Virus record (IMG/VR): IMGVR_UViG_3300046057_000051
Direction: 5' to 3' (one strand)
Length of the DNA: 64,000 nt
From: a virus
Position numbers and translations under genes: made by a program. The notes beneath the pieces were generated by a model. That model searched no databases and had not been told where the DNA came from. It saw only the letters and a program-made list of their open reading frames with translations. Positions 1 to 64,000 of the stretch are shown piece by piece. Numbering within the stretch: the first letter of the stretch is position 1; every line of letters begins with the position of its first letter.

Positions 1-382
1 AGACACCGCCCTCGACAGTCCATTTCACCGAAGGATAGTTGAAATGGCCGTCCGGGAATCCTTTGACCTTCGGAAACTGGTAGCTAAACGTCGATTCGAT
101 GGGCGACGTGCGCGCCGGGTCGTAGCTCTTTGAGAGGTCGAGGTCGCTGCTGTAGGCGGTATAAGTCCCGTCCATCTCGTACTGCCCGGTCGTTTCATCG
201 AGACTTTGGGTGAAGAAACGGCCGTAGAACGACCCACCGAACGGACGGTAGTCAACGAAATACTGGTCCTGAAGGTCGTTGCCCACTGACGTGTAGATGC
301 CGGCTTTAACTCGCCCATCTTCGTCCACCGGGGCCCGTGCATCTCCGAGCTTTTGGGGCTGAGGCGCGCGGCGCTGAGTCAT
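1..382 (-). CDS. Hypothetical protein, 3'-truncated by window edge (MTQRRAPQPQKLGDARAPVDEDGRVKAGIYTSVGNDLQDQYF...)
   Basis: ATG at 382; the frame stays open to base 1 with acidic haloarchaeal composition. Absent from the ORF track because it has no stop. Confidence 0.7.
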   Translation of the reverse strand, partial: MTQRRAPQPQKLGDARAPVDEDGRVKAGIYTSVGNDLQDQYFVDYRPFGGSFYGRFFTQSLDETTGQYEMDGTYTAYSSDLDLSKSYDPARTSPIESTFSYQFPKVKGFPDGHFNYPSVKWTVEGGV

Positions 383-443
383 ATGTAACCCTCATACCGC
401 TCATTGTCAATAAACCTGTGTGCCTACCCGGGGGTTTCGGCAG

Positions 444-1283
444 TTACATGTACCCCATGTCGCGCAACTGCGCTAACTGCTGTTTCTCGTCGGGCGAGAC
501 GCCCGACCAGTCGTCGCCCTCCTCGCCGGCCTCCGTACACGTCACGCAGTCGGTATGCTCGTAGCCCTCCTCGTAGAGCGACGGCAGCGGCACGCCGTGT
601 TTCCTCGTGTACGCCTTGACGTGGGCGTCCGACCAGTCGGCGAGCGGGTGGACGCGGGTGTGTGGGACGGGTTCGCGGTAGTTTTCGTCCACGACCGGGA
701 GGCTGCCGGGCACGTCGGCGGTGCGGCGGCCGACGATGAGCGTCCGATAGCCCTCCGCGATGAACTCGCCCATCGGCTCGATTTTCAGTCGGCCACAGCA
801 GGATTCGTACTTCGGGATGGCGCCGCCGGATTCGCTCCCCCACGACTCTGGGGTGTCGTCGTACTCCGTGGGGATGTAGTAGTCGTAGCCGCACGCCTCA
901 CACGCCATGTCGCCGCCGTCTCCGGCGGCGGTCATCGAGTCGGCGGCGCCGCAGTCGGGACACGTTGTTTGTCCGGCGTAGCCGCGGGGGTCCAACTCGT
1001 CGTTGAGGACGCCGTCGATGAAGTGGTCGTTGCGCTTCACGTCGTACTCAAGGTTCCACTCGTCGGCCATCCGCTCGCGGAACTCGTAGATTTCGTCGTA
1101 CTGGTCGCCCGTGTCCACCACGAGCAACGGCGGCATCTCCTCGACATCGCAACGCTGTCGGACGAGGTGTGCGAGGAGCATCGAGTCCTTCCCGCCGGTG
1201 AACAGGATGCCGGGGTCGCCCTCCGGCGGCTCCGTGATTGCGCGTTCCAGCGCCTCGGCGGCCGCTCGTTCCTTCGAGTGCAT
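444..1283 (-). CDS. PAPS reductase-family (PP-loop) protein with a Zn-ribbon insertion
   Basis: PP-loop ILFTGGKDS, VVDTG, CC motif (ESCCGRLKIEPM), VGRR, RVHPLADWS, LPSLYEEGY..DC..C. Inserted CPDCG...CEACG. Confidence 0.85.
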   Translation of the reverse strand: MHSKERAAAEALERAITEPPEGDPGILFTGGKDSMLLAHLVRQRCDVEEMPPLLVVDTGDQYDEIYEFRERMADEWNLEYDVKRNDHFIDGVLNDELDPRGYAGQTTCPDCGAADSMTAAGDGGDMACEACGYDYYIPTEYDDTPESWGSESGGAIPKYESCCGRLKIEPMGEFIAEGYRTLIVGRRTADVPGSLPVVDENYREPVPHTRVHPLADWSDAHVKAYTRKHGVPLPSLYEEGYEHTDCVTCTEAGEEGDDWSGVSPDEKQQLAQLRDMGYM

Positions 1284-1284
1284 G

Positions 1285-1710
1285 CTATACTTCGGCGTCG
1301 ATGAGGCCGACGTATGGCAGCCACGCCGCCTGCGTGCCGTTGACTCCCTGGTCGTCGTCCGTTATCTCGATGGCTGTTCGGCCGGAGACGTTGCCCATCT
1401 CGACCACCCACAGGTCCGTGTGGTACCCGGATTTCTCGTTGATGAAGGTCTCCACGTCGTTCTGGTCGCGGAGCAGGAACTCCGTCGGCCCCCAGTTCGT
1501 GTGGAACGTGGCGACGGGGTTTTCGAGCCCCGACATGTACCGGGAGAGGTCGAACCTGATGGTGTCGCCCACGCTCGTCATCTCGTAGTAGGCGACGTTA
1601 CCGTTGTTGCTGTCGTCCTGCGACACGAAGTTCGGACCCGTGTGGTCCTCGTAAGCCGCGTCGTCAGGCCGGATGCCCACAAGCATAGCTCTGGGTTGCC
1701 CTCGAACCAT
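1285..1710 (-). CDS. Hypothetical beta-rich protein, paralog of 1739-2182
   Basis: Aligns with its neighbour: GIRPDDAAYEDHTG/GIRPGDHAYTDHAG, GDTIRFDLSR/GDTIDFDLRR, AAWLPYV/AAWYPYV. Start at 1710 or 1686. Confidence 0.75.
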   Translation of the reverse strand: MVRGQPRAMLVGIRPDDAAYEDHTGPNFVSQDDSNNGNVAYYEMTSVGDTIRFDLSRYMSGLENPVATFHTNWGPTEFLLRDQNDVETFINEKSGYHTDLWVVEMGNVSGRTAIEITDDDQGVNGTQAAWLPYVGLIDAEV

Positions 1711-1738
1711 CAAAAAACTGTCCACGAGCCGAAAATCG

Positions 1739-2182
1739 TTAGAGTGGCGCTTCGTGAATCTCGACGTAAGGGTACCACGCCGCCTCCGTGCCGTCCCCCG
1801 TCCCGGACGGGTCGAACGTCGTGAGCCGCAGCTTCCCGCTGGTCGCGGTGATGTCCACCGGCCACGCTTCGTTGTTGAACCCGGACCCCTCATCGACAAT
1901 CGCATCCCCTTCGGCCCGGTCTTTCAGCGTGTAGTCGGTCGTGCCCCAGAGCGTGTGCAACACGACATGTGGGTTTTCGTACATCTGGATGTCCCGGCGG
2001 AGGTCGAAGTCGATGGTGTCGCCTTTCGCCTGTATCTCGTAGTGTGGGACGTTCCCGTTGCCGTTCTCGTCCTGTTGGTGGTAGACCGCGCCGGCGTGGT
2101 CGGTGTAGGCGTGGTCGCCGGGCCGGATGCCGATAACCTTGTCCACTCGGGTCCCTGACACGACGCCTGCGCCGAAGCCCAT
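1739..2182 (-). CDS. Hypothetical beta-rich protein, paralog of 1285-1710
   Basis: 147 aa ORF with GGAGGTG SD upstream; paralogy as above. Confidence 0.8.
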   Translation of the reverse strand: MGFGAGVVSGTRVDKVIGIRPGDHAYTDHAGAVYHQQDENGNGNVPHYEIQAKGDTIDFDLRRDIQMYENPHVVLHTLWGTTDYTLKDRAEGDAIVDEGSGFNNEAWPVDITATSGKLRLTTFDPSGTGDGTEAAWYPYVEIHEAPL

Positions 2183-2184
2183 CG

Positions 2185-3135
2185 TTACACCTCCACCGCG
2201 ATGGCGGTCAGCGTTCCCTGCACGTCGGTGTAGGCGTTACTGCCGCTGGTCTCGACGATGTGTAGCTCGATGAGTTCCTCGACGAACATGTACCCATCCT
2301 CGTTGAACTCGTAGAGGTCCGGCGGGGTCGCCCACGGTACCGTCCCGGAGAGGTCCTCGTCGCGCTCCTGGGTGCCGTCGATGTAGTAGTCGTACCGGGT
2401 GGTGTCGTGGCTGGTGGCGTTCGTGTGTTTGACGAGCAGGAGTTGGTCTCGGGGGACTTGGATGCGGGCGAACGTTTTGTCCTCGCCGGGGTCGAGGTCG
2501 CTGTCCACGTCCCGGCGGGTGCCGTTCGTGTACGTCTGGTTGGCGACGCGGATGTGCTGGCCGACATCCGTGACTTTCGGGACGGCGTAGGTGCGGCCGC
2601 GGTACGCGAACGTCCCCGCGGGGTCGCCGAAGCCCGGGAGCGACAACTGGCCGTCCCCGAGGTTCTCCACGATGTTCCCGGGACTGATGACGCGGACGTT
2701 GTTGCCGCCGGCGATGTGTTCGGTGGCGCGCACGGTCGTGTTGAACACGGTCCCGCGGCGCTGGAACACCGCTTTCCCGATGTCGTTCTCGCGGATGTCC
2801 TCCGCCGCCTTTCCGACGGCCGCCAGCGGGAGGTTCGTCGAGTTTAGGATTTCCTCCGGCGGGACGACGCGCACGTCCACGGTGTAGTTGGTGGGGACGC
2901 CGGCGGAGTTCGTCTCGATGGCCGAAATCGGCATCGACTCCAGCCCGCCCATCTGCATCTTGTTGAGTAGCTGGAGTGCGAGGAGCCGCTGGTTCGTGAG
3001 TAGGGCCTCCAGGTACTCGTCGCCCGACGACATTTCGTCGCGCATCCGCTCGATGAAGTTGAGTTCCTCGACGACATCGCTCGGGCGGACGTACTCCCGT
3101 GTGTCCCGAGTGCCGCCGCCGCCGTTCGGTGACAT
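2185..3135 (-). CDS. Hypothetical protein, possibly structural
   Basis: 316 aa acidic ORF in a tightly packed operon; no catalytic motif seen. Confidence 0.7.
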   Translation of the reverse strand: MSPNGGGGTRDTREYVRPSDVVEELNFIERMRDEMSSGDEYLEALLTNQRLLALQLLNKMQMGGLESMPISAIETNSAGVPTNYTVDVRVVPPEEILNSTNLPLAAVGKAAEDIRENDIGKAVFQRRGTVFNTTVRATEHIAGGNNVRVISPGNIVENLGDGQLSLPGFGDPAGTFAYRGRTYAVPKVTDVGQHIRVANQTYTNGTRRDVDSDLDPGEDKTFARIQVPRDQLLLVKHTNATSHDTTRYDYYIDGTQERDEDLSGTVPWATPPDLYEFNEDGYMFVEELIELHIVETSGSNAYTDVQGTLTAIAVEV

Positions 3136-3179
3136 ATAGCCCGATTACTGGCGCTGCCGGAAAAAGCTATGCGCTGGAG

Positions 3180-3986
3180 CTACGGGCGTATCTCGCCGGC
3201 GTCCACCTGGACCCGGTAGTTGTACCACTGCCGGGGCAGGTTCGGGTTCGTGTTCGTCAGCGGCCCGTACTGGACGACGGCGCGTTTGTAGCCGGCACCT
3301 TCGAGCATGTCCAGCACGGTGTTATCGTCCTGCACCGGGCGGACGTGGTAGGTCTGGGCGCGCCCGATTACGTCGATGGTCTGGCTCCCCCCGCTCTGGT
3401 TGTTGAACCCGAAGTAGAAACGGTTCGGGCCGTCCTGCTCGCTGTCGATGCGGATGATTCCCTGGTCGGTTTTTTCCGACAGCGCGGTCGTCGGCATCGC
3501 CGCGTCGGTCGAGACGCTCGGGCTATCGACGTATGTGTAGTCGGAGAGGACGCCTGCCCGCTGGGGCAAATCGTCCGCTGAGAGGCCGCGGCCGCGGTCC
3601 TCGCCTTCGGCGAGGCCGTCGAGTACGTCGCCGTCGCCGGTCTGGACGCCGACGTATACGCCGTCCTGCGGGACGCCGAACGTCCACTCCTGGATGGTGC
3701 GGTCGCGCTCCTGTTGGATGGAGAACACCTCGTCGCCGGGGCTGTTCGTGTCCCGCGAGAACCCGTCCTCGCCGAACCAGCCGAACTCCTTGATGCTGTC
3801 GTCGGCGATGGTGAAGGCGTCGAACACGCGCTCGACGCGCCTGACGGAGCGTGCCACCTGGAAGGCGATGACGTTGATTGCGTTACGGTCCGACGTGCCG
3901 TAGGTCAGGACGATGTTGTCCCAGTTCCGGCTGAACACGTCGGTTGCGGCGGGGAACGTGGAGTCGTATCTGTGTGATGGCTCCAT
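3180..3986 (-). CDS. Hypothetical beta-rich protein, possibly structural
   Basis: Acidic coding segment starting MEPSHRYDSTF (ATG 3986) inside the 3180-4373 ORF; the upstream part overlaps the 4028-4498 gene. Confidence 0.7.
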   Translation of the reverse strand: MEPSHRYDSTFPAATDVFSRNWDNIVLTYGTSDRNAINVIAFQVARSVRRVERVFDAFTIADDSIKEFGWFGEDGFSRDTNSPGDEVFSIQQERDRTIQEWTFGVPQDGVYVGVQTGDGDVLDGLAEGEDRGRGLSADDLPQRAGVLSDYTYVDSPSVSTDAAMPTTALSEKTDQGIIRIDSEQDGPNRFYFGFNNQSGGSQTIDVIGRAQTYHVRPVQDDNTVLDMLEGAGYKRAVVQYGPLTNTNPNLPRQWYNYRVQVDAGEIRP

Positions 3987-4027
3987 TACATCGACTCGTT
4001 GCACGCCAGCGACGGTAAAGGTGTGGG

Positions 4028-4498
4028 TTAGCGGTACGCGGGCTGTTTCGCGTAGATTCCGGGGTAGTGGTCGTCCCACACGTCTATCGCGTCTTCGACG
4101 GCGACGGCCATCTGTGGGTCCTTCTCGAACCCGCGGCCGTCGGCTTCGTCCTCGAAGTTGATGGGTGCGCCGTTGACGAACTGCTGGTAGGCGAAGTGGT
4201 AGACGCGGCCCGTGTCCGTCTCGGGGATGTAGACGGCTTCGACGCCGGCGGCGTGGAGCCGCTCGAACAGCGCGACCGACAGGCCGTAGCCGTTGCCGTC
4301 GAACGGGAAATCGTACCACGGGTCCTCGCCGTGGTAGCAGTGGTCGCTGGTGTCGCGGGCGGAGATGTAGCACGGCCGGCCGGTTTCGAGGTTTTGGCCG
4401 ATGTAGCCGACGGACCGGGCGCCGAGTTCGAGGCGTCGGCGTTTTTGGACGTGCGGCCGGTTGTCCAGCCCGTAATCGGTGAGGTCTACCGCCGGCAT
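4028..4498 (-). CDS. Hypothetical protein
   Basis: 156 aa ORF with typical composition, operon packing. Confidence 0.75.
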   Translation of the reverse strand: MPAVDLTDYGLDNRPHVQKRRRLELGARSVGYIGQNLETGRPCYISARDTSDHCYHGEDPWYDFPFDGNGYGLSVALFERLHAAGVEAVYIPETDTGRVYHFAYQQFVNGAPINFEDEADGRGFEKDPQMAVAVEDAIDVWDDHYPGIYAKQPAYR

Positions 4499-4501
4499 CG
4501 A

Positions 4502-4834
4502 CTAATCGTCCTTCTCGTATCCGCCTTCGGCGTCGGCTCGTTCCACCACGCCCTCCACGGTCTCCACGGCCTCCGTGACGGCCTGCTCGCTCGTTTTACT
4601 CCAGTCTCCGCTGTGTCCGCTGACGTACACCGTCACGACGGCCATGTCGTCGCCGCGCTCGACGCCGACCGAGGCCTCCGGGGCGCCGGCGGTGATGGGT
4701 GAGGACACGGAGATGTCGTCGTCGGTGAGGTCGTTGAGTGCGTCGCGGACGGCCGACTGGTCGATGTCGGGGTGTGCGCTGTATTTGTGGAGCAGGTCCG
4801 AGGCCATGCGTCGGTCAACGGGGATTACAACCAA
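4502..4834 (-). CDS. Hypothetical protein
   Basis: 110 aa acidic ORF abutting its neighbour. Confidence 0.7.
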   Translation of the reverse strand: MVVIPVDRRMASDLLHKYSAHPDIDQSAVRDALNDLTDDDISVSSPITAGAPEASVGVERGDDMAVVTVYVSGHSGDWSKTSEQAVTEAVETVEGVVERADAEGGYEKDD

Positions 4835-4864
4835 AAAAGTTGGGTAGGGCAGCCAGTGCGGCGG

Positions 4865-5182
4865 TTACTCGCCGTTCAGGACATCCGCGGCTGACGAGAC
4901 CGGCTCGGCTTGGTCCCAGAGGATGTAGGCGTTCCACGCGAACATGACGAACAGGACGGCGTAGGCGATGAGGCGGAGAAGTTCCGTGACGGCTTCTTGG
5001 GAGATGAAGGGCTGGAAGTTCATCACGATGAGCGCGCTACCGACGGTAAGCAGCGTCCAGAGTCGCCCGCGGTCGTACTGTTTCCGCGAGACCATCAGGA
5101 GGTATACGACCATCGAGACGCCGAACACGCCCGTTAAGAAGCCGATTGTGTCGATTACCGTGGTGAAGGTCGCGTCGAACAT
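4865..5182 (-). CDS. Small membrane protein (about 3 TM)
   Basis: Three hydrophobic stretches in 105 aa. Confidence 0.75.
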   Translation of the reverse strand: MFDATFTTVIDTIGFLTGVFGVSMVVYLLMVSRKQYDRGRLWTLLTVGSALIVMNFQPFISQEAVTELLRLIAYAVLFVMFAWNAYILWDQAEPVSSAADVLNGE

Positions 5183-5198
5183 GGCTACGTGAGTCGGG

Positions 5199-5450
5199 TC
5201 AGGCGTTGTCGTTGTCGTCCGTGTCGTCGGTAGTTGGCGTCGATACCCTTATCTTTAATGGGAAGTGGTCGAGGACGAAATGTTCCAGGCTCAGCAGGCC
5301 GTAGATGAGCCCGAGCATCACGACGACCAGCCACGGGTTGAACGACACGCCGTCGAGGAACACGTCCCCCATCGAGATAGTCACGAACGCCATGATGATG
5401 ATGATGCCGCCGATAGAGCGGGCTAACTCGATGACGCTCATGTCCTCCAT
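5199..5450 (-). CDS. Small membrane protein (2 TM)
   Basis: Two hydrophobic stretches, acidic tail, GGAGGTGG SD upstream. Confidence 0.75.
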   Translation of the reverse strand: MEDMSVIELARSIGGIIIIMAFVTISMGDVFLDGVSFNPWLVVVMLGLIYGLLSLEHFVLDHFPLKIRVSTPTTDDTDDNDNA

Positions 5451-5591
5451 GTTCCACCTCCGTCTGGTGTGAGCGGCGCATTTGTGGCGTTCATCGGTTG
5501 GCTTCCACCGACGGCTCCATGCCCCGGCAACCGGCCGAGGTGGTGCTTCGGAGTGGGGGTTTGCGCCGCGACGAGTTAGGTTCTGGGGGAG

Positions 5592-6032
5592 TTACTCCTC
5601 TTGTTCCTCGAACCCGACATCGACTTCGACATCCGCCGACGCGGTCGTCGTGCCCGACGTACTCGACACGTCGAAGTCGATTTGTGGGTCCTCGCCGACG
5701 AACGCGGCGTTCTCGTCGTCCGTGGGGAAGAACTTCTCCTCGACCGTCCCGCCGGGGGACTGTTCGTTGACGAACACGTCGCTCCCGTCGCGCTCGATGT
5801 TGAACTCGAAGTCCTGCTCGTCGGCGTCCACTCGGACCTCCTCGACTTCGCCGTCCCGGCCGGCAGGGGTGCCGACGCGAGTCGTCCCCGTGGTAGAGGT
5901 GTCCACGTTATCGACCGAAACGGTCTCGACGACTTCCGTGGACGTGTCTGGCACCGCAGCGCCGGGGACTTCGCTGCCCGGCGTGACACCGGCTGGGGTG
6001 TCCGGTCCGGGCTGGTAGTCTGGGTCAACCAT
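5592..6032 (-). CDS. Acidic low-complexity hypothetical protein
   Basis: 146 aa D/E/T/V-rich ORF. Confidence 0.65.
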   Translation of the reverse strand: MVDPDYQPGPDTPAGVTPGSEVPGAAVPDTSTEVVETVSVDNVDTSTTGTTRVGTPAGRDGEVEEVRVDADEQDFEFNIERDGSDVFVNEQSPGGTVEEKFFPTDDENAAFVGEDPQIDFDVSSTSGTTTASADVEVDVGFEEQEE

Positions 6033-6065
6033 GTATCACTGGATTGAAGCGATTGTGGTTGGCCG

Positions 6066-6869
6066 TCAGACCAGGGTGGGGACGTTCGAGCCGGGAGCCA
6101 TGTAGAAGGCCACCGGGACGACTTCTGCGTCCCCGTCGTCGTAGATTTTCGCGTCGATGTCCACGGTCTGCTTTATCCAGGCGCCCTGGGAGAGCGTCGT
6201 GTGGGTTCCCGACAGGCGGTTGGCGAACAGGTGGTTGTTCGGCTCGTGGTCCTCCCCGTCGATGTCCGAGTAGAGGAACTTCGTGATGACGGACTTGCCG
6301 TCGCTGAGGTCGATGAAGTCGCCCGTGAAGTACAGCATCTCGTTGTCGTCCAGGTCGAGCGTGGTGCCGGCGGTCTGGCCGCCGTCTACGGTCCCGTCCT
6401 GGTCGATGAGTTCGAGCGTGTTCCCGCCCGTGAGACCCGTGGCGATGAAATTGTCTTGGTTGGTTCCCGTGATTTCCTCGTACACCTCGGGGGTGGCGAA
6501 CGTGAAGATGATGTCGTCCACGGTTCCACGCCGCAGGTTCTTCACCGTCCCCGACGGGGTCTCGTTGTCGCGCTTGTAGTAGGCGGCGAACCGCTGGAGC
6601 CGCTCGAACTCCATCCCGGTCCCGGGGAGTTCGAGTGTCCGCTCGGGCGTGACGAACGACGACATGACGCCCTGGATTTCCGCGCGGATGAGGTTCCGCT
6701 CGGTGAGGTCGTTGTCGCCGTAGTCTGCGACGACCTCGGTGATGGCGTTCAGGTCGGCGTTCGCCAGTTGTCGGAGCCGGTTCGAGTCGGTCAGCGTCGT
6801 CTTGAACCCATCCGGCATGGCGCCGCGGAAGCGCGCTTCGGAGAGGAGTTCAGTGCCACTTCGGGGCAT
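6066..6869 (-). CDS. Hypothetical protein, candidate major structural protein
   Basis: 267 aa; helical N-terminal half and beta-rich C-terminal half; first gene of the minus-strand cluster. The structural role is inference only. Confidence 0.65.
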   Translation of the reverse strand: MPRSGTELLSEARFRGAMPDGFKTTLTDSNRLRQLANADLNAITEVVADYGDNDLTERNLIRAEIQGVMSSFVTPERTLELPGTGMEFERLQRFAAYYKRDNETPSGTVKNLRRGTVDDIIFTFATPEVYEEITGTNQDNFIATGLTGGNTLELIDQDGTVDGGQTAGTTLDLDDNEMLYFTGDFIDLSDGKSVITKFLYSDIDGEDHEPNNHLFANRLSGTHTTLSQGAWIKQTVDIDAKIYDDGDAEVVPVAFYMAPGSNVPTLV

Positions 6870-6926
6870 ACACGGCGTCGTTGTTGAGGGATGGACTTAA
6901 TATTGGGGTACTACATGTAATACCAC

Positions 6927-7121
6927 ATGTCGAGGCGTGTCAGGATACAGATACGCGGACGCGAGGAGGTCCGACAGGAATGGGAAGCCGCCCGGGGACA
7001 GTTCGACTTGACGCACGGCGAGATGGCGCTGGAGATGGCGCTGTTCGTTATGGAGAACGAGCAACAGTTCCGTCGTCACTTACAGGCGGACGAACGAGAT
7101 TCCTCGACGGAGTCGCGCTAA
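6927..7121 (+). CDS. Small putative DNA-binding protein (RHH-like)
   Basis: 64 aa with a beta-strand (VRIQIR) then helices; divergent from 6869 across an AT-rich gap with TTAATA and ACATGT repeats. Confidence 0.55.
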   Translation: MSRRVRIQIRGREEVRQEWEAARGQFDLTHGEMALEMALFVMENEQQFRRHLQADERDSSTESR

Positions 7122-7142
7122 GAAACGACTGGCGGCGTGGCG

Positions 7143-7634
7143 TTACGCCCGCGAGTCCGTGGCGTTACGGTCGGGGCTCTGGTCGGTCTCCGAGTCGGAG
7201 GCGCCGCCGTTCCCGCCGTTGCCGCCGTTGCCGTTCGGCCGCTGACGTCGGCCGGTCTGGCCGACCTGCTGGCCGCCACCGGGGAGGAACTGCTGGGGGT
7301 TAGGGAACCCGCCGGCTCCCTGCATGCCGGGGAGTTGCGGGAGGCCGCCCTGTCCCTGCGCGCCCGGGAGGACGGACGAAGGGTCGGGGAGACCGCCCTG
7401 TCCCTGCATCCCGGGGAGGGATGGGGTCTGACCGGAGCCCAGGACGTTGAGGGGGCTGAACGACGAGACCTGCATCAGCACGTCCCGTGCGCTGTTTACG
7501 GCGGAGTCCGCACCGGGCGGCGCCGGCGCGCCGACTTGACTGCGGACGGTTCGTTCGGTGCGCTGTGCGGCGTTGAGGGCTGCGATTGCGGAGGCAGCCA
7601 CCGGGTCGAACTGGTGCTGTGGCCTGTGGGGCAT
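7143..7634 (-). CDS. Gly/Gln/Pro-rich low-complexity protein
   Basis: Repeats of LPG(M/A)QG(Q/A)GG(L/F)P. Confidence 0.7.
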   Translation of the reverse strand: MPHRPQHQFDPVAASAIAALNAAQRTERTVRSQVGAPAPPGADSAVNSARDVLMQVSSFSPLNVLGSGQTPSLPGMQGQGGLPDPSSVLPGAQGQGGLPQLPGMQGAGGFPNPQQFLPGGGQQVGQTGRRQRPNGNGGNGGNGGASDSETDQSPDRNATDSRA

Positions 7635-7664
7635 TGTTGTGTTGGATTGGATTGGGTCCGTCGG

Positions 7665-7910
7665 TTATCGCTCCGGCGGGTGGTTGACACCGAGGTCGCG
7701 GTCGATGTCCGCCATGATGCCGTCGGCCAGCGCGTCCGGCGTCGGGATACCGAGCGCGTCGGCGACGTGTCGCGGCGCGAGCCGCTTGAGGACGCTGCCG
7801 GGCTCGGGGAGTCCGAACGCATCGAACACTTGGTCGATGGAGTCCAGCACCGACTCAGTGACGTTGATGCTCACTTCGCCGGCCTTTGCCGCCTCCGGTC
7901 TGTCACTCAT
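7665..7910 (-). CDS. Small hypothetical protein (GLPEP/GIPTP motifs)
   Basis: MSDRPEAAK start at 7910 within the 7665-8006 ORF. Confidence 0.6.
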   Translation of the reverse strand: MSDRPEAAKAGEVSINVTESVLDSIDQVFDAFGLPEPGSVLKRLAPRHVADALGIPTPDALADGIMADIDRDLGVNHPPER

Positions 7911-7998
7911 ACCCCCATCTATACCTGACCACGACAAAAAACGTTGGGGTGAACTCGGTGTCATTGGCCGCGCGAGCGGCGGCCGATGTCGTGCCGCG

Positions 7999-8304
7999 TC
8001 ATTCATGCGTCACGTCGCTGCGCTCGATTGCCTCCCATCTACACCGTTGGGGGTGGTATCCTATACCCACATGGCCCGATTTTGTGGCGATAATGGCACC
8101 GATGACTTTGTTGGTTCCGGTGAGATGTGCTGTCTTTTCAACTGCTACAATGTCGTCAGCGGTGGTTAAAGCCACTATCTCGGAACCTGTTAACGGTCGG
8201 TTGGGTATAGACCCTATAACCTCGATTTCGTCCTGTTCGTCGGTTTGGTCGTCGGTGGCTTCGGCCATTTCGGCTTCGTGTTTGTGTGGTGTCTTGTCGC
8301 TCAT
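7999..8304 (-). CDS. Hypothetical protein
   Basis: MSDKTPHK start at 8304; acidic; lower-GC region. Confidence 0.6.
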   Translation of the reverse strand: MSDKTPHKHEAEMAEATDDQTDEQDEIEVIGSIPNRPLTGSEIVALTTADDIVAVEKTAHLTGTNKVIGAIIATKSGHVGIGYHPQRCRWEAIERSDVTHE

Positions 8305-8308
8305 GCGT

Positions 8309-8503
8309 TCACTTGCGTCCCACCTCGCTGGCAGGAAACGTCCTAAGACAGTTCGGGCAGAGGACGTGGGGGCCGGCAAGCGATTCCGCTTCGTTTATCG
8401 CCGACTGTAGCTCATCGTCGATGGTCGGAAACACGGCATACGCCTCCTGTGGAGACTCGGGGATGATGGAGCAGTCGCAGGGCGAGATGTCGTTTAGCGG
8501 CAT
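8309..8503 (-). CDS. Small Zn-finger-like protein
   Basis: CDC and CPNC motifs in 64 aa. Confidence 0.6.
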   Translation of the reverse strand: MPLNDISPCDCSIIPESPQEAYAVFPTIDDELQSAINEAESLAGPHVLCPNCLRTFPASEVGRK

Positions 8504-8506
8504 GGA

Positions 8507-8707
8507 CTATGCTTCCTCCTCCTGCTCGTACAGCCGTAGCCGTATCTCGGCCCTGTCGGTGTCGTAGACGTACCGATTCACCTCGATGTCGCCGTTGGAG
8601 TCAACGCCTGCCTCCTCTAACTGTGCGCGTGAGATTGGCACGAGGACGCCGCGGTTGTCGCCTTGGGATACTGCGTTCACGCGGCGCTTGGAGATTTTGT
8701 TCGGCAT
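8507..8707 (-). CDS. Small protein, possibly AbrB-like DNA-binding
   Basis: 66 aa with VLVPISRAQLEEAGV pattern; TTATAT box about 40 nt upstream. Confidence 0.55.
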   Translation of the reverse strand: MPNKISKRRVNAVSQGDNRGVLVPISRAQLEEAGVDSNGDIEVNRYVYDTDRAEIRLRLYEQEEEA

Positions 8708-8899
8708 TTATCCGTCCACCACCGATTCGAGGGGTTCGACACCCATATAACCCCAGTAACGGTCTATGTTAATAACATTTTCCCACTGTCGGCGTTCACG
8801 ACAGCCGTAAAGGGGTGCTGTCGGGCTAACACACGCGCCGCTGTGCGCCGCTCTACGCCGCTGTGAGCAACCACCCTCCTCCAGCCCGCCGAGAGACCG

Positions 8900-11800
8900 C
8901 TACGGTGGCGGCTCCCCCATGCCCGACGACCCTGCCCCCCCAGTCCCCCCGTCGGTAGCGCGGCCGTACTCGGGGGTGCCTCCTGTAGTGAAGGTTTCCA
9001 AGCCTACTGGCGCGAAGTCCCACGTAAGAATAACGTTACGCGAGATTTCGCGCTCCTCCTCGACAGACAACGCATCCACCTCGATGTCCTCGAACTCGAC
9101 GTGCCCCGCGTCGGGCGCCTCCACCAGCCCGCCATCCCCCCAGACGTACTCGGTCCCGTCCGTCTCCACGGACACGTAGCCTATCTCCGCCAACGTGTTC
9201 AGGTTGTTAAGGACCTGCCTGCGCGTGATGCTGCACCGCTCTGCGACCTCGCTCGTCGTCCACTCCGACGCCCGCCTGACGGCATCCATCACTTCTTTCA
9301 TCCCGTCACTCCAGACCTTGATGGTCGTCCCACGCCCCGCCAGCGGGACCCACTCCGGAAGGGTGTTGGTGTGGACGAACACGGTCCCACCGCCGCCGTC
9401 GCGCCCGAACCGGAGGACCGCCTGGAGCGTCTCGTGTTCGCGCATGTGTCGGAGTATCTTATCCCCGAACTCGCCGTAGCTGCGCTCGACGCCGTGTTCG
9501 CCGTTCGTTTCGATGGCCTTGTTCTCGAAGGCGCCCCACCGCTTGATGTAGCGGTCGCCGTAGTGACGTGACCCGATGACGGCGCCGAGCCGCGTGGAGG
9601 AGAAGCGGTTCGTTCCCTTGAGGTTCCCGTAGTGTTCGGTGTCTGACGTGTGTTCTAAGAGGCCGCCGCGGTCGTACTTCTCCTCCGCGTTCTGGGTGGT
9701 GATGAGGGCGGGTTTCTCGCCGTAGACATCGCGTATCCCTTCCAGGATTGCCTCGTCGCGCTGCATCCCGCCCGCCGTCACGTAGGTCCCGCTGGAGTAT
9801 GGCTTGATGTAATCGGTCGTCTGGACGACGTTAACCCCGAGGACGTTGACGAGGTAGTGTCGCCGCTCGGCGGTGTCGAGTGGGCTGCGGCGCTCCAGGT
9901 AGCTGCCGAGAATCGTGTCCCACATCCGCTTGGTCGGGGTGCCGTCGAGTGCGACCGTCGTGGAGGTATAGGTCAGGTCGGGGGTGTGCATCAGGCTGAT
10001 GGTCAGGTCTTCTTTCGCCACGACGGCGCGGTCGCCGTCGGGGAGCCGTGCATGTTCGTATCCGTTCCCGAGGTCTTTCGCGTGGACGAGCGCGTACACG
10101 GCGAGCGGCGCGTTCGCGTGGGCGTCGTCGTTGTAGATAACGCTCTCGGGGTCCGTTTCGACTTCGCCGTCGAAGTGGTCCGCTATCGCGCCCCGCATCT
10201 CGTCGTCGGTACGTTTCGCCACGAGGCCGGCGTAGTCGTCGGCGGGGATGTCGTCGGTATCCTGGAGGTACCCCGTCACTGCGCCCTTGAACGCGGGGCC
10301 GGTGAGCGGCGTGGTGTAGGTGTCCTCGGGGAACTCGTCGAACACGGCGACGCGGCCGGAGTGAGTGGCCGTCTTGTAGGCGTGCTTGTAGTGGCCGATG
10401 AGGACATCGTAGTCGTCAGGCTCGAAATCCCATTTCGCAGAGTACGGACAGCGACCGTCCTCCTGGCACGGGAGTGGCCGTCCGAGCGCGTTCTCCGCGT
10501 GGGCGTGTATCGCTTTCGGGGTGGCGCCGCGTTTGTACCAGTCCATCGCTCTGTCCTGCCAGTCGTCGCCGTACTCGCCGCTGGCGGTCGGACAGTCCCG
10601 CGGCATCGACGGGAGCGTGTAGTACGTGAGGCCGTAATCGTCGCACCACCCCTGGTTCTGGTCGTATAGCTCGTGTCGCGCGCAGTAGACCGTGACCGGC
10701 TGTCCTGTCCGGGCGGTTGCGCGTATCGCGCCGGAGGATTTCCCGAGGCTCGGCAAGGCGTCAATCAACACGTCGTCACTCCCCGTCCATACGTCCTCCA
10801 GCATCTCGCCGAGTCTGTCGCGCGCCTCCTCCATCCCGGGCATGCCGTCGGCCGAAATCGCCCGCGTCGCGGATTTCCAATTCCACTCGCCACCATTCGG
10901 GGTGTGTGGGAGGACCGCGACCATGTCGCTCCCGGACGCGGTGTCGTCGTACTCGGGGATGGGTGCGCCGCGGGCTCGTAGCGCCTCGACGGCGTCCCAG
11001 AACTCCTGGCCGTCGGGATAGTCGCGGGGGTCGTGGATGATGCGTTCTTCGAGCGCCACTAACTGGAGGGCGTCGAGGCCGATGTTGCCCTGGCGGTAAA
11101 TCCATCCGCCGTCCTCGTATCCGAGCCGCGTCCCGGATTCGGATGTCTCCCAGGAGGGGTCGAACGATTTCCGTGAAGCGTTCTTGCCTTCGGTGAGCGT
11201 CGAGCGGAGCCGGATGTCGGAGTAGTCGGTGTGTTTGATGGCGTCGAATATGTCCTCGATGTTCGACGTGGTCTCGGTGTCCTCGATTTCGGCGCGGCTC
11301 TTGCTCGCGTCCCATTCTTCGGCGCGCTCGCCGGGCTCGACGACGGTGGCGTCCTCGCCGTACTCCGCTATCAAGTCGTCGAGGAGGGCTTGGCCGTCGC
11401 GGACGTTCGGCCGTGACCGCTCGACCTTGTCGCCGGTCATGGCGATGAAGCGGTCGCCGTCGTATATTTCGAGTTCCGCGTCCGGGTGGCCCTCAAGGTC
11501 GATGACGAGCGAGCGGGTGTCCTCGGGGAGTTCGCCTTCGATGATGAGGTGGATGCCGGTGCCGCTCGTCGAGACCTGTGCGAATCCGCCGACGCGCTCG
11601 ATGTGGTCCGCGACCTCCGGCAGTACCTCGCCGGTGTCGGGGTTACGCACGTCGTCGTAATCCATCAGCGTCAACCCGTCGCCGTCCTGGAGCGAGAACG
11701 TGAGGCCGTCGAACCCGTCGAGCATCTCAACGTACTCGCGCGCGGTCTCGTGGCTCCGCCAGTTGTCGGCGTCCATCGCGGAGGCGAAGGCGTCAACTGA

Positions 11801-11947
11801 CCCGTCCCACGGCGCGCGCGGTACTTTCCGCTGGTCCTCCGTGGCTTTCCACGTCATCCATCGGTCGCTCGATGTCAGGCACGCGGGAAAATGAGTCGTG
11901 TTCGATACTACGGTAGCGTCGCTCTCGATGGGGTCTTGCGCCGTCAT
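8900..11947 (-). CDS. Replication protein: NrS-1-like primase-polymerase fused to an SF2-like helicase/origin-binding region and a C-terminal wHTH
   Basis: WMTW..RKVP, LMDYDD, VSTSGTGIHL, EIYDGDRFIAMTG (AEP prim-pol motifs); ALPSLGKS, VFDEFP, LDGTP, QAVLRFGR (helicase-like); TTSEVAERCSITRRQVLNNLNTL (HTH). Likely start MTAQDP at 11947. Confidence 0.8.
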   Translation of the reverse strand: MTAQDPIESDATVVSNTTHFPACLTSSDRWMTWKATEDQRKVPRAPWDGSVDAFASAMDADNWRSHETAREYVEMLDGFDGLTFSLQDGDGLTLMDYDDVRNPDTGEVLPEVADHIERVGGFAQVSTSGTGIHLIIEGELPEDTRSLVIDLEGHPDAELEIYDGDRFIAMTGDKVERSRPNVRDGQALLDDLIAEYGEDATVVEPGERAEEWDASKSRAEIEDTETTSNIEDIFDAIKHTDYSDIRLRSTLTEGKNASRKSFDPSWETSESGTRLGYEDGGWIYRQGNIGLDALQLVALEERIIHDPRDYPDGQEFWDAVEALRARGAPIPEYDDTASGSDMVAVLPHTPNGGEWNWKSATRAISADGMPGMEEARDRLGEMLEDVWTGSDDVLIDALPSLGKSSGAIRATARTGQPVTVYCARHELYDQNQGWCDDYGLTYYTLPSMPRDCPTASGEYGDDWQDRAMDWYKRGATPKAIHAHAENALGRPLPCQEDGRCPYSAKWDFEPDDYDVLIGHYKHAYKTATHSGRVAVFDEFPEDTYTTPLTGPAFKGAVTGYLQDTDDIPADDYAGLVAKRTDDEMRGAIADHFDGEVETDPESVIYNDDAHANAPLAVYALVHAKDLGNGYEHARLPDGDRAVVAKEDLTISLMHTPDLTYTSTTVALDGTPTKRMWDTILGSYLERRSPLDTAERRHYLVNVLGVNVVQTTDYIKPYSSGTYVTAGGMQRDEAILEGIRDVYGEKPALITTQNAEEKYDRGGLLEHTSDTEHYGNLKGTNRFSSTRLGAVIGSRHYGDRYIKRWGAFENKAIETNGEHGVERSYGEFGDKILRHMREHETLQAVLRFGRDGGGGTVFVHTNTLPEWVPLAGRGTTIKVWSDGMKEVMDAVRRASEWTTSEVAERCSITRRQVLNNLNTLAEIGYVSVETDGTEYVWGDGGLVEAPDAGHVEFEDIEVDALSVEEEREISRNVILTWDFAPVGLETFTTGGTPEYGRATDGGTGGAGSSGMGEPPP

Positions 11948-12059
11948 GTTCTTTTCATAGGTGGGCTGCCGTGCATAGTTGGCACTACCTTTATGTGGTA
12001 GCAGCCCCACAGAACAGGCGAGGGAGTGCCTTTTCCGCGGGGCGGCTGTGAACGAGCAG

Positions 12060-12400
12060 ACCCATCTCCCCGGGATTACTTAAAGACCCGGGGGACGTGT
12101 CACTATCGCAATTAATCTCCGGCCGATACCGGCCGGACCATCACCACCCCGGACTGGACGGTCCACACCCGCCGACCAATACCCACGAACGGCACCACCC
12201 CACCCTCGGCTACGTGTTTCGAGCGGCGATTACCCCGGGGTAATGGGGAATCGCTGACTGGAGGTCCACCTATCCACGACACCACGCCCGACGGTAAACG
12301 CGGCGCCGCCCACATCCCCCCGGGGGCCCTGCAACACCCGGGTAAATCCGGGGATTAATACGGATATTATTCTATGCGATACGGGTATATTCGGTATCGG
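12060..12400. repeat. Palindrome-rich intergenic region between divergent replication and partition-like genes
   Basis: Perfect 16-bp palindrome ATTACCCCGGGGTAAT at 12229-12244; recurrent CCCGGG-ATTA/TAA words at about 12069, 12336 and 12347; imperfect CGATAC...GTATCG inverted repeat. Confidence 0.55.
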
Positions 12401-12438
12401 GGGCAAGTGACTTATGAAGGCCGGTCAAACTGGCCGCT

Positions 12439-14118
12439 ATGGAGGAAGTGGACCCGGTTCATTATGACGCCATAGACGACGTGGTAGAGGACAGGAAAGA
12501 CGCCTCCGAGTGGGACCCGGACAAGATGCGCTCCGCGCTCATCGACGTGGCGCGCGGAGAAAACCAGCGCACCGTCGCGGAGGACCACGAGTTCTCGCAA
12601 GGCGTCGTGTCCAAGCGATGGACTGACGTGGAGGAGCGCGCCGAAGAAATCCGGGCGTCCCGGAACGAGGGCTCGCGGCTGTTCCGCGACCCGCTGGAGG
12701 AGGCCATCGAGGAGTTCGGGGATTTCTTCGAGGAGATGGACGAGAACTACAACATGGGCATCAGGGATGTCGCCATCCAGATGATGGTTGACGAGATACG
12801 TGACGCCCAGCAGTTGCCCTCGCCGATGTACCTCCAGCAGTTTCTCAACGGCGCGAACTCCGGCGTCACCGGCCAGGACGTGGAGTACATCAGTCGCCGG
12901 TACAAGGCGTGGCTCGAAAACTACAAGGGCGAGCGAACGGCCACCCAAGGCATGGGTGGCGGCATGGACGAGTACGGCGGCGCCGCCATCCAGGAAAACC
13001 GCCAGCAGCCGGGCGGCATGTCGGGTGGGGTCGATGTCGGGTACAACCAGTCGATGTTCCCCGACGACGGCGGGAACCAGCAGGCCCAGGGTAACTCCGG
13101 GGGCAACGCGCGGATAAACCGATTGGAGCAGAAGGTCGAGCGGCTGACCGAAGCAATCGAGAAGGACCACGCCGGCGGTGACGACTCCCAGACGGTCCGC
13201 GTCGAGCAGGACGACGGCTCCATCATCGAGGTTCCACTCGACCACCCGATGGCGATGCAGATGATGAGTGGCGGGGACGACGATGACGACATGCTCGAAA
13301 AGCTCACGGAGTTGAAAGAAGCGGGGCTGGTATTGGGGCCGGAGGACCTGCGCGAACACGGCGACGACGGCGGCGAGATGGCCGACGCTATCGCTGGCGC
13401 CATCGAGCAGATGAGTCAGCGACAGATGCAGGCCCAACAACAGATGAGCGAGAACTTCTCCAGCGCCATCGAGGACATCCGAGAGATGCAGGAGGAGGAG
13501 GACGACGCCCTGACGATGACGGACGTACAGCAGGTCATCGAGGACACGCTCAAGGAGGACGAAGTGGACCGCCTCGAACGCCAACTGGAGGACATGCGGT
13601 CGTCGTTCACGAAAGAGCTACGCGATGCGAAACGGTACGGCAGCGACGGTATCGAGGACCCGGAGTACCTCAAGACCGACCGCAAGATGGAGTTCCAGGA
13701 GAAGCAACTGGAAACCATCAACGACAACCTCCGCCAACTCCCGAAAGAAGTCGGCGTCACCGTCCGCGAGGCGCTCGTGCCCGCGTTCAAGGAACTCCAG
13801 CACTCCACGCCCGGCGAAGGCCACCCGCTCTGGAACCCGCCGGGGGGACAGGGCCAAAGCGAGCCCGGGTTCGTTCCGCCGACCGTCACGGAACCAACCC
13901 AGCAGGAACGCCAACCGCAACGGCCGGCGCCGGAGCCCGACCGGGACCGCGGCTACCCCGAGCCGGAACCCGAGCCCGAACCGGAGCCACGGACGGAGCC
14001 GGAGTCCCAGGGCATGGGCCAGCAGCAGCCCGAGCGCGACACAGCGCAGAAGGGCCGGGAGGTTCGTGAGAAGCTCGGTCTCGAAGATGCCGGCGACAAC
14101 CAGCAGGTAGAAGCATGA
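12439..14118 (+). CDS. Acidic coiled-coil protein with N-terminal HTH and PE-repeat tail
   Basis: HTH-like QRTVAEDHEFSQGVVSKRW; long heptad-like segments; PEPEPEPEP tail; CTTATGAA box about 25 nt upstream. Confidence 0.8.
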   Translation: MEEVDPVHYDAIDDVVEDRKDASEWDPDKMRSALIDVARGENQRTVAEDHEFSQGVVSKRWTDVEERAEEIRASRNEGSRLFRDPLEEAIEEFGDFFEEMDENYNMGIRDVAIQMMVDEIRDAQQLPSPMYLQQFLNGANSGVTGQDVEYISRRYKAWLENYKGERTATQGMGGGMDEYGGAAIQENRQQPGGMSGGVDVGYNQSMFPDDGGNQQAQGNSGGNARINRLEQKVERLTEAIEKDHAGGDDSQTVRVEQDDGSIIEVPLDHPMAMQMMSGGDDDDDMLEKLTELKEAGLVLGPEDLREHGDDGGEMADAIAGAIEQMSQRQMQAQQQMSENFSSAIEDIREMQEEEDDALTMTDVQQVIEDTLKEDEVDRLERQLEDMRSSFTKELRDAKRYGSDGIEDPEYLKTDRKMEFQEKQLETINDNLRQLPKEVGVTVREALVPAFKELQHSTPGEGHPLWNPPGGQGQSEPGFVPPTVTEPTQQERQPQRPAPEPDRDRGYPEPEPEPEPEPRTEPESQGMGQQQPERDTAQKGREVREKLGLEDAGDNQQVEA

Positions 14119-14936
14119 TACTTCAAGAAGTACCACAAATCGTACTCGTAGCGTCAGGAAAGGGCGGCGTCGGCAAAACGACGGTCGCGTCCGACATCGC
14201 CCGGCAGGCAACCGAACACGTCGAGAGCGTCGGGTTCATCGACGCTGACATCTCGACGCCGAACAGCCTCCAGGTCATCGGCGGCGAGGAGGTAGACATC
14301 TCGAACGAGCGGCTCGCATCCAGCGACTCGCTCGTCCCACCGGAGGTCGATGGCGTGCAACTCGTGTCACAGGGGCTCGTGCTGCCGGACGACGTGCCCG
14401 TGCTGCGCGGCGCCGAGTGGCGCGCGGAGGCGGTCGCCGACTACATCCAGAACGTCGAGTGGGACGACGGGACGGAAGTCATCGTCATCGACTCCCCGCC
14501 GGGCTCGGGCGAGGAACTCCAAGTCGTCGCCTCGGCGGTGCCGCTGGACTACGCCTACGTCGTCTCCACGCCACACCCGAGCGCGGTCCGGGACGCCACC
14601 AAGACCCACGAGTTCTTCAAGCAAGCGAACGTTCCGCACTCCGGCGTCCTGAACATGTCCGAGATAACCGCCGGCGACATCGTAGACCACGCGACCGCGG
14701 GCGCGAACTTCACGGACATCGACGGTGTGGGCGACGCGACGGACGAACGCATCCGCGAGGTACTGTCGGCGTCCACCGAGAACTATCCGCTGTTCGGCTA
14801 CGACGACGACGGCCTCCCGGATTTCGGCACGGAAATCGAGGCCGTTCTCCCGTACACGGAGAGCTTCGAGCGGCGGCGGGCGGCGTGGGGCACGGTCGTC
14901 CGCGACCTCCTCCAGCGGGAGGAGGTGGCGGCATGA
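14115..14936 (+). CDS. Mrp/NBP35/ParA-like P-loop ATPase with a helix-hairpin-helix insertion
   Basis: Deviant Walker A SGKGGVGKTT, IDADISTPN, IDSPPG, VVSTP; HhH-like IDGVGDATDERI; no CxxC. Confidence 0.85.
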   Translation: MILQEVPQIVLVASGKGGVGKTTVASDIARQATEHVESVGFIDADISTPNSLQVIGGEEVDISNERLASSDSLVPPEVDGVQLVSQGLVLPDDVPVLRGAEWRAEAVADYIQNVEWDDGTEVIVIDSPPGSGEELQVVASAVPLDYAYVVSTPHPSAVRDATKTHEFFKQANVPHSGVLNMSEITAGDIVDHATAGANFTDIDGVGDATDERIREVLSASTENYPLFGYDDDGLPDFGTEIEAVLPYTESFERRRAAWGTVVRDLLQREEVAA

Positions 14937-15043
14937 AGCGAGCCCTCGCGGTCCTGGGCGCCGTCGTCCTGGCCGTCGTGGTCGTCCTGCTCGTCAGGGA
15001 AAAACGGGACCGCAACACCATGCCGGACACTGGAGGTCACTGA
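14933..15043 (+). CDS. 36-aa single-TM micro-protein
   Basis: MKRALAVLGAVVLAVVVVLLVREKR..., coupled by ATGA/TGATG overlaps on both sides. Confidence 0.65.
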   Translation: MKRALAVLGAVVLAVVVVLLVREKRDRNTMPDTGGH

Positions 15044-15519
15044 TGTCGGAGAACACAACCACGCTCGGTATCGTTGGACAGACTATGAAAGACTTGCTGC
15101 CGACGGCGAACCAGGGGTTTAACTGGTCCATCATCCGGGAGCGGTACGACGAGTCGCCCGTCGGGACGGCGATGTCCGTTCACTTGACGGACGAGAGCGG
15201 GGAGGAGGCCATCGAGCAGGTGATGCTCGGCATCGTGGAGGGGCCGCGCATCGTCATCCTCGACCAGCTACAGCCCGAGTGGGAGTACATCGGCGCCATC
15301 GTCACGTACCAGGATTACGGGCTCCGTATCCTGGACGTGGATGACCCGATGACGCCGGACAAGGCACGCTACCAGCACGGCGGCGTCACCATCCACCCGG
15401 CGGAGGACGAGTCGCGTGAGCGAGTGTGGCTCGTCACGAGCAACGTGCTGAACATCATGCTGGAGTCGCTGGTGTGGCAACAGCAGCAGGCGGCCGACGG
15501 CGTGGAGGCGGAGTCGTAG
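15043..15519 (+). CDS. Hypothetical protein
   Basis: MSENTTTL start, GGAGGTCA SD. Confidence 0.7.
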   Translation: MSENTTTLGIVGQTMKDLLPTANQGFNWSIIRERYDESPVGTAMSVHLTDESGEEAIEQVMLGIVEGPRIVILDQLQPEWEYIGAIVTYQDYGLRILDVDDPMTPDKARYQHGGVTIHPAEDESRERVWLVTSNVLNIMLESLVWQQQQAADGVEAES

Positions 15520-15523
15520 ACAC

Positions 15524-15703
15524 ATGCGAATCGAGGGAGACTGCCCCGAGTGCGACAGCCGGCTCGGGGTGATGATTCGCGGGCGGCAGGCAGAGATATT
15601 CGGCAACGTCATCCGAAAGCACATGGACAAGGATGGAAACGGCGTCCGGTGTCAGAACTGTGACGAGTACGTTGAGCCGGCCAACAACGAAATCCACGAC
15701 TAA
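15524..15703 (+). CDS. 59-aa Zn-finger protein
   Basis: MRIEGDCPECDSRLG...RCQNCDEYV; below the ORF-track size cutoff. Confidence 0.65.
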   Translation: MRIEGDCPECDSRLGVMIRGRQAEIFGNVIRKHMDKDGNGVRCQNCDEYVEPANNEIHD

Positions 15704-15712
15704 GGCGGCCAC

Positions 15713-16615
15713 ATGCCCACCCAAGCAGAGTTCGATGCGTTCGAGGAATACTACGCGGAGGCGAAACAGCGGATAGACGACCGGCTGGACGAAATCATCG
15801 AGACCGAGGAGGGCTTCGCCGGCAAGCGGAGAATCCTCTCGCACGCCGCACAGGGCGGGAAGCGCGTTCGCCCCGTCCTGACGATGCTCGTCGCCGACGT
15901 GTACGGCGTCCCCTACGACAAGGCACTCGACCACGCCGCCATCGTGGAACTCATCCACCTCGCGTCGCTGGTCGCCGACGACAGGTACGACGGCGACGCA
16001 ACCCGTCGCGGCGCCCCGGCGCTGTGGAAAATTCTGGAGAAACTCCCGTTCGGCCGAAAGGGCCACAAGGTCACGACCGGCCTCACCGTGATGGCGGAGA
16101 ACGGGTTGATGGCGCTCGCACTCGAACTCGCCGACGACCCCGACGTGGTGCAAGCGATGGGCCACGGTACCCGCCACCTCGTGGACGGGTTCTTCGCCGA
16201 GGGCCAGAACTTCACGTGGGGGCTCCTCGGCGGCGGGTACGACAAGTACGTCGAAATCAACCGGATGAAAACCGGCGGGTTGTTCGGGATGGCCGCCTGG
16301 ATGCCCGCGACCTACGTGAGCGTCCCAGCCGAACAGGAGGACGCCGCCCGCAAGTACGGTGAGGAGACGGGTATCCTGTATCAAGTCACGGACGACATCG
16401 CTGACGGCGACATCCCGTCGTTCATCAAGGACGACAACGCGGAGTTAGAGAAGTGGTACGGTAACGCGACGGCGTGGGTCCAGAACATGCCGGACCACGA
16501 GAAAACCTCGATGATGGAGACGGCGCCGGCGTGGATGGTTTATAAGATGGCGTCCAACGGGTCGATTCTGGACGAGGTAGACGTATCTTTCATCCCGGCC
16601 GAGACAACAGGGTAA
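15713..16615 (+). CDS. Polyprenyl diphosphate synthase (IdsA/GGPP-synthase-like)
   Basis: GGKRVRP, ELIHLASLVADD..D...RRG (first Asp-rich motif), KTGGLF, GILYQVTDD (second Asp-rich motif). Confidence 0.9.
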   Translation: MPTQAEFDAFEEYYAEAKQRIDDRLDEIIETEEGFAGKRRILSHAAQGGKRVRPVLTMLVADVYGVPYDKALDHAAIVELIHLASLVADDRYDGDATRRGAPALWKILEKLPFGRKGHKVTTGLTVMAENGLMALALELADDPDVVQAMGHGTRHLVDGFFAEGQNFTWGLLGGGYDKYVEINRMKTGGLFGMAAWMPATYVSVPAEQEDAARKYGEETGILYQVTDDIADGDIPSFIKDDNAELEKWYGNATAWVQNMPDHEKTSMMETAPAWMVYKMASNGSILDEVDVSFIPAETTG

Positions 16616-16621
16616 GTACCT

Positions 16622-17731
16622 ATGGCTGACGAGACGCCGTACAAGAGCGAAGGCGAAACGGTAGATGTCATCGACGACCGCGCCGACGAACAGGATGAGA
16701 CCGGCAAGGAGTACGACGAAAAGTACCACGACCCCGAGTGGCTTTACAACCAGTACCACGGGTTGGGAAAGTCAACGCCTGAAATGGCCGAGGAGTGCGG
16801 AGTAGTAGATTCTACAATTCGCACATGGATGGACAGGCATGGTATCGACCGCCGTTCGCACTCAGAAGCGAACATATCTGGCGGTCCGTACACGGACGAG
16901 GAGTGGCTCCGGGAGCAGTATCACGGGCGGAAACGGTCGGCGGCAGAAATAGCTGAGGGGTGTGGGGTGAATCAATATGCAATCTACAGGTGGATGGACA
17001 GGCACGGTATCGACACTCGCTCCCGCGCGGAGGCGAACATGACTGACGGTCGATACACGGACGAGGAGTGGCTTCGAGAACAGTACCACGGGCACGGCAA
17101 AACAACATATGAAATAGCCGACGAGTGTGGAGTCCATGTAACTACAATCTCGAAATGGATGGACAAGCACGGAATAGCCTCTCGCTCAATCTCGGAGGCG
17201 AAGAAACGCCAGTCCGATAAGGTCGTGTATGTTTCCGATGTGGAGAGCCCGCCAACTGAGTCCGCCCCGGAGCGAAAAACCGTAGAGGTGGGAGGGAGGC
17301 GGTATGAAGGTCCTGTCGCCGGTTTAGACCTGACTGAATCAGACATCCGAGACCGAAACGTTGAGGTCTTGGAAAGCCCGTGGCGTGACGAGGAGTGGCT
17401 CCGGGAGCAGTATCACGGGCGGAAACAATCGGCGACCGAGATAGCAGAGGAGTGCGGGGTGGCAAAAACCACAATCTACGATTGGATGAAGAACAACGGC
17501 ATTGAACGACGGTCGTACTCGGAGGTACGTATGGGAAACGGCCCGTACACGGACGAGGAGTGGCTTCGGGAACAGTACCACGAGCAAGAGAGGTCTGCGT
17601 ATAATATTGCCGACAGGTGCGGAGCGAATGTGGACACAATCTACAGGTGGATGGACAAACACGGAATTGACCGCCGCTCAAACCAAAAGGCACAAAATGT
17701 CCGGTTCGGGGGCGACAAGGACGGCTCGTGA
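16622..17731 (+). CDS. Protein with five tandem HTH repeats
   Basis: 5 copies of Y.DEEWLREQYH....S..EIAEECGV...TI..WM..HGI..RS; lower GC than its neighbours. Confidence 0.85.
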   Translation: MADETPYKSEGETVDVIDDRADEQDETGKEYDEKYHDPEWLYNQYHGLGKSTPEMAEECGVVDSTIRTWMDRHGIDRRSHSEANISGGPYTDEEWLREQYHGRKRSAAEIAEGCGVNQYAIYRWMDRHGIDTRSRAEANMTDGRYTDEEWLREQYHGHGKTTYEIADECGVHVTTISKWMDKHGIASRSISEAKKRQSDKVVYVSDVESPPTESAPERKTVEVGGRRYEGPVAGLDLTESDIRDRNVEVLESPWRDEEWLREQYHGRKQSATEIAEECGVAKTTIYDWMKNNGIERRSYSEVRMGNGPYTDEEWLREQYHEQERSAYNIADRCGANVDTIYRWMDKHGIDRRSNQKAQNVRFGGDKDGS

Positions 17732-18516
17732 TGCTGTCGCACGAACGCCGCCAACTCGGCCACGACTTCGGGTTCACCCCGGCACTCATCGAACGCCACA
17801 TCCCCGAGCCCGAACGCGAGGGCTCGCTGACGATGGTCCGCCACGTCAACGTCGTGACGACGTACCTGTCGTGGATGGCGGTCGGCGAGCCGCGGCACTT
17901 CGAGGGGTCGCTGTACGCCGCCGCCATCGCCGCGATGGACTGCGTGACCGATTACCGGAACGAACGCATCGGCGGCGGCGTCACCAGCCGCGCGCTCGAC
18001 GGCGGCATCAAGTACCCCGAACTCGAACTCGTCGAAACCGCCTCCGACGTGGCGCGAAGCCCCGGGTTCGACGACGGGATGGAGAAAATCGCTCAATGGC
18101 AGGACGAGAGCCTCACGCAGTTCGAGGACCCCGACATGACCGACCTCATGTTCATCACCGAGATGAAGGGCGGCTGGTCGGCCCGGACACACCTCCACGC
18201 ACTCAAAGCCGAACCCACCGACGAGGAGGCTGAGTTCATGATGGAGTTCGGCGCCGTGATGCAACTGCTCGACGACTACCTCGACCGGCCGGACGACGAG
18301 GACGCCGGCATCTCGACGCTGTTCACTGAGGACTACTACACACGACAGGACCTCGCGCACCGACGTGAGGTGATGATGGACGAGGCGGAGGCGGTGTGGG
18401 GCGCGTCGCCGGCAACGCGCCGGCTCCGCCGCATCCTCCGACTCCATACGCGGCTGGGGGATGTGGCGAACCGGACGCCGCTACGCCCCGAGTGGCTCGT
18501 CCCGTGGTACCTCTGA
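17728..18516 (+). CDS. Class 1 isoprenoid synthase-fold enzyme
   Basis: AMDCVTD, EMKGG, FGAVMQLLDDYLD..DDEDAGISTL Asp-rich motifs. Confidence 0.7.
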   Translation: MMLSHERRQLGHDFGFTPALIERHIPEPEREGSLTMVRHVNVVTTYLSWMAVGEPRHFEGSLYAAAIAAMDCVTDYRNERIGGGVTSRALDGGIKYPELELVETASDVARSPGFDDGMEKIAQWQDESLTQFEDPDMTDLMFITEMKGGWSARTHLHALKAEPTDEEAEFMMEFGAVMQLLDDYLDRPDDEDAGISTLFTEDYYTRQDLAHRREVMMDEAEAVWGASPATRRLRRILRLHTRLGDVANRTPLRPEWLVPWYL

Positions 18517-18529
18517 CGCCCCGCCGCTG

Positions 18530-18850
18530 TCAGTGAAGTGCGCCCTCGTGGACGAAGATGCCGACCCGGTACAGGTGGCGTCCCGTCTCGCTGTCCATCT
18601 CCCCCAAATCCGTCACGCCCGTAATGTGCGTGTCGATATGCCCGACAGGCAGCCGCCGTATGACGATGTTCCGGGCGAGTTCGCCGAACTCCCCGGGGCC
18701 GTCGCGCGACTCGGGGTGGTCTGGGAACTCGAAGGTGTAGGTCCGGCCGTCGTGGCCGTCGTGCGTCGCGCCGCGTTTGCCCGCGTACTTGTGCGGCACC
18801 CCTTTGTCGGTGTACGTTTCATCGACAACCAGCCGGCCGTTCTCAGCCAT
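18530..18850 (-). CDS. Hypothetical protein
   Basis: MAENGRLVVDETY start at 18850, overlapping the stop of the upstream gene. Confidence 0.65.
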   Translation of the reverse strand: MAENGRLVVDETYTDKGVPHKYAGKRGATHDGHDGRTYTFEFPDHPESRDGPGEFGELARNIVIRRLPVGHIDTHITGVTDLGEMDSETGRHLYRVGIFVHEGALH

Positions 18851-19373
18851 CCGCGCCCTCCAGTCTGTCCGTCGCCCACTCGAACCACGACCGGCCCTGT
18901 TGGGGGAGCCAGTAGGCACACCACGCTTCGGGGTGGACGTATTCGCCGCCGAGTGGGTCGCCGTCCTGGCCGACGACGTTGCATGTCGCGCCGCGGGCGT
19001 TGACCTTCTCGCGGGCGTTGTAGAACCGGCAGGTCCGGCATTTGTACTCCCAGACGCCGAGCGGTAGCGGCGATTGCGGGAGGTAGTAGGAGTCGTACTT
19101 CGAGAACTTCCCCGTTTCGAGGCGGTTCGCTCGATTCCTGATGATTTCTTCGAGTCGTGACACACCCTGGTCGCCTTCGACGGCGTAACTGGCGACCGTC
19201 GCCGGGGGGACTGCGGGGGCGGTCGATAGCGATGTGAGTGATGGTTCGTCCGGGCCAATCGCCGCTGTGGCCGGGTTCCCGAGCGTCTCGGTGAGCGCGG
19301 GGAACACGCCACTGAGCCCCCGAGGGGTGGCGTTCGGGACGCGCGGCTCCACGTCACGTCTCCCTGCGTGCAT
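18843..19373 (-). CDS. Protein with a C-terminal HiPIP-like 4-Cys domain
   Basis: Y..KCRTCRFY...ATCNVVG...VHPEAWCAYW matches the HiPIP C-x2-C...C...V.P..WC..W pattern. Confidence 0.6.
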   Translation of the reverse strand: MHAGRRDVEPRVPNATPRGLSGVFPALTETLGNPATAAIGPDEPSLTSLSTAPAVPPATVASYAVEGDQGVSRLEEIIRNRANRLETGKFSKYDSYYLPQSPLPLGVWEYKCRTCRFYNAREKVNARGATCNVVGQDGDPLGGEYVHPEAWCAYWLPQQGRSWFEWATDRLEGADG

Positions 19374-19471
19374 ACCCGCAGTATTCCGTCCAGCGACATA
19401 GGATTAGGGGCTGTCGGCCGGTAGGCGGCCGTGACCCGGGCTTTTTGTGGAGCCGTGTGTAACGAGTCTGT

Positions 19472-21049
19472 ATGGTTAGTCTCGATGAGGAGACACGGGA
19501 GGTCCTCAATACCGAGTTCGCCCGGCGGCTGGAGAACCAGGGGGCGTCCCCGCTCGACGTGCTTGTCGAGACGGAGTTCGGCGAGGCAGAGGCCGTCGCG
19601 CAACGGCTACAGAACGTGCCCGGCGTCGAGTTGGCGACGCAGGGCGTCGTCGCCAGCGAGTTCGTCGCCACGACGATGCCCGGCGAAGCTCTGCCAACGG
19701 TCGCCCGGCTCAACGGCGTCACGCAGATACATCAGGACCAACTCGTCGGCGTGAAACAGTCGGGCGCGTCGCTTCCGCAGCTACCGTTCATGCGTCCATC
19801 GACCGACCCGGTTGCCTCGGCGCTCTCGACGGCGGTGTTCAATCTCGGCGGTGTCGAGGACAAGTACGTCGGCGAAGTCGGCGTTTCCCGCGTCGAGATT
19901 CCGCAGGTCACGCCGGCGCAACTCCCGCCTGGAGACCCGATGAAGGCGGCGGCGTCCGCGCTCGATAACGCCTTCAACCTTGGGCTCACCGGCGAGGAGT
20001 ACGTCCCGACCGGGAAATCGTATCAGTGGGTGCGTAATAGCGACATGCTGGACGCCCACGACGGGTCGAGCGCCAAAGTCGGCGTCATCGACACGGGCCA
20101 CACCGTCGTGCCGCCGGCGAACGACGAGCGGCAGCCGCGGCTGGAGAGCTACGTGCCCGGGGAAGGCCCGACGGATTTCATGGGGCACGGCACGTGGTGT
20201 ACGTACACGGCCGTCGGGATGCCGGCAGCCGGCCCGTGGGGGACCGTTCGCGGTGTCGCCGGCGGCTCGCCTTACGGCCACTTCAAGGCGCTGAACACGT
20301 TCCCCGGGTTCGGGAAAACGTCGTGGATACTCGCCGCGATGGAAGCCGCACTCGACTGGGGTGCGGACGTGATTTCCATGTCGCTGGGCGGCGACCAGCA
20401 GGGCCCGCTGGACGAGGACCCATACGCGAAGTTCATCCGCCGCCGCTGTAAGGAGAACGCCGGGGAGGACGCCGGCGCTATCTTCGTCGTCGCGGCCGGT
20501 AACGCCGGCCCCGACAAGTGGACCATCGGCTCACCGGGTGTCGCCGAGAAGGCGCTCACTGTCGGTGCGTGGTCGCTGAAGGATGGGTCGCCGTCGTACT
20601 ATTCGTCGCGCGGCCCGCAGGGCGACTGGTACGAGAAGAACCGTGGTGAGTTCGAGGACGACGCGAACAGGTACAACACGTCGGAGTTCATCAAGCCGGA
20701 CGTGGCCGCGCCGGGAGGGGGCCGGAAAACGAAGGCCGACAGCGACGACGAGGGCGAACTCTTACACCAGATGTCTACGGGGTGGGCTGAGGGGTTGTAC
20801 GACGGTCTGAAGGATGCTCGTGGGAACATGAAGGGGACGAGTATGGCGACGCCTCACGTCGCGGGGCTCGTCGCGCGCCTGTTCGACGCCGGTATCATCA
20901 AGAGCGCGAAGGAACTCAAGCGCGTGACCGAGCGGAACAGCGAGCCCGGCTACCACCCCACGGCTGCTCCGGGCGCAAACGAGGAGGCCAAGGGCAAGAA
21001 TATTACTGTCGGGCATGGGCCAATCAGGGAGAGCGTGTTCAGTCCGTAG
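19472..21049 (+). CDS. S8 subtilisin-family serine protease
   Basis: VGVIDTG (Asp), GHGTWC (His), VAAGNAG (oxyanion Asn), GTSMATPHVAG (Ser); N-terminal propeptide-like region; no obvious signal peptide. Confidence 0.95.
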   Translation: MVSLDEETREVLNTEFARRLENQGASPLDVLVETEFGEAEAVAQRLQNVPGVELATQGVVASEFVATTMPGEALPTVARLNGVTQIHQDQLVGVKQSGASLPQLPFMRPSTDPVASALSTAVFNLGGVEDKYVGEVGVSRVEIPQVTPAQLPPGDPMKAAASALDNAFNLGLTGEEYVPTGKSYQWVRNSDMLDAHDGSSAKVGVIDTGHTVVPPANDERQPRLESYVPGEGPTDFMGHGTWCTYTAVGMPAAGPWGTVRGVAGGSPYGHFKALNTFPGFGKTSWILAAMEAALDWGADVISMSLGGDQQGPLDEDPYAKFIRRRCKENAGEDAGAIFVVAAGNAGPDKWTIGSPGVAEKALTVGAWSLKDGSPSYYSSRGPQGDWYEKNRGEFEDDANRYNTSEFIKPDVAAPGGGRKTKADSDDEGELLHQMSTGWAEGLYDGLKDARGNMKGTSMATPHVAGLVARLFDAGIIKSAKELKRVTERNSEPGYHPTAAPGANEEAKGKNITVGHGPIRESVFSP

Positions 21050-21098
21050 CCGAGGACGCCCCCGGAGTTTAACTTCATATAGGGAGTAGCGGCTGGTA

Positions 21099-21437
21099 AT
21101 GGCGGACAAGAGCCCAATCGACAAACTCGTCGAATCGAGGCCGGACCTGGAGGAGAAAATCGACCACGACGGACTCTCCCGCGTCCTCACGGAGCCAGAG
21201 CAGGAGGCGCTACACGAAGCCCTCGCTGCGGACGCGGTGGATGCGGCACCGTTCGTCGGCGACATCCTCGCGCTCCACCGCCGCGAATTGGCGACACAAC
21301 GCGACCAGGAGTACCCCACGCGGCCGGCGTTCCTCGAAAACGTCATCAGCGACCTCCCGCCGCCGCTGGACACTGCTGGCGACATCGTCCTCTCGCAGAA
21401 CACGCTCAAGTACCTCGAAGAACGCGGAGGTCGATAA
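21099..21437 (+). CDS. Hypothetical protein
   Basis: 112 aa; TTCATATA box about 25 nt upstream. Confidence 0.75.
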   Translation: MADKSPIDKLVESRPDLEEKIDHDGLSRVLTEPEQEALHEALAADAVDAAPFVGDILALHRRELATQRDQEYPTRPAFLENVISDLPPPLDTAGDIVLSQNTLKYLEERGGR

Positions 21438-21440
21438 CTG

Positions 21441-21827
21441 ATGAGCGCGTCGGGCGGGCCGACGGCCGACGACCTCCAGCAAGAGTTCCCCATCTCGTCG
21501 GAGGAGGCTCAGGCCATCGCCGACGCGATGGACCCGATTCAGAACATCGCCACGATGGGGTCGGCGCTGGGCTCGGGACTGGAGCAGGCCCCGGGTTCGG
21601 GGACCAGTCTCGCGGGCGCCGTCCTCCAGAACATGTCAACCCAGGTGGACCTTGCCAGCGTGTCCGCGGAGACGCTCGCGCGAGCGATTACGTTCTACAT
21701 CGAGGCACAACAGGAATCCATCGAGACGCTGTTCCCGCCGCCGCACGTCGCCGTCCAGCAGTTCGGCGAGGACATGGAGCCGCTCGTCGAACTACTCAGC
21801 GAGCCGGCTGTCGGGGAGTCGCTATGA
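21441..21827 (+). CDS. Hypothetical protein
   Basis: 128 aa acidic ORF, GGAGGT SD. Confidence 0.75.
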   Translation: MSASGGPTADDLQQEFPISSEEAQAIADAMDPIQNIATMGSALGSGLEQAPGSGTSLAGAVLQNMSTQVDLASVSAETLARAITFYIEAQQESIETLFPPPHVAVQQFGEDMEPLVELLSEPAVGESL

Positions 21828-22837
21828 GGAACTGGGTGCGTCGCTACATCGCGTTACTCCGGGCTGTATGGCCGGGCGGCGGTGGCGGCGACAAGTCCCC
21901 ACCCTCCGACGGCCCGGACAGCCCGTCGGACGGCGAACCACCGCCGGACGACCCGAGCGAGCAGCCGCCGGATGACAATGGTCCGCCCGACGACGCTCCA
22001 TCGGAGCCGCCACCAGACGAGCCGCCGTCGGAGGAGCCGCCGCCCGACGAGCCGCCATCGGAGGGCCCGGGGGGTGAGGAGCCGCCGTCGGAGACCCCGC
22101 CGCCGGAGCCCGACGACCCCTCTGACGGTGGGGACGACGACGAGATAGACGTGGAGTGGCCGCCGTTCGTCGGAGACGACATCATCCCGTGGCCGGAACC
22201 GCCGGAATCCCCGGACGCGACCATCGAGATTCGGCTGTATTGGCCCGAGGAGAAACCGTGGGCCGAGACGGCGTGTCACCAGTCCAAGAAGTACGTAAGG
22301 TACTGTCTGCTGGATGCGTTCGCGTCCGAGGGCTACGGCGTGGACGTGGCGGTCCACCCGACACCCATCCCGGAGGGGCTGACCTACGACGAGTTCGGCT
22401 CCTGGTATTGGCAAAATGACGTGATGGCCAAAGACGCCAACGTCGCCCTAAGACGGTACGGCCCCGAGTACGGCGCGGGCGTCGGCTACGGGTGTTGGGT
22501 GGACCCGGTCTTTTTCGAGGAGTGGGGGCGGGACCCGGCGGACAGGATTAAGAACGTCGGCGGGGACGGTGATTTCAATGGACCTACTGCCGGAATAATC
22601 ACGATATTGCACGAAATCGGGCACTGCCTGGGCTACGAGCATCTCGATAGGGTCGGTAACGAGGTCGAGAGGTGGGGTCATGATAGAACGACCCCGATGA
22701 ACGCGGGGTACGAAAATGTCACTCGAACGAGATACGTCTACGAGTACCACCCGAAACTCACAATGCCGAAAGTCCAGTGGGCAACGACCCCCAACACTAT
22801 ATTCCTCGAACACGGACGTGGGGATACAGATGCCTGA
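21824..22837 (+). CDS. Metzincin-like zinc metalloprotease with a Pro-rich N-terminal linker
   Basis: HEIGHCLGYEH (HExxHxxGxxH), downstream TPMN Met-turn candidate; PP(D/S)E repeats. Confidence 0.8.
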   Translation: MRNWVRRYIALLRAVWPGGGGGDKSPPSDGPDSPSDGEPPPDDPSEQPPDDNGPPDDAPSEPPPDEPPSEEPPPDEPPSEGPGGEEPPSETPPPEPDDPSDGGDDDEIDVEWPPFVGDDIIPWPEPPESPDATIEIRLYWPEEKPWAETACHQSKKYVRYCLLDAFASEGYGVDVAVHPTPIPEGLTYDEFGSWYWQNDVMAKDANVALRRYGPEYGAGVGYGCWVDPVFFEEWGRDPADRIKNVGGDGDFNGPTAGIITILHEIGHCLGYEHLDRVGNEVERWGHDRTTPMNAGYENVTRTRYVYEYHPKLTMPKVQWATTPNTIFLEHGRGDTDA

Positions 22838-23012
22838 CGTACCAAAACCCGACTTCGGTCAACTCGGCGACTTCGGTGACGACCTCGGCGTGCTGGAGGA
22901 GTTGGAGCCGGAGGTAGTCGATGGCCCGCTCGGTCTCCCGCTCGTCAAGCCGAAAGGCGCCCCGGAGCCGCCGGACGTGATGGACGGCGGCAACCCTCTC
23001 GACCGCTCCTAA
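22830..23012 (+). CDS. 60-aa Pro-rich protein
   Basis: MPDVPKPDFGQLG..., overlaps the protease stop codon. Confidence 0.55.
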   Translation: MPDVPKPDFGQLGDFGDDLGVLEELEPEVVDGPLGLPLVKPKGAPEPPDVMDGGNPLDRS

Positions 23013-23103
23013 CCGGGACCGCTTCGACCGGATACGCCGTTTGTCTTGCTCCTCGACCAACCTAAAGTGCCTTTAGCGTCGAGCCCGAACCCCCGGGTAT
23101 AGT

Positions 23104-23571
23104 ATGGCAACGGGAGACGAGCGTGACGGCGGCGGCGGTAGTGGCGGGCCGCTACCGATGCCGCCTGGGTTGACGACTGCATCGTTCGGGCCGTTCGGCG
23201 TGCCGGTCCCGGTTCCCGAGATGGACGCCGCCGACGCCGGGGACGGCGCGTCCGACGGTGGCGGCGCGCCGGACCCGGCGGGGGACGTGCCGGAGAACGG
23301 GGACTCGGAGGGGGTGGAGCGGCTCCGTGAGACGGCCGAGGTGGGTGAGGCGTACATCGACCGCGTCGAGGAGGCGATGGGCGACGAGGCGTGTGCGTTC
23401 TGTAAAGGCATCCTCCAGCAGCTACGGGGCCGGCCGATGGACGAGCAAGTACAGGGGGTGCGGGAGTTGGCGACGCTCAAGGAGGAGATGCAGTCGGACC
23501 CCGATGAGGACCGTATCCGGGAGGTACTGGACGGGTTCGAGGCAATCGACGTGGAGAGCCAGTTCGTCTGA
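23104..23571 (+). CDS. Hypothetical protein with CxxC
   Basis: 155 aa; Pro/Gly-rich N-terminus, CAFC, helical C-terminus. Confidence 0.7.
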   Translation: MATGDERDGGGGSGGPLPMPPGLTTASFGPFGVPVPVPEMDAADAGDGASDGGGAPDPAGDVPENGDSEGVERLRETAEVGEAYIDRVEEAMGDEACAFCKGILQQLRGRPMDEQVQGVRELATLKEEMQSDPDEDRIREVLDGFEAIDVESQFV

Positions 23572-23580
23572 CGCGCGGGG

Positions 23581-24480
23581 CTACTGGTTGGCCCAGTCGG
23601 GGACCTCGATGCCGACCATCCGCGCGTACCTGTTCGTCATGCTTGGATGCTGGTGTCTGGAGCGGCGGTACACTTGGCCGAACACGTCACCGTCGGGGTC
23701 CATGTCCTCGAACTCGTGAGGGTTCTCCAGTCGGTGGAGGATGGGTGTGTGGCGGCCGAACGAGTGAACGCCGGCCTCGTGGTGGTTCCGACGGAAGTGC
23801 GTAGACCACGATTCGGGCTTCCAACCGTTCCCGTAGGTGTTGGTGAACACGACATCATTGGGGTCGCGCTCCCGGATGAGGCGGTCCAGGTGGCTCATCG
23901 CCCTGCTCCCGACCGAGAGGCGAGCCGGGTGGCCGCCCTTGACGGTTCGGACGTAGAGGGTGTCCGCCCCACGGTCGATGTCCTCCCGTCTGATAGCCGT
24001 CAGTTCGGCCGCACGGAGGATGCAGTCGTAGGTGATGGCGAGGGCGGCGGCACAGCACGGGCAGTCGCACGCGGCCGGTGCGTTCTCGATGGCGCGGTCT
24101 ACGTCGTCCGTCGAGAGGTAGTTCGGCGCGAAGGGGTCCGGCTCGCCGGAGACCATGTTCTGTACCTCCTCGGGGACTTCGCGGTCGTAGTTGAGACGGT
24201 ACCAGAGCTTGACGGCCGACAGCGCAACTCGGCGGGAGCGGTACGCATAGCTGTCGGGCGGCTGTCGGCCGCGGCCGTTGACCCACGGGTAGTCGGGGAG
24301 GTCGCTGTCGGCGAGCATCTGGTCGAAGTCGTAGAGCCAGCCGGTTTCGGGGTCGCCGCCGGGCCGCCACATCTCGAAGCGACGAATCCAGAGTTGGTAC
24401 ATGTCATACGTCTTGTCGCCGATGCGCGTCCCGACGACCCGGTTCTCGAACGTGTCGAGCGCGTCGTCAACTGCTGACAT
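23581..24480 (-). CDS. Tyrosine recombinase (XerA/integrase family)
   Basis: ILRAAEL (Arg), VKGG (Lys), HSFGRH (His/Arg), RHQHPSMTNRY (His/Tyr); 299 aa. Confidence 0.9.
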   Translation of the reverse strand: MSAVDDALDTFENRVVGTRIGDKTYDMYQLWIRRFEMWRPGGDPETGWLYDFDQMLADSDLPDYPWVNGRGRQPPDSYAYRSRRVALSAVKLWYRLNYDREVPEEVQNMVSGEPDPFAPNYLSTDDVDRAIENAPAACDCPCCAAALAITYDCILRAAELTAIRREDIDRGADTLYVRTVKGGHPARLSVGSRAMSHLDRLIRERDPNDVVFTNTYGNGWKPESWSTHFRRNHHEAGVHSFGRHTPILHRLENPHEFEDMDPDGDVFGQVYRRSRHQHPSMTNRYARMVGIEVPDWANQ

Positions 24481-24515
24481 AGTTTTAGTTCAATGCTGCG
24501 GCGGTATAAGATTCA

Positions 24516-24887
24516 TCACCCGCTGTCGGCCGGGACGGTCGATGCGTCGTGGAGGACGACGATGGGGTTGCCCTCGGCGGTCCAGGACGTGACCGACTCG
24601 ACGTACTCGTAGTTCCCCAACCCTTTCACGCCGTCGCGCGAGACGGCCTGTGCGTCGTCGTCGTTCAACTCCTGGAACGGTAACACCACGATGACGGCCG
24701 CCGGGGCTTCGGTGTGAAACATGGAAATCACCGAGCCGCGGTCGGATGGACTGGCGGTGAAGTCGCAGGCGTCGGCCAGCCCTTGCTCGATGTTGGCTCG
24801 CTCCTCGTGGCTGAGTTCCCGTCCTCCGAGGACGGTGAACCCGACGATGTGGTAGGCAGCGAGCCTGAAATCGTCCTTCATCATCAC
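24516..24887 (-). CDS. Hypothetical protein
   Basis: 123 aa ORF upstream of and co-oriented with the recombinase. Confidence 0.7.
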   Translation of the reverse strand: MMMKDDFRLAAYHIVGFTVLGGRELSHEERANIEQGLADACDFTASPSDRGSVISMFHTEAPAAVIVVLPFQELNDDDAQAVSRDGVKGLGNYEYVESVTSWTAEGNPIVVLHDASTVPADSG

Positions 24888-24932
24888 AACGCAATCAATC
24901 GTCTCGGCGTCACCACCCCCTGGCGGACTGGG

Positions 24933-25640
24933 TCACTCCGATTTTGGTGTGCTGTGCGTGAAGCTCGGTGAGTCGTCGCTGTCGGTGTGGCCGCCGTCGA
25001 ACAGGATGCAGGCTTTGATGTGTTCGGCCGGTGGGGCGGTGTTCATCGAGACGCTGGCGGGGTCTGCCTCCCGGGCCTTCGCCTGAAGGTTGAGGCGTCT
25101 CTCGACCGCTCTGATGCTGTCGTCGGTCGCACATGCGACGGCGCCGATTTCTTCGGTGCCGAAGGCGTGGCGCGTCTGGGCTTCGGCGTCGTCCCCGTGG
25201 CGCTGCATCTTCGCTACGTCGCCTTCGAGGATGGCGTCGCCCACCATGTCTTTCGACGTGTCGAGGCTTTCTGCGGCCCCCTCGTCGTCGAGCGTGGTTG
25301 ATTCGCCGACCTCGATGAGTTCGTCGTACAGGGTGAGGTAGGTGTCGGCGATGTCGCTCCGGTGGGTGTCGCTGGCGTCGGCGATGGCCTGGGCGTGTGT
25401 CTGGACTGCCCGGGACGCCAGTTGCATCGCGCGCGCGCACTCTCGCCGTCTACGGTCGCCGTCGAACAGTTCTCTCGCGTGGTCGAGGACATCCTGGGTC
25501 TCCGGCGATGGCATGCTCCCGGATAGATTTTCGAGGCGCTTAGAACTTCGCCCGTTCGGTAGCCCCATCTCCCGGCGTCGTACATGGCCGCTGGAGGCGT
25601 ATTCCGGTGGTTCGCCGCCCTCGGCGACCGGCGGTAGCAT
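24933..25640 (-). CDS. Hypothetical helical protein (true start uncertain, possibly 25568 or further downstream)
   Basis: Acidic helical core of a 235 aa ORF. Confidence 0.6.
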   Translation of the reverse strand: MLPPVAEGGEPPEYASSGHVRRREMGLPNGRSSKRLENLSGSMPSPETQDVLDHARELFDGDRRRRECARAMQLASRAVQTHAQAIADASDTHRSDIADTYLTLYDELIEVGESTTLDDEGAAESLDTSKDMVGDAILEGDVAKMQRHGDDAEAQTRHAFGTEEIGAVACATDDSIRAVERRLNLQAKAREADPASVSMNTAPPAEHIKACILFDGGHTDSDDSPSFTHSTPKSE

Positions 25641-25946
25641 ATAAACCCCGTTCCGGCCGTGTACGCTACGGCGGAAGTATACGCCCTTCTACCAGGACGC
25701 CGACACACCGGGCCTGATTTAGCACCACCCTACGGGAGTGGCGTATAGCTGATGAGTCGTCCGTCCAATTGAGAGCTATCGGTTTCCTGACCGGAGTCCG
25801 GTTCAGCGCCGGTTCGGGACCAGTCGGCTCGGGGCGAGTTATCGCCGGAAAACCTCCGGAAAACCGCCGGAAAGCGGCGCGGCCGGCCACGCGCGGAGTA
25901 TATCTCATACGCTCCGGCCGGCGCCGGCGCCGACCCCCGGCCGCCG

Positions 25947-25974
25947 GAGACCTATAATCATAGTTATAGGTCAC
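25947..25974. other. dif-like tyrosine-recombinase core site (11-6-11)
   Basis: GAGACCTATAA-TCATAG-TTATAGGTCAC: arms match at 10 of 11 positions as inverted repeats, with ATAA-N6-TTAT centre, in AT-poor non-coding DNA 1.5 kb from the recombinase. Confidence 0.75.
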
Positions 25975-27090
25975 AAAGCGCCCGAAATTCGGCCGTTGAG
26001 GGGTCTCAGACACCGAAATTCTCTTAACGAAACCTTTATGACTCTCCCGCCCCAACGTGGGGCTATCCCCCCTGTTGTGGGGCGGGTTCCCGGCGCTGGG
26101 GTATCCAGGCACGGGCCACCCGGCGTGGCGCCGGCCTGCGGTTGGCCGGTGGCGTCGGGCGGCGGCGCCCGTACAAGCGCCCCCCTCCGCGAGCGCGGGA
26201 ACGGGGCGTGTGAGGCCCCACGGCTCCGACCTTACCGCCTACCCCCGGTCGCACCGGGGAGACTTAGATGTAAACTCGGAAATAGCGTCCGGCGCGAGGG
26301 CTCCCCCTCGCGCGCCACGGCATTGGCCGAACGCGCCCGGCGGGATTACGCCCGTTTACGAGACGCTCCGGCCCGTAGCACACGCGACGGTGGTCGCGGA
26401 TAGGTGTGAGGGCGACGGGGCCGCGCGGCGCGAAGTCGTGCGGCCAATGTGTCCGTCGCCGGACGGGTCCAATCGGCCCCCCTTCTCGGGGGCTGCCAAT
26501 GCCCCAAACGGCGGGCGGGCGAGTCCCCCGGCGGGGTCCGGGCAACCCAAACCCCGCGTAATTGATAACCGGGAGACTCCCCGGGGAACGGCCCCGTGAC
26601 CCGAAGCGCCCGGGTGCGAGAATACGGCGCTCCGCCGGATACGGCGGCACGGCCCCACGCCCCGATTAAGGGTGAGACCCCTGAGCGTACATGGCGGTGG
26701 GGGCCAATGGTATCCCCGCGAGTCCGACAAACTCCGCCCCGCGACCGGCGCGGGGCGCGGAGGGGCGCGGGAGTACCCCGGACCCGGCGCTGGCGCCGGT
26801 CAGTTCGCCAGCACGGCCTACCAGCCGACGAGTGGTTTTCGGCGTCCCCGGAAGGGGCTATTAGGGCACGCGACCCCGGCATAGCGCCGGGGCGCGAGGA
26901 ATTTCACGGCTATGGCACCGCACCCGACGCGAGCGCGCGAATGACGGTCGCGCCCCGGTCGGCATAGCCCGACCCGGCAGGGGCGGCGGCGACAAGCTGC
27001 CGTCCCCACCGGCCATAGAAGGCATCAGCCATTACCAGATAGACGTACCCGAGAGTAAACAGCACCGTGGATACATCGGCCCGCTGCACG

Positions 27091-27100
27091 GGGATATAAG
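27091..27100 (+). promoter_or_regulatory. Putative TATA box driving the gene array
   Basis: GGGATATAAG about 25 nt upstream of the first hairpin at 27124; archaeal TATA-to-TSS spacing. Confidence 0.5.
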
Positions 27101-27221
27101 AGCCACCATCAGCCACGCGCACCGGCCCGAGAGGGCCGCCGTGGGCAACCAGCGAACACACCCACATTCGCATCGCGGCTTTCGACCACCCACCGGCCCC
27201 GAGAGGGGTGTGGCCCCGGCT

Positions 27222-27614
27222 ATGAACGCCGACAGTCTACCCGTCCCGAGCTTCGGGACTGCGACCGACGACGGAACCGTACAAGAGCGGTCCGGCTACC
27301 ACCAGCCCGGTAACAACGGCCCCGCGACCAAGAGCTGTACGTGTGCCCGCACGACCGAGAAGGGCGCCTACCGTGACGTGCGGGTCGAGTACGACGGCGC
27401 GACCGTCCACTTCTACCACCAGTCGCCGGTGGTCGTCGTGGAGGGCCGCACGCGCCGGCTTGACAGTCACGGCTACCGGACCCGGACCACAAAAGACCGC
27501 ATTAACCGCTACCTTCCCGACGGGTACGAGGTGTACCAGGAGGAGTACGAGTGGTACCTGGAGACGCCGAGCGGCGAGCGGGAGTTCACGGACGGCATGA
27601 CCGTCACGGTCTAA
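27222..27614 (+). CDS. Array ORF 1, hypothetical
   Basis: ATG follows the hairpin motif; FYHQSPVV...GYRTRTTKDRINRY. Confidence 0.8.
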   Translation: MNADSLPVPSFGTATDDGTVQERSGYHQPGNNGPATKSCTCARTTEKGAYRDVRVEYDGATVHFYHQSPVVVVEGRTRRLDSHGYRTRTTKDRINRYLPDGYEVYQEEYEWYLETPSGEREFTDGMTVTV

Positions 27615-27664
27615 CCGTCCCCGCAACCCCCCATATCGGCCCCGAGAGGGGCGTGACTCCAGCG

Positions 27665-27838
27665 ATGAGCGCCAACGACTACGAGGACAGCCTCGCATGC
27701 AAACGGTGTAACGAACCCCGACCACCCGGCCCCGAGCTATGCCCGAGGTGCGAGGACCTACAGGCGGCGCGGACGGCCCCCGGAAACCCGGAGCCGGTCA
27801 TGCACCACAACCCGCCGCACGGCAACACGACCCGGTAG
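27665..27838 (+). CDS. Array ORF 2, Zn-finger micro-protein
   Basis: CKRC...CPRC; ATG 8 nt after GTGA. Confidence 0.75.
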   Translation: MSANDYEDSLACKRCNEPRPPGPELCPRCEDLQAARTAPGNPEPVMHHNPPHGNTTR

Positions 27839-27887
27839 CCGGTCGCCGGCTACCACTCCCGGCCCCGAGAGGGGCGTGACTCCGGCT

Positions 27888-28214
27888 ATGAACGCCAACC
27901 CCACCATCGAACTGGCGGAACCGATAGGGCAACTCGCCGGCGACGACGTGGCCGAGGTCCGCGAGAAGTTCGCGGACGTGGCGGCCGCAATGGCCGAGCG
28001 CCACCCGCCGACGAACCGCAGATTGCTCATCGCCACCGCCGATTACTGGAGCGACGCGGCCGGTCCGAACGACCCAATCGTCCAATCCATCCTGTCCTGG
28101 GTGGTGTACCTCTCGCACGACGACATGAGTCAGTTCGACGCCGGCATGACCGTAGACCAACATCAGGCGTTGCGGAAGCGCCTCGGCGAACTCGGTCTCC
28201 GCGACGACGACTGA
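27888..28214 (+). CDS. Array ORF 3, hypothetical
   Basis: ATG 8 nt after GTGA; acidic helical. Confidence 0.8.
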   Translation: MNANPTIELAEPIGQLAGDDVAEVREKFADVAAAMAERHPPTNRRLLIATADYWSDAAGPNDPIVQSILSWVVYLSHDDMSQFDAGMTVDQHQALRKRLGELGLRDDD

Positions 28215-28293
28215 CCGCGCGGGCACGGCGCCCGCGCCTGCCCCGAAAGGGGCGCGACGCCCGCTCCGGCCCCGAGAGGGGCGTGAGACCGCT

Positions 28294-28554
28294 ATGCGCG
28301 ACATACCCTGCGCCAAGTGTGGCGAACCGTACTCCCTGTACGCGCTCCGGCACGACGTGGCCGAGTGGGACGACCAGCCGGACGACGCGGCGGAGAAGTT
28401 CCAGTCGGGCGACGGCTGCCCCACCTGCGAGTGGGGCGACAAAGCCGGCGACGTGTCGGTGTCGCGGTTCAAGGGGGAAACGGAACTGGAGGCCGAACAC
28501 ATGAAGGGCGTCATGCGGGAGTCCGACGAGGACCCGCTGAAGTACCTGCCCTGA
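28294..28554 (+). CDS. Array ORF 4, Zn-finger protein
   Basis: CAKCGEP...CPTCEWG. Confidence 0.8.
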   Translation: MRDIPCAKCGEPYSLYALRHDVAEWDDQPDDAAEKFQSGDGCPTCEWGDKAGDVSVSRFKGETELEAEHMKGVMRESDEDPLKYLP

Positions 28555-28624
28555 CCGGCGCCGGCGCGACCGCCGGACACCGGCGTTAAGCCGGTTCAGC
28601 CCCGAGAGGGGAGTGACCACCGCT

Positions 28625-29167
28625 ATGAGCGACCAACTCGACACGGACCTCGGCGTCCGCTACACGGAGCGGCCCAAACACCTACCCACCGACCACTCGG
28701 AGTTCGACCCGCCGACCGCGTGGGTGAACTATTGGGACATGAACCCCGTCGCACACGGCGGGAAGTACGTCACCTGGACGGGGCGGGCGTGGCGGGTCGT
28801 AGAGGTGGGTCCGCCGTCCATGTGGGATGAGCCGGAACACATAGTCACGCGGTACAGGTTCCGCCCGGCGGACGTATGGGTTGACCCGAGCGACCCGTGG
28901 ACGGACTTCGCGGACGACATGAAGCGGATACTCCGGTCCCTCGGCGACGAGCATCACCTGCCCGTCGCCCCGCCGTTCCTCGGCAGCGTGACGTACTACG
29001 TGGCCGACCTCACGCACTACCGTAGCGTCCGACACGAAACGTTTGAGATAGACGACGGCGACGTGGACGCCTACTGGTCGCACGTCTCCGGCTACGACGT
29101 TGACCCGTCCGAGGTCCAGAACGTGTCCGAGCGCGACCTGCCGGACGACGCAATCAGCGACGACTGA
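28625..29167 (+). CDS. Array ORF 5, paralog of ORF 6
   Basis: Shares DPSDPWTDFADDMKR.LRS.GDEHHLPV with the next ORF. Confidence 0.85.
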   Translation: MSDQLDTDLGVRYTERPKHLPTDHSEFDPPTAWVNYWDMNPVAHGGKYVTWTGRAWRVVEVGPPSMWDEPEHIVTRYRFRPADVWVDPSDPWTDFADDMKRILRSLGDEHHLPVAPPFLGSVTYYVADLTHYRSVRHETFEIDDGDVDAYWSHVSGYDVDPSEVQNVSERDLPDDAISDD

Positions 29168-29212
29168 CCGCCGTAAGCGGTCCGTCGGCCCCGAGAGGGG
29201 CGTGACCGACCG

Positions 29213-29758
29213 ATGCACGACCAACTCGACACCGACCTATCGGCCCGGTACGAGGAACGGCCCCGGTACGCACCCACCGACCACCCGGCGTTCGACCCGC
29301 CGAGCGCGTGGGTGAACGTCTGGTCCATGTATTGTATCGAGAACGGTGGCACGTTCATCACGTGGGACGACGCCGGCTGGGATGTCGTGGAGGTGACGCC
29401 CCCGGACGCGCACGTGGAGCGTGAACACACCGTCGAACGGTACAGGTTGCGCCCATCGGACGTGTGGGCGGACCCGAGCGACCCGTGGACGGACTTCGCG
29501 GACGACATGAAGCGGGTACTCCGGTCCCGGGGCGACGAGCATCACCTACCCGTCTCCCCGCCGTTCCTCGGCCGTGTGACGTTGCATTACATCAGCGGCC
29601 TCACCGACCACCGGACCGTCCAGCGCAAGACGTTCGAGGTAGACGAGGGCGACATAGACGGTTACTGGTCGCACGTCTCCAGCTACGGCGTGGACTCGTC
29701 CGACGTGCAGGGCGTGGCCGCCGACGCACTACCGGACGACGCCATCACCCGCGACTGA
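29213..29758 (+). CDS. Array ORF 6, paralog of ORF 5
   Basis: Full-length similarity to ORF 5. Confidence 0.85.
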   Translation: MHDQLDTDLSARYEERPRYAPTDHPAFDPPSAWVNVWSMYCIENGGTFITWDDAGWDVVEVTPPDAHVEREHTVERYRLRPSDVWADPSDPWTDFADDMKRVLRSRGDEHHLPVSPPFLGRVTLHYISGLTDHRTVQRKTFEVDEGDIDGYWSHVSSYGVDSSDVQGVAADALPDDAITRD

Positions 29759-29802
29759 CCGCCGTAAGCGGTCGCCGCCCCGAGAGGGGCGTGACCACCG
29801 CT

Positions 29803-30096
29803 ATGGCGCGAGACACACGCGGTTACGACGACGCCGTGGACGAATCCGAAAGCACCCTGCGCGACCCCGAGGACTTCAGCCCCCTCGACGTGCGGTGTAT
29901 CGAGCGGGAGGCGCGGATGAGCGGCCGCCGGACCTACACCTACCTCGTGGTGAACCACGACGCGGGCGAGGTACTCCACGAGGGGAGCCCGGTCCGCCAG
30001 ACCGACGTGGCTCCCTCGGTCATGTCGGAGGCCGCCAAGGCGGAAGGAATCGCCGTCGGGTGGCTCCTCGCCCACCCCGACCACGAGTGGCTATAG
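29803..30096 (+). CDS. Array ORF 7, hypothetical
   Basis: ATG 8 nt after GTGA. Confidence 0.75.
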   Translation: MARDTRGYDDAVDESESTLRDPEDFSPLDVRCIEREARMSGRRTYTYLVVNHDAGEVLHEGSPVRQTDVAPSVMSEAAKAEGIAVGWLLAHPDHEWL

Positions 30097-30180
30097 AGCC
30101 ACCCACCCCGCCGGCGCCGCGCCGACGCCGCCCCGGGAGGGGACCCGCCCTTTGGCCCCGAGAGGGGCGTGACCCCGACG

Positions 30181-30399
30181 ATGAATAGCGAACGACGACG
30201 CGGCACGAGACGGCAGAAGCGGCCGCCCGGCCCGCCCGTGCCGCCGGAGTGTCCCGTCTGCGGGGAGTGCCCCCCGGAGACCGAGACCCACGCGACACGC
30301 CGGGACCCGTGCGGATGGGTAGAGGGCGAAATCAACTGCGCCGACTGCGGGCATACGTTGAAGCGGAACGTGTTGCTCCGCGACCCGGACCGCGTGTAG
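30181..30399 (+). CDS. Array ORF 8, CPxCG Zn-finger protein
   Basis: CPVCG...CADCG. Confidence 0.8.
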   Translation: MNSERRRGTRRQKRPPGPPVPPECPVCGECPPETETHATRRDPCGWVEGEINCADCGHTLKRNVLLRDPDRV

Positions 30400-30438
30400 C
30401 GGTCCCTCGGCGTTCTGCCCCGAGAGGGGCGTGACAGC

Positions 30439-30735
30439 ATGACCGAGGACGACGAACGAGCATACCGGGTCACGGTCGCTATTGACGACGGCGAACTCGC
30501 ACGCGGGAACCCCCGTAAGACGAGCGTCGAGGCGGCCAAAACCTACGTTCGGGAACGGATTGACCGGCGGGTCGATATAGTGGACGCCACTCACGACCAC
30601 CGTCCGTCGTTTACCTACGGCGACACGGTGTGGGTCGTCGGCGTGGAGTTATTCTCCCCCGACGACTCCCCGCTCGACGTGACTCCCGACGAACTCATCG
30701 AGGACGTGGAAGAAATCGCAATGCGGCGGTCGTAA
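30439..30735 (+). CDS. Array ORF 9, hypothetical
   Basis: ATG 4 nt after GTGA. Confidence 0.8.
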   Translation: MTEDDERAYRVTVAIDDGELARGNPRKTSVEAAKTYVRERIDRRVDIVDATHDHRPSFTYGDTVWVVGVELFSPDDSPLDVTPDELIEDVEEIAMRRS

Positions 30736-30780
30736 CAACCACGTCCGCCGCGTTCGGCCCCGAGAGGGGCGTGACCACCG

Positions 30781-31017
30781 ATGGACGCAGCCGACCTCGC
30801 CGACGCAATCGGCAACAGCGTGAACTCCGGCATCGACGTGGACGAGTTCAAAGACGGCATCGACAGCGAACACAACACGCTCCAGCGCGAAGCGTACCGG
30901 CAGGTGTTCAAACCGGGCATGAAGGCGCTGGCCGGCACCGAGTACGTGGACTTTCGCAACGAGCGCGAAGTGGAACTCGCCCGCGAGGTATGCGACAAGA
31001 TGGGCTGGACCTACTAA
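30781..31017 (+). CDS. Array ORF 10, hypothetical
   Basis: ATG 6 nt after GTGA. Confidence 0.8.
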   Translation: MDAADLADAIGNSVNSGIDVDEFKDGIDSEHNTLQREAYRQVFKPGMKALAGTEYVDFRNEREVELAREVCDKMGWTY

Positions 31018-31061
31018 CCCACCCATCCGGCGTTCGGCCCCGAGAGGGGCGAGACTCCGGT

Positions 31062-31538
31062 ATGACGGACCCCTACCCCGAAGCCCGACGACGGGCACGA
31101 CTCGACCGAACCGACCACCAGCGAGCGCGACGGGACCGACGCCGCCAACGGCGCGGTCCCTCGACCAGCCGCATCGAGGCGGCGCTGGAGACGGTCGCAG
31201 ACCACGACATCCCGGGCACGCCGGGGGCCGGCGACCTCCGCGTCCTGAAACACGTCCACGACAGCGAGTGGACGGTCGAGACGCGCGAGGTACGGGACTT
31301 CTCAATCACTCGCGGCGACCCACAGCACGGGGCGCTCCGTAGCGACGACCACGTGGGCCGCTACGAGGTGGCGTTCCCGCTGTTCGAGGCCGACCTCCCG
31401 GGCGTCCCCGAGGCGTGTCCCGAGTGCGGCGGCGAGCGCGGCGTCTACACGTACCGCGCCCACCACCACATAGCGGGCAGTGAGCGCATTGACTGCCTTC
31501 GCTGCGAGCAGCAGCTACACAGCGAGGAGTGGGGCTAA
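31062..31538 (+). CDS. Array ORF 11, protein with a C-terminal Zn finger
   Basis: CPECGG...CLRCE; motif variant ends in GAGA. Confidence 0.8.
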   Translation: MTDPYPEARRRARLDRTDHQRARRDRRRQRRGPSTSRIEAALETVADHDIPGTPGAGDLRVLKHVHDSEWTVETREVRDFSITRGDPQHGALRSDDHVGRYEVAFPLFEADLPGVPEACPECGGERGVYTYRAHHHIAGSERIDCLRCEQQLHSEEWG

Positions 31539-31583
31539 CGCCCCGACCCGCCTCGTTCGGCCCCGAGAGGGGCGTGACCACCG

Positions 31584-31793
31584 ATGAACCCGGACAACCC
31601 GAACGCCTCGACGGACATACTGAGAGTCCCCGACGACCCGGAAGCGATGCTGTTCGTCCCGACCGAGATGGACGCCGAACGTGTCGGGCGGCTCCTGGAC
31701 GAACAGATAACGGCCGACGAGTTCGGGACCGGGGACGACGACGTGTCCCTGTGGTCCGAACTGAAGGCCCAACTCAACAAACAACAGGGCTGA
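31584..31793 (+). CDS. Array ORF 12, hypothetical
   Basis: ATG 6 nt after GTGA. Confidence 0.8.
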   Translation: MNPDNPNASTDILRVPDDPEAMLFVPTEMDAERVGRLLDEQITADEFGTGDDDVSLWSELKAQLNKQQG

Positions 31794-31836
31794 CCGACAG
31801 CCCCACACCGTCGCCCCGAGAGGGGCGTGACCACCG

Positions 31837-32238
31837 ATGAACCCCGACTCCTATTCAGACGCCGAACGGCTACTCGTCGCCGGCGCGTCGCCCGAGTTCG
31901 TCACCGTCATGCTGGCGGACCCGTCCGAGTACCCGGGCGTGGACCGACACAGCATCAGGGACCTCGTCCGCAAGCACGACGACCCCGAACGGGTCGCCGA
32001 CCGCGGCGGCGACTTCGCCGGCAACCTGTGGGACGGCACCGTTGCCGAGGCGTTCTTCCACGCCGACGGGAACAACATCAGGCTCCTGCTGGACACCTTC
32101 GGCCCGGCCTACCTGTGGGCCGCCGGCGTGAGCATCGGCGCGGGGCCAGTCCACTTCCGGCGGATACTGTACGAGAAGACCGAGCGGTACCGCCCGGACA
32201 TGCTTGACGAAATCGGCCCGAAGCCGTCCCACGAATAG
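31837..32238 (+). CDS. Array ORF 13, hypothetical
   Basis: ATG 6 nt after GTGA. Confidence 0.8.
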   Translation: MNPDSYSDAERLLVAGASPEFVTVMLADPSEYPGVDRHSIRDLVRKHDDPERVADRGGDFAGNLWDGTVAEAFFHADGNNIRLLLDTFGPAYLWAAGVSIGAGPVHFRRILYEKTERYRPDMLDEIGPKPSHE

Positions 32239-32283
32239 CCCACAACCCACCCGGTATTTGCCCCGAGAGGGGCGTGACGCCCG

Positions 32284-32670
32284 ATGGCAAGGTACGACGG
32301 AACCGACCTACGCGACGGCATCGACAACGAGGAAGCCCTGGGGATGCCGGACGAGCGACTCCCCCCGGGCTGGACGCGGTTCGACCCCGCCGAGGGTGAG
32401 GCCCACGGCGAGGAGGCGTACATGTTCGCCAACGGCCACCAAGTCCTGCTCGGGGAAACCAGCGACGACAACTGGTTCGTCCTGGCGTACCCCGAACACG
32501 GCATGACGGACCTGATGGGCTACGTCCGCCCGCTGGCGGAAGACTCCCCCGAGGCGGCCGCGCCGCCCGCCGGCGACCGGACCCGTGCGCGGGACTTCGC
32601 CCACGGCTACATGGCCGCTGTCGTCTCCTACGAGGCCGACACCCTCGACTACCCGTTGCACGGCCAGTGA
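32284..32670 (+). CDS. Array ORF 14, hypothetical
   Basis: ATG 6 nt after GTGA. Confidence 0.8.
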   Translation: MARYDGTDLRDGIDNEEALGMPDERLPPGWTRFDPAEGEAHGEEAYMFANGHQVLLGETSDDNWFVLAYPEHGMTDLMGYVRPLAEDSPEAAAPPAGDRTRARDFAHGYMAAVVSYEADTLDYPLHGQ

Positions 32671-32724
32671 CCACCGGGGCGGGCTCCCGCCCGCCTCCGG
32701 CCCCGAGAGGGGCATGATACCGTT

Positions 32725-33138
32725 ATGGAGGAGATACCACAACTCCGAGAAGCCGTCGAGCGCGTCGAGGACAGCGACGAGGCGCTCCGCGAGTGGCTCC
32801 GCGACCGACCGGAAGCCGAGATGCTCACCGGCGTCACGAAACCCCGCTCGTATGGCGGGGCCGGCGTCGGGAACATTACGGTGAAGGTCGCCAAACCCGG
32901 CCGGCCGTGCTACTACACCGTCCGTCGTAGCGGGACGCTGTTCGTGTCGAAAACCCACCCGAACAGCCGGGGCAACGGCGTCCCGGCGCCGGAGGCCAAC
33001 GACGACCTGCTCCGGCGCGCCGTCGAATACTACCCCCGGTTCGTCGTCAGGCTCATCGACGAGGTGAACGCGGCGGCGACCGAGTTCGAGGCGGCACTCC
33101 CCGACGAGGCCGTCCCCGAAATGATGCTAACCGAGTAA
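32725..33138 (+). CDS. Array ORF 15, hypothetical
   Basis: ATG 7 nt after the ATGA variant. Confidence 0.8.
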   Translation: MEEIPQLREAVERVEDSDEALREWLRDRPEAEMLTGVTKPRSYGGAGVGNITVKVAKPGRPCYYTVRRSGTLFVSKTHPNSRGNGVPAPEANDDLLRRAVEYYPRFVVRLIDEVNAAATEFEAALPDEAVPEMMLTE

Positions 33139-33199
33139 CACACCACCCTGCCCCCGCCGGCGGGCGGGGCGGGCTCGCCCCGAGAGGGGCGTGACTGCC

Positions 33200-34144
33200 A
33201 TGACAGGCAACCAGACCACAGACGGCAGTACCGACGAACTCCAGCGACTCGTCCGGGCGTTCGCCGACGCCGCGTTCAACGACCCACCCGAGAAACCCAT
33301 CCCGATGGCGACGGACGACGCCGTGGACGTGGTCCGGTCCCAGTTGACCGAGAACACGGGCAGGCACCTCCTGGATTCCGGCAGTGCCTACGGTCGGCAC
33401 TGGGAGGAAAACCAGGAGAACCCCCCGTGGGAGCGCCCCGAGTGGGACGTGGGCAACGGCTACGTCACCCACAACGTGTCCGACTGGATGGAGCGGGCCT
33501 TCGGCCGCGACCGGACGGCGGTCGCGCTGGAAGCCGCGCTGTACGCCTTCGGTCACACCGACGCCCAGAAGCGCAACGGGTGGCTCTCGTCCTGCGAGGC
33601 GTTCCGCGACCTGTTGTTCGACAACACGCTCGACGTGGTTGACCTCCGCGAGTGGGGCGTCCCCGACGAGTTCACCAGGGACGTTCTCTCGGTCCAGAAC
33701 GACATCCACGGGGCCGACCACGGGTTCACGTTCAACACCTACAACGGGGAGTGTCACTCGCTCTCGCAGGTGCTTCAGGGCGTCGTCCTCGGCGGTCCAT
33801 ACGCCGGGTATGGGTTCGTCCAAGTCCATCAGGGCGCGGACGTTCGCGGCGGCTACACCGGCCCGCGGGCGTACACCAGCGCGATGGGCGGCTGGCTCCC
33901 CCACGAGTTAGAGTTCCGGTGTGACCGCTGCGAGTGGGTCGATTACGAGTCCTGTCTCTACGGGAGCGATGAACTGCTCTACCAGCGGAACATCGACCCG
34001 TTCGAGTTACAGGACGAAGGCCTCATCGACGAGGGCGACGACGCCCACCCGGCGCTGGACGCGGCCTACGACGCCGAACACATCGACGGCGCCGTGTTCC
34101 ACAGGTGCGACGACGGCGGCGTCGGGTACTGCGTGTTCCGCTAA
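33200..34144 (+). CDS. Array ORF 16, hypothetical (314 aa)
   Basis: DSGSAYGRHWE, FNTYNGE, VHQGADVRGGYT motifs suggest a conserved mobile-element family; function unknown. Confidence 0.85.
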   Translation: MTGNQTTDGSTDELQRLVRAFADAAFNDPPEKPIPMATDDAVDVVRSQLTENTGRHLLDSGSAYGRHWEENQENPPWERPEWDVGNGYVTHNVSDWMERAFGRDRTAVALEAALYAFGHTDAQKRNGWLSSCEAFRDLLFDNTLDVVDLREWGVPDEFTRDVLSVQNDIHGADHGFTFNTYNGECHSLSQVLQGVVLGGPYAGYGFVQVHQGADVRGGYTGPRAYTSAMGGWLPHELEFRCDRCEWVDYESCLYGSDELLYQRNIDPFELQDEGLIDEGDDAHPALDAAYDAEHIDGAVFHRCDDGGVGYCVFR

Positions 34145-34194
34145 CCACCGGCGGGCGACCGCCGGCCCCCGGCCCCGAGAGGGGCGTGATTCCC

Positions 34195-34491
34195 GTGCCA
34201 CACCCGACCGAACGACAGCGAGAATTGATGGAACAGGCGTTCCGCAACATGGATTACATCGACCGCGTCTCCGGCGAGTGGAAAGCCGGGGTGATGGGAC
34301 ACCAGACCGACGTGGTGCTTTCGGACGTGGACAAATCCGGCTTCTGGGTCCACGTCGATGACACGACGGAGAACTCCGCGTGGGGGTTCGTGTGTCTCCG
34401 CTCCGGGCGGTTCACCCCTGACATCGAGGTGGGCGACGACGAACTGCTCGCCATCGTCGAGGTGATGCGTTTTCCGCCCGCGGACCTGTAG
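34195..34491 (+). CDS. Array ORF 17, hypothetical (GTG start)
   Basis: GTG 5 nt after GTGA. Confidence 0.75.
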   Translation: MPHPTERQRELMEQAFRNMDYIDRVSGEWKAGVMGHQTDVVLSDVDKSGFWVHVDDTTENSAWGFVCLRSGRFTPDIEVGDDELLAIVEVMRFPPADL

Positions 34492-34534
34492 CCCCCGCCA
34501 CCCACACCAGTGCCCCGAGAGGGGCGTGACCGCG

Positions 34535-35296
34535 ATGACAGGGGAGAACCCTGACAGTGCCCTCGCGCGGATGGGGGCCAACGAACGCGGCGCACCGAGC
34601 GGCTACAATCTCGACGTATCCGGCACCGTCGGCCCGGACTATCTCGGCCAGGAGACGACGGACGTGGACGGCCACCCGTGTGACCGCCCCGGCGTCCGCT
34701 CCCGGCTCCCCGAGGACTCGGGCGGCGACGACCCCCGCATCGCCCGGATGGACACCGGCGAGGCCCTCCCGGTGCTGTTGGAGTCCACCATGCGGACCGG
34801 CCCCGTCGAGGGCACGCAGGGGTCGTACACCGAGATAGTCGAAGGCGAGTGCGCCCGTTGCGGCTACGACCGACTCAAGCAGACGGTCGCCACCCTCCCG
34901 GGTGAACGCCGACAGGTGTGTAACGCCTGCGGCGCCATTCAGAACCACGGGAAGAACGCTGGCTACCGGATGCCGCGCACGCAAGCGGAGCGCGCCGAGC
35001 GCAAACGCGAGGCCGGCCCGACCATCGGGTCCATCACGAACCGCGACGTGGTGGACCTCGAACCCGACACGGGCTACGGCCCGATGTTGTGTCTCGCCCG
35101 CGACACGGGGTTCACGTCACTGTTCAAAGACGACGTGAGCGACCTGTTCTGGATGCTGGTCGAGAACGACGACCTCGACCTCGCCGGCGAGATACAGGCG
35201 AACTGCAAATCCTACGAGGTCGCCACGCTCGCCGTCTGTCTCCTCCCCGACGAGTGGGGCGTCCGGCCGCCGGACGAGGCGGCCGGCGACGAGTAG
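34535..35296 (+). CDS. Array ORF 18, Zn-ribbon-containing protein
   Basis: CARCG...CNACG. Confidence 0.8.
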   Translation: MTGENPDSALARMGANERGAPSGYNLDVSGTVGPDYLGQETTDVDGHPCDRPGVRSRLPEDSGGDDPRIARMDTGEALPVLLESTMRTGPVEGTQGSYTEIVEGECARCGYDRLKQTVATLPGERRQVCNACGAIQNHGKNAGYRMPRTQAERAERKREAGPTIGSITNRDVVDLEPDTGYGPMLCLARDTGFTSLFKDDVSDLFWMLVENDDLDLAGEIQANCKSYEVATLAVCLLPDEWGVRPPDEAAGDE

Positions 35297-35349
35297 CGGG
35301 CGCACGCCCGCCGTCGCCCCGGTTCGGCCCCGAGAGGGGCGTGAGACCG

Positions 35350-35733
35350 ATGCCGCAGGAAACACGCTATCCAGACCCGGCGCAACTCCGCGAGTTCGCC
35401 AGCGAGCCGCAGGCGTTCCACCCGGTCCACGCGAGCGACCTCGACCTGCTGGACGACCACACGCTCCAGCATACCGTGGATTCCGTCAGGTACCGCTGGA
35501 CGCCCGAGTATGTCAACGTCGAAACCGGGCCGGACGAGTGGCACCGCGTCTCCGACCTCGGGTATACCGACATGACGCACGGTGAATCGTGGAGCGTCGC
35601 CGTGGATGTCGAGGTGGGGCCGGACTACGTGTGCGCGACCGGCGCGCCGAACCATCCCGAGCGGTACGTTTCACGGTACGAGGCGTACTGGCTGCTCGCG
35701 GACATCACCATCAGGCGCCCCGGGGACGAGTAG
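35350..35733 (+). CDS. Array ORF 19, hypothetical
   Basis: ATG 5 nt after GTGA. Confidence 0.8.
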   Translation: MPQETRYPDPAQLREFASEPQAFHPVHASDLDLLDDHTLQHTVDSVRYRWTPEYVNVETGPDEWHRVSDLGYTDMTHGESWSVAVDVEVGPDYVCATGAPNHPERYVSRYEAYWLLADITIRRPGDE

Positions 35734-35771
35734 CCCCGGGCCGCCGTCGGCCCCGAGAGGGGCGTGATTCG

Positions 35772-36137
35772 ATGGACCACGAGACGTTCATGGAGACGTT
35801 CCACGACATGGGGTTCCACGTCTACGAGTGGGAACCGCCGGGCGACGCCGAACGCGGCGTCGTGTCCGCGCGGAACGAGAACGGCGACGAGGTGTGGTGG
35901 TCAATCATCGACCCACCGGAGACGTGGGGCGTCCACGTCGCCCTCGACCGCGGGACGCTGGACGACGACACGTTCCGATGGAGCGAGCTATCAATCGGGG
36001 ACGACGAACTCGTCATCGAGGACGCGACCGGGACGCACAGTAAGCGCGTCGGCTACGGCGTCACCGGGTTCGACGGCACCGTCGCCATCGACCAGCACGG
36101 CGCCACCATCGAGGAGACGTACCGCCACGAGGGGTGA
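35772..36137 (+). CDS. Array ORF 20, hypothetical
   Basis: ATG 4 nt after GTGA. Confidence 0.8.
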   Translation: MDHETFMETFHDMGFHVYEWEPPGDAERGVVSARNENGDEVWWSIIDPPETWGVHVALDRGTLDDDTFRWSELSIGDDELVIEDATGTHSKRVGYGVTGFDGTVAIDQHGATIEETYRHEG

Positions 36138-36180
36138 ACGCCACCCCCGGACACCGGCCCCGAGAGGGGCGTGACGACCG

Positions 36181-36609
36181 ATGGATATGGCTACGAGCTT
36201 CGAGCAGCCCCCGCGCGACAAGGACCTGCTCTACAGCATCGAGCATTGGGACGAAATCAAAATCGGCAGCCGCGACGCCCGACACATCGACGCCGGGCGC
36301 GAGGCGTTCGTTCACCCCCGGACGGCGACGGCCGCGCGCATCATGCAGTTCGACGACGGGGCGCACAGCGTCCAGCCGACGATGGGCGATTACGACAACG
36401 GCGACTGCGTTCTCCAGCCCGACGACCCCGAAAAGATGGTGTCCGGCGGTTCGTCGGTGGCGATGCACGAGGTGGAGTCGCTCGACGCCGCGCGTGTCCT
36501 CGCCTACGTCTGGATGCGCGGCTGGGTTCAGCGGAACGGCAGTTTCTACGAGAAGCCCGGGTCGGTCGTTCCGGCGGACATCGCGGACTGGGCCGAACCC
36601 ATCAACTGA
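36181..36609 (+). CDS. Array ORF 21, hypothetical
   Basis: ATG 6 nt after GTGA. Confidence 0.8.
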   Translation: MDMATSFEQPPRDKDLLYSIEHWDEIKIGSRDARHIDAGREAFVHPRTATAARIMQFDDGAHSVQPTMGDYDNGDCVLQPDDPEKMVSGGSSVAMHEVESLDAARVLAYVWMRGWVQRNGSFYEKPGSVVPADIADWAEPIN

Positions 36610-36657
36610 CGACCGGGGCGGTCGCCCCGGTTCGGCCCCGAGAGGGGCGTGATTCCC

Positions 36658-37197
36658 GTGCCGCAACAGGAGCTACCCGACACGGAAGCGTGGGAGCGAC
36701 TCGTCTACCAGTGCCCGGAGTGTGGCGCACAGCGCCGCGAGTGGGTCGTGACATCCGACTCCCGGTTCACGGCCTGCGAGGCGTGCGGCGAGTCCCCGCA
36801 CCTCCTCGCGGTCGCCGCGGACCTCTCACGGACCGAGGCGCTGGCGGAACTCCTCGTCCGCGAGATGAACAGCGTCCCGGCCATCGCCCGGGCTGACCGC
36901 AAACGCGACATCATCCGGGTGTACGTCAAATACGTCGGCGTCCACCTGATGAATTTCACCGGGAACGTGGACATCGAGATACACGAGGTCGGTCCGCGCG
37001 GCGCCTACGAGGACATCACCGACGAGTGGCCGGACGACGCCGAGGCGTATTGTAACGGCTACGTCCGCGGGCTCCGCGACGACTGGAACGGCTACGGCTT
37101 CCCCACGCACACCACCGAGCGCGACGGAGCGCATCTCCGCGAGGATATGTCCGAGGACCTTCGACGCCTCGGGGAACTCGCCGACATCCTCGATTGA
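36658..37197 (+). CDS. Array ORF 22, protein with an N-terminal Zn ribbon (GTG start)
   Basis: CPECG...CEACG. Confidence 0.8.
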   Translation: MPQQELPDTEAWERLVYQCPECGAQRREWVVTSDSRFTACEACGESPHLLAVAADLSRTEALAELLVREMNSVPAIARADRKRDIIRVYVKYVGVHLMNFTGNVDIEIHEVGPRGAYEDITDEWPDDAEAYCNGYVRGLRDDWNGYGFPTHTTERDGAHLREDMSEDLRRLGELADILD

Positions 37198-37239
37198 CCG
37201 CCGTAAGCGGTCGTCGCCCCGAGAGGGGCGTGACGACCG

Positions 37240-37470
37240 ATGGTATCCGACACCCAGGCGTCGAACGCCCTCGATAGGGCGCTGAGAAACGTCCCGACGG
37301 CCTACGCTTACGCGAAGATTCACGGGGACGAGGTCGTGGTGTGGTACGACACCGAGCGCGACGACCCCGACCTGCTCGTCCAGTCCGTCGAGCAATACAC
37401 CTCGCTGTCCTACCAGGGCGAGAAGTCGTACCGTCACGACGACGCGGCCGGCCTCCGGTTCTCCCCGTAG
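37240..37470 (+). CDS. Array ORF 23, hypothetical
   Basis: ATG 6 nt after GTGA. Confidence 0.8.
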   Translation: MVSDTQASNALDRALRNVPTAYAYAKIHGDEVVVWYDTERDDPDLLVQSVEQYTSLSYQGEKSYRHDDAAGLRFSP

Positions 37471-37516
37471 CCGGCGGACACCCGGCCGGCGTCGCCCCGA
37501 GAGGGGCGTGACCACG

Positions 37517-37978
37517 ATGCCACAGGCAACCAACAACGGCGACGACGACAACGGCATCACCCCGTGTTCGTGTAGGGACCCCGAGCCCGGCCCCGACGAC
37601 GCGCCCCGGGAGTGCCCCGGCTGTGGCGGCTACATCATGGGCGCCATCATCGGCGGCGACGTTCATCCCGGTTACTCGTCGCTTGGGAACGGGCAGGCGT
37701 TCTACGACGCGAACGAATACTGGTCGCTGAACACCGGCTCCAGGGGGACCGTGAACTCGGTGGACGAGTACGCCTACTTCCGGGCGTTCGGCGACGCCGA
37801 GGCGGTCCCCCCGCACGACCACTGGAAAGCGCGGCGTCTCGGCACCGAGGCGGTGTCGTTCGACCACGTCGTCCACCCGGACGACGAGGTCGAGACCATC
37901 GTCCAGAGCCGGCGCGTCGAGGACCTGCCGGACGGCCCGACGTACCCCGTCGAGGTGGACGACGTGCCGCGGTCGTAG
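37517..37978 (+). CDS. Array ORF 24, Cys-motif protein
   Basis: CSC...CPGCGG. Confidence 0.8.
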   Translation: MPQATNNGDDDNGITPCSCRDPEPGPDDAPRECPGCGGYIMGAIIGGDVHPGYSSLGNGQAFYDANEYWSLNTGSRGTVNSVDEYAYFRAFGDAEAVPPHDHWKARRLGTEAVSFDHVVHPDDEVETIVQSRRVEDLPDGPTYPVEVDDVPRS

Positions 37979-38020
37979 GCAGACTCAATACTATTCGGCC
38001 CCGAGAGGGGCGTGAGACCG

Positions 38021-38446
38021 ATGAGTTCCGCGCCAGACATGGCGAACGCGAACGAGCTACACAGCACAGTCCTCGCCCGCCTCGACAGCACCGGCGGTGT
38101 CCTGACGGCGCTGCACAACGCGCTGTACGCCGCCGACGAGGCCGGGTTCCACGTCCAGCATGACGAGGACCGCGCCGTGGACCTCGACAACTACCTCGGG
38201 CGGGCGATGGAGGCGGCGGACGACACTGACCCCGACCCGAAGTTGGTGTGTGACCGCGTCGAGTCCGCCCGCCGGCAAGCGACCTATTTCCGAACGGGCC
38301 TCGACGACGACGTGGCGGCGTTCGAGCTACCGGAGTACGTCGATTCCGGCGTGTACGACACGCTCGGGGAGTACGCGCGGTACGTCGAGCAGGACATCCG
38401 TGTCCTCATGCAGTACGCCGAGGCGTGGGCGCACGCGGCCGAATAA
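38021..38446 (+). CDS. Array ORF 25, helical hypothetical protein
   Basis: ATG 5 nt after GTGA. Confidence 0.8.
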   Translation: MSSAPDMANANELHSTVLARLDSTGGVLTALHNALYAADEAGFHVQHDEDRAVDLDNYLGRAMEAADDTDPDPKLVCDRVESARRQATYFRTGLDDDVAAFELPEYVDSGVYDTLGEYARYVEQDIRVLMQYAEAWAHAAE

Positions 38447-38492
38447 CCCCCACGCTCATCCCGGTTCGGCCCCGAGAGGGGCGTGAGACACC

Positions 38493-38867
38493 GTGACGGA
38501 CGCAATCACGCAATCGGAGTACGACGCGGCGGTCGAACCGTTCGTGGAGATGGTTGTCGATGAGGCCGAGGAGATGGTCGAGTCGGGCCATTTCGACTCC
38601 CGGCGGCAGGGCGTCATGGAGATGTGTTCCGAGGAACTCAACTATCACGACTGGTTCGCTCGGAACTACTACGACGGCGCGCTGTACGGCTCCATCGTCG
38701 AACACGCGGACACCGACCCGGCGAGCTATTCTGACTGGCCGGCGCTCATCGAGTCCGACACCCCGGAGGGGACGTTGAAGCGTCTCGCGTTCGTGGTGAT
38801 GGAAGCCGACGTTATGTCGGTGGCTCTCGACCGCGTCGAGGCCGACGCTGACGCCGAGCGCGCGTAG
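38493..38867 (+). CDS. Array ORF 26, hypothetical (GTG start)
   Basis: GTG 6 nt after GTGA. Confidence 0.8.
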   Translation: MTDAITQSEYDAAVEPFVEMVVDEAEEMVESGHFDSRRQGVMEMCSEELNYHDWFARNYYDGALYGSIVEHADTDPASYSDWPALIESDTPEGTLKRLAFVVMEADVMSVALDRVEADADAERA

Positions 38868-38951
38868 CCGGCCCACGGGCCGGCCACACCACGGAGCCGC
38901 ACACACGCGCGCACAGCGGCTCCTGGCAGCCCCGAGAGGGGCGTGGTTCCG

Positions 38952-39359
38952 ATGCAACAGGACAAGCCACCGCTGGAGGACCGTATCGAGGACAGCGACC
39001 TGTCTGCCGAGTACGCGCGGCCGCCGACCGGCGAGTCCGCCAACGGAGCGGACATCTCGGTCGCGCTCCCCGCCCAGTACGGCGATAAACTCACCGTCCA
39101 CTACCCCGACGAGTGCGACGAACCCCACCGGGGCAACCCCGAGGAGTGGCTGTACGGCGGGCTCCGCGGCGAGTCCGTCGTCCTCGTGGCGTGGGACGCC
39201 TACCAGGACAGTCTCGACCGGGCCGACGACGACGAGTTCGTCACGCTGTTCGGGAAAACATGCGAGGGCGTGTTCCGGTTCAACAACCGTATCCGCCGCG
39301 TCGCGGAGACGGTGTGCGTCGAGCGCATCGACAGCCCGGAGTATCTCTCCATCCGATAA
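38952..39359 (+). CDS. Array ORF 27, hypothetical
   Basis: ATG 5 nt after the GTGG variant. Confidence 0.8.
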   Translation: MQQDKPPLEDRIEDSDLSAEYARPPTGESANGADISVALPAQYGDKLTVHYPDECDEPHRGNPEEWLYGGLRGESVVLVAWDAYQDSLDRADDDEFVTLFGKTCEGVFRFNNRIRRVAETVCVERIDSPEYLSIR

Positions 39360-39400
39360 CCAACCCCCGGTTTTCGCCCCGAGAGGGGCGTGACTCCACG

Positions 39401-40135
39401 ATGACAGCCAACACCGCCAACATCGAGGTCGCGGGCTCCGCCGCCGCGAACATCGCCAGGGACCTCCTCAATGGCCTCGGCATCCCGCCGAGCGACATCG
39501 AGGCGGCCGACATCACCGTCGTCGTCAACGGCGACGGCGACACGGAAGTCGCGCTCGTCGCGGACGGCCCGAACGCCGGCGCCATTACCGCCGAGATGTT
39601 CGGTGGCGTCGAGTGGGACGACTACGAGGTCGCGTCCATCGACGCCGACGTGACCGAGCGCGACGAGCCGGCGGAGCCATCGACCGCCGACGACGACACC
39701 AGTTCGAGGCCCGGCAAAAGCGGGTTCCAGCCGCAGGTCACGCCGCTCGCCGGGAAAGTTGACCCGCAGTACGTCGAGTTCCCCGGCGAGCCGCCGGGGC
39801 GTATCCGGGAACACACCCAACTCCACGTCATCGCCGACATCCTCATAAAGTGGTACGCCGATTACGACGCCGATTGGGTCAGCGGCGGCGCGCTCGCCGA
39901 GTATGAGTCGAACCCGCTGTCGGAAACACAGACGCAGAACGGCTCGTCGCGGCTGTTCCGAAACAAGGGACTCGTCGTCCGCCGCCAGCAGCCCGAGGGC
40001 GACGGCCGGAAGTACGAGTACCACCCGACCAAGCAGTTGTCCGAGGAGGCGTCCCGCCTCGGCGAGTATTCGATGCCCGATGTCGAGGAGACGCGCGACA
40101 AACGAACGCCCGACGACGTGGACGACGAACCATAG
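39401..40135 (+). CDS. Array ORF 28, protein with a C-terminal winged-helix-like domain
   Basis: SSRLFRNKGLVVRRQQPEGDGRKYEYHPT resembles a MarR-type wing. Confidence 0.7.
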   Translation: MTANTANIEVAGSAAANIARDLLNGLGIPPSDIEAADITVVVNGDGDTEVALVADGPNAGAITAEMFGGVEWDDYEVASIDADVTERDEPAEPSTADDDTSSRPGKSGFQPQVTPLAGKVDPQYVEFPGEPPGRIREHTQLHVIADILIKWYADYDADWVSGGALAEYESNPLSETQTQNGSSRLFRNKGLVVRRQQPEGDGRKYEYHPTKQLSEEASRLGEYSMPDVEETRDKRTPDDVDDEP

Positions 40136-40180
40136 GGTGGCCCCCACGGGCCACCACGGCCCCGAGAGGGGCGTGAAACG

Positions 40181-40615
40181 ATGGACGAGCCAGACCACGA
40201 ATCCACCATCGAAGCCAGACTCGACGAACTACGCGACAACAGCGGCCAGAGCTACATACTCGCCGGGAGCGCCGCCGAGATACTCCGACCGTTCCGCACC
40301 GACGTGACGCGGGAGTTCGTCGTCGAACACACGCTGTCCGACGCCGATGACGTGGATGTCGAGCCCTCGGACTACAACGGCTTGCTCGCACTCCACGGCG
40401 CCCTGGAAGCCAAACAACGGTCGTCCCGCGAAGCGCGCGGCATCACGAGCGTCCACGCGCACAAGATGCTCGTCACGTACTCGGACGTGTCCGCCATCAT
40501 CGTCGAGGCGCTCGGCGGCGAGCCGAGCGACTACACCGCCGGCGGCCACGGGTTCACGGCCGACGGCCGACACGAGGAGAACGTCGAGGCGATTGTCGAA
40601 CGCCTCGACGAGTAG
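40181..40615 (+). CDS. Array ORF 29, hypothetical
   Basis: ATG 4 nt after GTGA. Confidence 0.8.
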   Translation: MDEPDHESTIEARLDELRDNSGQSYILAGSAAEILRPFRTDVTREFVVEHTLSDADDVDVEPSDYNGLLALHGALEAKQRSSREARGITSVHAHKMLVTYSDVSAIIVEALGGEPSDYTAGGHGFTADGRHEENVEAIVERLDE

Positions 40616-40735
40616 CCCGCAGCGGCGGGCTTCGGCCCCGAAAGGGGCAATCAGGGGTACAGCCAACCAACTACGGGTCACGCCCCTCTTTTCGGTTCGA
40701 GGAGCGCGCCAGCCCCGAGAGGGGCATGACTCCCG

Positions 40736-40870
40736 ATGTACGACGACGACGTTGAAATCATCGAGTGCCGCGAGTGCGGCGCCCAGTTCGACGTAGCGAA
40801 ACAGCGGTATTACGACAATCTCTGTCCACCCTGCAAGGACGAGAACGACCCGGGGGCGCCTGCCGCCTGA
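40736..40870 (+). CDS. Array ORF 30, 44-aa Zn-finger micro-protein
   Basis: MYDDDVEIIECRECGAQFDVAKQRYYDNLCPPCKDENDPGAPAA; below the ORF-track cutoff; follows the motif. Confidence 0.75.
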   Translation: MYDDDVEIIECRECGAQFDVAKQRYYDNLCPPCKDENDPGAPAA

Positions 40871-40914
40871 TAGCCGCCCCCGGATTTTTAGTCCCGAGAG
40901 GGGCAGTGACAGCT

Positions 40915-41226
40915 ATGGACGAGTACGACGACCCAATCCAGTTGGAACTCAGGACCGACCGGGAAGTCGCCGTGTTCATGCACGCGATGGGGCTGGGGTC
41001 GGCGATGCTTATTGACAACAACTTCATCGCCGGCGCCCAGACCGCGTCGAACCTCCAGATACGGCTCGCCACCGCGGCCCCGGAGCGAGCCAAGCGCGCG
41101 CTGGACGACCACGGCGACGGCGGCGTGATGAGCGGTCTCGGCGAAGTGTCGAACGAGGCCGCCGTCGGGCACCTCATCGCGGAGGAGGAGGTAGACCCCG
41201 ACGAGGCGGTCGAAGGGATGCTGTGA
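40915..41226 (+). CDS. Array ORF 31, hypothetical
   Basis: Follows the variant GTCCC-GAGA-GGGGC-AGTGA. Confidence 0.75.
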   Translation: MDEYDDPIQLELRTDREVAVFMHAMGLGSAMLIDNNFIAGAQTASNLQIRLATAAPERAKRALDDHGDGGVMSGLGEVSNEAAVGHLIAEEEVDPDEAVEGML

Positions 41227-41271
41227 CACCCCCCTTTGGCGGTCTCTGCCCCGAGAGGGGCGTGATTGCCG

Positions 41272-41610
41272 ATGGAACGAACGATATACGAGTGCGACTG
41301 GTGTGGCGAACGGTTCGGCGCGAAGAACGACGTTGCTCCCGTCCCGATTCGACGCCGGGTACGTGAGTGGCTCCCGTACCGGGAGTACACGCTCCACTTC
41401 TGCTTCGGGTGTGAGGGCTCGGCGGCAGTGGAACTCAACAACACCGGGTTCAAGCGGTTCCTCGTGAACGAGGGCGACGAGGTCATCGGCTGCGAGTGGA
41501 GCATGCGGGAAATCTACCCGCTCTCGGATGTCCCCGAGGACCGGCTTGCGGACCCGGAGGCACTGGACGCGGCGGTAAACGCGGTCGAGGACGCCCTCAA
41601 TCCCACGTAG
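41272..41610 (+). CDS. Array ORF 32, Zn-finger protein
   Basis: CDWCG...HFCFGC. Confidence 0.8.
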   Translation: MERTIYECDWCGERFGAKNDVAPVPIRRRVREWLPYREYTLHFCFGCEGSAAVELNNTGFKRFLVNEGDEVIGCEWSMREIYPLSDVPEDRLADPEALDAAVNAVEDALNPT

Positions 41611-41656
41611 GACGCCTCGACACCCGGGTTTCGGCCCCGAGAGGGGCGTGATGTTG

Positions 41657-42106
41657 ATGACGGAAGTAACTATTCACAGTGACGAGCGCGTACTGCTCGG
41701 CCCCGACGAGGGCCCGATACTGGCAAGCGAACTCCGCGAGGAACACGCTTGGTACGACGAGCCCGCGTTCGCCGCCACGTACTCGACGGGCCGCGAGTGG
41801 GGGGCCGAGGAGACGGATGATGGCTTCGTCACGGTCCGCACGACGCCGGACCCGACGCTCCACGTCTACCTCGACGACGACGCTGCCTACGTTGCGCTGC
41901 TGGTCGAGAACCGCGACGACATCGTGATGCGGCTGTTCGAGGTCCCGGGCACGTCCGTCATGGATTTCGTGGCGCGGATGACGACGGCAATCGAGGACGG
42001 GTACGACGGTATCGGGAACGTGGAGGTGGCGGTGGCGGACGGCCAGATGGCGCAACTCGGCGACCAGCTACACGGGCAGGTCGAGGACATCCTCGCGGAC
42101 GCATAG
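41657..42106 (+). CDS. Array ORF 33, hypothetical
   Basis: ATG 5 nt after GTGA. Confidence 0.8.
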   Translation: MTEVTIHSDERVLLGPDEGPILASELREEHAWYDEPAFAATYSTGREWGAEETDDGFVTVRTTPDPTLHVYLDDDAAYVALLVENRDDIVMRLFEVPGTSVMDFVARMTTAIEDGYDGIGNVEVAVADGQMAQLGDQLHGQVEDILADA

Positions 42107-42153
42107 GGCGTCCTCGTCCCGTGGGCCTGGCCCCGAGAGGGGCACGATTCCCG

Positions 42154-42426
42154 ATGAACACCGAGATTCCAGTGGATACGCACCACCGCGTCGGCCCGCT
42201 CGTCGATAGGGGCGGGCATGGTCCCGTGACCTGCATCGTCCCCCACCTGTGGGTGTGTCTCGACTGCGGGTACACGGCCGCTTACGAGCGACGGTTCAGT
42301 CATGTGGACTGTGACCGCGCGGAGAACCCCATTAATCAGACGTGGCGTGAGCGTCTCGACAAGTACGTGTTCCCGGATGCGTTCGATGAGCGTGAGGGCG
42401 AGCGCCGCGAGCGCGACTCGCCGTAA
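42154..42426 (+). CDS. Array ORF 34, Cys/His-motif protein
   Basis: HH...CLDCG...C. Confidence 0.75.
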   Translation: MNTEIPVDTHHRVGPLVDRGGHGPVTCIVPHLWVCLDCGYTAAYERRFSHVDCDRAENPINQTWRERLDKYVFPDAFDEREGERRERDSP

Positions 42427-42476
42427 CCCCCTATCGCCCCATTTTAGGGCGCGGGGCGCGTGGGTGGAGGTGAACG

Positions 42477-42797
42477 ATGGTACCGGACGAGACCGACATC
42501 GAGCAGACCGACGAGGAACAGAACCCCACGTTCGGTGTCCCCGGCGTCGAGGTCGTCGATAACGGCCGTATCCGTCTCCCGCCGCGGCAACGCGACCGCT
42601 ACGACATCGAGGAGGACGACGTGGTTGACATCCGCGTCCGGGCGCCCAGCGTGATATTCTGGGCGCTCGACATCGTGGTGGACGGCCGCGGCCGTATCCG
42701 TATCCCGTCGCGGAAACGCGACCTCTACGAAGTCGATGACGGCGACGTAGTGGACATCGACGTGATGATTACCGGCATGACCCACGACGGCGACTAA
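42477..42797 (+). CDS. Tandem AbrB/MazE/SpoVT-family DNA-binding protein (no hairpin motif)
   Basis: Two repeats VDNGRIRLPPRQRDRYDIEEDDVV / VDGRGRIRIPSRKRDLYEVDDGDVV; canonical GGAGGTGA SD. Confidence 0.85.
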   Translation: MVPDETDIEQTDEEQNPTFGVPGVEVVDNGRIRLPPRQRDRYDIEEDDVVDIRVRAPSVIFWALDIVVDGRGRIRIPSRKRDLYEVDDGDVVDIDVMITGMTHDGD

Positions 42798-42869
42798 CCC
42801 CGGCGTGGCCGCCGGCCCCCCAGCCCCGGGAGGGGCACCACCCGCCCCGAGAGGGGACTGTACCCACGA

Positions 42870-44186
42870 ATGACGACCAACACCCCACCATCGACGATGG
42901 ACGGCCTGCTCGCGCTCTCCAAAGGGGAGGCGCTGGAGATAGAGGCGTTGTGCTGGCGTGGCGACCTCTCCATCAAGCGAGTCACCAAACACATGGTCCG
43001 CGTCCTCGCCGACGAGATGACGTGGGACGGCCGCGAGAACAGCCAGTCGCTCCGCGGCGTCTGGTACAGCGGCGTCAAACAAGTGTACCAACACCTGTTC
43101 CCCGAGAAGTGGGCAGACGACCACTACACGGAGCCGCCGTCGCGCCGCTTCTCACAGTCGCTCTCCGAATACACCTCCGAACTGGTGAAGGAGGGCGAAC
43201 TCACGTATCGGGACATCAACGTCGTGGACGACTCCCGCGACCGGGAGATACTCGGCACCGACGCCGTCGAACACGACAAAATCCTGTTCGTGGAGAAGCG
43301 CGCGAAATACCGACAGTTAGCCCCTATCAGCGACGTGCTGGAAGTGTCGCTCGTGTCGGGCGGCGGCTGGCAGGCGACGGCGCTCATCGAGGACCTCGCC
43401 AACGTCCTCGACCCGACCAACACGTACACCATCTTCATCCTCACGGACTTCGACCCCACGGGCTACCGTATCGCCGAGGACTTCCAGTCGCGCGCCGAAA
43501 CCCTCGGGGTGAACGTCGAGGGCGTCGAGCGCATCGGCATCGAGCCCGAACAGGTCACGACGGAAGTCGCCGAGGCCGAACGGTTCGAGGTGCCCGTCGA
43601 GAGCGATTACGACGAACGCTGGCTCGACACCCACGGCATCGAGGACGACCACGACGACCCCCGGTACGGGTTGGAACTGGAAGCCATCGGCGGCCGCGAC
43701 TCTGCCGCCCAGGACTTCCGGCGCGTCGTCGTCGAAGCCCTCGACCCCCATTTGCGGAAGCGGCGTCGGCGGTCGCGGGACCTCAACATCGAGACGGCGA
43801 ACGTCGTCGGCCGCGGCGTGGACGACCTCGTCGATGACATGACCGAGCAGTTGACCGCGGCGCTCAAAGAGTACGCCATCGCCGAGTTGCGCGACCACGA
43901 CGCCGTCGAGCGGTTGACCTACCGTCGCGGGGACGACACCGTGACGGCGGCCGTGGACCTTGCGGAGCGCGAGGGCGGTGACGACGACCGTATCCCCCAC
44001 CCGCTGGCGTGGGGCACCTACTCGTCGGCGGCCATCGACCCGGACACGACGGAGTCGGGCGACATCGTGTCGCCGCGGCCGCCGCGCGACGAACAGGTCC
44101 GCCGCCTCCAGCGGCAGCTTGCGGCAGAGATGGACGACCCCGACGGCGACATCGACGTAACGGACCTGTTGGACCTCGACGTGTAA
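42870..44186 (+). CDS. Topoisomerase VI subunit A/Spo11-like TOPRIM protein
   Basis: LRGVWY (candidate catalytic Tyr region), LFVEKR, SGGG, LTDFDPTG (DxD), VERIGI, LELEAI. Confidence 0.75.
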   Translation: MTTNTPPSTMDGLLALSKGEALEIEALCWRGDLSIKRVTKHMVRVLADEMTWDGRENSQSLRGVWYSGVKQVYQHLFPEKWADDHYTEPPSRRFSQSLSEYTSELVKEGELTYRDINVVDDSRDREILGTDAVEHDKILFVEKRAKYRQLAPISDVLEVSLVSGGGWQATALIEDLANVLDPTNTYTIFILTDFDPTGYRIAEDFQSRAETLGVNVEGVERIGIEPEQVTTEVAEAERFEVPVESDYDERWLDTHGIEDDHDDPRYGLELEAIGGRDSAAQDFRRVVVEALDPHLRKRRRRSRDLNIETANVVGRGVDDLVDDMTEQLTAALKEYAIAELRDHDAVERLTYRRGDDTVTAAVDLAEREGGDDDRIPHPLAWGTYSSAAIDPDTTESGDIVSPRPPRDEQVRRLQRQLAAEMDDPDGDIDVTDLLDLDV

Positions 44187-44294
44187 CGCGCCCACAGTCG
44201 TTTTCCCGCCCCGAGAGGGGCCGACGCTTACTCATACGTGGAGTGACGCGCCCGGTACTGCTTAGTTCTACGGCCCCGAGAGGGGCGTGAGTCG

Positions 44295-44660
44295 ATGGCT
44301 CAGGCACTATTATCGGAAAGCGACGACGCGGTACCGCTTCATCTGGACATCGCCCGTAGCTTCCGGCGGCGGACGACTATCGACAGCGTGCTGACGTTGT
44401 CGTATGTGTCGAACGGCGTGGCGGCGGGGACGCCGACGGCGGGCGTCTATGCCCGGACGATGGGGGATGGGCTCGACGACGCCGCGGTGTTGCTCGTCGA
44501 GGGCCCCGACGTGGAGGAGTCGGCGTACTGGATGCATACCAGGGACATCCAGCCCGTTGCGGAGTTGCTCCTCAGCGACGAGTACGTCGTGACGTACACG
44601 GCGAGTCCGCACGTCGAGCCCGGCGCCTACACGGTCCACGTCACGGTGGACGAGGAGTAG
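44295..44660 (+). CDS. Array ORF 37, hypothetical
   Basis: ATG 4 nt after GTGA. Confidence 0.75.
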   Translation: MAQALLSESDDAVPLHLDIARSFRRRTTIDSVLTLSYVSNGVAAGTPTAGVYARTMGDGLDDAAVLLVEGPDVEESAYWMHTRDIQPVAELLLSDEYVVTYTASPHVEPGAYTVHVTVDEE

Positions 44661-44670
44661 CTGGTGGGCG

Positions 44671-44976
44671 ATGACGAACTTGTTCATCCCGCCGGAGTTA
44701 CTCCCCGACGAGTGGGCGTACAGGGACGCTGACCCGGACGCGGGCGTGACGATGTATCGTGACGAGTCCGGGCAGCGCGAGTTGGTGTGCGTCCGGGAGG
44801 GGTTGAACGAGTACGATGTGGCGCTGGAGGCTACGGGCGGCCACCCGGCGTTCTCGGCGCGCACGGAGTTCTTCGCGGCCGAGGGCGTCCCGTTCCATAC
44901 GGCGGTTGCGGTGGCGGTCGGGATGCTGCATGGGGCGGTGTGGTTCGAGCGGATTCATCTCGACGCCTCCGGGTGA
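44671..44976 (+). CDS. Array ORF 38, hypothetical (no hairpin motif)
   Basis: 10 nt downstream of the previous stop. Confidence 0.7.
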   Translation: MTNLFIPPELLPDEWAYRDADPDAGVTMYRDESGQRELVCVREGLNEYDVALEATGGHPAFSARTEFFAAEGVPFHTAVAVAVGMLHGAVWFERIHLDASG

Positions 44977-45030
44977 CTGCCGGGACGGCCCGGCGGTCGC
45001 CGGGGCTGCCCCGAGAGGGGCGTGGTTCCG

Positions 45031-45447
45031 ATGGAAACCGAAGGACGGTACGACTGTGCGACCTGTGGCGAACCGCTCAACATCGTCGGCATCCTCCGCC
45101 ACGATTGCGACCGCGTCCTGTCGGCGGCGAACATCACACCCGGCGAGCAGGACACGCTGCTGTACGTCGAGACGCGGGTCGTGGAACACGAGGGTGTCCT
45201 GAACCTCTGGCAGATGAACTACGACGACCAGCAGAACCTCAAGTTGTCCGGTGCCGCCGGCATCCTCGACGTGAGCGAGGACCCGAATCCCTACGAGGAC
45301 GAAATGTGCGTCGAGGCGTTCACCGAGCGGGCGTGGGACCTCGCCGGTGAGTCCCGGTGGCTCCGTGCCGCGCGGAACATGGATGGTGACGTGGTGGACG
45401 CGGATGTGCTGGCTGACCGGCTGGGGGTGGCGTCCGTCCCGCCGTAG
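45031..45447 (+). CDS. Array ORF 39, protein with N-terminal Cys/His motif
   Basis: CATCGEP...HDC; last motif-associated ORF. Confidence 0.8.
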   Translation: METEGRYDCATCGEPLNIVGILRHDCDRVLSAANITPGEQDTLLYVETRVVEHEGVLNLWQMNYDDQQNLKLSGAAGILDVSEDPNPYEDEMCVEAFTERAWDLAGESRWLRAARNMDGDVVDADVLADRLGVASVPP

Positions 45448-45515
45448 CTGGATTCCCGTGGTTTGGGGTCGAGAGGCCCGGCGGTCGCGGTAATCCTCGC
45501 GCGTAGTGTGAGCGG

Positions 45516-45527
45516 TATCTTTATGCC
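45516..45527 (+). promoter_or_regulatory. Putative TATA box upstream of the tRNA
   Basis: TATCTTTATG in GC-rich non-coding DNA between the array end and the tRNA. Confidence 0.35.
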
Positions 45528-45638
45528 CCGTGCGCCGCTCCGCCCCACTGTGCGGCGCACGCTACCGGACAGCGGGGACACGCTCACCCGAACGCGAGGG
45601 CGACACCCACAAGACGCGCCCACCACACGACCCACCGT

Positions 45639-45788
45639 AGCCCTGTAGTGTAGCGGCCAAACACCCCGGCCCTTGAACGGGACCGCCCGACGCTGCTCGC
45701 ACACCAGCGCCGGGTTGCACCATCCCCGGTCCCCCCGGGCGGCCCCGGACGAAAGCCGGCGCCCGAGGTTCAAATCCTCGCAGGGCTA
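45639..45788 (+). tRNA. tRNA-Gln(UUG)-like gene with a 77-nt intron at position 37/38
   Basis: Acceptor AGCCCTG/CAGGGCT (A1-U72), D arm GTGT/ACAC, anticodon stem CCGGC/GCCGG, TTG at 45673-45675, T arm CGAGG-TTCAAAT-CCTCG, intron 45677-45753 with bulge-helix-bulge geometry. C at position 33; CCA not encoded. Confidence 0.85.
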
Positions 45789-45831
45789 TCCGAGGGCACC
45801 GACGCCACCCACGTCCACCCCTCACCCACCC

Positions 45832-46077
45832 ATGACAGACAACAACGCACCCGACGGCACCGAAATCGTCGTCGCGCGCGACTACGAGAACGACGCCGTC
45901 GTCGTCGAAACCCCGAACCACGAACAACGACTCGCCCCCACCGCAGCGCGACAGTTCGCCAACCTCATGGAAGTCGGCGATAAACTCCCCGCCTCGCCGT
46001 TCAGCGGCACCGGCCGCCTCGCCGACGAACTCAAACGCGCCGCCGACGACGTAGCGGACGCCGAGGGCAGCGAATGA
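45832..46077 (+). CDS. Hypothetical protein
   Basis: MTDNNAPDG start at 45832. Confidence 0.7.
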   Translation: MTDNNAPDGTEIVVARDYENDAVVVETPNHEQRLAPTAARQFANLMEVGDKLPASPFSGTGRLADELKRAADDVADAEGSE

Positions 46078-46253
46078 CCGACGGCACGACCGGCCGCCCG
46101 ACGGACGACCAGCGCCGCACATGCATGGTGTGTGACCCGCCCGAACGGATAGCGGGCCGATTCAAGCGAACCGGCGGCGACCTCTCCAAACTCTCGTACT
46201 GCGGTCGCCACGGGCCGCGCGACCTCCGTCGCGCGCTGGAGGCCGAGCGATGA
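46074..46253 (+). CDS. 59-aa Cys/His micro-protein
   Basis: CMVC...CGRH; ATGA-coupled on both sides. Confidence 0.6.
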   Translation: MTDGTTGRPTDDQRRTCMVCDPPERIAGRFKRTGGDLSKLSYCGRHGPRDLRRALEAER

Positions 46254-46780
46254 CGCTCGAAATCGACAGCGGCGACGTTCCCACCCCGCTGTTGGAGCGC
46301 GGGGATTTCGTCCGACTGAACCACCCGCACACGCCCGCCACGATGAGCGGCACCGCCGAGCCCGCCGCCGTCGCGCTCGCCCGCGAACGCATCGACCCCA
46401 CACGCGAGGCGTTCCCGTATGACGCCGTCGAGGACGCCACCCCCCCGGTGCTGCGAGACTACACCGACGGCGTGTTCGACTACACCCACGGCACCATCAT
46501 CGAGGTCATCTCCCGGTACCCCGCCCGGTACCACGACGCCGCCGGCGGCCCGCCGCAGCGCGTCGCGCTCGTCCCGTTCAACCCCGCGACCGGCGTACTG
46601 TGCCTCTGGAGCCACCCGACCGGACGCGGGATGCCGAAGCCCATCGACTGCCACGCCAGCGACCTCGTCCTCGTCGGCAAACACGACGAGCTACGCAGCC
46701 CCGACAGGTACGACATCCCCATCGCCGACGTGTATAGCGAGTGGGGTATCGAGGACCTCGGCATCCCGGAGGACGAGTGA
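46250..46780 (+). CDS. Hypothetical protein
   Basis: 176 aa, coupled start. Confidence 0.75.
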   Translation: MTLEIDSGDVPTPLLERGDFVRLNHPHTPATMSGTAEPAAVALARERIDPTREAFPYDAVEDATPPVLRDYTDGVFDYTHGTIIEVISRYPARYHDAAGGPPQRVALVPFNPATGVLCLWSHPTGRGMPKPIDCHASDLVLVGKHDELRSPDRYDIPIADVYSEWGIEDLGIPEDE

Positions 46781-46783
46781 ACG

Positions 46784-47077
46784 ATGGCCGAGGAGCCCCG
46801 CGGCGAATACACGCGGCTGCGGGCGGACATCCAACTCGGCGACGGCATCGACCGCCGCGGCGAAGTCACCATCGAGGTCGTCCGCGCCATCGACACCGAG
46901 AGCGAAAAGCGGCGCACGCGCTCCGTCGTCCTTCCCGATGAATCGACGCTCCAGACCGAGACATCGGACGAGGTGTTCGCGGAGTTCTACTTCGAGTGCG
47001 GCCGCGCCACCCGCGCCCTACAGGAACGCCTCGGCCTCCGCCACGCGGGCGACGACGCTGAGGACGGCGACGAGTAG
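46784..47077 (+). CDS. Hypothetical protein
   Basis: 97 aa acidic ORF. Confidence 0.7.
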   Translation: MAEEPRGEYTRLRADIQLGDGIDRRGEVTIEVVRAIDTESEKRRTRSVVLPDESTLQTETSDEVFAEFYFECGRATRALQERLGLRHAGDDAEDGDE

Positions 47078-47173
47078 ACGGACGCGGGCCCCTCCGAGTC
47101 GGTAACGCAGGGTGCATCTCCCTGCGGGGGCGTCTGGTTCCCGGTCATCCACCGGAAAAACCGGGTGGTACCT

Positions 47174-48640
47174 ATGGAGACGACTGACGACACCCACGCC
47201 GGCTCGGCGGCCGGCAGCGACGACGAGCGCATCGGCGGGCAACCAATCGACGGCGACGGACACTACCCGTTCGCGGGCCTCTCCAGATACGACGAGGACG
47301 TGGACGCGCTGGCGCTCCCGGAGGGCGTCTGGAGCGACACGTCCTCGATGAATCACTGGGCACAGACCAAACGCGGCGTCGAGCGCGACCTCGACGCGGG
47401 CGTCCTCCCGGAGCGCGGCCTCAACACCATCATCCCCGAACTCCCCCGCGCGAACCACGCCCAGGCGGCGTGGATACACCCCCGCACCGGGACGGTCTAC
47501 CGGACCGGCAAGCACAACGCCGTCATCGACCCCGAGCGAGCCGAGGCGGCCGTCGATGGCTACGGCAGCTACCCGGAAGCCATCGCCGACGTGACCGGCC
47601 GCGACCAGACGACCGTCGAATCGGACCTCGCGGAGATGTCGCTGGACGACTACATGGACGAGTGCCTCGTCGAGAGCCAGCGCGAATCGGTCGAGGACGC
47701 CGGCGTCGGCGACGACGCCCTGTTCCAAATCGCGGGCGAGGACCACTCCATCATCAACCCCCAGCAGCCGATGGAGGAACTCGTCGCCGAACTCCAGGCG
47801 CGCGACTACGCCGACAAAGTGTTCGGCGAAGTCACCATCGACCGCGACGGCGGCCGCGGGACCCTGGACGCCTACATCGACGGCAACCACGTCGAATCCC
47901 CCGTGTTCGCCGACGAGCGCGAACCCGTCGTCGTCGGCATCCAACTCCAGTGGTCGTTCTTCGACGACTGGGCGTTCCGCGTCTGCGGCCAGGGCCTCGA
48001 CTGGCACTGCACGAACCACATCCATCGCTTGACGGACCGCGAAACCGTCAGGTACGCCGGCGACATCGAGCGCCGCGTCGATTGGCGCGAGATGTTCAGC
48101 GACGTACTCGACCGGCTCGACGAGAAAACCGACCAACTCGCCCGCATCATCCAGGCAGCAGCGGACGAGACGCTGGACTTCAACGACCTCCCCGCCGACC
48201 TCGACGCCGAGTTCAGCGACGAGGAGGCGGCGCCGTGGACGGCCCTGTACGCCTACCTCGGGCTCCCGAACTATCTCGCCCGCCACGCCGGCCCCCGGTT
48301 GCGCTCGCAGGCCGGCGATGCGTATGAGCCGGACTGGTGGGAAATCCATTCCGCGGCGACGTATGCGGTCTCCCACCACGACCAGGGCGACCGGACGGCG
48401 GGTGGGTCGTTCGAGGACCACGCCCGCGTGGCGAACGACATGCTGTTCAACCCCGCCCGGATGGAGGACCGCGTCGTCGAGAACTACGAGGCTGACCGGC
48501 GGACAGACGACCAGGGGACGCTCGCCGAGGAGGACGGCGGCACCGCGGAGATACGGACGGCGTTCGAGGACACCCGCGAGAAACAGCAGCGGTTCGAGGA
48601 GTGGGAGGCGGAGTTGAAAGAGATGGGCGTCGAGGTGTAA
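47174..48640 (+). CDS. DUF932/DUF945-like domain protein
   Basis: HSIINPQ, GIQLQWS...CTNH, WWEIHSAATYAVSH resemble the family pattern. Confidence 0.55.
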   Translation: METTDDTHAGSAAGSDDERIGGQPIDGDGHYPFAGLSRYDEDVDALALPEGVWSDTSSMNHWAQTKRGVERDLDAGVLPERGLNTIIPELPRANHAQAAWIHPRTGTVYRTGKHNAVIDPERAEAAVDGYGSYPEAIADVTGRDQTTVESDLAEMSLDDYMDECLVESQRESVEDAGVGDDALFQIAGEDHSIINPQQPMEELVAELQARDYADKVFGEVTIDRDGGRGTLDAYIDGNHVESPVFADEREPVVVGIQLQWSFFDDWAFRVCGQGLDWHCTNHIHRLTDRETVRYAGDIERRVDWREMFSDVLDRLDEKTDQLARIIQAAADETLDFNDLPADLDAEFSDEEAAPWTALYAYLGLPNYLARHAGPRLRSQAGDAYEPDWWEIHSAATYAVSHHDQGDRTAGGSFEDHARVANDMLFNPARMEDRVVENYEADRRTDDQGTLAEEDGGTAEIRTAFEDTREKQQRFEEWEAELKEMGVEV

Positions 48641-48903
48641 CCACACCCAGCCCGGGGGTTTATCCGCCCGGGGCGAGTACGCATCGGCGGCGGCGGCCTA
48701 TCCGTCCGTCGCCGGACTGCTCGTCGGAGTCACGCCCGGCCTCGCCGTATCCCGCCCCGGGGGCGTCACCCACCCCCCGATTCCCGCTCCACAACACGAC
48801 ACCCCCGGGGGGCCATTGACTTGACAGCCGCCTCGTAGCGTCTCGACCGCCGAATGGCAGGCCACCCGATAAACCTACACGACCCGAGCGAGACGTATCA
48901 CGC

Positions 48904-49809
48904 ATGACCAGCGACGGGATATTCCAACCGCTCGTCGGGCACTCCGGCGCGAAAGCCATCCTGCGCTCGTCGCTCCGACAGGGCACCGTCCACGTCCTCC
49001 TGTCGGGGCCGCCGGCGAGCGGGAAATCCGTCGCGCTGCTCGCCATCGAGGACGCCGTCCCGAACGCCCGCTACGTCGAAGGCCGCGGCCTCACCGAGCG
49101 CAAGCTCCGCGACATCCTCTCGGAGAACCCGGCGGCGCTGTTGCTCGACGAGTTCGACAACATGATACCGGCGGCGTACCACGCGCTCAACACCGCCTTA
49201 GAGCAAGGCCGCGTCACCAAGAGCGTCACCGGCGAGGAGTACGACTACGCCATCGACACCCAGGTCGTCGCGGCGTGCAACGACCACCACGACGCCCCAC
49301 GGGACGTAAGGGACCGTTTCGTCGATGTCCCGTTCGAGGCGTATGACCGCGGCGAGTTCATCGACGTATGCGAAGTCCTGCTCCCCCAGCAGGTCCCGTG
49401 GGTCGAAGCCGACGACGCGCCGGCCGAGACCGCCCGCGACATCGCCGACACCGTCTGGCGCCACATGGATACGCGCTCCCCCAGGAAAGCCCGCGACGCC
49501 GCGCGACTCGCCGGCGCCCCAGGCCGCGTCGAACCCATCGTCCACGCGATGACCGACCCGAAAGCCGACGTGGACAGCGAGCCACTGTACCCCGACGAAC
49601 TCCCACACCACGACCACGACCCGACGCCGGAAGCCGGCGACGGCGACGGCCGACCCCGCGTCCCCGACGGCGACGACCCCCGCGACTACTACGACGAGCG
49701 AGTCGTCGCCGAAGTCGAAGCCGCCCTGGAGGACGCCGGCCGTCCACCCAGCACCGATACCGTCCGCGAGATACTCAACAGCAGGTCAACCACCCATGTC
49801 CAGCTTTGA
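48904..49809 (+). CDS. AAA+ ATPase (RuvB/MoxR-like)
   Basis: Walker A GPPASGKS, Walker B LLLDEFD, sensor VAACN, Arg finger DRF. Confidence 0.9.
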   Translation: MTSDGIFQPLVGHSGAKAILRSSLRQGTVHVLLSGPPASGKSVALLAIEDAVPNARYVEGRGLTERKLRDILSENPAALLLDEFDNMIPAAYHALNTALEQGRVTKSVTGEEYDYAIDTQVVAACNDHHDAPRDVRDRFVDVPFEAYDRGEFIDVCEVLLPQQVPWVEADDAPAETARDIADTVWRHMDTRSPRKARDAARLAGAPGRVEPIVHAMTDPKADVDSEPLYPDELPHHDHDPTPEAGDGDGRPRVPDGDDPRDYYDERVVAEVEAALEDAGRPPSTDTVREILNSRSTTHVQL

Positions 49810-50581
49810 CGACGACGCCATCGACGAACTGTTCGATAAACTCGAAACGCTCCAGACGGACGACGACACCGTCGGCGACGACGACGCCGACGTGGGGGCG
49901 CTCGAACGCATGGCGATGATGGGCGGCGACCCCAGCGACCTCCCGCTCACCTACGACGACGCCGTCGTAGACCTCGACGACGACGACCGCACCGACATCG
50001 ACGCGATGCGCGACTCGTTCCGCGAGACCACAGACGACGACACGGACGACGACGACGACGCCGACGACGACGCCGCGGAGCCACGCGGGTCCACGAGCGG
50101 GCAACTCGCCGCCATCGACGCCGCCGGCCCCGTGGACATCTACATCAACCCCGTCGTCGTCGATACCGTCCGGCGGACCGAACAGCCGAGCGCCGGCGAG
50201 GACGACGGCGCCGTCCAGGACTACATCGCGTCGATGGACGACGCCCTGGAAATCCATTACGACGACGACGACACCGACACCGTCCACGCCGCCGTCGCCG
50301 AAACCATGCACCCGACGGAGGAGCAACTCCGCGAAGACCCCGATAAAACCATCACGAAAGACTCCCTCATGTGGTTCACGTACCCGTCGGCTCACGACGA
50401 CTGGGACCACTGTAAAACGTTTTTGCTCTCCCGCGAAGGCGACGCGAAATACCTCCACGAACGCGGCCCCTGGACCAACCCCCGGTTCAACGTCCAAGAC
50501 CTCATCGACACCCTCGCCTCGAAACCCTACAGCCACCCGGACGGCGTCGCCGTCGCCGCCCGCGTCACACCCTTCAAGTAA
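49796..50581 (+). CDS. Highly acidic hypothetical protein
   Basis: 261 aa with poly-Asp tracts. Confidence 0.75.
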   Translation: MSSFDDDAIDELFDKLETLQTDDDTVGDDDADVGALERMAMMGGDPSDLPLTYDDAVVDLDDDDRTDIDAMRDSFRETTDDDTDDDDDADDDAAEPRGSTSGQLAAIDAAGPVDIYINPVVVDTVRRTEQPSAGEDDGAVQDYIASMDDALEIHYDDDDTDTVHAAVAETMHPTEEQLREDPDKTITKDSLMWFTYPSAHDDWDHCKTFLLSREGDAKYLHERGPWTNPRFNVQDLIDTLASKPYSHPDGVAVAARVTPFK

Positions 50582-50612
50582 CCCCGGCGACACACCACCA
50601 CACACCCCACGC

Positions 50613-50993
50613 ATGACCGGCAACGGCGACGTGCCCCGCGAAGAACTCGGCCACGGGCTCAGACGCGACATCTTCTCACACCTCCTCCACTCCGGCGACC
50701 CCTACACCCCGACGGAACTCGGCGACGAACTCGACGAGAGCCGCGAACAAATCCATTACCACCTCTCGACGCTCGTCCAGATGGGCGTCGTCGTCAGCGA
50801 CGACGGCGCCTACCGCTCCCAGGACATCTTCCACGACCCGAACTTCCTATCGGCCGTCGTCGGCGCCGTCTCCTCACTCCGCCCGCTCGCCGAACAACTC
50901 GTCGAACTCGACGACGAACTCGACGACGACGACACCGAGACCGTCGTGATGAACTGCCTCCGACTCGCCGTCGCAATGGAAATCAACACATAA
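50613..50993 (+). CDS. Winged HTH transcriptional regulator (ArsR-like)
   Basis: TPTELGDELDESREQIHYHLSTLVQMGVV. Confidence 0.85.
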   Translation: MTGNGDVPREELGHGLRRDIFSHLLHSGDPYTPTELGDELDESREQIHYHLSTLVQMGVVVSDDGAYRSQDIFHDPNFLSAVVGAVSSLRPLAEQLVELDDELDDDDTETVVMNCLRLAVAMEINT

Positions 50994-51064
50994 CCCCCGC
51001 CGCCACGAACCACCACGCGGCGACAGCGGGAGATTCAAGGCAGCCCCGTGAGACACCCGGGCGT

Positions 51065-52297
51065 ATGCGGATACTATACCACGGGACCTCCCCAGGCGTC
51101 CCCACCGGGTTCGGCCAACACACCAAACGCCTCCTCGACCGCCTCACCCGCGACCACACCGTCGGATTCCTCCCCAGCGGCAGCCTCACCCCCGGCGACG
51201 TAACGTACCACGACATCCCCGTCCACCACCCCGCGATGACGCTGTCCAACATCGAAAGCGTCCGATACTGGCAGCGCGAAGGCAACTACGACGTAGTCAT
51301 CTCCCACAGCGGCCACTGGTCGAACGCCGACGACTGGCAACGCCTCCACGACGACGACATCCCACTCATCTGCTACAGCGTCGTAGACCAACAAGCCCCC
51401 GGCGGCCGACTCCCAATCAAATGCAAGCAAGCGCTCGACGGTTGCTTCATGCCCGTATTCCACTCCGAGTTCGCCACCGAACTCGCCGACAACACCCCAC
51501 CGCCGCGCGACCAGTACCGCCACATCCCCCACGGCGTCGATAGCGACGTGTATGACGACGTAACCGGCGTCGTCGAGCAACCCGAACTGAAGGAACCACT
51601 CGGCATCGAGCCCGACGACACCCTCTACACCATCGTCGGCGGGAACAACGGCACCCGCGAGAACATGCCCGAACAGATGCACGCCTTCACGCGATTCGTC
51701 GAAGCCGAAGGTGCCGAGGACGCCTACCTGTACGTCCACGCCCACCCCCGGCACGGGAACGGCCACGACCTCTACGACGTGCGACGCCTCCTCGACATGC
51801 CCGACCGGATTCTCCTGCCCGACGAAGCCGACATGGCCCACGGCATCAACGTCGGCACGATGGTCCGCGTCTACAACGCCACCGACGTACTCCTGGCGAT
51901 GTCCCGAGCCGACAGTTGGGGACTCACCGTCACCGAAGCGATGATGACCGGGACCGCCGTCATCGGCGCGAACCACAGCGCAATGCCCGAACAGTTCGAC
52001 CGCCCGCCGCGGACGCCGATGGACCGCGACCAGCCGTATGTAGCGACCGACCACGGCCTGCTCGTCAACCGCGGCAGCGTCGAGTGGTCCCAGCGACAAC
52101 GCGCCTACCGATTCCTCCCCCACATCGAGGACATGCAAGCCGCCATCACCCGGTACTACAACACCCCGAGCGAACGCGCCGCCCACGCCGACGCCGCCCA
52201 CCGCCGAGCGCGCACGCGATACGACATGGACCACCTCTACGAGACCGAATGGCAGCCCCTCATCCGCGACGCCGCACGGCGCGTCACGAGCGAGTAG
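51065..52297 (+). CDS. GT4 (GT-B) glycosyltransferase
   Basis: TGFG, IPHGVD, YNATDVLLAMSRADSWGLTVTEAMMTG..VI. Confidence 0.9.
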   Translation: MRILYHGTSPGVPTGFGQHTKRLLDRLTRDHTVGFLPSGSLTPGDVTYHDIPVHHPAMTLSNIESVRYWQREGNYDVVISHSGHWSNADDWQRLHDDDIPLICYSVVDQQAPGGRLPIKCKQALDGCFMPVFHSEFATELADNTPPPRDQYRHIPHGVDSDVYDDVTGVVEQPELKEPLGIEPDDTLYTIVGGNNGTRENMPEQMHAFTRFVEAEGAEDAYLYVHAHPRHGNGHDLYDVRRLLDMPDRILLPDEADMAHGINVGTMVRVYNATDVLLAMSRADSWGLTVTEAMMTGTAVIGANHSAMPEQFDRPPRTPMDRDQPYVATDHGLLVNRGSVEWSQRQRAYRFLPHIEDMQAAITRYYNTPSERAAHADAAHRRARTRYDMDHLYETEWQPLIRDAARRVTSE

Positions 52298-52353
52298 CTA
52301 CCCCGCCGGCTCGAAGAAAACGCGGTGACGCGACGACGGCGCTGCGGCCGCCG

Positions 52354-52575
52354 TTAGCTGCACTCGTTCGAGATGGACGAGAACGCTTCCCGGACTTCCG
52401 CCTGCCCGGCGAAGTCCATGTCCTTCATCTTGTCACCGACGCACTGCTGGTGAGCGATGAGGTCCTCGCTGGTCTGGACCGCCCGCCCCGAGCGGATGTA
52501 CGTCGGCTGGCTCCCCTCAGGGTCCACGGGAATCATCTGGGACAGTACGAGGTCTACAGCACTCTTTCGTGCCAT
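52354..52575 (-). CDS. Small hypothetical protein
   Basis: MARKSAVD start inside the 52354-52638 ORF. Confidence 0.5.
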   Translation of the reverse strand: MARKSAVDLVLSQMIPVDPEGSQPTYIRSGRAVQTSEDLIAHQQCVGDKMKDMDFAGQAEVREAFSSISNECS

Positions 52576-52638
52576 ACGAGACACTAATACCGACGATGGG
52601 TAATAAACCATCGTGAGAATAGTTTTTAATGGGTCCAC

Positions 52639-52860
52639 TCAGCCGCCGGATACGTCTTTCTCCAGGACCGCCACCTCGATAGCGTCACCATCGTTAATCG
52701 GCGACACGTACAACTCCTGACCCGGCTCGATGTCCGCCACGAACTCACCCACCCGCCGCTCGACGACCTCCATCCACGCCCCATCCTCCGCCTCGACCGG
52801 CACCACGAGTTTCTTCCCCTCATACACCACCCGGTCCCGGCGGCTACTCGGTGAGGACAC
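52639..52860 (-). CDS. Small hypothetical protein
   Basis: 73 aa acidic ORF in an operon. Confidence 0.55.
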   Translation of the reverse strand: MSSPSSRRDRVVYEGKKLVVPVEAEDGAWMEVVERRVGEFVADIEPGQELYVSPINDGDAIEVAVLEKDVSGG

Positions 52861-53161
52861 GAGCGCCCTCGCCCCCGACGGCGACGATTGCCGGCACCCC
52901 GACGACGCCGTGGTCCACCATCAGTTCGACCGCACGGTCGCTCTCCTGGATGTTCAACTGCTCGACGTTCCCCGCCCGTATCTGCTCGTCGAGCGCGAGC
53001 TTCGCCACCGCGCACGCCGGACACGCCGGCTCCGTCAACAGATACACGTCCTCGTCGGTCCCGCCGGTCAACGTCGCCCGTACCGCCTCGACATCCTCCC
53101 GGTCGATACCGTCCAGCGAGACCGCCGCCGCGTCCGCATCCGGCGCGTCACTCGGCGACAT
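52844..53161 (-). CDS. Glutaredoxin/thioredoxin-fold protein
   Basis: CPAC active site and cis-Pro loop GVPAI. Confidence 0.8.
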   Translation of the reverse strand: MSPSDAPDADAAAVSLDGIDREDVEAVRATLTGGTDEDVYLLTEPACPACAVAKLALDEQIRAGNVEQLNIQESDRAVELMVDHGVVGVPAIVAVGGEGARVLTE

Positions 53162-53963
53162 AGTAATCACCGTCGTGTTCGACGACGAGCGCCGGTAACT
53201 CGCCGACATCGGCATCCTCCACGATGTCCTGCGCCTCCACGTCCATCTTCACGTCCGCCGACTTCACCAAACCCTCCTGGATTTCATCCTCGAACGTATC
53301 CATCCACTGCTGGCTCGTCTCGTCGTTCGCCTCGACGAGCAGCCATATCTGTTCAGCGCCGTCGCTCTTGGCGATAGCCCGCAGATTGCCCTCGTCCAGT
53401 TCCTCACCCACGTCGATACCCCCCCCGCCCCCACCGCCACCATCACCATCGTCGTCGCCGCCGTCGTCGTCGTCGCCGTCGCCGCCGGCCTGCTCGACGC
53501 CGAGTTCCGACGCAAGCGACTGGCAGTCACCGGGCCCCAGCCGCGGCGCCGGCTCCGCACTCATACAGTCCGACATGAACGCCGAGTTCGACGACGTGTC
53601 GAACAACTCCCCGGCCTCCTCGGCCGTGACCGCCTCCGGGTCGCTCTCGTCCGCCGGCTCGTCCGCTGCGGCGTCCGCCTCGGCGTCCTCGTCCGGTATC
53701 GAGTCATCGTCCGCGTCCCCGTCGGAACCGCCTGAGCCGCCGCTCGTGGACGCTGACGCGGTCGTGGTCTCGGTCGTCGCGTCCATCTCCATGCCGGCGT
53801 CGTTCACCCGTTGCTCCATCGCCTCGTCCAACTCCGTCTCGAACCGCTCGAAGTCGATGTCGATGTCGTCGTCAGTCATCCGAATGGTCTCCTCGCTCAC
53901 CGTTGTCTTGGTCTCCTTGTTCCGGCGTTTGATGACGAGCGCGTCCTCGTCGGTCTCGACCAT
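53148..53963 (-). CDS. Acidic protein with a C-terminal Cys-less thioredoxin-like fold
   Basis: IWLLVEANDETSQQW...GELPALVV; central SDCM...CQ pair; Gly/Asp linkers. Confidence 0.6.
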   Translation of the reverse strand: MVETDEDALVIKRRNKETKTTVSEETIRMTDDDIDIDFERFETELDEAMEQRVNDAGMEMDATTETTTASASTSGGSGGSDGDADDDSIPDEDAEADAAADEPADESDPEAVTAEEAGELFDTSSNSAFMSDCMSAEPAPRLGPGDCQSLASELGVEQAGGDGDDDDGGDDDGDGGGGGGGGIDVGEELDEGNLRAIAKSDGAEQIWLLVEANDETSQQWMDTFEDEIQEGLVKSADVKMDVEAQDIVEDADVGELPALVVEHDGDYYVAE

Positions 53964-53966
53964 CCC

Positions 53967-54350
53967 TCACTCCTCCGTCCCGATGTTCGCCGTTTTCGCG
54001 CGAGCCTCGCCCCACGCCATATCCAGGGCCTCGCCGAGATTCCCGGCGTCGTCCTCCTCGTACAGCCGCCACGCCCGGCAGAACACCCACTCGTTCATCC
54101 GTCGCGGGTCGCCCGCAACGGATTCCGTGACGCCGTCGGCGCGGACCGCCGCGCAGTCGGGGTCGTCCTCCTCGCCGGTGATGCCGAGCATCATCCGTAG
54201 CTGTTCTTTCATCGCTTCGTCGCCGGCGCACTTCTCGGCCGCCTGCTCCAGCGCCACCTCCGTCACGAGCCGGCATTTATCCCGCTCCTGGGTGTCGTCG
54301 GCCGGCCCCGCCTGTTCGCCCGTGGTCTCGCCGTCCGCGGTGTCACTCAT
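53967..54350 (-). CDS. Cys-containing helical hypothetical protein
   Basis: 127 aa with four Cys. Confidence 0.7.
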   Translation of the reverse strand: MSDTADGETTGEQAGPADDTQERDKCRLVTEVALEQAAEKCAGDEAMKEQLRMMLGITGEEDDPDCAAVRADGVTESVAGDPRRMNEWVFCRAWRLYEEDDAGNLGEALDMAWGEARAKTANIGTEE

Positions 54351-54412
54351 ACACGAGCTATGCCCCCGGCGAGGCTTTTAGTTTGGGGGCCCGTAGCCGC
54401 GGGTGAGAGAGC

Positions 54413-54694
54413 ATGACGGACGAGAGCCTGGAGTTGGTCTATAGCTCGGATTGTCCGTACTGTCGGGCGGCGGTGCGGGCGGTCCGTGTCGCTGACGTGC
54501 AGGGCGAGGTGCGGGTGACGCCTATCGAGTCCGAGCGCGGCGAGCGACTGGTCCGGGACCACCACGGCGAGTACCGGCACGTCCCGCACCTGTTCACGGA
54601 GGACCTCGTGTACTATGGCGTGGGACCGACGTTCCGGGGGTTGGCGCTGGAACTCCCGGCGACGTTTCTGTCGGGCTCGGGGAAAGGGCCTTGA
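54413..54694 (+). CDS. DCC1/DUF393-like thiol-disulfide oxidoreductase
   Basis: LVYSSDCPYC at the N-terminus. Confidence 0.75.
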   Translation: MTDESLELVYSSDCPYCRAAVRAVRVADVQGEVRVTPIESERGERLVRDHHGEYRHVPHLFTEDLVYYGVGPTFRGLALELPATFLSGSGKGP

Positions 54695-55045
54695 CCGCGC
54701 CGCTCGAACGACGGGCCATGCCGAGTGACGCCGACGATAACTGTAAGGACGAGGACAAGTCATTCCTACAGAACCTCAAAGACTGCATGGGCGCCGGCGA
54801 GAGCGGCGTCGAACGCCGCGACTGACCACCGACAGCCCCAACACCGGGGGCGAAGCCCGAGACGCCGTTTTTCGACGGGCTCACCACCCCCAGCCGCCCG
54901 TTCTGATTGAAGGCCGGTCTTGGTGGTTTTCCCCCCGTTGACCCCAGGGGTAGCGTCGATGTCAGCCGCTCCGTCTCGGGGTTTCCCAGCACACCAGCCC
55001 GAACCCGCCCACAGCTTCTTGACCACCGCCTCACAACGACACCGC

Positions 55046-55717
55046 ATGGAGACCCGACACCAACTATCCCCATCCACCCCCGGACCAGTCACATACCTGA
55101 AAGAACTCATCGAGGTCCTCCGACCCTGGGTGTACTTCCTCTGGGTCCCCGCACTCGCCTACCCCGGCATCCTCTACACCCACACCCACGGACCACCCCT
55201 CCCCTGGACACTCTACGCGCTCTGTTTCGCCGGCATCTTCTCAGCCATGTGTACCCAGCATTTCTTCCACGTCGCCGGCGGCTCCACCTCGACTATCGAG
55301 ACACACATCCCGAAACAAGCCCTCGCCGCCTTCGGCTTCATCGCCGCCGCCCCACTCCTCGCCATCGTCGCCGTGTTCGCCATCCTCCGCGGCCTCGCCG
55401 TCGTCGCCCTGTTCGTCGCCGCCGGCGCCTGCCTCGTCGGCTACGCCGTCCCCCACGTGAAAACCGAATGGTACTGGGGCATCGGGAACGCCCTCGTCGC
55501 CGTCGGCACCTACTACGTCCTCACCGGCGGCTTCACCGCCGGCCTCATCGCCGGCGCCACCGCCATCGCCTGCCTCTACTACAACATGCTCCACTCCGCC
55601 CGCCTCGCCGAAGGCGACTACGCCGACGCCGACGGGAAAGCCGAGAAAGGCTACTACACCCAGCGATACGCCTTTTTCATCGGAGCAACACTTTTGCCAC
55701 TGTCCTTCGTCCTCTAA
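55046..55717 (+). CDS. Multi-TM protein, UbiA prenyltransferase-like (degenerate)
   Basis: LIEVLRPW N-terminal motif, 6-7 TM segments, EGDYADADG at the second-motif position; first motif reads QHFFH rather than NDxxD. Confidence 0.5.
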   Translation: METRHQLSPSTPGPVTYLKELIEVLRPWVYFLWVPALAYPGILYTHTHGPPLPWTLYALCFAGIFSAMCTQHFFHVAGGSTSTIETHIPKQALAAFGFIAAAPLLAIVAVFAILRGLAVVALFVAAGACLVGYAVPHVKTEWYWGIGNALVAVGTYYVLTGGFTAGLIAGATAIACLYYNMLHSARLAEGDYADADGKAEKGYYTQRYAFFIGATLLPLSFVL

Positions 55718-55729
55718 TTCAACCCATCC

Positions 55730-56107
55730 ATGTCACAGACCCCCAAGACCCTCGACGCGCTCGACCTCACCCACGAAACCGACCCCTCGCTCGACTCCCG
55801 CGGCGAAACCGACTTCCGGGAACTACTCGACGACGAGAACATCACCATCCAGCGCGTCACCATTCCCCCGGGTTGCACCGAGGACGCCCACTGGCACGAC
55901 GCCGACACCTACATCTACCACCTCCAGGGGCGCGTCGAAGTCAAATTCATGGACCCCGACGGCAACACCGTCACCCACCACCCCGAGATGGGCGACCTCC
56001 TCAAAATCCCCGCCTACGTCATCCACGAGCCCAGCGTCATCAGCGGCGACCCCGTCGAGACCGTGGCGATGCGCGTCGGCGACGACGTAGAAACCACCTA
56101 CCACTAA
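55730..56107 (+). CDS. Cupin-domain protein
   Basis: HWHDADTYIYHLQG...G.....IP....HEP. Confidence 0.85.
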   Translation: MSQTPKTLDALDLTHETDPSLDSRGETDFRELLDDENITIQRVTIPPGCTEDAHWHDADTYIYHLQGRVEVKFMDPDGNTVTHHPEMGDLLKIPAYVIHEPSVISGDPVETVAMRVGDDVETTYH

Positions 56108-56112
56108 CCGCG

Positions 56113-56634
56113 CTACTCCTCCACCCACTCGGTGCGGAACTCCCGCCGGACATGCGCCCCGAACCGCTCGAACAACTCCAGCGACGACTCGACTCCGTAC
56201 CGACGGTCGCCCGCGTCGTCGTCCACAACCACCTCCTCATCGGTCGCTACCGTCGGCCGCCACCCCAACAGCAAGTGCGGCCGCGGCACCCGGTGGGGGT
56301 CGCCGTAGTTCACCAGCACCGTCCCGGTATCCGGGAGCGGCGACCGCGTCGCACACATCCGTAACCGCTGCAACTGCTCGGGGTCCTCGGACGGATGCGT
56401 CGGGAACACGGCATCGTCGAGGACGCCGTACCTGATGGTCGCCTCGTATATCTCGCCGCCGTCCAGACTGATACTCGACCGAATCGGTTGCGTACCGGGG
56501 AACGGCGACGCGAAATCTATATTCGCATCCCGGTCACGAGCCCATATCTCCGTGACCGTGATGTCCTCTGCGCCCCACGCTCGCGCCCACCGCTCGACGC
56601 TGGGCGCCGCCGGCACCCCGGAGTCAGACGACAT
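56113..56634 (-). CDS. Hypothetical protein
   Basis: 173 aa, overlapping operon. Confidence 0.65.
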   Translation of the reverse strand: MSSDSGVPAAPSVERWARAWGAEDITVTEIWARDRDANIDFASPFPGTQPIRSSISLDGGEIYEATIRYGVLDDAVFPTHPSEDPEQLQRLRMCATRSPLPDTGTVLVNYGDPHRVPRPHLLLGWRPTVATDEEVVVDDDAGDRRYGVESSLELFERFGAHVRREFRTEWVEE

Positions 56635-57106
56635 CCGAAAGCACCTCGTTGAACCGTTCGCCGGCCTCGTACACCTTCTCTAAGAACGCCGCCATGTCGA
56701 TGACGAGGTCCTCGTTCCGGTCGATGTCGTAATGTATCGCGTGCTGGTTCTCCACGACGAGGTTCAACCTGACTCGTCCACTCCCGGAGAGGCTGACCGC
56801 ATCCCACGCCGCCTCCCCGGCCTCGACCGCCGTGTCACTGTCGAATCGGTGTTCGGGCGCCTGCGGGTACCGGATGGCGATTTCACCCACGGTGTACTCC
56901 CCAAGCGGGTCGGGCTCCATACCCTGCTCCGGTGGTTCGAGGACGATAGCCGACGCGATAGGGCGGGACAGCGTCGTCGGCGGCCGGTCGGGGAGATGGA
57001 ACTCCAATGAGTATCGGCCGAGCCCGGCTTCCCGCAGCGTCGGCTCGCCGAACCCGAGGCGTTGCGCGCGGCGCTGAAGTCGCTGCGGTTGAACCGTCTG
57101 TCCCAT
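56624..57106 (-). CDS. Hypothetical protein
   Basis: 160 aa, coupled to neighbours. Confidence 0.7.
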   Translation of the reverse strand: MGQTVQPQRLQRRAQRLGFGEPTLREAGLGRYSLEFHLPDRPPTTLSRPIASAIVLEPPEQGMEPDPLGEYTVGEIAIRYPQAPEHRFDSDTAVEAGEAAWDAVSLSGSGRVRLNLVVENQHAIHYDIDRNEDLVIDMAAFLEKVYEAGERFNEVLSDVV

Positions 57107-57654
57107 TATTTATAGACGATTTTCGTGCGGTCGAAATATCTGTTCCTGTATTCTTTGTACGTTTCGACGAGGAAATCGGCGAAGTCGTCGGCGCCGACTT
57201 CGACGGGCGCGATGCCGCCGTACTCGACGTGCGGCCACCATGCTTTCACGCCGCCCGGCGAGCCGAGATTCCGTATCTCCCCGGGCTGGATGCGGACATC
57301 GAGGTGTTTCTCCGGGAGGCGGATGCCGATGCGTTCCTCCGCCGCGAGCGTGGCGGCCATCTCTCGCATCCCGGCGAGGAGTTGCGGTTCGGCGACATCG
57401 TCGGCGGGCAGCGGCGGATACCGAATGACGAACGTTTCGACCATGCCGTCCGGCCTGATGATGACGGATGTTTTGCCGCTGCCGGACATCCGCCGCTGGC
57501 CGATTTCGACCATTGCGCCCTCCGGGAATCCGAGGTCGAAGTCGATGGCTTCGGCGTCCCCATCCGCCCGCGTCCGCTGGATGTTCACGGCGCTCTCAAT
57601 CCGGTGTAGGCGGCGGGAGAGGCGGTTCGCTGCCTGCTCTGCCGGCGTCGTCAT
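57106..57654 (-). CDS. Hypothetical protein
   Basis: 182 aa; TATA-like box immediately upstream. Confidence 0.7.
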   Translation of the reverse strand: MTTPAEQAANRLSRRLHRIESAVNIQRTRADGDAEAIDFDLGFPEGAMVEIGQRRMSGSGKTSVIIRPDGMVETFVIRYPPLPADDVAEPQLLAGMREMAATLAAEERIGIRLPEKHLDVRIQPGEIRNLGSPGGVKAWWPHVEYGGIAPVEVGADDFADFLVETYKEYRNRYFDRTKIVYK

Positions 57655-57738
57655 CTATACAGGGGTTCCGGGCGGGAGACTGTAAACCCCGGTGTCGGGC
57701 CGTACCTTCACGTATCTACGGCGAGTAACTGGACGGAA

Positions 57739-58473
57739 ATGGCCCGAGCCGTTATCGCCGGCGACCTCCACCTCTACTACGACCGGACGAACGTCGAAGC
57801 CGTCGAGGCCTTCACGTCGATGCTCGCCGACGACCCGCCCGACCTCCTGGTGCTGGGCGGCGACATCTACGAGTTGTGGCGTCGGGACCTCTCCGGGGCG
57901 CCGTGGATGGCGAGCGACTTCACCGACACCCTCGTCGGCCTCCGGGACCGCGGCGTAAACGTGGTGTACGTCGCTGGGAACCACGACGACTACCTCCTCC
58001 GACACCTCTCACACGACGCCCGCTACCCGTTCGAGCCCGTGCTGGATTACCGCGTCACGTTCGGCTCGACCGACCTGTTCGTCACGCACGGCCACAAGTA
58101 CGAGCCGTCCTATAACCCCGTGACGAACGACGCCCTCGCGTTGACCGACGACCACGCCGGCCGCGTCGCCGACTGGCTGTACTCGAACCGCCCGCTCGCC
58201 GAGACACCGCCGGACAGGCTCCTCGCCTTCATCGCCGGGCCGTCAGCGTCGTACTTCGACCCCGAAGCCCTCGCCAACAACAAATTTCGACGCCGCGCGG
58301 TCGAGACAGGTATCCGCGAGGAAACGGAGGCCGGCGAATGGGGCGTCTACGGCCACACACACATCCCCGGACTCGACGCCGAGGACCGGATTGCGAACTG
58401 GGGGAGTATGACCGCCGGGCGGCGGACATACGTCGAGGTCGAGGACGGCGAGGTCCGGCTCCGGGAGGTTTAG
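57739..58473 (+). CDS. Calcineurin-like metallophosphoesterase (LpxH-like)
   Basis: GDLH, GGDIYE, GNHD, HGH, GHTH, NWGS. Confidence 0.9.
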   Translation: MARAVIAGDLHLYYDRTNVEAVEAFTSMLADDPPDLLVLGGDIYELWRRDLSGAPWMASDFTDTLVGLRDRGVNVVYVAGNHDDYLLRHLSHDARYPFEPVLDYRVTFGSTDLFVTHGHKYEPSYNPVTNDALALTDDHAGRVADWLYSNRPLAETPPDRLLAFIAGPSASYFDPEALANNKFRRRAVETGIREETEAGEWGVYGHTHIPGLDAEDRIANWGSMTAGRRTYVEVEDGEVRLREV

Positions 58474-59042
58474 GGGTACTCGCGGTAGTGCGGGTGGCTG
58501 GTCCACTCGATGTCGCCGAGCGGCTCGACCGCGGCGACCCGCCAGTCGAACCACAACGTCGATTCAACGTCCCACCCGTACAGCGTCACCGTCTCGTTCG
58601 ACGCCAACCGCGTCTCCCGCTGACCCTCCGCCGTCAACCAGATGCCATCGTGGTAGTCGCTCGCAGCCTCGAAGTCGATGGCGGGGCCGTCGTAGATGAC
58701 TTGATGCGTCTCTCGGGGATACACGTCCACGATGTCGGCGAGGTCCCCTCTGTCGTCGATGACGAGTAGTTCCGTGCCGGCGGTCGGCGTGAGCCTCCAG
58801 GCTTTCTCGCTGCCGTCGTAGAAGTTCTCGCCGGCCGCCCACGACACCCACGACGATAGTGTTTCGTCGTCGGTGTGCGTCGAGGTCCAGAGGCCGCCGC
58901 TCGGTTTCCGCAGGTTCGCCTCCTTGTTCTCAATCGGGTCCATGTCGCCGCGCGCCGGGCGTTCGTCGGAAACGTAGCATTGGGCGCCGTATGCATCGTC
59001 CGTATCGACGGATACCGTGGGGAGGCCGTCTCGGTCCGTCAT
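58470..59042 (-). CDS. Hypothetical protein, possibly ADP-ribosyltransferase-fold
   Basis: KPSGGLWTS, YHDGIWLT, GWDVES. Confidence 0.6.
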   Translation of the reverse strand: MTDRDGLPTVSVDTDDAYGAQCYVSDERPARGDMDPIENKEANLRKPSGGLWTSTHTDDETLSSWVSWAAGENFYDGSEKAWRLTPTAGTELLVIDDRGDLADIVDVYPRETHQVIYDGPAIDFEAASDYHDGIWLTAEGQRETRLASNETVTLYGWDVESTLWFDWRVAAVEPLGDIEWTSHPHYREYP

Positions 59043-59057
59043 TTATTGATATAGGGG

Positions 59058-59429
59058 TTACGATATGTTGAGTGGGGCATACGTTGAGACGAGGACGTTC
59101 TCCTGGCTCGCCGGCACCTCGAAATCCCGGCAGGTGTCCACGATGATGCGCGTCAACCGGGGTAGCTGGTCGGCCGAAATCGTCGTTTCCTGTAGCTGGA
59201 ACGTCAACTCGTTCAGGGCGTTGGGCTCCATCGGTTCGCCGAAGGCTATCGACACGTCCTGGTGGACGAAGATGGGTTCCGGGGTGATGCCCGCCTCGCG
59301 GGCCTTCTTCGAGACCGACGCCTGGATGGTGTCCTCGTGGCCCGGCGACAGTTCCTCTACGTCCTGGACGAACGTGACGATGATTTCGAGCTTCGCGGTC
59401 GGGGTCGGCGGGGGGTCGAGGCCGCTCAT
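59058..59429 (-). CDS. Hypothetical protein
   Basis: 123 aa, operon. Confidence 0.7.
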   Translation of the reverse strand: MSGLDPPPTPTAKLEIIVTFVQDVEELSPGHEDTIQASVSKKAREAGITPEPIFVHQDVSIAFGEPMEPNALNELTFQLQETTISADQLPRLTRIIVDTCRDFEVPASQENVLVSTYAPLNIS

Positions 59430-59986
59430 ACGTCGTCCTCCGAAGCTCCCAACTTAATGGTTCGCTCGCGGATGGATGCCTTCTCGCGGTCGTACACCCG
59501 CATGAATCGCCGGTACCAGTCGGTGAACTCCTTGATGTCCAGGCGGGCGTTGACTTCCACGTGGACGATGTCGTCGCCCTCGCGGGTGAGGTGGTCCCCG
59601 GCCATGCTCCGCATCCGCACGTACAATCCGGCGTCGTCATCTATCGTACTGGCCGTCGTCGGCGGGTCCGCTGTGTCGATGAGTTTCTCGACTTCGACTT
59701 TCGCCAAGAACAGGTCGGCGCCCTCGGGGAGCGCGAGGTCGCCGAGTCGGATTGTGCCGGTCACGACCTCCGCGTTCGTCGTGTCCACGACGACGCTGGA
59801 CCCGTACCTGCCGGCGCTGGCTTTCGCCATCAGGTTCAGGCCCATGTCGGTGGTGGTCGAGAAGTCGATGGTTAGTCGGCCGACCGTCGTGGTTTCGTTG
59901 TGGACCTCGCCCGTCTCGTTGATGGCGTCCCGGAGGTCCTCGATACAGTCCGGCATCCCGTCGATGTGTTCGGGTACTATCGGCAT
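59426..59986 (-). CDS. Hypothetical protein
   Basis: 186 aa, ATGA-coupled. Confidence 0.7.
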   Translation of the reverse strand: MPIVPEHIDGMPDCIEDLRDAINETGEVHNETTTVGRLTIDFSTTTDMGLNLMAKASAGRYGSSVVVDTTNAEVVTGTIRLGDLALPEGADLFLAKVEVEKLIDTADPPTTASTIDDDAGLYVRMRSMAGDHLTREGDDIVHVEVNARLDIKEFTDWYRRFMRVYDREKASIRERTIKLGASEDDV

Positions 59987-60606
59987 TACATCACCGCCCG
60001 TGCGCCGCGTTCGGCGTAATCGGTCGCGTCCTCCACGAGTCGTTTGGCTTCCCGTTCGCTTTCGACGTTCTCGAAGCGGACGTGTACGTCCTGCATGTCG
60101 CGGACGGCGTTACGGGCCTCGGTCGCCGGGAGTGCGTCGGCGTACCGTTCCGCGAACTCGACGGGCTTGACGCGGGTCACGCGGCCGTAGTTGTCGTCGG
60201 CCCACTTACGGACCTCCCCTTCCCAGTCGCGCGGCACCGGCACCCGGATGGGGACGAACGACGCCGCGCCGTCCGCGTTTTCTCGCATCTCGAAGGTGTA
60301 CCACGACCCGACGGTGGTGTAGGGCGTGCCCGCGAGGGCGACCTCGCGTACTTTATCGTCGTGGAAATCCATGAAGGGACTCGTCGTCATCGTAGGGCCG
60401 AGCGCGCCCATGTTACTATGCCAGTCCCGCCAGTTGTCCTCGCTCCAGGTCCCGTGGCGGTAGTATTTCTCCTGGTTCCGGCCGGGGTTCGTGATGTAGA
60501 TAAGTTTCTGGTCGTCAGGCCAGTAGATGCGGGGGGAGGCCCTGATGTGGTTCCACACCCAGTCAGCGAAGTGCATGTCGAGGACGAAATCGTCTGTGGT
60601 GCCCAT
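59986..60606 (-). CDS. Hypothetical protein
   Basis: 206 aa, Trp-rich, coupled. Confidence 0.7.
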   Translation of the reverse strand: MGTTDDFVLDMHFADWVWNHIRASPRIYWPDDQKLIYITNPGRNQEKYYRHGTWSEDNWRDWHSNMGALGPTMTTSPFMDFHDDKVREVALAGTPYTTVGSWYTFEMRENADGAASFVPIRVPVPRDWEGEVRKWADDNYGRVTRVKPVEFAERYADALPATEARNAVRDMQDVHVRFENVESEREAKRLVEDATDYAERGARAVM

Positions 60607-60730
60607 CGTTATCCCCTTTTTGTGGCGGGTTTAGTTAGAGGTGGGGGGAACGCTGTAACATGTGGCGGACTAAGTTAGGAGCGAGGCGGATATTCGTAAG
60701 ACATAAGACAAATTGCCACCAATTGCTTCT

Positions 60731-61375
60731 ATGGGTGACACGAGTATCACCGTCGGTGAGGACACCAAGGAACGACTCGGCGACCACCGCGCCCCCGGAC
60801 ATGGCTCCTGGAGCGACGTACTGGACGGCATGATGGAGATACTCCCGACCGTCCAGGATGTCGAGATGGGCTGTGACCACTGCGGCGAGGTGCGGCCCCA
60901 CGGGCGCGCCGTCGAGGACGCCGGCGGCGTCGTCCAGTTCTTCCACGGCGAGTACGAGGGCAACGACGTGTACGGGTCGCGGTACTTCTGTTCGGCCGGA
61001 TGCGCCCACGACGCCCAGCAGGAGGTTGAGGCGATGGTTCCATCGGAGCCCGACGAGGTACTGGTCGGCGGCGACGCCGAGCCGCGAGCGCACGTCGAGG
61101 GCGCGGTGTTCTACATCGACGGCCACACGAGAGAGGTCAGCTTCCCCCACCCCGGCACGTTCGGCGGCACCGACAGCCACGGGAACGAGTACGACTACGA
61201 GGGCGAGCCGGTCTACATCCGTAACAACGGCGACATCGTCCAGGACGGCGTCGTAGACGACATCATCCACGAGGACGCAGCCACCGCGCTGCTCCTCGGC
61301 CGCGACCACGAGACCGTCATGTCGAACCACCCCGACGACGAGAAGCGACGGGAGTACGCGGACAACAATCGGTAG
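60731..61375 (+). CDS. Protein with an N-terminal RHH-like domain and a Cys finger
   Basis: TSITVGEDTKERL...SWSDVL; CDHCG...FCSAGC. Confidence 0.7.
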   Translation: MGDTSITVGEDTKERLGDHRAPGHGSWSDVLDGMMEILPTVQDVEMGCDHCGEVRPHGRAVEDAGGVVQFFHGEYEGNDVYGSRYFCSAGCAHDAQQEVEAMVPSEPDEVLVGGDAEPRAHVEGAVFYIDGHTREVSFPHPGTFGGTDSHGNEYDYEGEPVYIRNNGDIVQDGVVDDIIHEDAATALLLGRDHETVMSNHPDDEKRREYADNNR

Positions 61376-61389
61376 GCTGCCCGCGCCCG

Positions 61390-61668
61390 CTACGCCTCGA
61401 TGTCGCCGTACCGCTCCTCGAACGTGAACCGCCGACCGAACGGGGTAAGCGTCAACCGGGCGGTCCCGCCATCCAGCCCGCGCACGAGGCCGTCGTTCAT
61501 CCACGTCCGAACCAACTGTTGCTCCCGGTGCTTCGGGATGCCCATATTCTGCGCGACGGGGTAGACCGACGCTACCCCGCGATTGGCTTGAATCGCGTGT
61601 TTCACCTCCCGCCAGAATCGGGCTTCTTGCTTGGTGTACTCCCGTCCGAGTTCGTCCGAGTATGGCAT
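61390..61668 (-). CDS. Small winged-helix-like protein
   Basis: VYPVAQNMGIP...W..DGLV...LTLTPFG. Confidence 0.6.
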   Translation of the reverse strand: MPYSDELGREYTKQEARFWREVKHAIQANRGVASVYPVAQNMGIPKHREQQLVRTWMNDGLVRGLDGGTARLTLTPFGRRFTFEERYGDIEA

Positions 61669-61671
61669 GGG

Positions 61672-62397
61672 TTAGGTTCCTCCAAAACAGTCGTTGAGCG
61701 TCGCAGCCTCGATTTCGTCGCTATACGTGAACTCCCGGTCCACACACTCCTGGACCCGTTCGAGGAGTACCACACACCCCCATTTGCCGCTGTCGCCACC
61801 CGCGCCCTCGTGGGGGCACACGCCATCGTACTCGGGGTACAACAGGTGGTTGAGCGGCTGCGTGCCGTGGGAGTTCCGACCGCGGCTGATGTTCCGGTTC
61901 GCGGTTTTCGCGGCCTGGATGGCGTCCTGGACGAACTCGTCCGAATCGTACCCCCACGTCTCGCGTAACTCCGGTGTGTCCCCGAGCAGCGGGACGATGC
62001 CATGCCCGAGCCTGTCGTTCCCATCGGCAACCCTCGGATGGCCGCCGAACCCGCCGGTTAACGTCAACCGGAGGGACGCGCCGCGCTCCTCGACGTACTC
62101 CCACGACACCTCGCCGCTGCGAGCCTGGGCGGCGACGAGCGACAGCTTCCGGGAGAAATCGTTCAATAGTTGCGTCGCGTCCCTCGTCCGCGGCTGAATC
62201 GGGGTCTCCACGGGGTTCGCCAGCCGGTATATCTCGCTCGACTTGAACCGGCGGTCCTCGTTGTTCCGCGTGGCGGCCGATTTCGTGCGGAACGTGTAGA
62301 CGCCGGCGCCGAGACCCCCGGTCGAGCGCCGGAAGTGGAACCGTCGCGGCCACGTCTCCCCAATCGACGGGACGCCCTTGCGCCACAACTCCATCAT
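61672..62397 (-). CDS. Hypothetical protein, possibly ADP-ribosyltransferase-fold
   Basis: STGGLGAGVYTF, YDGV; MMELW start at 62397. Confidence 0.6.
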   Translation of the reverse strand: MMELWRKGVPSIGETWPRRFHFRRSTGGLGAGVYTFRTKSAATRNNEDRRFKSSEIYRLANPVETPIQPRTRDATQLLNDFSRKLSLVAAQARSGEVSWEYVEERGASLRLTLTGGFGGHPRVADGNDRLGHGIVPLLGDTPELRETWGYDSDEFVQDAIQAAKTANRNISRGRNSHGTQPLNHLLYPEYDGVCPHEGAGGDSGKWGCVVLLERVQECVDREFTYSDEIEAATLNDCFGGT

Positions 62398-62882
62398 CGC
62401 GTGACCACCCCGAACGGGCTGCTCGTCACGATACTCCGATATTGGTCCCACACGTCGCGGAGGTCCAAGAGAACGTCGTCTGCGGGCTGGCGGCGCGGCC
62501 CGCCACGCACAGGATGGACGTGCGGCGTCCATGTGTCGCCGTCAGACGCCAGCAACACGTTCACGTCGTACCCCACCTCCCGGGTGAAGATGCTCTCCAG
62601 GCGGCGTATAACCGCCTCCTCGTCGCCGTTGTCAGCCTGCTGGATGGGCGCGAGCCGTAGCTCCCACTCGTCAACGGTCCGGTCGTCCTCGAAGATGACC
62701 GCAGACCGCTCGACGGCGCCGTACCGGAGCGGGTGTTTTGCCGCCGGCGCCTCGTTCGGCCAGTCGAGCGAGAAGTCGATGGCGTGCATCGAGACGCCGA
62801 TGTTCTCCCTCGACTCAATGGTACTCCCCGGCCACCCGTCGATTTCCTCGACGTACTCCTCGAACACCGCCGGGTCAGCCAT
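62394..62882 (-). CDS. Hypothetical protein
   Basis: MADPAVFEE start at 62882, coupled. Confidence 0.7.
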   Translation of the reverse strand: MADPAVFEEYVEEIDGWPGSTIESRENIGVSMHAIDFSLDWPNEAPAAKHPLRYGAVERSAVIFEDDRTVDEWELRLAPIQQADNGDEEAVIRRLESIFTREVGYDVNVLLASDGDTWTPHVHPVRGGPRRQPADDVLLDLRDVWDQYRSIVTSSPFGVVTR

Positions 62883-63534
62883 CGTCCACCTCGAACTCCA
62901 CCAGCCGCGACTGGCCCGCCTCGGGGGGCTCGTAGATACGGCGCTCGGTCCGCGGGTTGTGTATCCACTCGATGGCATACGGCGGTACGTCGCAATCGCA
63001 CCATATCTCGTGGTTCCGGCGGTTCTGGCCGTCGTAGGACTCGACCTCCTGCCACCATTCTTCCGCACGTTCGTACTGTTTCTCCCGGTCGAACGTGTCG
63101 TGGTCACGGAACGTGTCGTAGTATTTCTTGAATATCTGACCCACCCCTTCGGTCGGCGCAATCGCACACCGACACTCCTCCGGCATCTCGTGGCGGTCCA
63201 CAGCGACGATGACCCCGCCCCACGAGACGCCCGACGCGGACTGTCTCGCCTGATTCTCCGACGGCCAAAAGAAGTTCGCCGGCTGGTGGTGCGGGAACGC
63301 CTCGGCCCCATCGACGGCGCGCTTGGCGTCCGCGATGACCTCGTCGAAGTACCGCTCGGCCTGCACCGTCGCCGACTCGTTCATCGGCGCCATCGGGCCG
63401 GCATCCTCCTCCCGAATTATCTCCCGGTTCTCTTTCCGCGCCGGCGTCTCGGAGTCCGCGACGAGCCCGTCGATGAAGACGCTCTCGGCATCCCTGGCCC
63501 GAGTGACGTGGAACAGGTCAACGGTCACAGACAC
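62875..63534 (-). CDS. ADP-ribosyltransferase-fold protein
   Basis: LFHVT...SVFIDGL, NFFWP, VIVAVD, EIWCDCDVPPYAI follow the H-x-T/GL...E...IP ART pattern. Confidence 0.6.
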   Translation of the reverse strand: MSVTVDLFHVTRARDAESVFIDGLVADSETPARKENREIIREEDAGPMAPMNESATVQAERYFDEVIADAKRAVDGAEAFPHHQPANFFWPSENQARQSASGVSWGGVIVAVDRHEMPEECRCAIAPTEGVGQIFKKYYDTFRDHDTFDREKQYERAEEWWQEVESYDGQNRRNHEIWCDCDVPPYAIEWIHNPRTERRIYEPPEAGQSRLVEFEVDDG

Positions 63535-63656
63535 GCCCTCGCCCGGGTCGTATAGAAGTCCGACAGTCTGGCGGCGCTGTCGGCGAACTCGCTACCGTAG
63601 CATCCCGCGTCGAGCCGGCGGGGCGGTTTCGACACCACCACCGGGCCGCACATCGG

Positions 63657-64000
63657 TTACAGCCCGGGGATGATGCCGAGCGGGTCAACTATCGTCGGCC
63701 CCGGCCCCCGTGCCACGAGCGGCGGCGGGCCGCGGCGGGGAGACGGCGGGCCGCCACCGCCGTCGTCGTCGTCATCCTGGTTCATCTGCGCGAGTAGCGG
63801 GATGATGTCAGCGACGCCGAGGCCGCCGTCCCCACCATCACCGCCGGCGCCGCCGCCGGGCTGCGTTATCGGGGCGACCACGTTGCCGCCGCCGCCACCG
63901 CCGACGCCGCCGCCAGCGGGCGGCTGCTGCTGGCCGGGCGGCTGCCCGCCGGGAGCGCGACCCGGAACGCCTGGGAGGGACGGGAAGCTCCCGCCGCCGC
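63657..64000 (-). CDS. Gly/Pro-rich protein, 5'-truncated by window edge
   Basis: Low-complexity G/P/Q frame ending GPTIVDPLGIIPGL. Confidence 0.55.
   Translation of the reverse strand, partial: GGGSFPSLPGVPGRAPGGQPPGQQQPPAGGGVGGGGGGNVVAPITQPGGGAGGDGGDGGLGVADIIPLLAQMNQDDDDDGGGGPPSPRRGPPPLVARGPGPTIVDPLGIIPGL

Follow-up and report, generated by a model that had tools for sequence, protein, structure and literature searches.

T4-type phages rearrange ORFans through homologous recombination at PeSL (promoter-early stem-loop) repeats (Arbiol et al. 2010, PMC2839356; PMC4122927). In one part of the genome of halovirus HGTV-1, most ORFs follow a conserved motif of a TATA-like box and an inverted repeat, for which roles in regulating expression and promoting shuffling were proposed (Sencilo et al. 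2013, as summarised in PMC3950731). In cluster K mycobacteriophages, start-associated sequences (SAS/ESAS) are found 3-7 bp 5' of start codons; SAS marks about 13-19 genes per phage, has a clear AGGAG core and is suspected of a role in translation initiation (Pope et al. 2011, PMC3203893). In published archaeal integrons the canonical traits of IntI and attC are preserved (Ghaly et al. 2022, PMC9668308).

The locus compared here with these systems lies in a 64-kb window, meaning the whole stretch of DNA that was analysed (64,000 nucleotides), and is part of a haloarchaeal virus- or plasmid-like element represented in halite and other hypersaline metagenomes. Its array layout is conserved across a metagenomic element family from these sample types. 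The array shares with PeSL regions a short conserved intergenic stem-loop repeat that flanks ORFans in a hyperplastic region, with insertions, deletions and replacements whose crossovers fall in the repeat and are attributed to homologous recombination in place of a dedicated integrase. PeSL units, however, each have a strong promoter and a terminator stem-loop, whereas the spacers here lack promoter-like sequence and the host is archaeal; the hairpin, whose sequence is constant, stands 9-13 nt ahead of the start codon. HGTV-1 is likewise a haloarchaeal mobile element with a run of small ORFs, each behind an inverted-repeat motif; that repeat extends over about 100 nt in intergenic gaps of 110-180 nt and contains two or three clear TATA boxes, whereas the motif here is 14-18 nt, GC-only save for its loop, and the spacers around it measure about 45 nt and have no TATA box. 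SAS/ESAS provide a short asymmetric word at the ribosome-binding-site position, in one orientation and in a non-structural part of the genome. RNA-hairpin covariation is seen in the present element but not in the inverted repeats of SAS/ESAS; the present hairpin also marks 37 of 39 consecutive genes and is a documented site of unit shuffling. Integrons, finally, are resembled in general plan: a recombinase near a leader and promoter, followed by co-oriented, mostly promoterless single-gene units with structured repeats, with unit content and order that differ between relatives. The initial annotation had described the locus as integron-like in architecture.

Organization of the gene array

The following features were assigned to the array and its 3' boundary.

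27196..45447, plus strand: array of 39 co-directional small genes, about 18 kb, first gene from 27222
28294..28554, plus strand: array unit encoding a four-cysteine zinc-ribbon protein of 86 aa, the most conserved across two element types
42477..42797, plus strand: array gene without the hairpin, with a canonical haloarchaeal Shine-Dalgarno sequence instead (GGAGGTGA-ACG-ATG)
44671..44976, plus strand: array gene without the hairpin, with a coupled start 10 nt past the preceding stop codon
45466..45479, plus strand: closing hairpin GGGTC-GAGA-GGCCC, with the shared loop, another stem and no gene downstream
45639..45788, plus strand: tRNA gene with an insert of about 81 nt in the anticodon arm, immediately 3' of the array

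The hairpin GCCCC-GAGA-GGGGC(GTGA) precedes all array genes except the two listed above, at 11.0 +/- 1.3 nt from the start codon (range 9-13); its distance from the preceding stop codon varies from 17 to 418 nt. The main hairpin is 14 nt long, with a 5-bp stem and a 4-nt GAGA loop of the GNRA type, and the repeated sequence spans 18-28 nt. With at most one mismatch, CCCCGAGAGGGG was matched 44 times in the whole window, against about 1.28 matches expected by chance. Of these matches, 42 are on the plus strand between 27197 and 45020, and the array copies are all on the sense strand. The closing hairpin, 19 nt past the final stop codon of the array, is present as originally described. Since the two unmarked genes carry either a Shine-Dalgarno sequence or a coupled start, these were taken as alternative start signals and counted in favor of a translation role.

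Array spacers have a median length of 46 nt. A TATA-like word was found in only one of 36, and the region 25-31 nt 5' of the ATG was GC-rich and unconserved with no TATA- or BRE-like sequence. The units are promoterless and co-oriented, in agreement with the initial annotation. Nearly all of the array gene products are ORFans, and protein family searches of the array genes returned only a weak Kyano_Gp96 match and a few PHROGs. The 86-aa zinc-ribbon protein, for which no Pfam family was found, is 94% identical in the relative L021, whose array begins with this gene, and 64-65% identical in L029 and L031. The tRNA gene was identified by Rfam (RF00005, 34.2 bits with a gathering score of 29, E=2.4e-5) and was not detected by ARAGORN.

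Conservation and covariation of the hairpin

Relatives with marker protein identities of 87-53% contain 35, 27, 13 and 30 copies of the hairpin word, all on the plus strand, and the hairpin is kept even in relatives at 43-58% protein identity. A sister clade (45% identity) carries a 4-bp-stem version, GCCC-GAGA-GGGC, with a different tail. The GTGA tail, which amounts to half of a Shine-Dalgarno sequence, is absent in that clade, so its link to the ribosome-binding site is not universal.

The outer stem pairs covary, from C-G to G-C, A-T and G-U. Of the 219 copies, 203 are paired at stem pair 4, mostly as C-G (151) or G-C (40) and also as T-A, A-T and G-T. This covariation marks the hairpin as a selected structure of the sense strand. 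Departures that leave a G-U wobble on the sense strand outnumber those that leave A-C by 37 to 18 (p=0.014), and from this bias the hairpin appears to fold in the sense strand. Almost no sequence variation is seen in the loop and in the three inner C-G pairs, which points to a sequence-specific reader; this invariance is equally compatible with a DNA-binding protein.

The leader and its promoter candidates

A non-coding leader of about 1.58 kb (25641-27221) precedes the array and contains the following elements.

25973..27195, plus strand: GC-rich non-coding leader sequence, 72% GC, 85% identical to L021
26028..26040, plus strand: BRE/TATA-like promoter candidate CGAAAC-TTTAT, conserved and facing the array
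27094..27099, plus strand: TATA-like word ATATAA, not conserved, 25 nt 5' of the variant hairpin
27124..27137, plus strand: variant hairpin GGCCC-GAGA-GGGCC with compensatory stem, before the first unit and identical in L021

The sole long ORF in the leader (26346-26882, minus strand) has a flat GC content over the three codon positions (0.73/0.75/0.69) and is not coding, and its translation is Arg/Pro-rich junk; the leader is gene-free, as had been proposed. Conservation of the leader is patchy in L023 and L025, and no Rfam match was found in 25973..27195. The TATA-like box that had been placed before the first hairpin is present as the word ATATAA, but it reads ACACAA in the closest relative, L021, despite the 85% identity of the leader elsewhere, and is thus a weak promoter candidate. 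At 26028-26040 the TTTAT is invariant, preceded by CGAAA in the window and L021 and by CGATG in L023. On this conservation, the BRE/TATA-like sequence is the better candidate for a promoter. The proposal of a leader with a promoter-like sequence ahead of the array is supported by this conserved element.

Shuffling of array units

Homology blocks shared by the window and L021 are 81-95% identical. Blocks between elements both begin and end on the hairpin. In L021, 13 of 15 blocks start 1-8 nt 5' of a hairpin, against 4.8% expected by position, and the corresponding counts are 7 of 10 for L023 and 4 of 7 for L025; the apparent precision of these edges is inflated, since the short spacers are in any case the only place for a break that leaves genes whole. 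Seven arrays differ in the order of their units, which is scrambled, and single units have been gained, lost or duplicated between relatives with the junctions on the hairpin. Contigs from other samples of the same study show alternative joints within the hairpin, for example from 37993 to 38465 with 25 shared letters, observed in two runs. The units thus behave as cassettes, as the initial annotation had supposed.

The tyrosine recombinase and its probable site

Three features lie on the 5' side of the array, the last of them within the leader.

23581..24480, minus strand: tyrosine recombinase of 299 aa, divergent Xer/Cre-like (PF00589, E=2.6e-10)
24516..24887 and 24933..25640, minus strand: two ORFan genes of 123 aa and 235 aa, between the recombinase and the leader
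25949..25972, no strand assigned: perfect 9-6-9 inverted repeat GACCTATAA-TCATAG-TTATAGGTC, an AA/TT-centred palindrome

The recombinase is located outside the array on the minus strand, as annotated, and its catalytic residues R156, K181, H239, R243 and Y285 are conserved in orthologues. It scored 24.7 bits against the integron-integrase model TIGR02249 (cut-off 265) and 38.1 bits against the XerA model (cut-off 220), and was far under the family cut-offs of XerA, XerC and XerD. Orthologues were found in every element with enough sequence (the window, L021, L023, L025 and L031), with 39-57% identity in L021, L023 and L031. The two minus-strand ORFan genes, which intervene between the recombinase and the leader, have a coding GC3 signature and no Pfam or NCBIfam family.

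Tyrosine-recombinase core sites consist of two arms of about 9-13 bp around a spacer of 6-8 bp. The 9-6-9 repeat at 25949-25972 is the sole AA/TT-centred palindrome of that type in the 64-kb window, and equivalent sites are found about 1.2 kb 5' of the first array gene in L021, L023, L028, L029 and L031. Among the six loci, arm sequences vary from element to element around a nearly constant spacer. The recombinase probably uses this repeat as its core site in dimer resolution or attachment, and the repeat is a more plausible substrate than the hairpin; the pairing of enzyme and site is suggested by these features. As in Xer/dif and Cre/loxP, a full catalytic set and a single inverted-repeat site with a 6-bp spacer are carried on the same replicon, and arm sequences differ between elements with diverged recombinases. 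Unlike in those systems, the enzyme is far below the Xer cut-offs, the arms are 9 bp, and the site keeps its distance of about 1.2 kb on the 5' side of the array also in the element whose recombinase gene is 10 kb away.

Membership in the integrons was rejected. Besides the low integrase score, the gap of 87 residues between R156 (box I) and R243 (box II) leaves no room for the IntI insertion, the array spacers contain the attC words GTTRRRY in 1 of 38 and RYYYAAC in 0 of 38, and 30 of the 38 spacers are under 55 nt, shorter than any attC. R and L boxes are missing, the array and the recombinase gene are not adjacent in every element, and there is a classical inverted-repeat site elsewhere. 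The hairpin also sets the locus apart from integrons: it marks the 5' end of the gene with fixed spacing to the start codon that follows, and it appears to fold in the sense strand. The differences from integrons that had been listed at the outset (the missing attC words, the 5-bp stem and the missing IntI insertion) are borne out.

Alternative explanations

We consider it reasonably probable that the locus is an operon whose units lack promoters and carry a start-associated RNA hairpin, and that the hairpin repeats also drive a shuffling of units through homology. It appears unlikely that the hairpin is an RNA element with a non-translational task, either a processing or stability signal comparable to the T7 intercistronic sites or a boxB-like antitermination site. 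In the processing variant, the element would be a 5' cap-like hairpin left by cleavage between a variable 3' hairpin and the constant 5' hairpin, and a two-hairpin layout is seen in many spacers. The strictly conserved loop implies a protein reader, a promoter-proximal gene for the 86-aa zinc-ribbon protein is conserved across both clades, and lambda boxB is resembled by a GNRA loop on a short G-C stem. Neither kind of signal, however, would have to keep a tight distance from the start codon or give way to a canonical Shine-Dalgarno sequence in unmarked genes, family searches found no nuclease or N-like protein, and N-type antitermination is not known from archaea.

Less probable still is a separate promoter for each gene, with the hairpin word as the site of a private transcription factor before a leaderless start and a tail hairpin with a T-run as terminator. 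Leaderless transcription would give a fixed distance to the ATG, many tails consist of a hairpin followed by TTT(C), and HGTV-1 and T4-type phages have promoter-plus-stem-loop repeats in ORFan regions. Tails of -5 kcal/mol or below are found in 10 of 12 cases in L028 and 12 of 12 in L029, against 36-40% of shuffled tails, but in the window clade the enrichment is weak (22 of 36 against 54% of shuffled tails). The near absence of TATA-like words and the unconserved sequence 25-31 nt 5' of the ATG are at odds with such promoters and with the clear TATA boxes of the HGTV-1 repeats, and compensatory stem changes with G-U wobbles argue for a folded strand and not for a protein site in duplex DNA.

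A non-canonical integron-like platform, in which the tyrosine recombinase or another factor of the element moves units as circles at the hairpins, would accommodate the co-oriented promoterless units behind one leader, their scrambled order with junctions inside the repeat, the shared recombinase orthologues and the strand-biased, selected hairpin, but is very improbable given the integrase score and missing insertion, a 5-bp stem and 4-nt loop too small for a synapse, the classical core site elsewhere in the element, the scarce attC words and short spacers, a hairpin position set by the next start codon with wobbles that favor the sense and not the bottom strand, a recombinase gene that lies about 10 kb away from the array in L031 and was not found within 14 kb upstream in L033, and recombinases that are only 42% identical between the window and L021 while the hairpin is the same and the array proteins are 87-94% identical. 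An IntI-like mechanism is thus not supported, and of the two alternatives originally offered, homologous recombination between repeats is better supported than IntI-like capture.

Proposed role of the repeat

Within its haloarchaeal family of virus- or plasmid-like elements, the operon with start-associated hairpins would be accessory and hyperplastic. The single leader BRE/TATA most likely drives a long polycistronic transcript, in which nearly every cistron would be tagged 7-13 nt 5' of its start by a very stable GNRA-loop hairpin. Judging from its position and covariation, the hairpin may be a start-associated mRNA element that occupies the place of a Shine-Dalgarno helix, and may mark or protect the cistron for translation initiation, possibly via an element-encoded or ribosomal reader. 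The recombinase would form a separate, Xer/Cre-like module that uses the 9-6-9 site for resolution or integration of the element. Since the 18-28 nt repeat is present in about 40 direct copies, it could also serve as a crossover point for homology-driven recombination or template switching; 18 nt is short for RadA-type homologous recombination, so we infer the exchange mechanism from junction positions only. Such events at the repeat would duplicate, delete, transpose and exchange single units, and the array is cassette-like in its behavior yet without any molecular hallmark of an integron.

Layout of the hairpin-tagged array

The initial annotation had described a tyrosine recombinase gene, a leader, an array of hairpin-tagged genes and a closing hairpin, and all four were found where it had placed them. 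The features of the region are as follows.

Features of the array and its surroundings (coordinates, strand, description)
23581-24480, minus strand: tyrosine recombinase gene (PF00589)
Between the recombinase gene and the leader, minus strand: two ORFan genes
Upstream of the array, ~1.58 kb: leader, non-coding, 72% GC
25949-25972: perfect 9-6-9 inverted repeat, GACCTATAA-TCATAG-TTATAGGTC, the only AA/TT-centred one in the 64 kb
26028-26040, facing the array: canonical haloarchaeal BRE/TATA sequence, CGAAAC-TTTAT, kept in three alignable leaders
28294-28554, plus strand: 86-aa four-cysteine zinc-ribbon protein (CxxC...CPxC) with an acidic tail, close to the candidate promoter
42477: array gene without a hairpin; a canonical GGAGGTGA lies three nt before its ATG
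44671: array gene without a hairpin, starting 10 nt past the previous stop codon
45466-45479: closing hairpin after the last gene, with the GAGA loop of the array and a different stem
45639-45788, plus strand: tRNA gene with a ~81-nt anticodon-arm insert (Rfam tRNA model, 34.2 bits against 29)
47165-48640, plus strand: 491-aa protein (phrog_13083, E=8e-53)

With at most one mismatch, CCCCGAGAGGGG was matched 44 times in the window (GC content ~65-70%), compared with an expectation of 1.28, and 42 of these matches lie on the plus strand between 27197 and 45020. The hairpin tags 37 of 39 consecutive plus-strand genes (27222-45447). Its conserved core, G-CCCC-GAGA-GGGG-C followed by GTGA, forms a 5-bp G-C stem closed by a GNRA-type tetraloop of 4 nt. 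Past each canonical copy, at 9-13 nt, an ATG (rarely a GTG) opens a reading frame with a strong coding GC3 signature; motif and start codon are 11.0 +/- 1.3 nt apart. On its other side, mostly 17-62 nt separate the motif from the stop codon before it, and up to 418 nt where an untagged gene lies between. All units lie on the plus strand, the median intergenic spacer is 46 nt, and nearly all of the encoded proteins are ORFans belonging to no Pfam family. An Rfam search of the leader and array gave no match. The GTG inside the motif was considered as a start codon and rejected, since in most units it does not share the reading frame of the conserved ATG. A minus-strand near-copy in the leader, at 26480, was likewise rejected as an antisense partner; it is absent from the closest relative and within chance expectation.

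Extra hairpin copies are found in unit tails with no start codon behind them (28241, 30131, 40636, 42824 and 44209), some with GAAA or GGGA loops. The copy at 30131 moves with its upstream gene in L021, the locus of the closest relative. The extra copies may be left over from units since lost, or may have been recruited as 3' hairpins. The tRNA gene lies directly 3' of the array and was missed by ARAGORN; it could be an element-encoded tRNA or an attachment-site remnant.

Relatives and covariation of the hairpin

The 314-aa array protein (33200-34144, plus strand) has hundreds of metagenomic homologues, encoded on contigs from hypersaline metagenomes and one NCBI assembly, and the window DNA itself is present in runs of a halite metagenome study. 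Among the relatives' loci, L021, L023 and L025 belong to the window's clade, with a marker protein 87-53% identical, and share its layout: a divergent recombinase, the leader, a Kyano_Gp96-like first gene, and then dozens of small genes ~45 nt apart. In L024 the array is present and the recombinase is not nearby. The hairpin word occurs in 35 copies in L021, 27 in L023, 30 in L025 and 13 in L024, always on the plus strand. In a sister clade (L028 and L029; ~45% identity, 60-63% GC) the hairpin takes the form GCCC-GAGA-GGGC, 7-8 nt from the start codon, and is followed by the tail ACATACC-ATG with no GTGA.

Among 219 hairpin copies there is almost no variation in the loop or in the three inner C-G pairs. 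At stem pair 4, 151 copies have C-G and 40 have G-C; T-A, A-T and G-T also occur, and the position is paired in 203 of the 219. The variants of pair 5 are G-C, C-G, A-T and G-T. This covariation indicates that a folded single strand is under selection. At start-associated copies, departures of the G-U type on the sense strand outnumber those of the A-C type by 37 to 18 (p=0.014), which points to folding of the mRNA-sense strand and not of the bottom strand that attC sites use.

Searches with the DNA itself recovered little. Megablast of the array against phage and plasmid collections gave no match, and the exact 18-mer gave one chance match in viral contigs and 19 single chance matches in species genomes, all bacterial. 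In metagenome contigs it was found in only three short contigs, at 2-5 copies each. The sparseness of these exact matches suggests that the family is rare and that the word alone is a poor probe for diverged members. A pattern-based locus search with a 438-aa array protein returned nothing, and none of the 158 representatives from an exhaustive HMMER search gave a function. A more distant relative, L027 (8814-10001), encodes a 314-aa homologue 49% identical to that of the window and is without the GAGA hairpin; its repeated pre-start word is different (ACCACCGCTCACGG / CATACGGCCG).

Function of the hairpin

Measured from its 3' edge, the hairpin is 7-12 nt from the AUG, the place expected for a Shine-Dalgarno helix, and the two untagged genes of the array carry other initiation signals at that place. 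We therefore favor a role in translation, in which the hairpin, acting in the mRNA, would flag every internal cistron for initiation, perhaps via a specific reader; such a reader would explain the invariant loop sequence. The hairpin contains GAGG and, in the window's clade, GTGA, which match parts of the haloarchaeal consensus GGAGGTGA. GTGA, the Shine-Dalgarno-like part, is missing in the sister clade. Involvement of the hairpin in processing, stability or attenuation is a live alternative, consistent with a second, variable hairpin that directly follows the stop codon in many spacers, often with a GTAA loop and a short T-run. Enrichment of this post-stop hairpin is strong in the sister clade and weak in that of the window.

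If the hairpin is a start signal with a reader, the 86-aa zinc-ribbon protein is a candidate for that reader on the basis of its sequence conservation. It is the best conserved array protein over both clades, is 64-65% identical in L029 and L031, is more conserved than the recombinase, and is encoded by the first or second array gene in relatives. It belongs to no Pfam family and had no informative Atlas neighbor.

Array proteins and neighboring genes

The 314-aa protein is encoded in all of the relatives as well as in actinophages and a Methanobacterium virus (phrog_11344). Its AlphaFold model is confident (pLDDT 86.7), no match to the model was found in the PDB, and the AlphaFold clusters that it matched are all uncharacterized, so that the predicted structure may represent an undescribed fold. 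No link between this protein and recombination was found. Homologues of the 491-aa phrog_13083 protein occur in the haloarchaeal tailed viruses HSTV-2, HRTV-7 and HHTV-2, and L028 and L029 encode theirs within the array, with a hairpin tag.

Another relative, L033, shares with the window a block of genes of unknown function (56113-63534 in the window; 1-11000 in L033, upstream of its array) at 35-58% identity. Among its genes are successive paralogues of 160-210 aa and one for a giant protein with CARDB. The block is possibly a particle module; terminase, portal and capsid genes were recognized nowhere.

Shuffling of units at the hairpin

Homology blocks shared by the window and L021 are 81-95% identical. 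Thirteen of the 15 blocks start 1-8 nt before a hairpin, an interval holding 4.8% of array positions, and 10 of the 15 end 11-25 nt past the hairpin's first base, in an interval with 7.0% of array positions; some of this precision is bound to arise in any case, as whole-gene rearrangements must break within short spacers. Blocks shared with L023 and L025 start and end in a similar manner. The order of the blocks differs between the window and L021: the gene for the 86-aa protein is fourth in the window and first in L021, and the units at 29803, 32284 and 35772 have other positions in L021. The window has a tandem duplicate of one unit, and several units occur in one element only. When the units of seven arrays were mapped by family, the arrays were seen to draw on a common gene pool, scrambled in order and with many singletons.

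The same behavior was observed within the halite study. Contigs of other samples contain alternative joints inside the repeat, one of which (37993 to 38465, with 25 shared letters, in two runs) drops a 141-aa unit, and the source run's own contigs break at hairpins. The gene upstream takes the ~20-nt tail with it and the gene downstream takes the ~11 nt preceding its ATG, which places the crossovers in the 18-28 nt that the units share. The proposal that this region is a cassette array is thus supported at the level of behavior, by the scrambled gene order and by junctions that fall at the hairpin.

The tandem paralogous units (28625-29167 and 29213-29758) are 73-83% identical in nucleotide sequence, and both match a single copy in L021. 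Their 18-nt post-stop hairpin, GACCGC-CGTAA-GCGGTC, is also found 3' of an unrelated gene ending at 37197. Contig joints that go back along the array, seen in assembled contigs only, were considered as circles and rejected, since they match the linear gene order of a relative.

Promoter and leader

A single promoter serving promoterless units had been proposed, with a TATA-like word just before the first hairpin as the promoter. The units are indeed co-oriented, a TATA-like word was found in only one of 36 array spacers, and no BRE-like sequence was found in them, so one promoter followed by promoterless units is a reasonable inference. The proposed word did not hold up as well: ATATAA at 27094-27099 is well placed, 25 nt ahead of a variant hairpin at 27124, but its counterpart in L021 is ACACAA in a leader that is otherwise 85% identical. 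Sequence conservation makes the BRE/TATA at 26028 the more likely promoter.

Following the BRE/TATA, the leader (26041-26330 and its equivalents in L021 and L023) is GC-rich, with long blocks that are invariant even in L023. An Rfam search of this block gave no match; it could be a structured 5' UTR, a non-coding RNA or a replication origin. The one long reading frame of the leader and a 178-aa frame called in the L021 leader were both rejected as genes, being non-coding.

The recombinase and its probable site

The recombinase retains the catalytic R-K-H-R-Y set, and its best solved relative is XerA (E=1.6e-4). Its scores fall below the family cut-offs for XerA (38.1 bits; cut-off 220), XerC (24.6; 335) and XerD (22.7; 330), and it is assigned to none of these families. 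As in Xer/dif systems, a single inverted-repeat core site with a 6-bp spacer lies on the same replicon. This 9-6-9 site precedes the candidate promoter and the leader, at 1.27 kb from the first unit, and equivalent sites are found ~1.2 kb before the first array gene in L021 (1430), L023 (4915), L028 (96), L029 (6457) and L031 (6160). The repeat is perfect in the window, L021, L023 and L028 and has one mismatch in L029 and L031. The arms are element-specific, the 6-bp spacer is nearly constant, and the inner ends are AA/TT. The orthologous recombinase gene of L031 lies ~10 kb away from the array, past genes for a primase, a UvrD helicase and Dam; even with the gene at that distance, the 9-6-9 site stays with the leader. 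In L033 no recombinase was found within 14 kb upstream of the array. Pairing of recombinase and site is argued from uniqueness, architecture and conserved position, since the correlation between arm identity and recombinase identity is weak and covers only six pairs.

Between the window and L021 the recombinases are 42% identical, the array proteins are 87-94% identical, and the hairpin is the same. Tyrosine recombinases use two arm-plus-spacer binding sites. A 5-bp stem with a 4-nt loop cannot offer two such sites, and the 9-6-9 repeat is exactly such a site. We regard as very improbable an independent archaeal cassette platform, in which the conserved recombinase or another element factor (such as the zinc-ribbon protein) would recognize the GNRA hairpin and excise and re-insert single promoterless units, the hairpin doubling as a translation start signal so that a captured gene is expressed at once.

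An integron-like layout was proposed initially. Two integron traits are present, namely variation in content and order with junctions at sites and, going by the candidate promoter, a common upstream promoter with co-oriented promoterless cassettes. Published archaeal integrons keep canonical IntI and attC features (PMC9668308). The recombinase scores 24.7 bits against the integron-integrase model TIGR02249 (cut-off 265), and its box I and box II arginines (R156 and R243) are only 87 residues apart, leaving it, like three orthologues without an insertion, lacking the additional domain around patch III of IntI-type integrases. attC sites are imperfect palindromes 55-141 nt long that carry R''/L'' and L'/R' boxes and end in RYYYAAC/GTTRRRY; here GTTRRRY occurs in one of 38 spacers, RYYYAAC in none of the 38, and 30 of the 38 are shorter than 55 nt, the smallest attC. 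Integron sites lie at the 3' end of the cassette and fold from the bottom strand, whereas the hairpin is anchored to the downstream start codon and not to the end of the gene before it. No attI lies directly between recombinase and first cassette, the only recombinase-type site being 1.27 kb away from the first unit. An integron mechanism is unsupported, given a recombinase at 24.7 versus 265 bits, the lack of attC words, the start-anchored hairpin and a separate 9-6-9 site.

Comparison with known systems

T4-type phages have promoter-early stem-loop (PeSL) cassettes, in which ORFans are moved and mini-circles formed by recombination between repeats of promoter plus stem-loop, with no dedicated integrase (PMC2839356). 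As there, a conserved intergenic repeat flanks ORFans in a hyperplastic region and shuffling occurs at the repeat; PeSL units differ in each carrying a consensus promoter, whereas the spacers here have no TATA- or BRE-like sequence. The halovirus HGTV-1 has been described in the same terms as PeSL shuffling (PMC3950731). Inspection of its motif showed that it is composite and ~100 nt long, an inverted repeat surrounded by two or three TATA boxes, and that the gaps holding it measure 110-180 nt, in contrast to the promoterless ~45-nt spacers of the window array. The start-associated sequences (SAS) of cluster K mycobacteriophages are 13 bp long, lie 3-7 bp before start codons and have no known function (PMC3203893). 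Like the hairpin, SAS are short asymmetric words just before the start codons of non-structural genes in one orientation, but they mark only a subset of genes and show no hairpin covariation. The hairpin motif itself was not found in the literature searched. In our assessment the array joins a PeSL-like shuffling repeat to an SAS-like start tag in an archaeal element, and does so without promoters.

The 14-nt hairpin and its spacer form a compact part that is directly testable in Haloferax reporter operons, and the 9-6-9 sites with their matched recombinases are possibly orthogonal recombinase-site pairs for haloarchaeal genetics. If the proposed role is correct, the array would hold the densest known private start-associated RNA signal, on 37 of 39 consecutive cistrons, conserved with covariation over elements that share only ~45% protein identity. 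The setting is archaeal, and in archaea little is understood of how translation starts at internal cistrons or of the logic by which viral operons are expressed. The array would also extend the PeSL idea from T4-type phages to promoterless units, and would mean that an archaeal mobile element needs no more than a short regulatory repeat for cassette-like gene shuffling of the kind usually credited to integrons.

Follow-up and report, generated by a model that had tools for sequence, protein, structure and literature searches.

A conserved palindrome beside a Xer-like tyrosine recombinase gene in an uncultured halite element is a candidate lox/dif-like site

Is a short palindrome upstream of a tyrosine recombinase gene a site on which that enzyme acts, or does it serve transcription, replication or integration? 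This question was raised by positions 25947–25974 of IMG/VR virus record IMGVR_UViG_3300046057_000051, a stretch of 64,000 nucleotides (hereafter, the window) that originated from a halite metagenome. The first-pass annotation had described a dif-like 28-mer consisting of two 11-bp arms, GAGACCTATAA and TTATAGGTCAC, separated by TCATAG, and had proposed that it was part of a self-contained dimer-resolution system, an attP for integration at the host dif, or the attI equivalent of the neighboring gene array. The sequence, the complementarity of 10 of the 11 arm positions and the 6-bp spacer were all reproduced at 25947–25974. Within the 28-mer, the perfect dyad had a 9-6-9 arrangement (25949–25972), in which the left arm GACCTATAA (25949–25957) and the right arm TTATAGGTC (25964–25972) enclosed an asymmetric 6-bp center (25958–25963) reading TCATAG on the plus strand of the window and CTATGA on the strand of the recombinase gene. 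The 28-mer was present as a single copy in the window even when three mismatches were allowed, and no additional copies of the half-site GACCTATAA were prominent there. Two perfect 9-6-9 palindromes were observed in the window against 0.6–0.9 expected, as were five 11-6-11 sites with at most one mismatch against approximately two expected, and the geometry of the 28-mer by itself is not beyond chance. An AT-rich 9-6-9 palindrome, with A/T pairs at six or more of the nine arm positions, was expected only 0.0024 times per window, and in DNA with a GC content of 66% such a dyad is a rare feature.

The gene layout of the window was called by GC3. The recombinase gene (23581–24480) belongs to a minus-strand operon with two genes of no assigned function, located at 24516–24887 and 24933–25640 between the recombinase gene and the palindrome and encoding proteins of 123 and up to 235 amino acids, respectively. 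Neither protein gave a match above noise in Pfam, PHROG or NCBIfam or a usable match in the Atlas. The ESM Atlas copy of the product of 24933–25640 starts at residue 43, and the true start of this reading frame may be at 25514, which would lengthen the non-coding gap. On the plus strand, a row of short genes starts at 27141, each preceded by the hairpin tag GCCCCGAGAGGGGCGTGA. The window also carries a ParA-type gene, which was found in the related element L020 as well, and genes for an S8 protease and a polyprenyl synthase. No capsid or terminase protein was recognized among 30 larger reading frames compared with Pfam, ten of which were also compared with PHROGs, and Rfam and tRNA scans of the window gave no matches. 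The S8 protease consists of 525 amino acids in the window (19472–21049), 547 in L020, and approximately 965 in the relatives L016 (9722–12619) and L018 (8970–11873). The L016 protease contains an intein with a LAGLIDADG domain and that of L018 gave a weaker intein-splicing match; the copies of the window and L020 gave no intein match. A multi-HTH gene at 16622–17731 contains a 165-nt tandem repeat (16812–17202; 2.4 copies, 72% matches), and the encoded protein therefore appears to be built from repeated HTH modules. A centromere role for the palindrome was considered and rejected, as another region rich in palindromes, at 12.06–12.40 kb, is found immediately upstream of the par-like operon. 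This gap (12060–12400) contains a perfect 16-bp palindrome, ATTACCCCGGGGTAAT (12229–12244), together with several CCCGGG and ATTA words, and is a candidate centromere.

The palindrome is located in a non-coding control region of 1.5 kb (25641–27140) with a GC content of 72–84%, in which the approximately 100 bp around the site (GC 0.44–0.48) form the only AT-rich stretch. On the recombinase side of the site, three CCGGAAA(AC) words are arranged 11 bp apart at 25845–25873 and are kept in part in L016. They are followed by an AT-rich box on the minus strand (25898–25910), which possibly serves the leftward recombinase operon as its TATA box; every relative likewise has an AT-rich patch 25–50 nt from the site. 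The array side begins with ACAAAG (25973–25978, plus strand), a flank found on this side only, and in all eight elements compared below. Since its complement, CTTTGT or CTTTGG, marks the array side of all eight sites, the orientation of the site is fixed. Beyond this flank, two copies of CCGAAATTC (25982–25990 and 26013–26021, plus strand) form direct repeats beside the site; at this place, each relative has a different word of its own, of approximately 8–9 nt and also in two copies. The sequence CGAAACCTTTATG (26028–26040, plus strand), which faces the leader and the gene array, resembles the haloarchaeal BRE/TATA consensus and is thus a predicted promoter; five further elements conserve it as CGAAAnnCTTAwTA, 54–75 nt from their sites, and L016 and L020 lack it. 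A small conserved palindrome, CCCCAACGTGGGG (26050–26062, plus strand), follows the TATA-like box after approximately 10–20 nt, close to where the transcript is predicted to start. Judged by these motifs, divergent promoter-like elements lie to either side of the site, which does not reach into the BRE/TATA of the array promoter or its predicted transcript start. The word GCCAATG/CATTGGC occurs four times in the GC-rich leader of the 1.5-kb region (26321–26709) and once in the other 62.5 kb, an enrichment of approximately 110-fold, and could represent a repeated motif, bound by protein or acting as RNA, within the leader that the promoter beside the site would drive.

Contigs of related elements were collected through homologues of the recombinase, which yielded seven distinct elements besides the window, with recombinases 55–93% identical. 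The seven elements share the gene order of protease, small genes, recombinase, non-coding gap and tagged array, and in each of them the gap contains a single AT-rich 9-6-9 dyad, in the same position and orientation as in the window. In the eight elements, the site lies 0.28–1.5 kb upstream of the recombinase gene in constant orientation. Read on the strand of the recombinase gene, the sites are GACCTATAA-CTATGA-TTATAGGTC in the window, GAACTATAA-CTATGA-TTATAGCTC in L016, GAGATACAA-CTATGA-TTGTATCTC in L018, GAGTTACAA-CTATGA-TTGTAACTC in L020, GGGATACAA-CTATGA-TTGTATCTC in L057, GAGATACAA-CTATGG-TTGTATCTC in L056, GTGATATAA-CTGCGA-TTATATCTC in L052, and GAGTTAAAA-TTATAG-TTTTAGCAC in L021. The mean pairwise identity of the sites was 0.77, and the surrounding 250 nt aligned at 0.3–0.7, near noise. 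We judged the palindrome to be real and selected because of this conservation in relatives, not because of its geometry, and the comparison of sequences showed it to be under selection across the element family.

The centers and the arms differed in their pattern of conservation. The center CTATGA is common to five of the eight elements, the others having CTATGG, CTGCGA and TTATAG; none of the eight centers is palindromic, and all point the same way with respect to the flanks and the recombinase gene. As a random 6-mer is non-palindromic approximately 98% of the time, it is the conserved orientation and sequence of the center that carry the weight. Arm positions 1, 5, 6, 8 and 9 are invariant in the eight elements, and the innermost AA/TT is nearly so. 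Positions 3, 4 and 7 vary, with two, three and three pair types, and the two arms still complement each other there in 7/8, 7/8 and 8/8 elements, respectively; the inter-arm mismatches in relatives are A·C, G·T, T·T, A·A and T·G. The 11-bp arms of the initial description therefore hold as a 10/11 match in the window, but the dyad conserved in the family has 9 bp per arm, with the outer 2 bp asymmetric in relatives. Similarly, the ATAA-N6-TTAT center expected of a dif site was found in three elements (TAA-N6-TTA in the window, L016 and L052), but four have ACAA-N6-TTGT (CAA-N6-TTG in L018, L020, L056 and L057) and one has AAAA-N6-TTTT (AAA-N6-TTT in L021). Arm types track the relatedness of the recombinases, and TACAA-type arms are common to enzymes that are only 59–69% identical; the arm GAGATACAA is common to three elements with recombinases 63–67% identical, being exact in L018 and L056 and having one outer mismatch in L057. 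The recombinase gene is the only gene conserved beside the site on its side; the intervening small genes vary between relatives and are absent from L020, L056 and L057. No comparable palindrome was found in the available DNA of the more distant recombinase relatives L022, L023, L055, L067 and L068, which are 40–59% identical and have other gene contexts. Pairwise comparison of the 250-nt flanks did not reveal any pair in which similarity was confined to one flank, as it would be at a mosaic breakpoint. Contig ends within approximately 110 nt of the site (L053, L057, L058 and one contig of run X2) were considered and set aside; L052 and L053 have the same sequence across the site, a CA microsatellite being their sole difference, which indicates ordinary strain variation. 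This CA-rich microsatellite abuts the right arm of the site (L052, 2667–2700; L053, 133–160), and its length differs between the otherwise identical contigs.

The candidate enzyme for the palindrome, the 299-amino-acid product of 23581–24480, matched PF00589 and integrase families of PHROG. Its closest sequence relative of known structure was archaeal XerA (5hxy; E = 1.6e-4 over 135 residues); Cre followed weakly (E = 0.2–1), and the protein was no nearer to Cre than to other tyrosine recombinases. We found 33 metagenomic homologues, and in an alignment of 20 sequences R156, K181, H239, R243, H276 and Y285 were invariant. The AlphaFold model (pLDDT 86) aligned across both domains with XerA, which was the best match, and with the integron integrase IntI, the core and catalytic domains of lambda Int, and Cre; the model has no arm-binding domain. 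These comparisons identify a two-domain tyrosine recombinase with a complete set of catalytic residues, which is predicted to be active. Two-domain tyrosine recombinases without an arm-binding domain work on simple inverted-repeat sites. The protein scored 38.1 bits against the XerA model of NCBIfam (NF040815), the cut-off of which is 220 bits; it is therefore Xer-like but not a XerA orthologue. Accordingly, what had been called the element's own Xer-type recombinase is indeed linked to the site, Xer-like and intact in its catalytic residues, but falls outside XerA itself. The family also has invariant C138, C143, H228, H233, H239, H244 and H249, listed as outside the catalytic set (protein positions 138–249); these cysteine and histidine residues hint at a metal site, which would be unusual for tyrosine recombinases.

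The cumulative GC skew of the window has its maximum at 26–27 kb, and we separated coding effects from strand effects by means of third-codon-position (GC3) skew. Plus-strand genes had a mean coding-strand GC3 skew of -0.02 to the left of the gap and -0.25 to the right (p = 8e-4), and minus-strand genes had values of -0.27 and 0.00, respectively (p = 3.5e-4). The orientation-corrected skew flips its sign in the non-coding region, its cumulative curve peaking exactly between 25640 and 27141, and the same asymmetry was present in three of four relatives. The orientation-independent GC3 skew is approximately +0.12 to the left of the gap and -0.12 to the right, and reaches -0.3 to -0.5 at 46–57 kb. 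This strand asymmetry is unusually strong for a haloarchaeal replicon, and a second switch lies outside the window. By the bacterial skew rule, the polarity of the flip corresponds to a terminus. The predicted origins of Haloquadratum walsbyi, in contrast, are near cumulative GC-skew maxima (PMC3119063), and a comparison with pHV3, a weak and noisy check of polarity, placed the maximum beside its orc1/cdc6 gene. The site thus lies at a flip in strand composition, as dif sites do, and given the ambiguous polarity the flip may mark either an origin or a terminus.

We searched representative genomes of 185,579 species for the window arms with any spacer and for the center with family-type arms (the family consensus), and neither was found in a haloarchaeal genome; all genome matches to the window arms or the family consensus were from AT-rich bacteria. 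A scan with GACCTATAA-N6-TTATAGGTC gave 13 genome matches and two viral-contig matches, in which no title names an archaeon and both viral contexts are AT-rich. A scan with GANNTANAACTATGATTNTANNTC gave nine genome matches, one viral match and 18 matches in a metagenome collection that does not cover the JGI relatives, all with GC of 0.28–0.51. The looser pattern TAYAACTATGATTRTA gave at least 120 matches, with no haloarchaeon among the matches listed. Searches with the recombinase or its alignment gave only unconfirmed pattern matches in the representative genomes and viral contigs, and no confirmed relative. There was no match for the recombinase by tblastn against phage and plasmid records, nor for 23000–28000 by megablast against the same kinds of record. 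Contigs of four halite metagenome runs crossed 25947–25974 with no joint or loose end, although contigs drop rare forms. The dif-like sequence named for pHV3 (PMC11840125) reads GGGTAAT-GATAGC-ATTACTGG and resembles the site only in TAAT.ATAG. Because of the ParA-type gene of the window and L020 and the absence of recombinase relatives from the genome, plasmid and phage records, the element appears to be an extrachromosomal, actively partitioned replicon, a lifestyle that fits best with these data.

The explanation that we favor takes the palindrome as the core site on which the Xer-like recombinase of this element acts, the two constituting a lox/dif-like multimer-resolution module of a ParA-carrying extrachromosomal element. 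We place the probability of this reading at roughly 0.5, and among the three explanations offered initially, self-contained dimer resolution was likewise the one favored, on the basis of core-site geometry, linkage to an intact recombinase and selection across the family. Inverted arms around a 6-bp non-palindromic center have the geometry of a simple tyrosine-recombinase site; the arms co-vary symmetrically, as would be the case for a dimer-bound site whose specificity co-diverges with that of the protein; and the asymmetric center is fixed in orientation and nearly invariant. The recombinase alone is conserved beside the site, it is catalytically complete by sequence and structural model, and it has no arm-binding domain, which also argues for this reading. 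Further points in its favor are the ParA-type gene together with the lack of recombinase relatives in genome, plasmid and phage records, the position at the skew switch, and the precedent of modules in which a site adjoins its recombinase gene (PMC5357621, PMC11840125). In the proposed mechanism, one recombinase monomer would bind each 9-bp arm, and strands would be cut and exchanged at both edges of the asymmetric 6-bp center. If the element is circular, two directly repeated sites in a dimer would recombine to give monomers, and restoration of monomers is suggested by the asymmetry of the center and the single copy of the site; Cre/loxP has this role for P1, as have single-recombinase Xer/dif modules for chromosomes. 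Since the site is located between two divergent promoter-like elements, the bound recombinase may also regulate its own operon. Several points stand against the core-site reading. The contigs of the four halite runs contain no direct trace of recombination at the site, and the recombinase relatives at 40–59% identity have no comparable palindrome in their available DNA. The comparison comprises only eight independent sequences, and co-variation of arms and recombinase would also be expected from shared ancestry with any linked gene. A location between divergent promoters is also typical of operators, and the origins that skew maxima mark in Haloquadratum (PMC3119063) may argue against a dif-like terminus.

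An operator or upstream regulatory site, at which a dimeric transcription factor other than the recombinase would control one or both divergent promoters as a lysis/maintenance switch, is an unlikely explanation, though one to be taken seriously, and the finding would then be ordinary. The site is flanked by the array promoter at 54–75 nt and by the recombinase-side AT-rich box at 25–50 nt, the element-specific direct repeats beside it resemble further protein-binding sites, and symmetric co-variation suits any homodimer. However, archaeal repressors usually act at the BRE/TATA or the transcript start, and the site overlaps neither in the array promoter. No gene for a DNA-binding protein is conserved next to the site, the neighboring small genes being variable or absent and, in the window, free of recognizable domains. 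Moreover, a symmetric operator has no need of a near-invariant, orientation-fixed asymmetric center, and the arm centers of the site are 15 bp apart, a wider spacing than the approximately 10–11 bp usually spanned by HTH dimers. We regard a part in the replication origin as improbable; in this role, the dyad would bind an initiator within the large non-coding region, or nucleate an unwinding element or a hairpin there. The site is in the only AT-rich island of the GC-rich 1.5-kb gap, with short direct repeats on its flanks, and lies at the maximum of the orientation-corrected cumulative skew, for which Haloquadratum walsbyi (PMC3119063) and the noisy pHV3 maximum by orc1/cdc6 are precedents; a covarying stem with a conserved loop would also suit a DNA hairpin, with predicted energies of -1.5 to -8.2 kcal/mol. 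Nevertheless, genes for Orc1/Cdc6, RepH or a rolling-circle Rep were not found adjacent to it, 24 bp is much too short for an unwinding element, and the arms are unlike the neighboring repeats, contrary to what an initiator dyad would require. The AT-rich stretch beside the site reads as a well-conserved BRE/TATA promoter, and the mismatches in relatives cannot be read as wobble pairs of one consistent strand, as those of a hairpin should be.

Integration of the element by its recombinase into a matching site of the host chromosome, possibly the host dif, would require the same architecture as the core-site reading, and the window site has TAA-N6-TTA, the most conserved feature of archaeal dif (PMC11840125); some bacterial mobile elements are known to use dif as their integration site (PMC5357621). 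We nevertheless consider an attP very improbable: among the approximately 185,000 representative genomes, the arms of the 28-mer occurred in no haloarchaeal genome, and no genome encodes a recombinase relative, so that no integrated copy flanked by the site is known. This absence is weak evidence. At all eight site-bearing loci, in the seven relatives and the window, the site is bordered left and right by the same element genes; arm sequences are not constant across the relatives, as a shared host target would demand; and the pHV3 dif-like sequence is unlike the site beyond the short match noted above. The idea that the site is an attI equivalent, the insertion point for hairpin-tagged gene cassettes of an integron-like system, draws on the tyrosine recombinase gene diverging from a long one-way array of short genes with the same hairpin tag before each. 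Yet the array promoter, which is conserved, lies downstream of the site and, together with a 1.1-kb leader, separates it from the first cassette; the distance from site to promoter is nearly fixed in relatives (54–75 nt), and the site has no sequence in common with the tag. We rejected this idea, which is hardly credible, because nothing was ever inserted between site and promoter and the first tag is 1.2 kb away.

To our knowledge, multimer resolution has not been characterized for any archaeal plasmid or virus. We tentatively propose, as a possibility still well short of probable, that the core-site reading identifies a self-contained Cre/lox-like (Xer/dif-like) module, the first from an archaeal extrachromosomal element, with a recombinase family unknown in cultured organisms and a site at a replication landmark, and that the TATAA, TACAA and TAAAA arm variants represent mutually orthogonal, salt-adapted pairs that also set the direction of the two main transcription units. 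A compact recombinase/site pair working at saturating salt, with natural arm variants, would help explain the stable inheritance of large uncultured halite elements and could yield a genetic tool for haloarchaea. The position of the site at the skew switch is a concrete anchor for locating the origin or terminus of the element.

Among known systems, resolution sites in divergent control regions include Tn3 res, TnpI/IRS of Tn4430 and ResD/rfsF of F. Like these, the locus has a core dyad and short repeats upstream of the recombinase gene, between divergent promoter-like elements, and could be autoregulatory; unlike these, its neighboring repeats are only candidate accessory sites, and the proteins are unrelated or distant. 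The resemblance to Cre/loxP of the phage-plasmid P1, and to Dre/rox, VCre/VloxP and Vika/vox, extends to one recombinase without an arm-binding domain and a single-copy inverted-repeat site with an asymmetric center, near the recombinase gene of an extrachromosomal replicon. The arms differ between related pairs and yet stay symmetric, the presumed role is multimer resolution, and the recombinase model matches the Cre fold over its full length. The element differs from Cre/loxP in its arms of 9 bp and center of 6 bp, compared with 13 and 8 bp, and in its archaeal, halophilic host. Single-recombinase Xer/dif modules are represented by archaeal XerA/dif, XerS/difSL and XerH/difH (PMC2958812, PMC5357621, PMC11840125). 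In XerS/difSL, XerH/difH and some archaeal xerA/dif pairs, the site adjoins the recombinase gene as one module (PMC5357621), and in Haloferax and Halobacterium putative dif sites lie upstream of the xerA operon (PMC11840125), haloarchaeal chromosomal dif being still only putative (PMC11840125). In common with these modules, the element has XerA as the best match of its recombinase in sequence and fold, a 6-bp center, TAA-N6-TTA in the window site, and a site that adjoins the recombinase gene at a strand-skew switch. The module falls outside XerA/dif proper, its recombinase being far under the XerA family cut-off (38 vs 220 bits). Further differences are a mobile-element carrier in place of a chromosome, symmetric arms of 9 bp where dif has 11 bp, loss of the TAA/TTA motif in five of the eight elements, and a skew polarity that may mark an origin and not a terminus. 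The module would be an archaeal, mobile-element addition to the known recombinase/site systems, with the Cre/loxP-type pairs and the single-recombinase Xer/dif modules as its closest counterparts.

Follow-up and report, generated by a model that had tools for sequence, protein, structure and literature searches.

The window analyzed here, a contig of 64,000 nucleotides from a halite metagenome, belongs to a haloarchaeal integrase-bearing element and is absent from the phage and plasmid collections searched. A tyrosine recombinase gene (23581-24480, - strand), our family marker for finding relatives, diverges from an array of 39 co-oriented genes (27196-45447, + strand). The recombinase is not an integron integrase. 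Between integrase gene and array runs a GC-rich stretch (24481-27195, no strand assigned), whose array-proximal ~1.5 kb (about 25.7-27.2 kb) appears non-coding and holds most AT-rich boxes of the integrase-array part of the window. All four integrase-anchored relatives share the order of integrase gene, ~2 kb stretch and array, in which the stretch has few if any called ORFs, all of them small, and a non-coding leader adjoining the array.

The consensus motif GCCCC-GAGA-GGGGC-GTGA lies 4-8 nt before the start codon of 37 of the 39 array genes, a count made in the initial annotation and reproduced exactly here. When the whole window was scanned with the 18-mer GCCCCGAGAGGGGCGTGA, 39 matches with up to three mismatches were found between 27196 and 45025, all on the + strand and 27 of them perfect, against 0.15 expected on average from shuffles. 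Neither strand of the 64,000-nt window has a copy of GCCCCGAGAGGGGCGTGA outside the array, in agreement with the earlier claim. Thirty-six matches are followed after 4-8 nt by the ATG or GTG of an ORF encoding 44-438 aa; the three without a gene behind them are those at 33435 and 36734, with three mismatches each and inside ORFs, and that at 28240. The 37th gene-tagging copy, GTCCCGAGAGGGGC-A-GTGA (40891-40909, with 5 nt between it and the ATG at 40915), exceeds the three-mismatch limit and is hence absent from the 39 matches. GTG is the start codon in 3 of the 37 tagged genes. Since most units have 16-30 nt between the preceding stop codon and their motif, stop-to-start gaps are mostly ~40-56 nt.

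The modular structure of one gene per unit, as proposed previously, holds across the array (given below as motif, gene and protein length; all + strand). Unit 1 (27196-27213, 27222-27614, 130 aa) has the variant GGGGT-GTGG with a G.U closing pair, and its protein shows a weak Kyano_Gp96-like match and has homologs in relatives L062, L064 and L065. It is followed by units 2 (27639-27656, 27665-27838, 57 aa), 3 (27862-27879, 27888-28214, 108 aa) and 4 (28269-28286, 28294-28554, 86 aa), and by the tandem paralogs (64% identity) of units 5 (28599-28616, a GGGGA variant, 28625-29167, 180 aa) and 6 (29188-29205, 29213-29758, 181 aa). Next are units 7 (29777-29794, 29803-30096, 97 aa), 8 (30155-30172, 30181-30399, 72 aa, with an Arg-rich N-terminus and Cys pairs), 9 (30417-30434, 30439-30735, 98 aa) and 10 (30757-30774, 30781-31017, 78 aa). 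Unit 11 (31037-31054, GAGA tail variant, 31062-31538, 158 aa) encodes a protein with an arginine-rich helix at its N-terminus and a zinc ribbon at its C-terminus; this gene alone among those of the array is present in all five integrase-anchored elements, and its product is a candidate trans-acting factor. Then come units 12 (31560-31577, 31584-31793, 69 aa), 13 (31813-31830, 31837-32238, 133 aa), 14 (32260-32277, 32284-32670, 128 aa), 15 (32700-32717, ATGA tail, 32725-33138, 137 aa), 16 (33177-33194, 33200-34144, 314 aa), 17 (34172-34189, 34195-34491, 98 aa, GTG start), 18 (34512-34529, 34535-35296, 253 aa), 19 (35327-35344, 35350-35733, 127 aa), 20 (35750-35767, 35772-36137, 121 aa), 21 (36157-36174, 36181-36609, 142 aa) and 22 (36635-36652, 36658-37197, 179 aa, GTG start, zinc ribbon).

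The row continues with units 23 (37216-37233, 37240-37470, 76 aa), 24 (37494-37511, 37517-37978, 153 aa), 25 (37998-38015, 38021-38446, 141 aa), 26 (38469-38486, 38493-38867, 124 aa, GTG start), 27 (38929-38946, GTGG tail, 38952-39359, 135 aa), 28 (39376-39393, 39401-40135, 244 aa), 29 (40159-40176, 40181-40615, 144 aa) and 30 (40712-40729, ATGA tail, 40736-40870, 44 aa). Unit 31 (gene 40915-41226, 103 aa) is preceded by ATTTTTA (40884-40890) and by the variant hairpin GTCCC-GAGA-GGGGC with a U.G wobble (40891-40904), followed by AGTGA. After units 32 (41248-41265, 41272-41610, 112 aa), 33 (41634-41651, 41657-42106, 149 aa) and 34 (42130-42147, ACGA tail, 42154-42426, 90 aa) lies the first motif-less gene (42477-42797, element 42441-42797, 106 aa, SpoVT/AbrB-MazE-like), with ATTTTA upstream at 42441-42446. 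Unit 35 (42844-42861, degenerate tail GGGGA-CTGT, 42870-44186, 438 aa) and unit 36 (44273-44290, 44295-44660, 121 aa) precede the second motif-less gene (44671-44976, 101 aa), which starts 10 nt beyond the unit 36 stop codon, and unit 37 (45008-45025, GTGG tail, 45031-45447, 138 aa) is the last.

A looser pattern, CCCCGNNAGGGG, has 42 copies in the whole window, all on the + strand and within 26846-45020. Six of these are orphan hairpins, also on the + strand, that lack GTGA or a start codon: TCCCC-GGAA-GGGGC in the non-coding leader (26845-26858), GCCCC-GAAA-GGGGC 29 nt before the unit 4 motif and with no start codon (28240-28253), GCCCC-GGGA-GGGGA before the unit 8 motif (30130-30143), GCCCC-GAAA-GGGGC after the unit 29 stop codon (40635-40648), GCCCC-GGGA-GGGGC 21 nt before the unit 35 motif (42823-42836), and GCCCC-GAGA-GGGGC without GTGA, 22 nt after the unit 35 stop codon (44208-44221). 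All orphan loops recovered by this pattern are GNRA. Outside the pattern, a leader hairpin, GGCCC-GAGA-GGGCC (27124-27137, + strand), lies ~27 nt after ATATAA (27094-27099), with stem pair 2 swapped and the GAGA loop kept. Covarying GAGA hairpins of a similar kind stand at the front of the L062 (GGCGC..GCGCC) and L065 (GGGCT..AGCCC) arrays.

Eight related metagenomic elements share this layout and carry the hairpin. Across the nine elements, the window included, it stands at 164 of 181 array gene starts, in 156 of these 164 with its end 8-12 nt upstream of the start codon; motif copies are confined to the array strand and to arrays or their leaders. The hairpin has a 5-bp G+C stem and a GNRA-type GAGA loop, replaced in relatives by GAAA or five-base loops. 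Four-base loops at gene starts are GAGA or GAAA except for AAGC (two cases) and GAAG (one), and five-base loops also occur there. Double changes that restore Watson-Crick pairs number 22 (e.g., GCCCG..CGGGC, GTCCC..GGGAC, ACCCC..GGGGT) and single changes that yield G.U wobbles 21, while 14 of the 15 changes that yield mismatches affect the closing, outermost pair. Furthermore, single C-to-T stem changes outnumber single G-to-A changes 21 to 1, despite A exceeding T on the array strand. The compensatory changes and the C-to-U wobbles, set against a lone G-to-A, point to a hairpin formed in the sense RNA. Comparative sequence analysis establishes the placement of the motif, its conservation across nine elements and selection on sense-strand pairing. 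Stem covariation and strand-specific wobbles fit an RNA-level role that would allow the co-regulation envisaged in the initial annotation.

The 3' arm and tail (GGGGC-GUGA-YYACC) resemble the haloarchaeal extended Shine-Dalgarno sequence GGAGGUGA(UCC) at the usual spacing. The duplex predicted between the 3' half of the motif and the 16S 3' end, taken as a generic haloarchaeal sequence that may not be that of the host, has an energy of -10.8 kcal/mol compared with -14.7 for GGAGGUGA, and only 2% of random array 13-mers pair as well; the predicted energy of the hairpin itself is -10 kcal/mol. A Shine-Dalgarno function is probable. In its favor, distal operon genes of H. volcanii are enriched in 6-8 nt matches to GGAGGUGA at a distance of 3-7 nt; against it, initiation in H. 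volcanii is not driven by Shine-Dalgarno motifs in 5' UTRs, and a perfect one of 8 nt is repressive (PMC3986360). Genes of the window outside the array often use GGAGG-type sites, as had been noted. The motif-less gene at 42477-42797 has instead a perfect, canonical GGAGGTGA 3 nt before its ATG, which was counted for the Shine-Dalgarno likeness. The sequence of the 5' arm and loop is strictly conserved beyond pairing, more than a ribosome site needs, which points to a specific binding partner.

Between 27100 and 40883 all-A/T hexamers are absent, and they are few in the arrays of relatives, with several in the upstream leaders. This operon-like layout makes polycistronic transcription probable. 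A single promoter, as claimed earlier, may read the array, but the lack of AT-rich boxes inside arrays is its sole basis, and the one strong TATA-like box, at 27094, is mutated in sister-sample variants (T>C at 27095 and 27097). Unit-level TATA boxes giving leaderless mRNAs may exist, since a T-rich patch adjoins the 5' side of the hairpin ~28 nt upstream of each start codon, the place expected for the haloarchaeal TATA box (TTWT) of a leaderless mRNA (PMC4983044).

Genes common to the relatives (30-81% amino-acid identity) stand in differing order, and blocks of homology are bounded by motifs, which bears out the earlier proposal of exchange through the repeat. The window and L064 share 80% DNA homology over an interval that begins exactly with the unit 16 motif and closes with the final base of the unit 17 motif (33177-34189); unit 17 is wholly missing in L064, the indel being flanked by two motif copies. 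For 15 of 20 inter-element alignments, the start is no more than 7 nt away from that of a motif. Joints also fall within the repeat: contigs of two other samples skip unit 25 exactly (37993 to 38465, 25 nt shared), a sister-sample contig skips unit 13 (31832 to 32284), and in a sister-sample contig unit 20 follows the motif ending at 37233 (37233 to 35750). Note that the contigs behind these joints are metagenomic, with 90-95% likeness, and that some joints have short sides. The motif also precedes unrelated genes on three short metagenome contigs, L036, L042 and L045. Natural junctions and the boundaries of units coincide with the motif, and recombination there is probably homologous rather than site-specific.

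We favor, with a probability of roughly 0.6, the reading of the repeat as an intercistronic RNA start module that doubles as a junction for single-gene shuffling. The repeat would act in cis within the sense transcript, its 3' arm and tail mimicking the extended Shine-Dalgarno and ending 4-8 nt before the start codon, so that each small gene of the co-directional row would receive an identical ribosome entry site that does not depend on context and is in part hidden by the hairpin. Further possible roles of the hairpin are as a fixed structure at the 5' end once the RNA is processed or as a site for protein binding. As one and the same stretch of 18-25 bp precedes every gene, the DNA copies would act as recombination junctions at which single-gene units are deleted, inserted and reordered, and the array would therefore behave as a cassette platform of a family of haloarchaeal integrase-bearing elements.

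Among known systems, the start-associated sequences of cluster K, an analogy drawn in the initial annotation that we retain, are among the closest to the hairpin and GTGA motif. The closest described analogues, which that annotation did not name, also include the PeSL-like motif of halovirus HGTV-1, a TATA box plus inverted repeat (PMC3950731), and the T4-type PeSLs (PMC2839356).

A scan of the window for the 18-mer GCCCCGAGAGGGGCGTGA, in which a GCCCC-GAGA-GGGGC hairpin is followed by GTGA (together, the tag), returned 39 matches at three or fewer mismatches, where shuffled sequence would yield 0.15; all of them lie on the + strand, from 27196 to 45025, and 27 are perfect. Thirty-six of the 39 copies sit 4-8 nt 5' of the start codon, ATG (33) or GTG (3), of an ORF 44-438 aa long, and a 37th gene (40915-41226) carries the variant GTCCCGAGAGGGGC-A-GTGA. 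The initial annotation had counted 37 tagged genes in an array of 39 and had placed the tag 4-8 nt before the start codon, and the motif scan and ORF starts bear out both statements. The distance from the preceding stop codon to the motif is mostly 16-30 nt. A relaxed hairpin pattern found 42 copies in the window, every one on the + strand and within 26846-45020, which agrees with the earlier claim that the tag is restricted to the array. Six of these 42 are orphans with neither GTGA nor a start codon, and their loops (GAAA, GGGA, GGAA or GAGA) are all of the GNRA type; a leader hairpin at 27124 has a swapped stem (GGCCC-GAGA-GGGCC). The two array genes that lack the tag are 44671-44976, which starts 10 nt past the previous stop codon, and 42477-42797, which bears a perfect GGAGGTGA in its place, 3 nt before the ATG. 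The latter encodes a SpoVT/AbrB-MazE-like small DNA-binding protein, and in a contig from a sister sample (another metagenome sample of the same study) the 68 nt ahead of it are swapped for 67 other letters.

Like haloarchaeal proteins, those of the array are acidic; ORFans make up nearly all of them, and Pfam and PHROG searches gave no match for most. The flanks encode a PAPS-reductase-like protein (444-1283), a 1036-aa primase-helicase-like protein (8900-12010) and a clamp-loader/AAA-like protein (48904-49809), together with a subtilase, a glycosyltransferase, a tyrosine recombinase and a homolog of a Halorubrum/Haloarcula tailed-virus protein of unknown function; a ParA-like ATPase and a polyprenyl synthase were found in the flanks of relatives. 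No capsid, portal or terminase was recognised among the flanking genes of the window. The window DNA is present in halite-metagenome runs of a single study, and a search for RNA runs containing it found none among those listed. Near and distant searches with the array DNA, and searches with the integrase protein, gave no match in the phage and plasmid collections searched, and IMG/VR searches with two array proteins returned just two unrelated low-GC phages. On this evidence, from the acidic ORFan proteins, the flanks, the halite source and the collections alike, we call the window a putative uncultured haloarchaeal mobile element, virus or plasmid.

Homologs of the recombinase (23581-24480, - strand) numbered 33 in metagenomes, and four of their gene contexts were examined, with recombinases 93% (L060), 60% (L062), 57% (L064) and 56% (L065) identical to that of the window. 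All four relatives keep the same layout, in which the recombinase is followed by a stretch of about 2 kb and then by a divergent row of small genes 42-50 nt apart. The stretch holds few small called ORFs at most and ends in a non-coding leader adjoining the array, and the hairpin precedes nearly all gene starts in the rows. Three more arrays (L069-L071) were found via one array protein, that of the unit 11 family described below, and three short metagenome contigs (L036, L042 and L045) show the identical motif ahead of unrelated genes. Over nine elements the hairpin stands at 164 of 181 array gene starts, and in 156 of the 164 it ends 8-12 nt before the start codon. In the relatives, no copy lies on the opposite strand and none in 10-13 kb of non-array DNA.

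Several features of these elements are recorded here in their own right. The sole duplication in the window's array is a pair of tandem paralogs (28625-29758, 64% identity) with one tag each, and the array of L060 holds a comparable pair. Three different genes have the hairpin GACCGCCGTAAGCGGTC after their stop codons (29168-29187, 29759-29776 and 37198-37215), and many other units have a variable G+C hairpin of their own at this place; for window gene 16 and its L064 homolog, the one pair compared, the post-stop hairpin moves with the upstream gene. Between recombinase and array (24481-27195), the array-proximal 1.5 kb or so (about 25.7-27.2 kb) looks non-coding, very G+C-rich and hairpin-dense; possible roles of this stretch are those of an origin, att region or leader RNA. 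Rfam at gathering score gave zero matches over the whole window, this stretch included, and ARAGORN found nothing in the window; an intron-bearing tRNA-Gln candidate at the array end (45639-45788) was detected by neither. Inteins with LAGLIDADG homing-endonuclease domains occur in the subtilase gene of L060 (L060:13722-16619) and in the subtilase and polyprenyl synthase genes of L062 (L062:12970-15873 and 18784-20900); the window's subtilase (19472-21049) is intein-free.

Stem variation across the family reveals on which strand the motif is selected. The covariation set was chosen by gene start and not by pairing, and it comprised 820 stem-pair cells, 761 of which were unchanged. Changes on both sides regained a Watson-Crick pair in 22 cells, producing the stems GCCCG..CGGGC, GTCCC..GGGAC, GACCC..GGGTC, ACCCC..GGGGT, TCCCC..GGGGA and CGCCC..GGGCG. 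A G.U pair arose from a one-side change in 21 cells and from a both-side change in 1, and 14 of the 15 mismatched cells were in the closing (outermost) pair; the four inner pairs held 8 compensated changes, 7 wobbles and 1 mismatch. Among single changes, C-to-T accounted for 21 and G-to-A for 1. Since the coding strand has more A than T, this asymmetry does not come from mutation bias, and since a C-to-U change preserves pairing only when the + strand is folded, it indicates that selection probably acts on the sense RNA, single-stranded DNA of the + strand being a less likely target. The loops at gene starts are GAGA (130), GAAA (4) and, in L062, L064 and L065, the five-base GAGAC, GAGAU, GAGUA and GAAAU. 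GAGA hairpins with quite different stems (GGCCC/GGGCC, GGCGC/GCGCC and GGGCU/AGCCC) occur in array leaders. The tag is a real, family-wide feature that is selected as a sense-strand hairpin.

The 3' arm and tail of the tag, GGGGC-GUGA followed by C(C/U)ACC or UUCC, resemble a ribosome-binding site; 10 of 12 positions could pair with the 3' end of haloarchaeal 16S rRNA, taken here as the generic GGAUCACCUCCU, which may not match that of the host. The predicted duplex with this generic end, possibly different from the host's, has -10.8 kcal/mol against -14.7 for GGAGGUGA, and 2% of random 13-mers from the array pair as well as the tail does. The hairpin itself is predicted at -10 kcal/mol, so that the site and its mask would be about equally strong. 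In H. volcanii, distal operon genes are enriched for the extended motif GGAGGUGA 3-7 nt ahead of their starts, where it is thought to serve re-initiation; in 5' UTRs it is unused (PMC3986360). The 4-8 nt between GTGA and start codon in the array fit this distal-gene spacing. From pairing and placement, the most likely function of the tag would be that of a standard intercistronic translation-start module, possibly regulated by a protein.

The question of a regulating protein directs attention to unit 11 of the array. Its family is the sole array gene present in all five recombinase-anchored elements (window 31062-31538, L064:5192-5668, L060:3428-3865, L065:2370-2810 and L062:4030-4452) and encodes a protein of about 155 aa with an Arg-rich N-terminal helix of some 30 residues, a conserved GDPxHGxxRSDDH core and a C-terminal CPxC...CxxC zinc ribbon; its structure model has a pLDDT of 82. 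The protein has no Pfam, PHROG, NCBIfam, PDB or AlphaFold-cluster match, and its ribbon bears an insignificant resemblance to RPA12/TFIIS-type ribbons. Homologs form about 20 clusters in the protein collection, and the three contigs examined all place the gene inside tagged arrays. In phage lambda, N reads boxB as an arginine-rich peptide on a GNRA-type hairpin whose loop pattern is GNR(N)A. By this analogy the unit 11 protein is a candidate partner that would read the hairpin, a lead and not a finding.

The boldest extension of this analogy is that the GNRA-type hairpins are bound by the unit 11 protein and control the whole row at once, either by antitermination past the short T-runs after genes or by translational repression or activation, routes that are compatible with the Shine-Dalgarno reading of the tail. 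The sequence of stem and loop is nearly invariant beyond what pairing demands, five-base loops of relatives such as GAGUA fit GNR(N)A, and in many units the stop codon is followed by a variable G+C hairpin and a short T-run. Moreover, the one array gene common to the five elements combines an Arg-rich helix, in an otherwise acidic proteome, with a zinc ribbon, and the three extra contigs reached through its protein all have the gene within motif arrays. However, this co-occurrence is partly circular because those contigs were found through the protein itself, the protein has no detectable homology (including to N) or fold match, and 37 nut-like sites in one operon are, to our knowledge, without precedent. 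We consider such binding possible but doubtful. The same tentative standing applies to the full proposal, in which the hairpins would be RNA operators through which one Arg-rich zinc-ribbon protein of the 31062-31538 family switches the entire 18-kb row on or off, by processive antitermination or translational control, and the tag would let new genes join by recombination. If true, the row would constitute a self-contained 'plug-and-play' expression and gene-capture platform of a kind not yet described in archaea.

All-A/T hexamers are absent from 27100-40883, and the few in the array lie at 40884, 42331, 42441 and 44308, those at 40884 and 42441 just 5' of unit 31 and of the untagged gene 42477-42797. 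The leader contains several all-A/T boxes, one of which, ATATAA at 27094, stands about 27 nt ahead of the leader hairpin, and the arrays of relatives are just as short of such boxes. This distribution favours, circumstantially, long read-through transcripts that would cross the array; such transcripts have been seen in HF2 (PMC8707807). The case is circumstantial because of the mutated box at 27094, the post-stop hairpins and a T-rich patch ahead of the tag. The box (27094-27099) is the sole strong TATA-like box before the array, and variants from two sister samples have C in place of T at 27095 and 27097. The variable G+C hairpins straight after stop codons in many units might place a leaky terminator before each tag. 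The patch is an enrichment of T at -7 to -1 of the hairpin, or about -31 to -25 from the ATG, and reads TTCG in the window, TTTTCCA in L062 and L060 and TTTTATC in L045; a haloarchaeal TTWT box for leaderless mRNA would sit about 28 nt before the start codon (PMC4983044). Two other uses of this region were considered and set aside. The hairpin as the capped 5' end of a separately promoted mRNA was rejected on finding no A/T enrichment 27 nt upstream of it, and the notion that the T patch mainly serves to pair with the UGA of the tail is weakly supported, TCG-UGA pairing being seen in the window and hardly in the relatives.

The position of this patch, clearest in L062, L060 and L045 and at 40884, is what recommends a reading of the tag as a DNA promoter module, in which each gene would have a weak promoter of its own, with the patch as a TATA box some 28 nt before a leaderless start and the conserved palindrome between box and start as the operator for a single regulator. 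There are precedents in haloarchaeal viruses, the intergenic repeats of HF2 being proven promoters (PMC8707807) and most ORFs in one arm of HGTV-1 being preceded by a TATA box with an inverted repeat (PMC3950731). Against it, the patch is merely TT in about half of the window copies, no BRE-like signal was seen with it, and three of the starts are GTG. The tail mimics a Shine-Dalgarno sequence at the usual spacing, which would be superfluous here since leaderless mRNAs need none. Furthermore, compensatory changes would not be selected in a duplex operator read by a dimeric protein, which leaves the stem covariation unexplained; these changes and the C-to-U versus G-to-A asymmetry point to selection on sense-strand pairing. 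We regard the promoter module as unlikely and retain the translation-start module.

Comparison among elements shows that single-gene units are shuffled in nature and that the tags mark where such units begin and end. A minority of genes is common to the arrays; these are 30-81% identical in amino-acid sequence and differ in order. Window genes 1, 13, 11, 16, 18, 24, 21 and 19 correspond to L064 genes 1, 5, 7, 9, 10, 12, 13 and 15, and even L060, with its 93% identical recombinase, differs in gene order. The initial annotation had proposed exchange through the repeat, and both the differing gene order and the homology and indel ends at tags sustain that proposal. DNA homology between the window and L064 (80-84%) starts at the first base of the gene 16 motif, ends at the last base of the next motif and picks up again at the motif before gene 18, leaving unit 17 (34190-34510) as an indel between two tags. 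Over all element pairs, a motif start is at most 7 nt away for 15 of 20 alignment starts, and a motif end at most 5 nt away for 10 of 20 alignment ends.

Contigs from sister samples supply variants that are 93-95% identical and have joints at tags. Unit 25 is lost exactly in two samples (37993 to 38465; 25 nt shared, flanks of 255 and 104 nt), unit 13 is lost through a joint from 31832 to 32284, and a motif end is joined to an earlier motif start (37233 to 35750). Three joints (29182 to 36154, 30178 to 30755 and 27181 to 29185) have both ends at tags or within 15 nt of them, and another (29217 to 28299) lies at equal offsets, 12-13 nt past two tags. Of the 15 joints listed, about 10 have an end no more than 15 nt from a tag; the tags with 15 nt on either side make up about 10% of the array. 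Since the shared 25 nt are shorter than the assembly word, we infer that assembly collapse is unlikely at these joints. They fit homologous recombination between direct repeats, and site-specific recombination at the tags lacks support.

An integron-like mechanism, in which the adjacent tyrosine recombinase would cut folded single-strand hairpins of attC type and so capture and excise cassettes, is very improbable in our estimation. It would accommodate the conserved stem pairing, the gain, loss and reordering of units with junctions in the repeat that bounds them, and the arrangement of divergent integrase, leader and mostly promoterless single-gene units kept in all integrase-anchored relatives. 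Nevertheless, the recombinase is a generic tyrosine recombinase and not IntI, scoring 24.7 bits on TIGR02249 (integron integrase) where the cut-off is 265. An attC site is an imperfect inverted repeat of 57-141 bp with a GTTRRRY core at the 3' end of each cassette. The tag is a perfect 14-nt (5-4-5) hairpin with GTGA, far smaller than attC or an 11-6-11 core site, has no GTTRRRY and stands with its ribosome-site-like tail 4-8 nt before the next start; the 25-nt identity at joints suits plain homologous recombination. REP and BIME sequences occur in many copies scattered over the host chromosome, often with a RAYT transposase, and that such a host-derived palindrome has colonised the intergenic regions of the element is the least credible reading of all, for although the motif is a short, intergenic G+C palindrome in a single orientation, its exact 18-mer is repeated neither in any of 185,579 species genomes (single scattered matches, none in haloarchaea) nor in IMG/VR (found once), its copies within elements are limited to arrays, and a fixed distance to start codons is untypical of REP. 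The 18-mer matches in Nannocystis were rejected as relatives, being tRNA-like T-arm repeats.

The tag is a very clean natural case of a standardised expression tag, at about 90% of some 180 unrelated small genes in nine elements, and the population data show that it doubles as a junction for single-gene shuffling. It bears on how internal genes of archaeal operons recruit ribosomes, offers a candidate pair of hairpin and arginine-rich protein, and may provide a ready-made insulated start module for haloarchaeal genetic engineering.

Among known systems, the closest described case is the halovirus HGTV-1, a haloarchaeal virus with one conserved motif ahead of most ORFs in one of its genome arms (PMC3950731). 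That motif combines a TATA-like box with an inverted repeat and is likened to the promoter early stem-loops (PeSLs) of T4 (PMC3950731); regulatory and gene-shuffling roles were proposed for it by Sencilo et al. 2013, as summarised in PMC3950731. In the sequence itself (NC_021328), the repeats are 68-125 nt long and AT-rich, have an 8-bp stem and lie in gaps of 120-140 nt. The region 128-143.8 kb (L068:34000-49856) holds at least 21 copies, one before each small minus-strand ORF, and two TATA-like boxes flank the 8-bp stem (CTCCTCGTGCCACGAGGAG). In contrast, the tag described here measures 18-25 nt, is G+C-rich and lacks a TATA box; it stands directly before the start codon, its tail resembles a Shine-Dalgarno sequence, and the two repeats are not similar in sequence.

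The T4-type PeSLs are likewise repeated regulatory cassettes, lying between the small ORFans of hyperplastic regions, and homologous exchange at them yields single-gene indels and swaps, a modular shuffling (PMC2839356, PMC4122927). They are composites of bacterial terminator and promoter that make each gene its own transcription unit (PMC2839356, PMC4122927). Here too, near-identical short repeats flank small variable genes and mark the ends of indels and replacements between relatives. However, the conserved part is an RNA hairpin fused to a mimic of a ribosome site, with no recognisable promoter, an anatomy that differs from the promoter-terminator pair of PeSLs; what could correspond to that pair is the brief T-rich stretch ahead of the hairpin together with the variable hairpins that follow stop codons.

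The start-associated sequence (SAS) of cluster K mycobacteriophages is a 13-bp asymmetric repeat that lies in one orientation 3-7 bp before the start codons of non-structural genes, combines a Shine-Dalgarno core with conserved positions unable to pair with rRNA and prefers ATG (PMC3203893). The host lacks it, and the genes that carry it belong to different families, with 93 sites over five genomes at part of the genes only (PMC3203893). In function and placement the tag is analogous to it, with no relation in sequence. The SAS has no hairpin, the inverted repeats of its extended form (ESAS) being separate 17-bp arms (PMC3203893), and, unlike the tags, the SAS is not known to act as a recombination junction. 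The haloarchaeal viruses HF2 and HF1 also contain conserved intergenic repeats, kept across the genus, but these are AT-rich sequences of 58 bp and 29 bp that are proven promoters, occur in few copies and are not start-codon hairpins (PMC8707807).

Integron arrays share with the element an integrase divergent from a one-way row of mostly promoterless units bounded by a foldable repeat, but the integrase here is not IntI, and the repeat does not resemble attC and stands on the 5' side of the gene, with a tail like a translation signal. Conserved RNA hairpins in polycistronic early transcripts of viruses are exemplified by lambda nut/boxB with N and by the RNase III sites of the T7 early operon, which are read by an arginine-rich-motif protein or a nuclease at one or two, or five, sites per genome. 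The tag resembles boxB as a small, conserved, GNRA-like hairpin; the lambda and T7 sites differ from it in being few instead of one per gene, in not being fused to a ribosome site and in not serving as recombination junctions. The motif string is absent from the searchable literature. The tag extends the kind represented by mobile regulatory cassettes such as PeSLs and by start-associated sequences to an undescribed family of haloarchaeal mobile elements.
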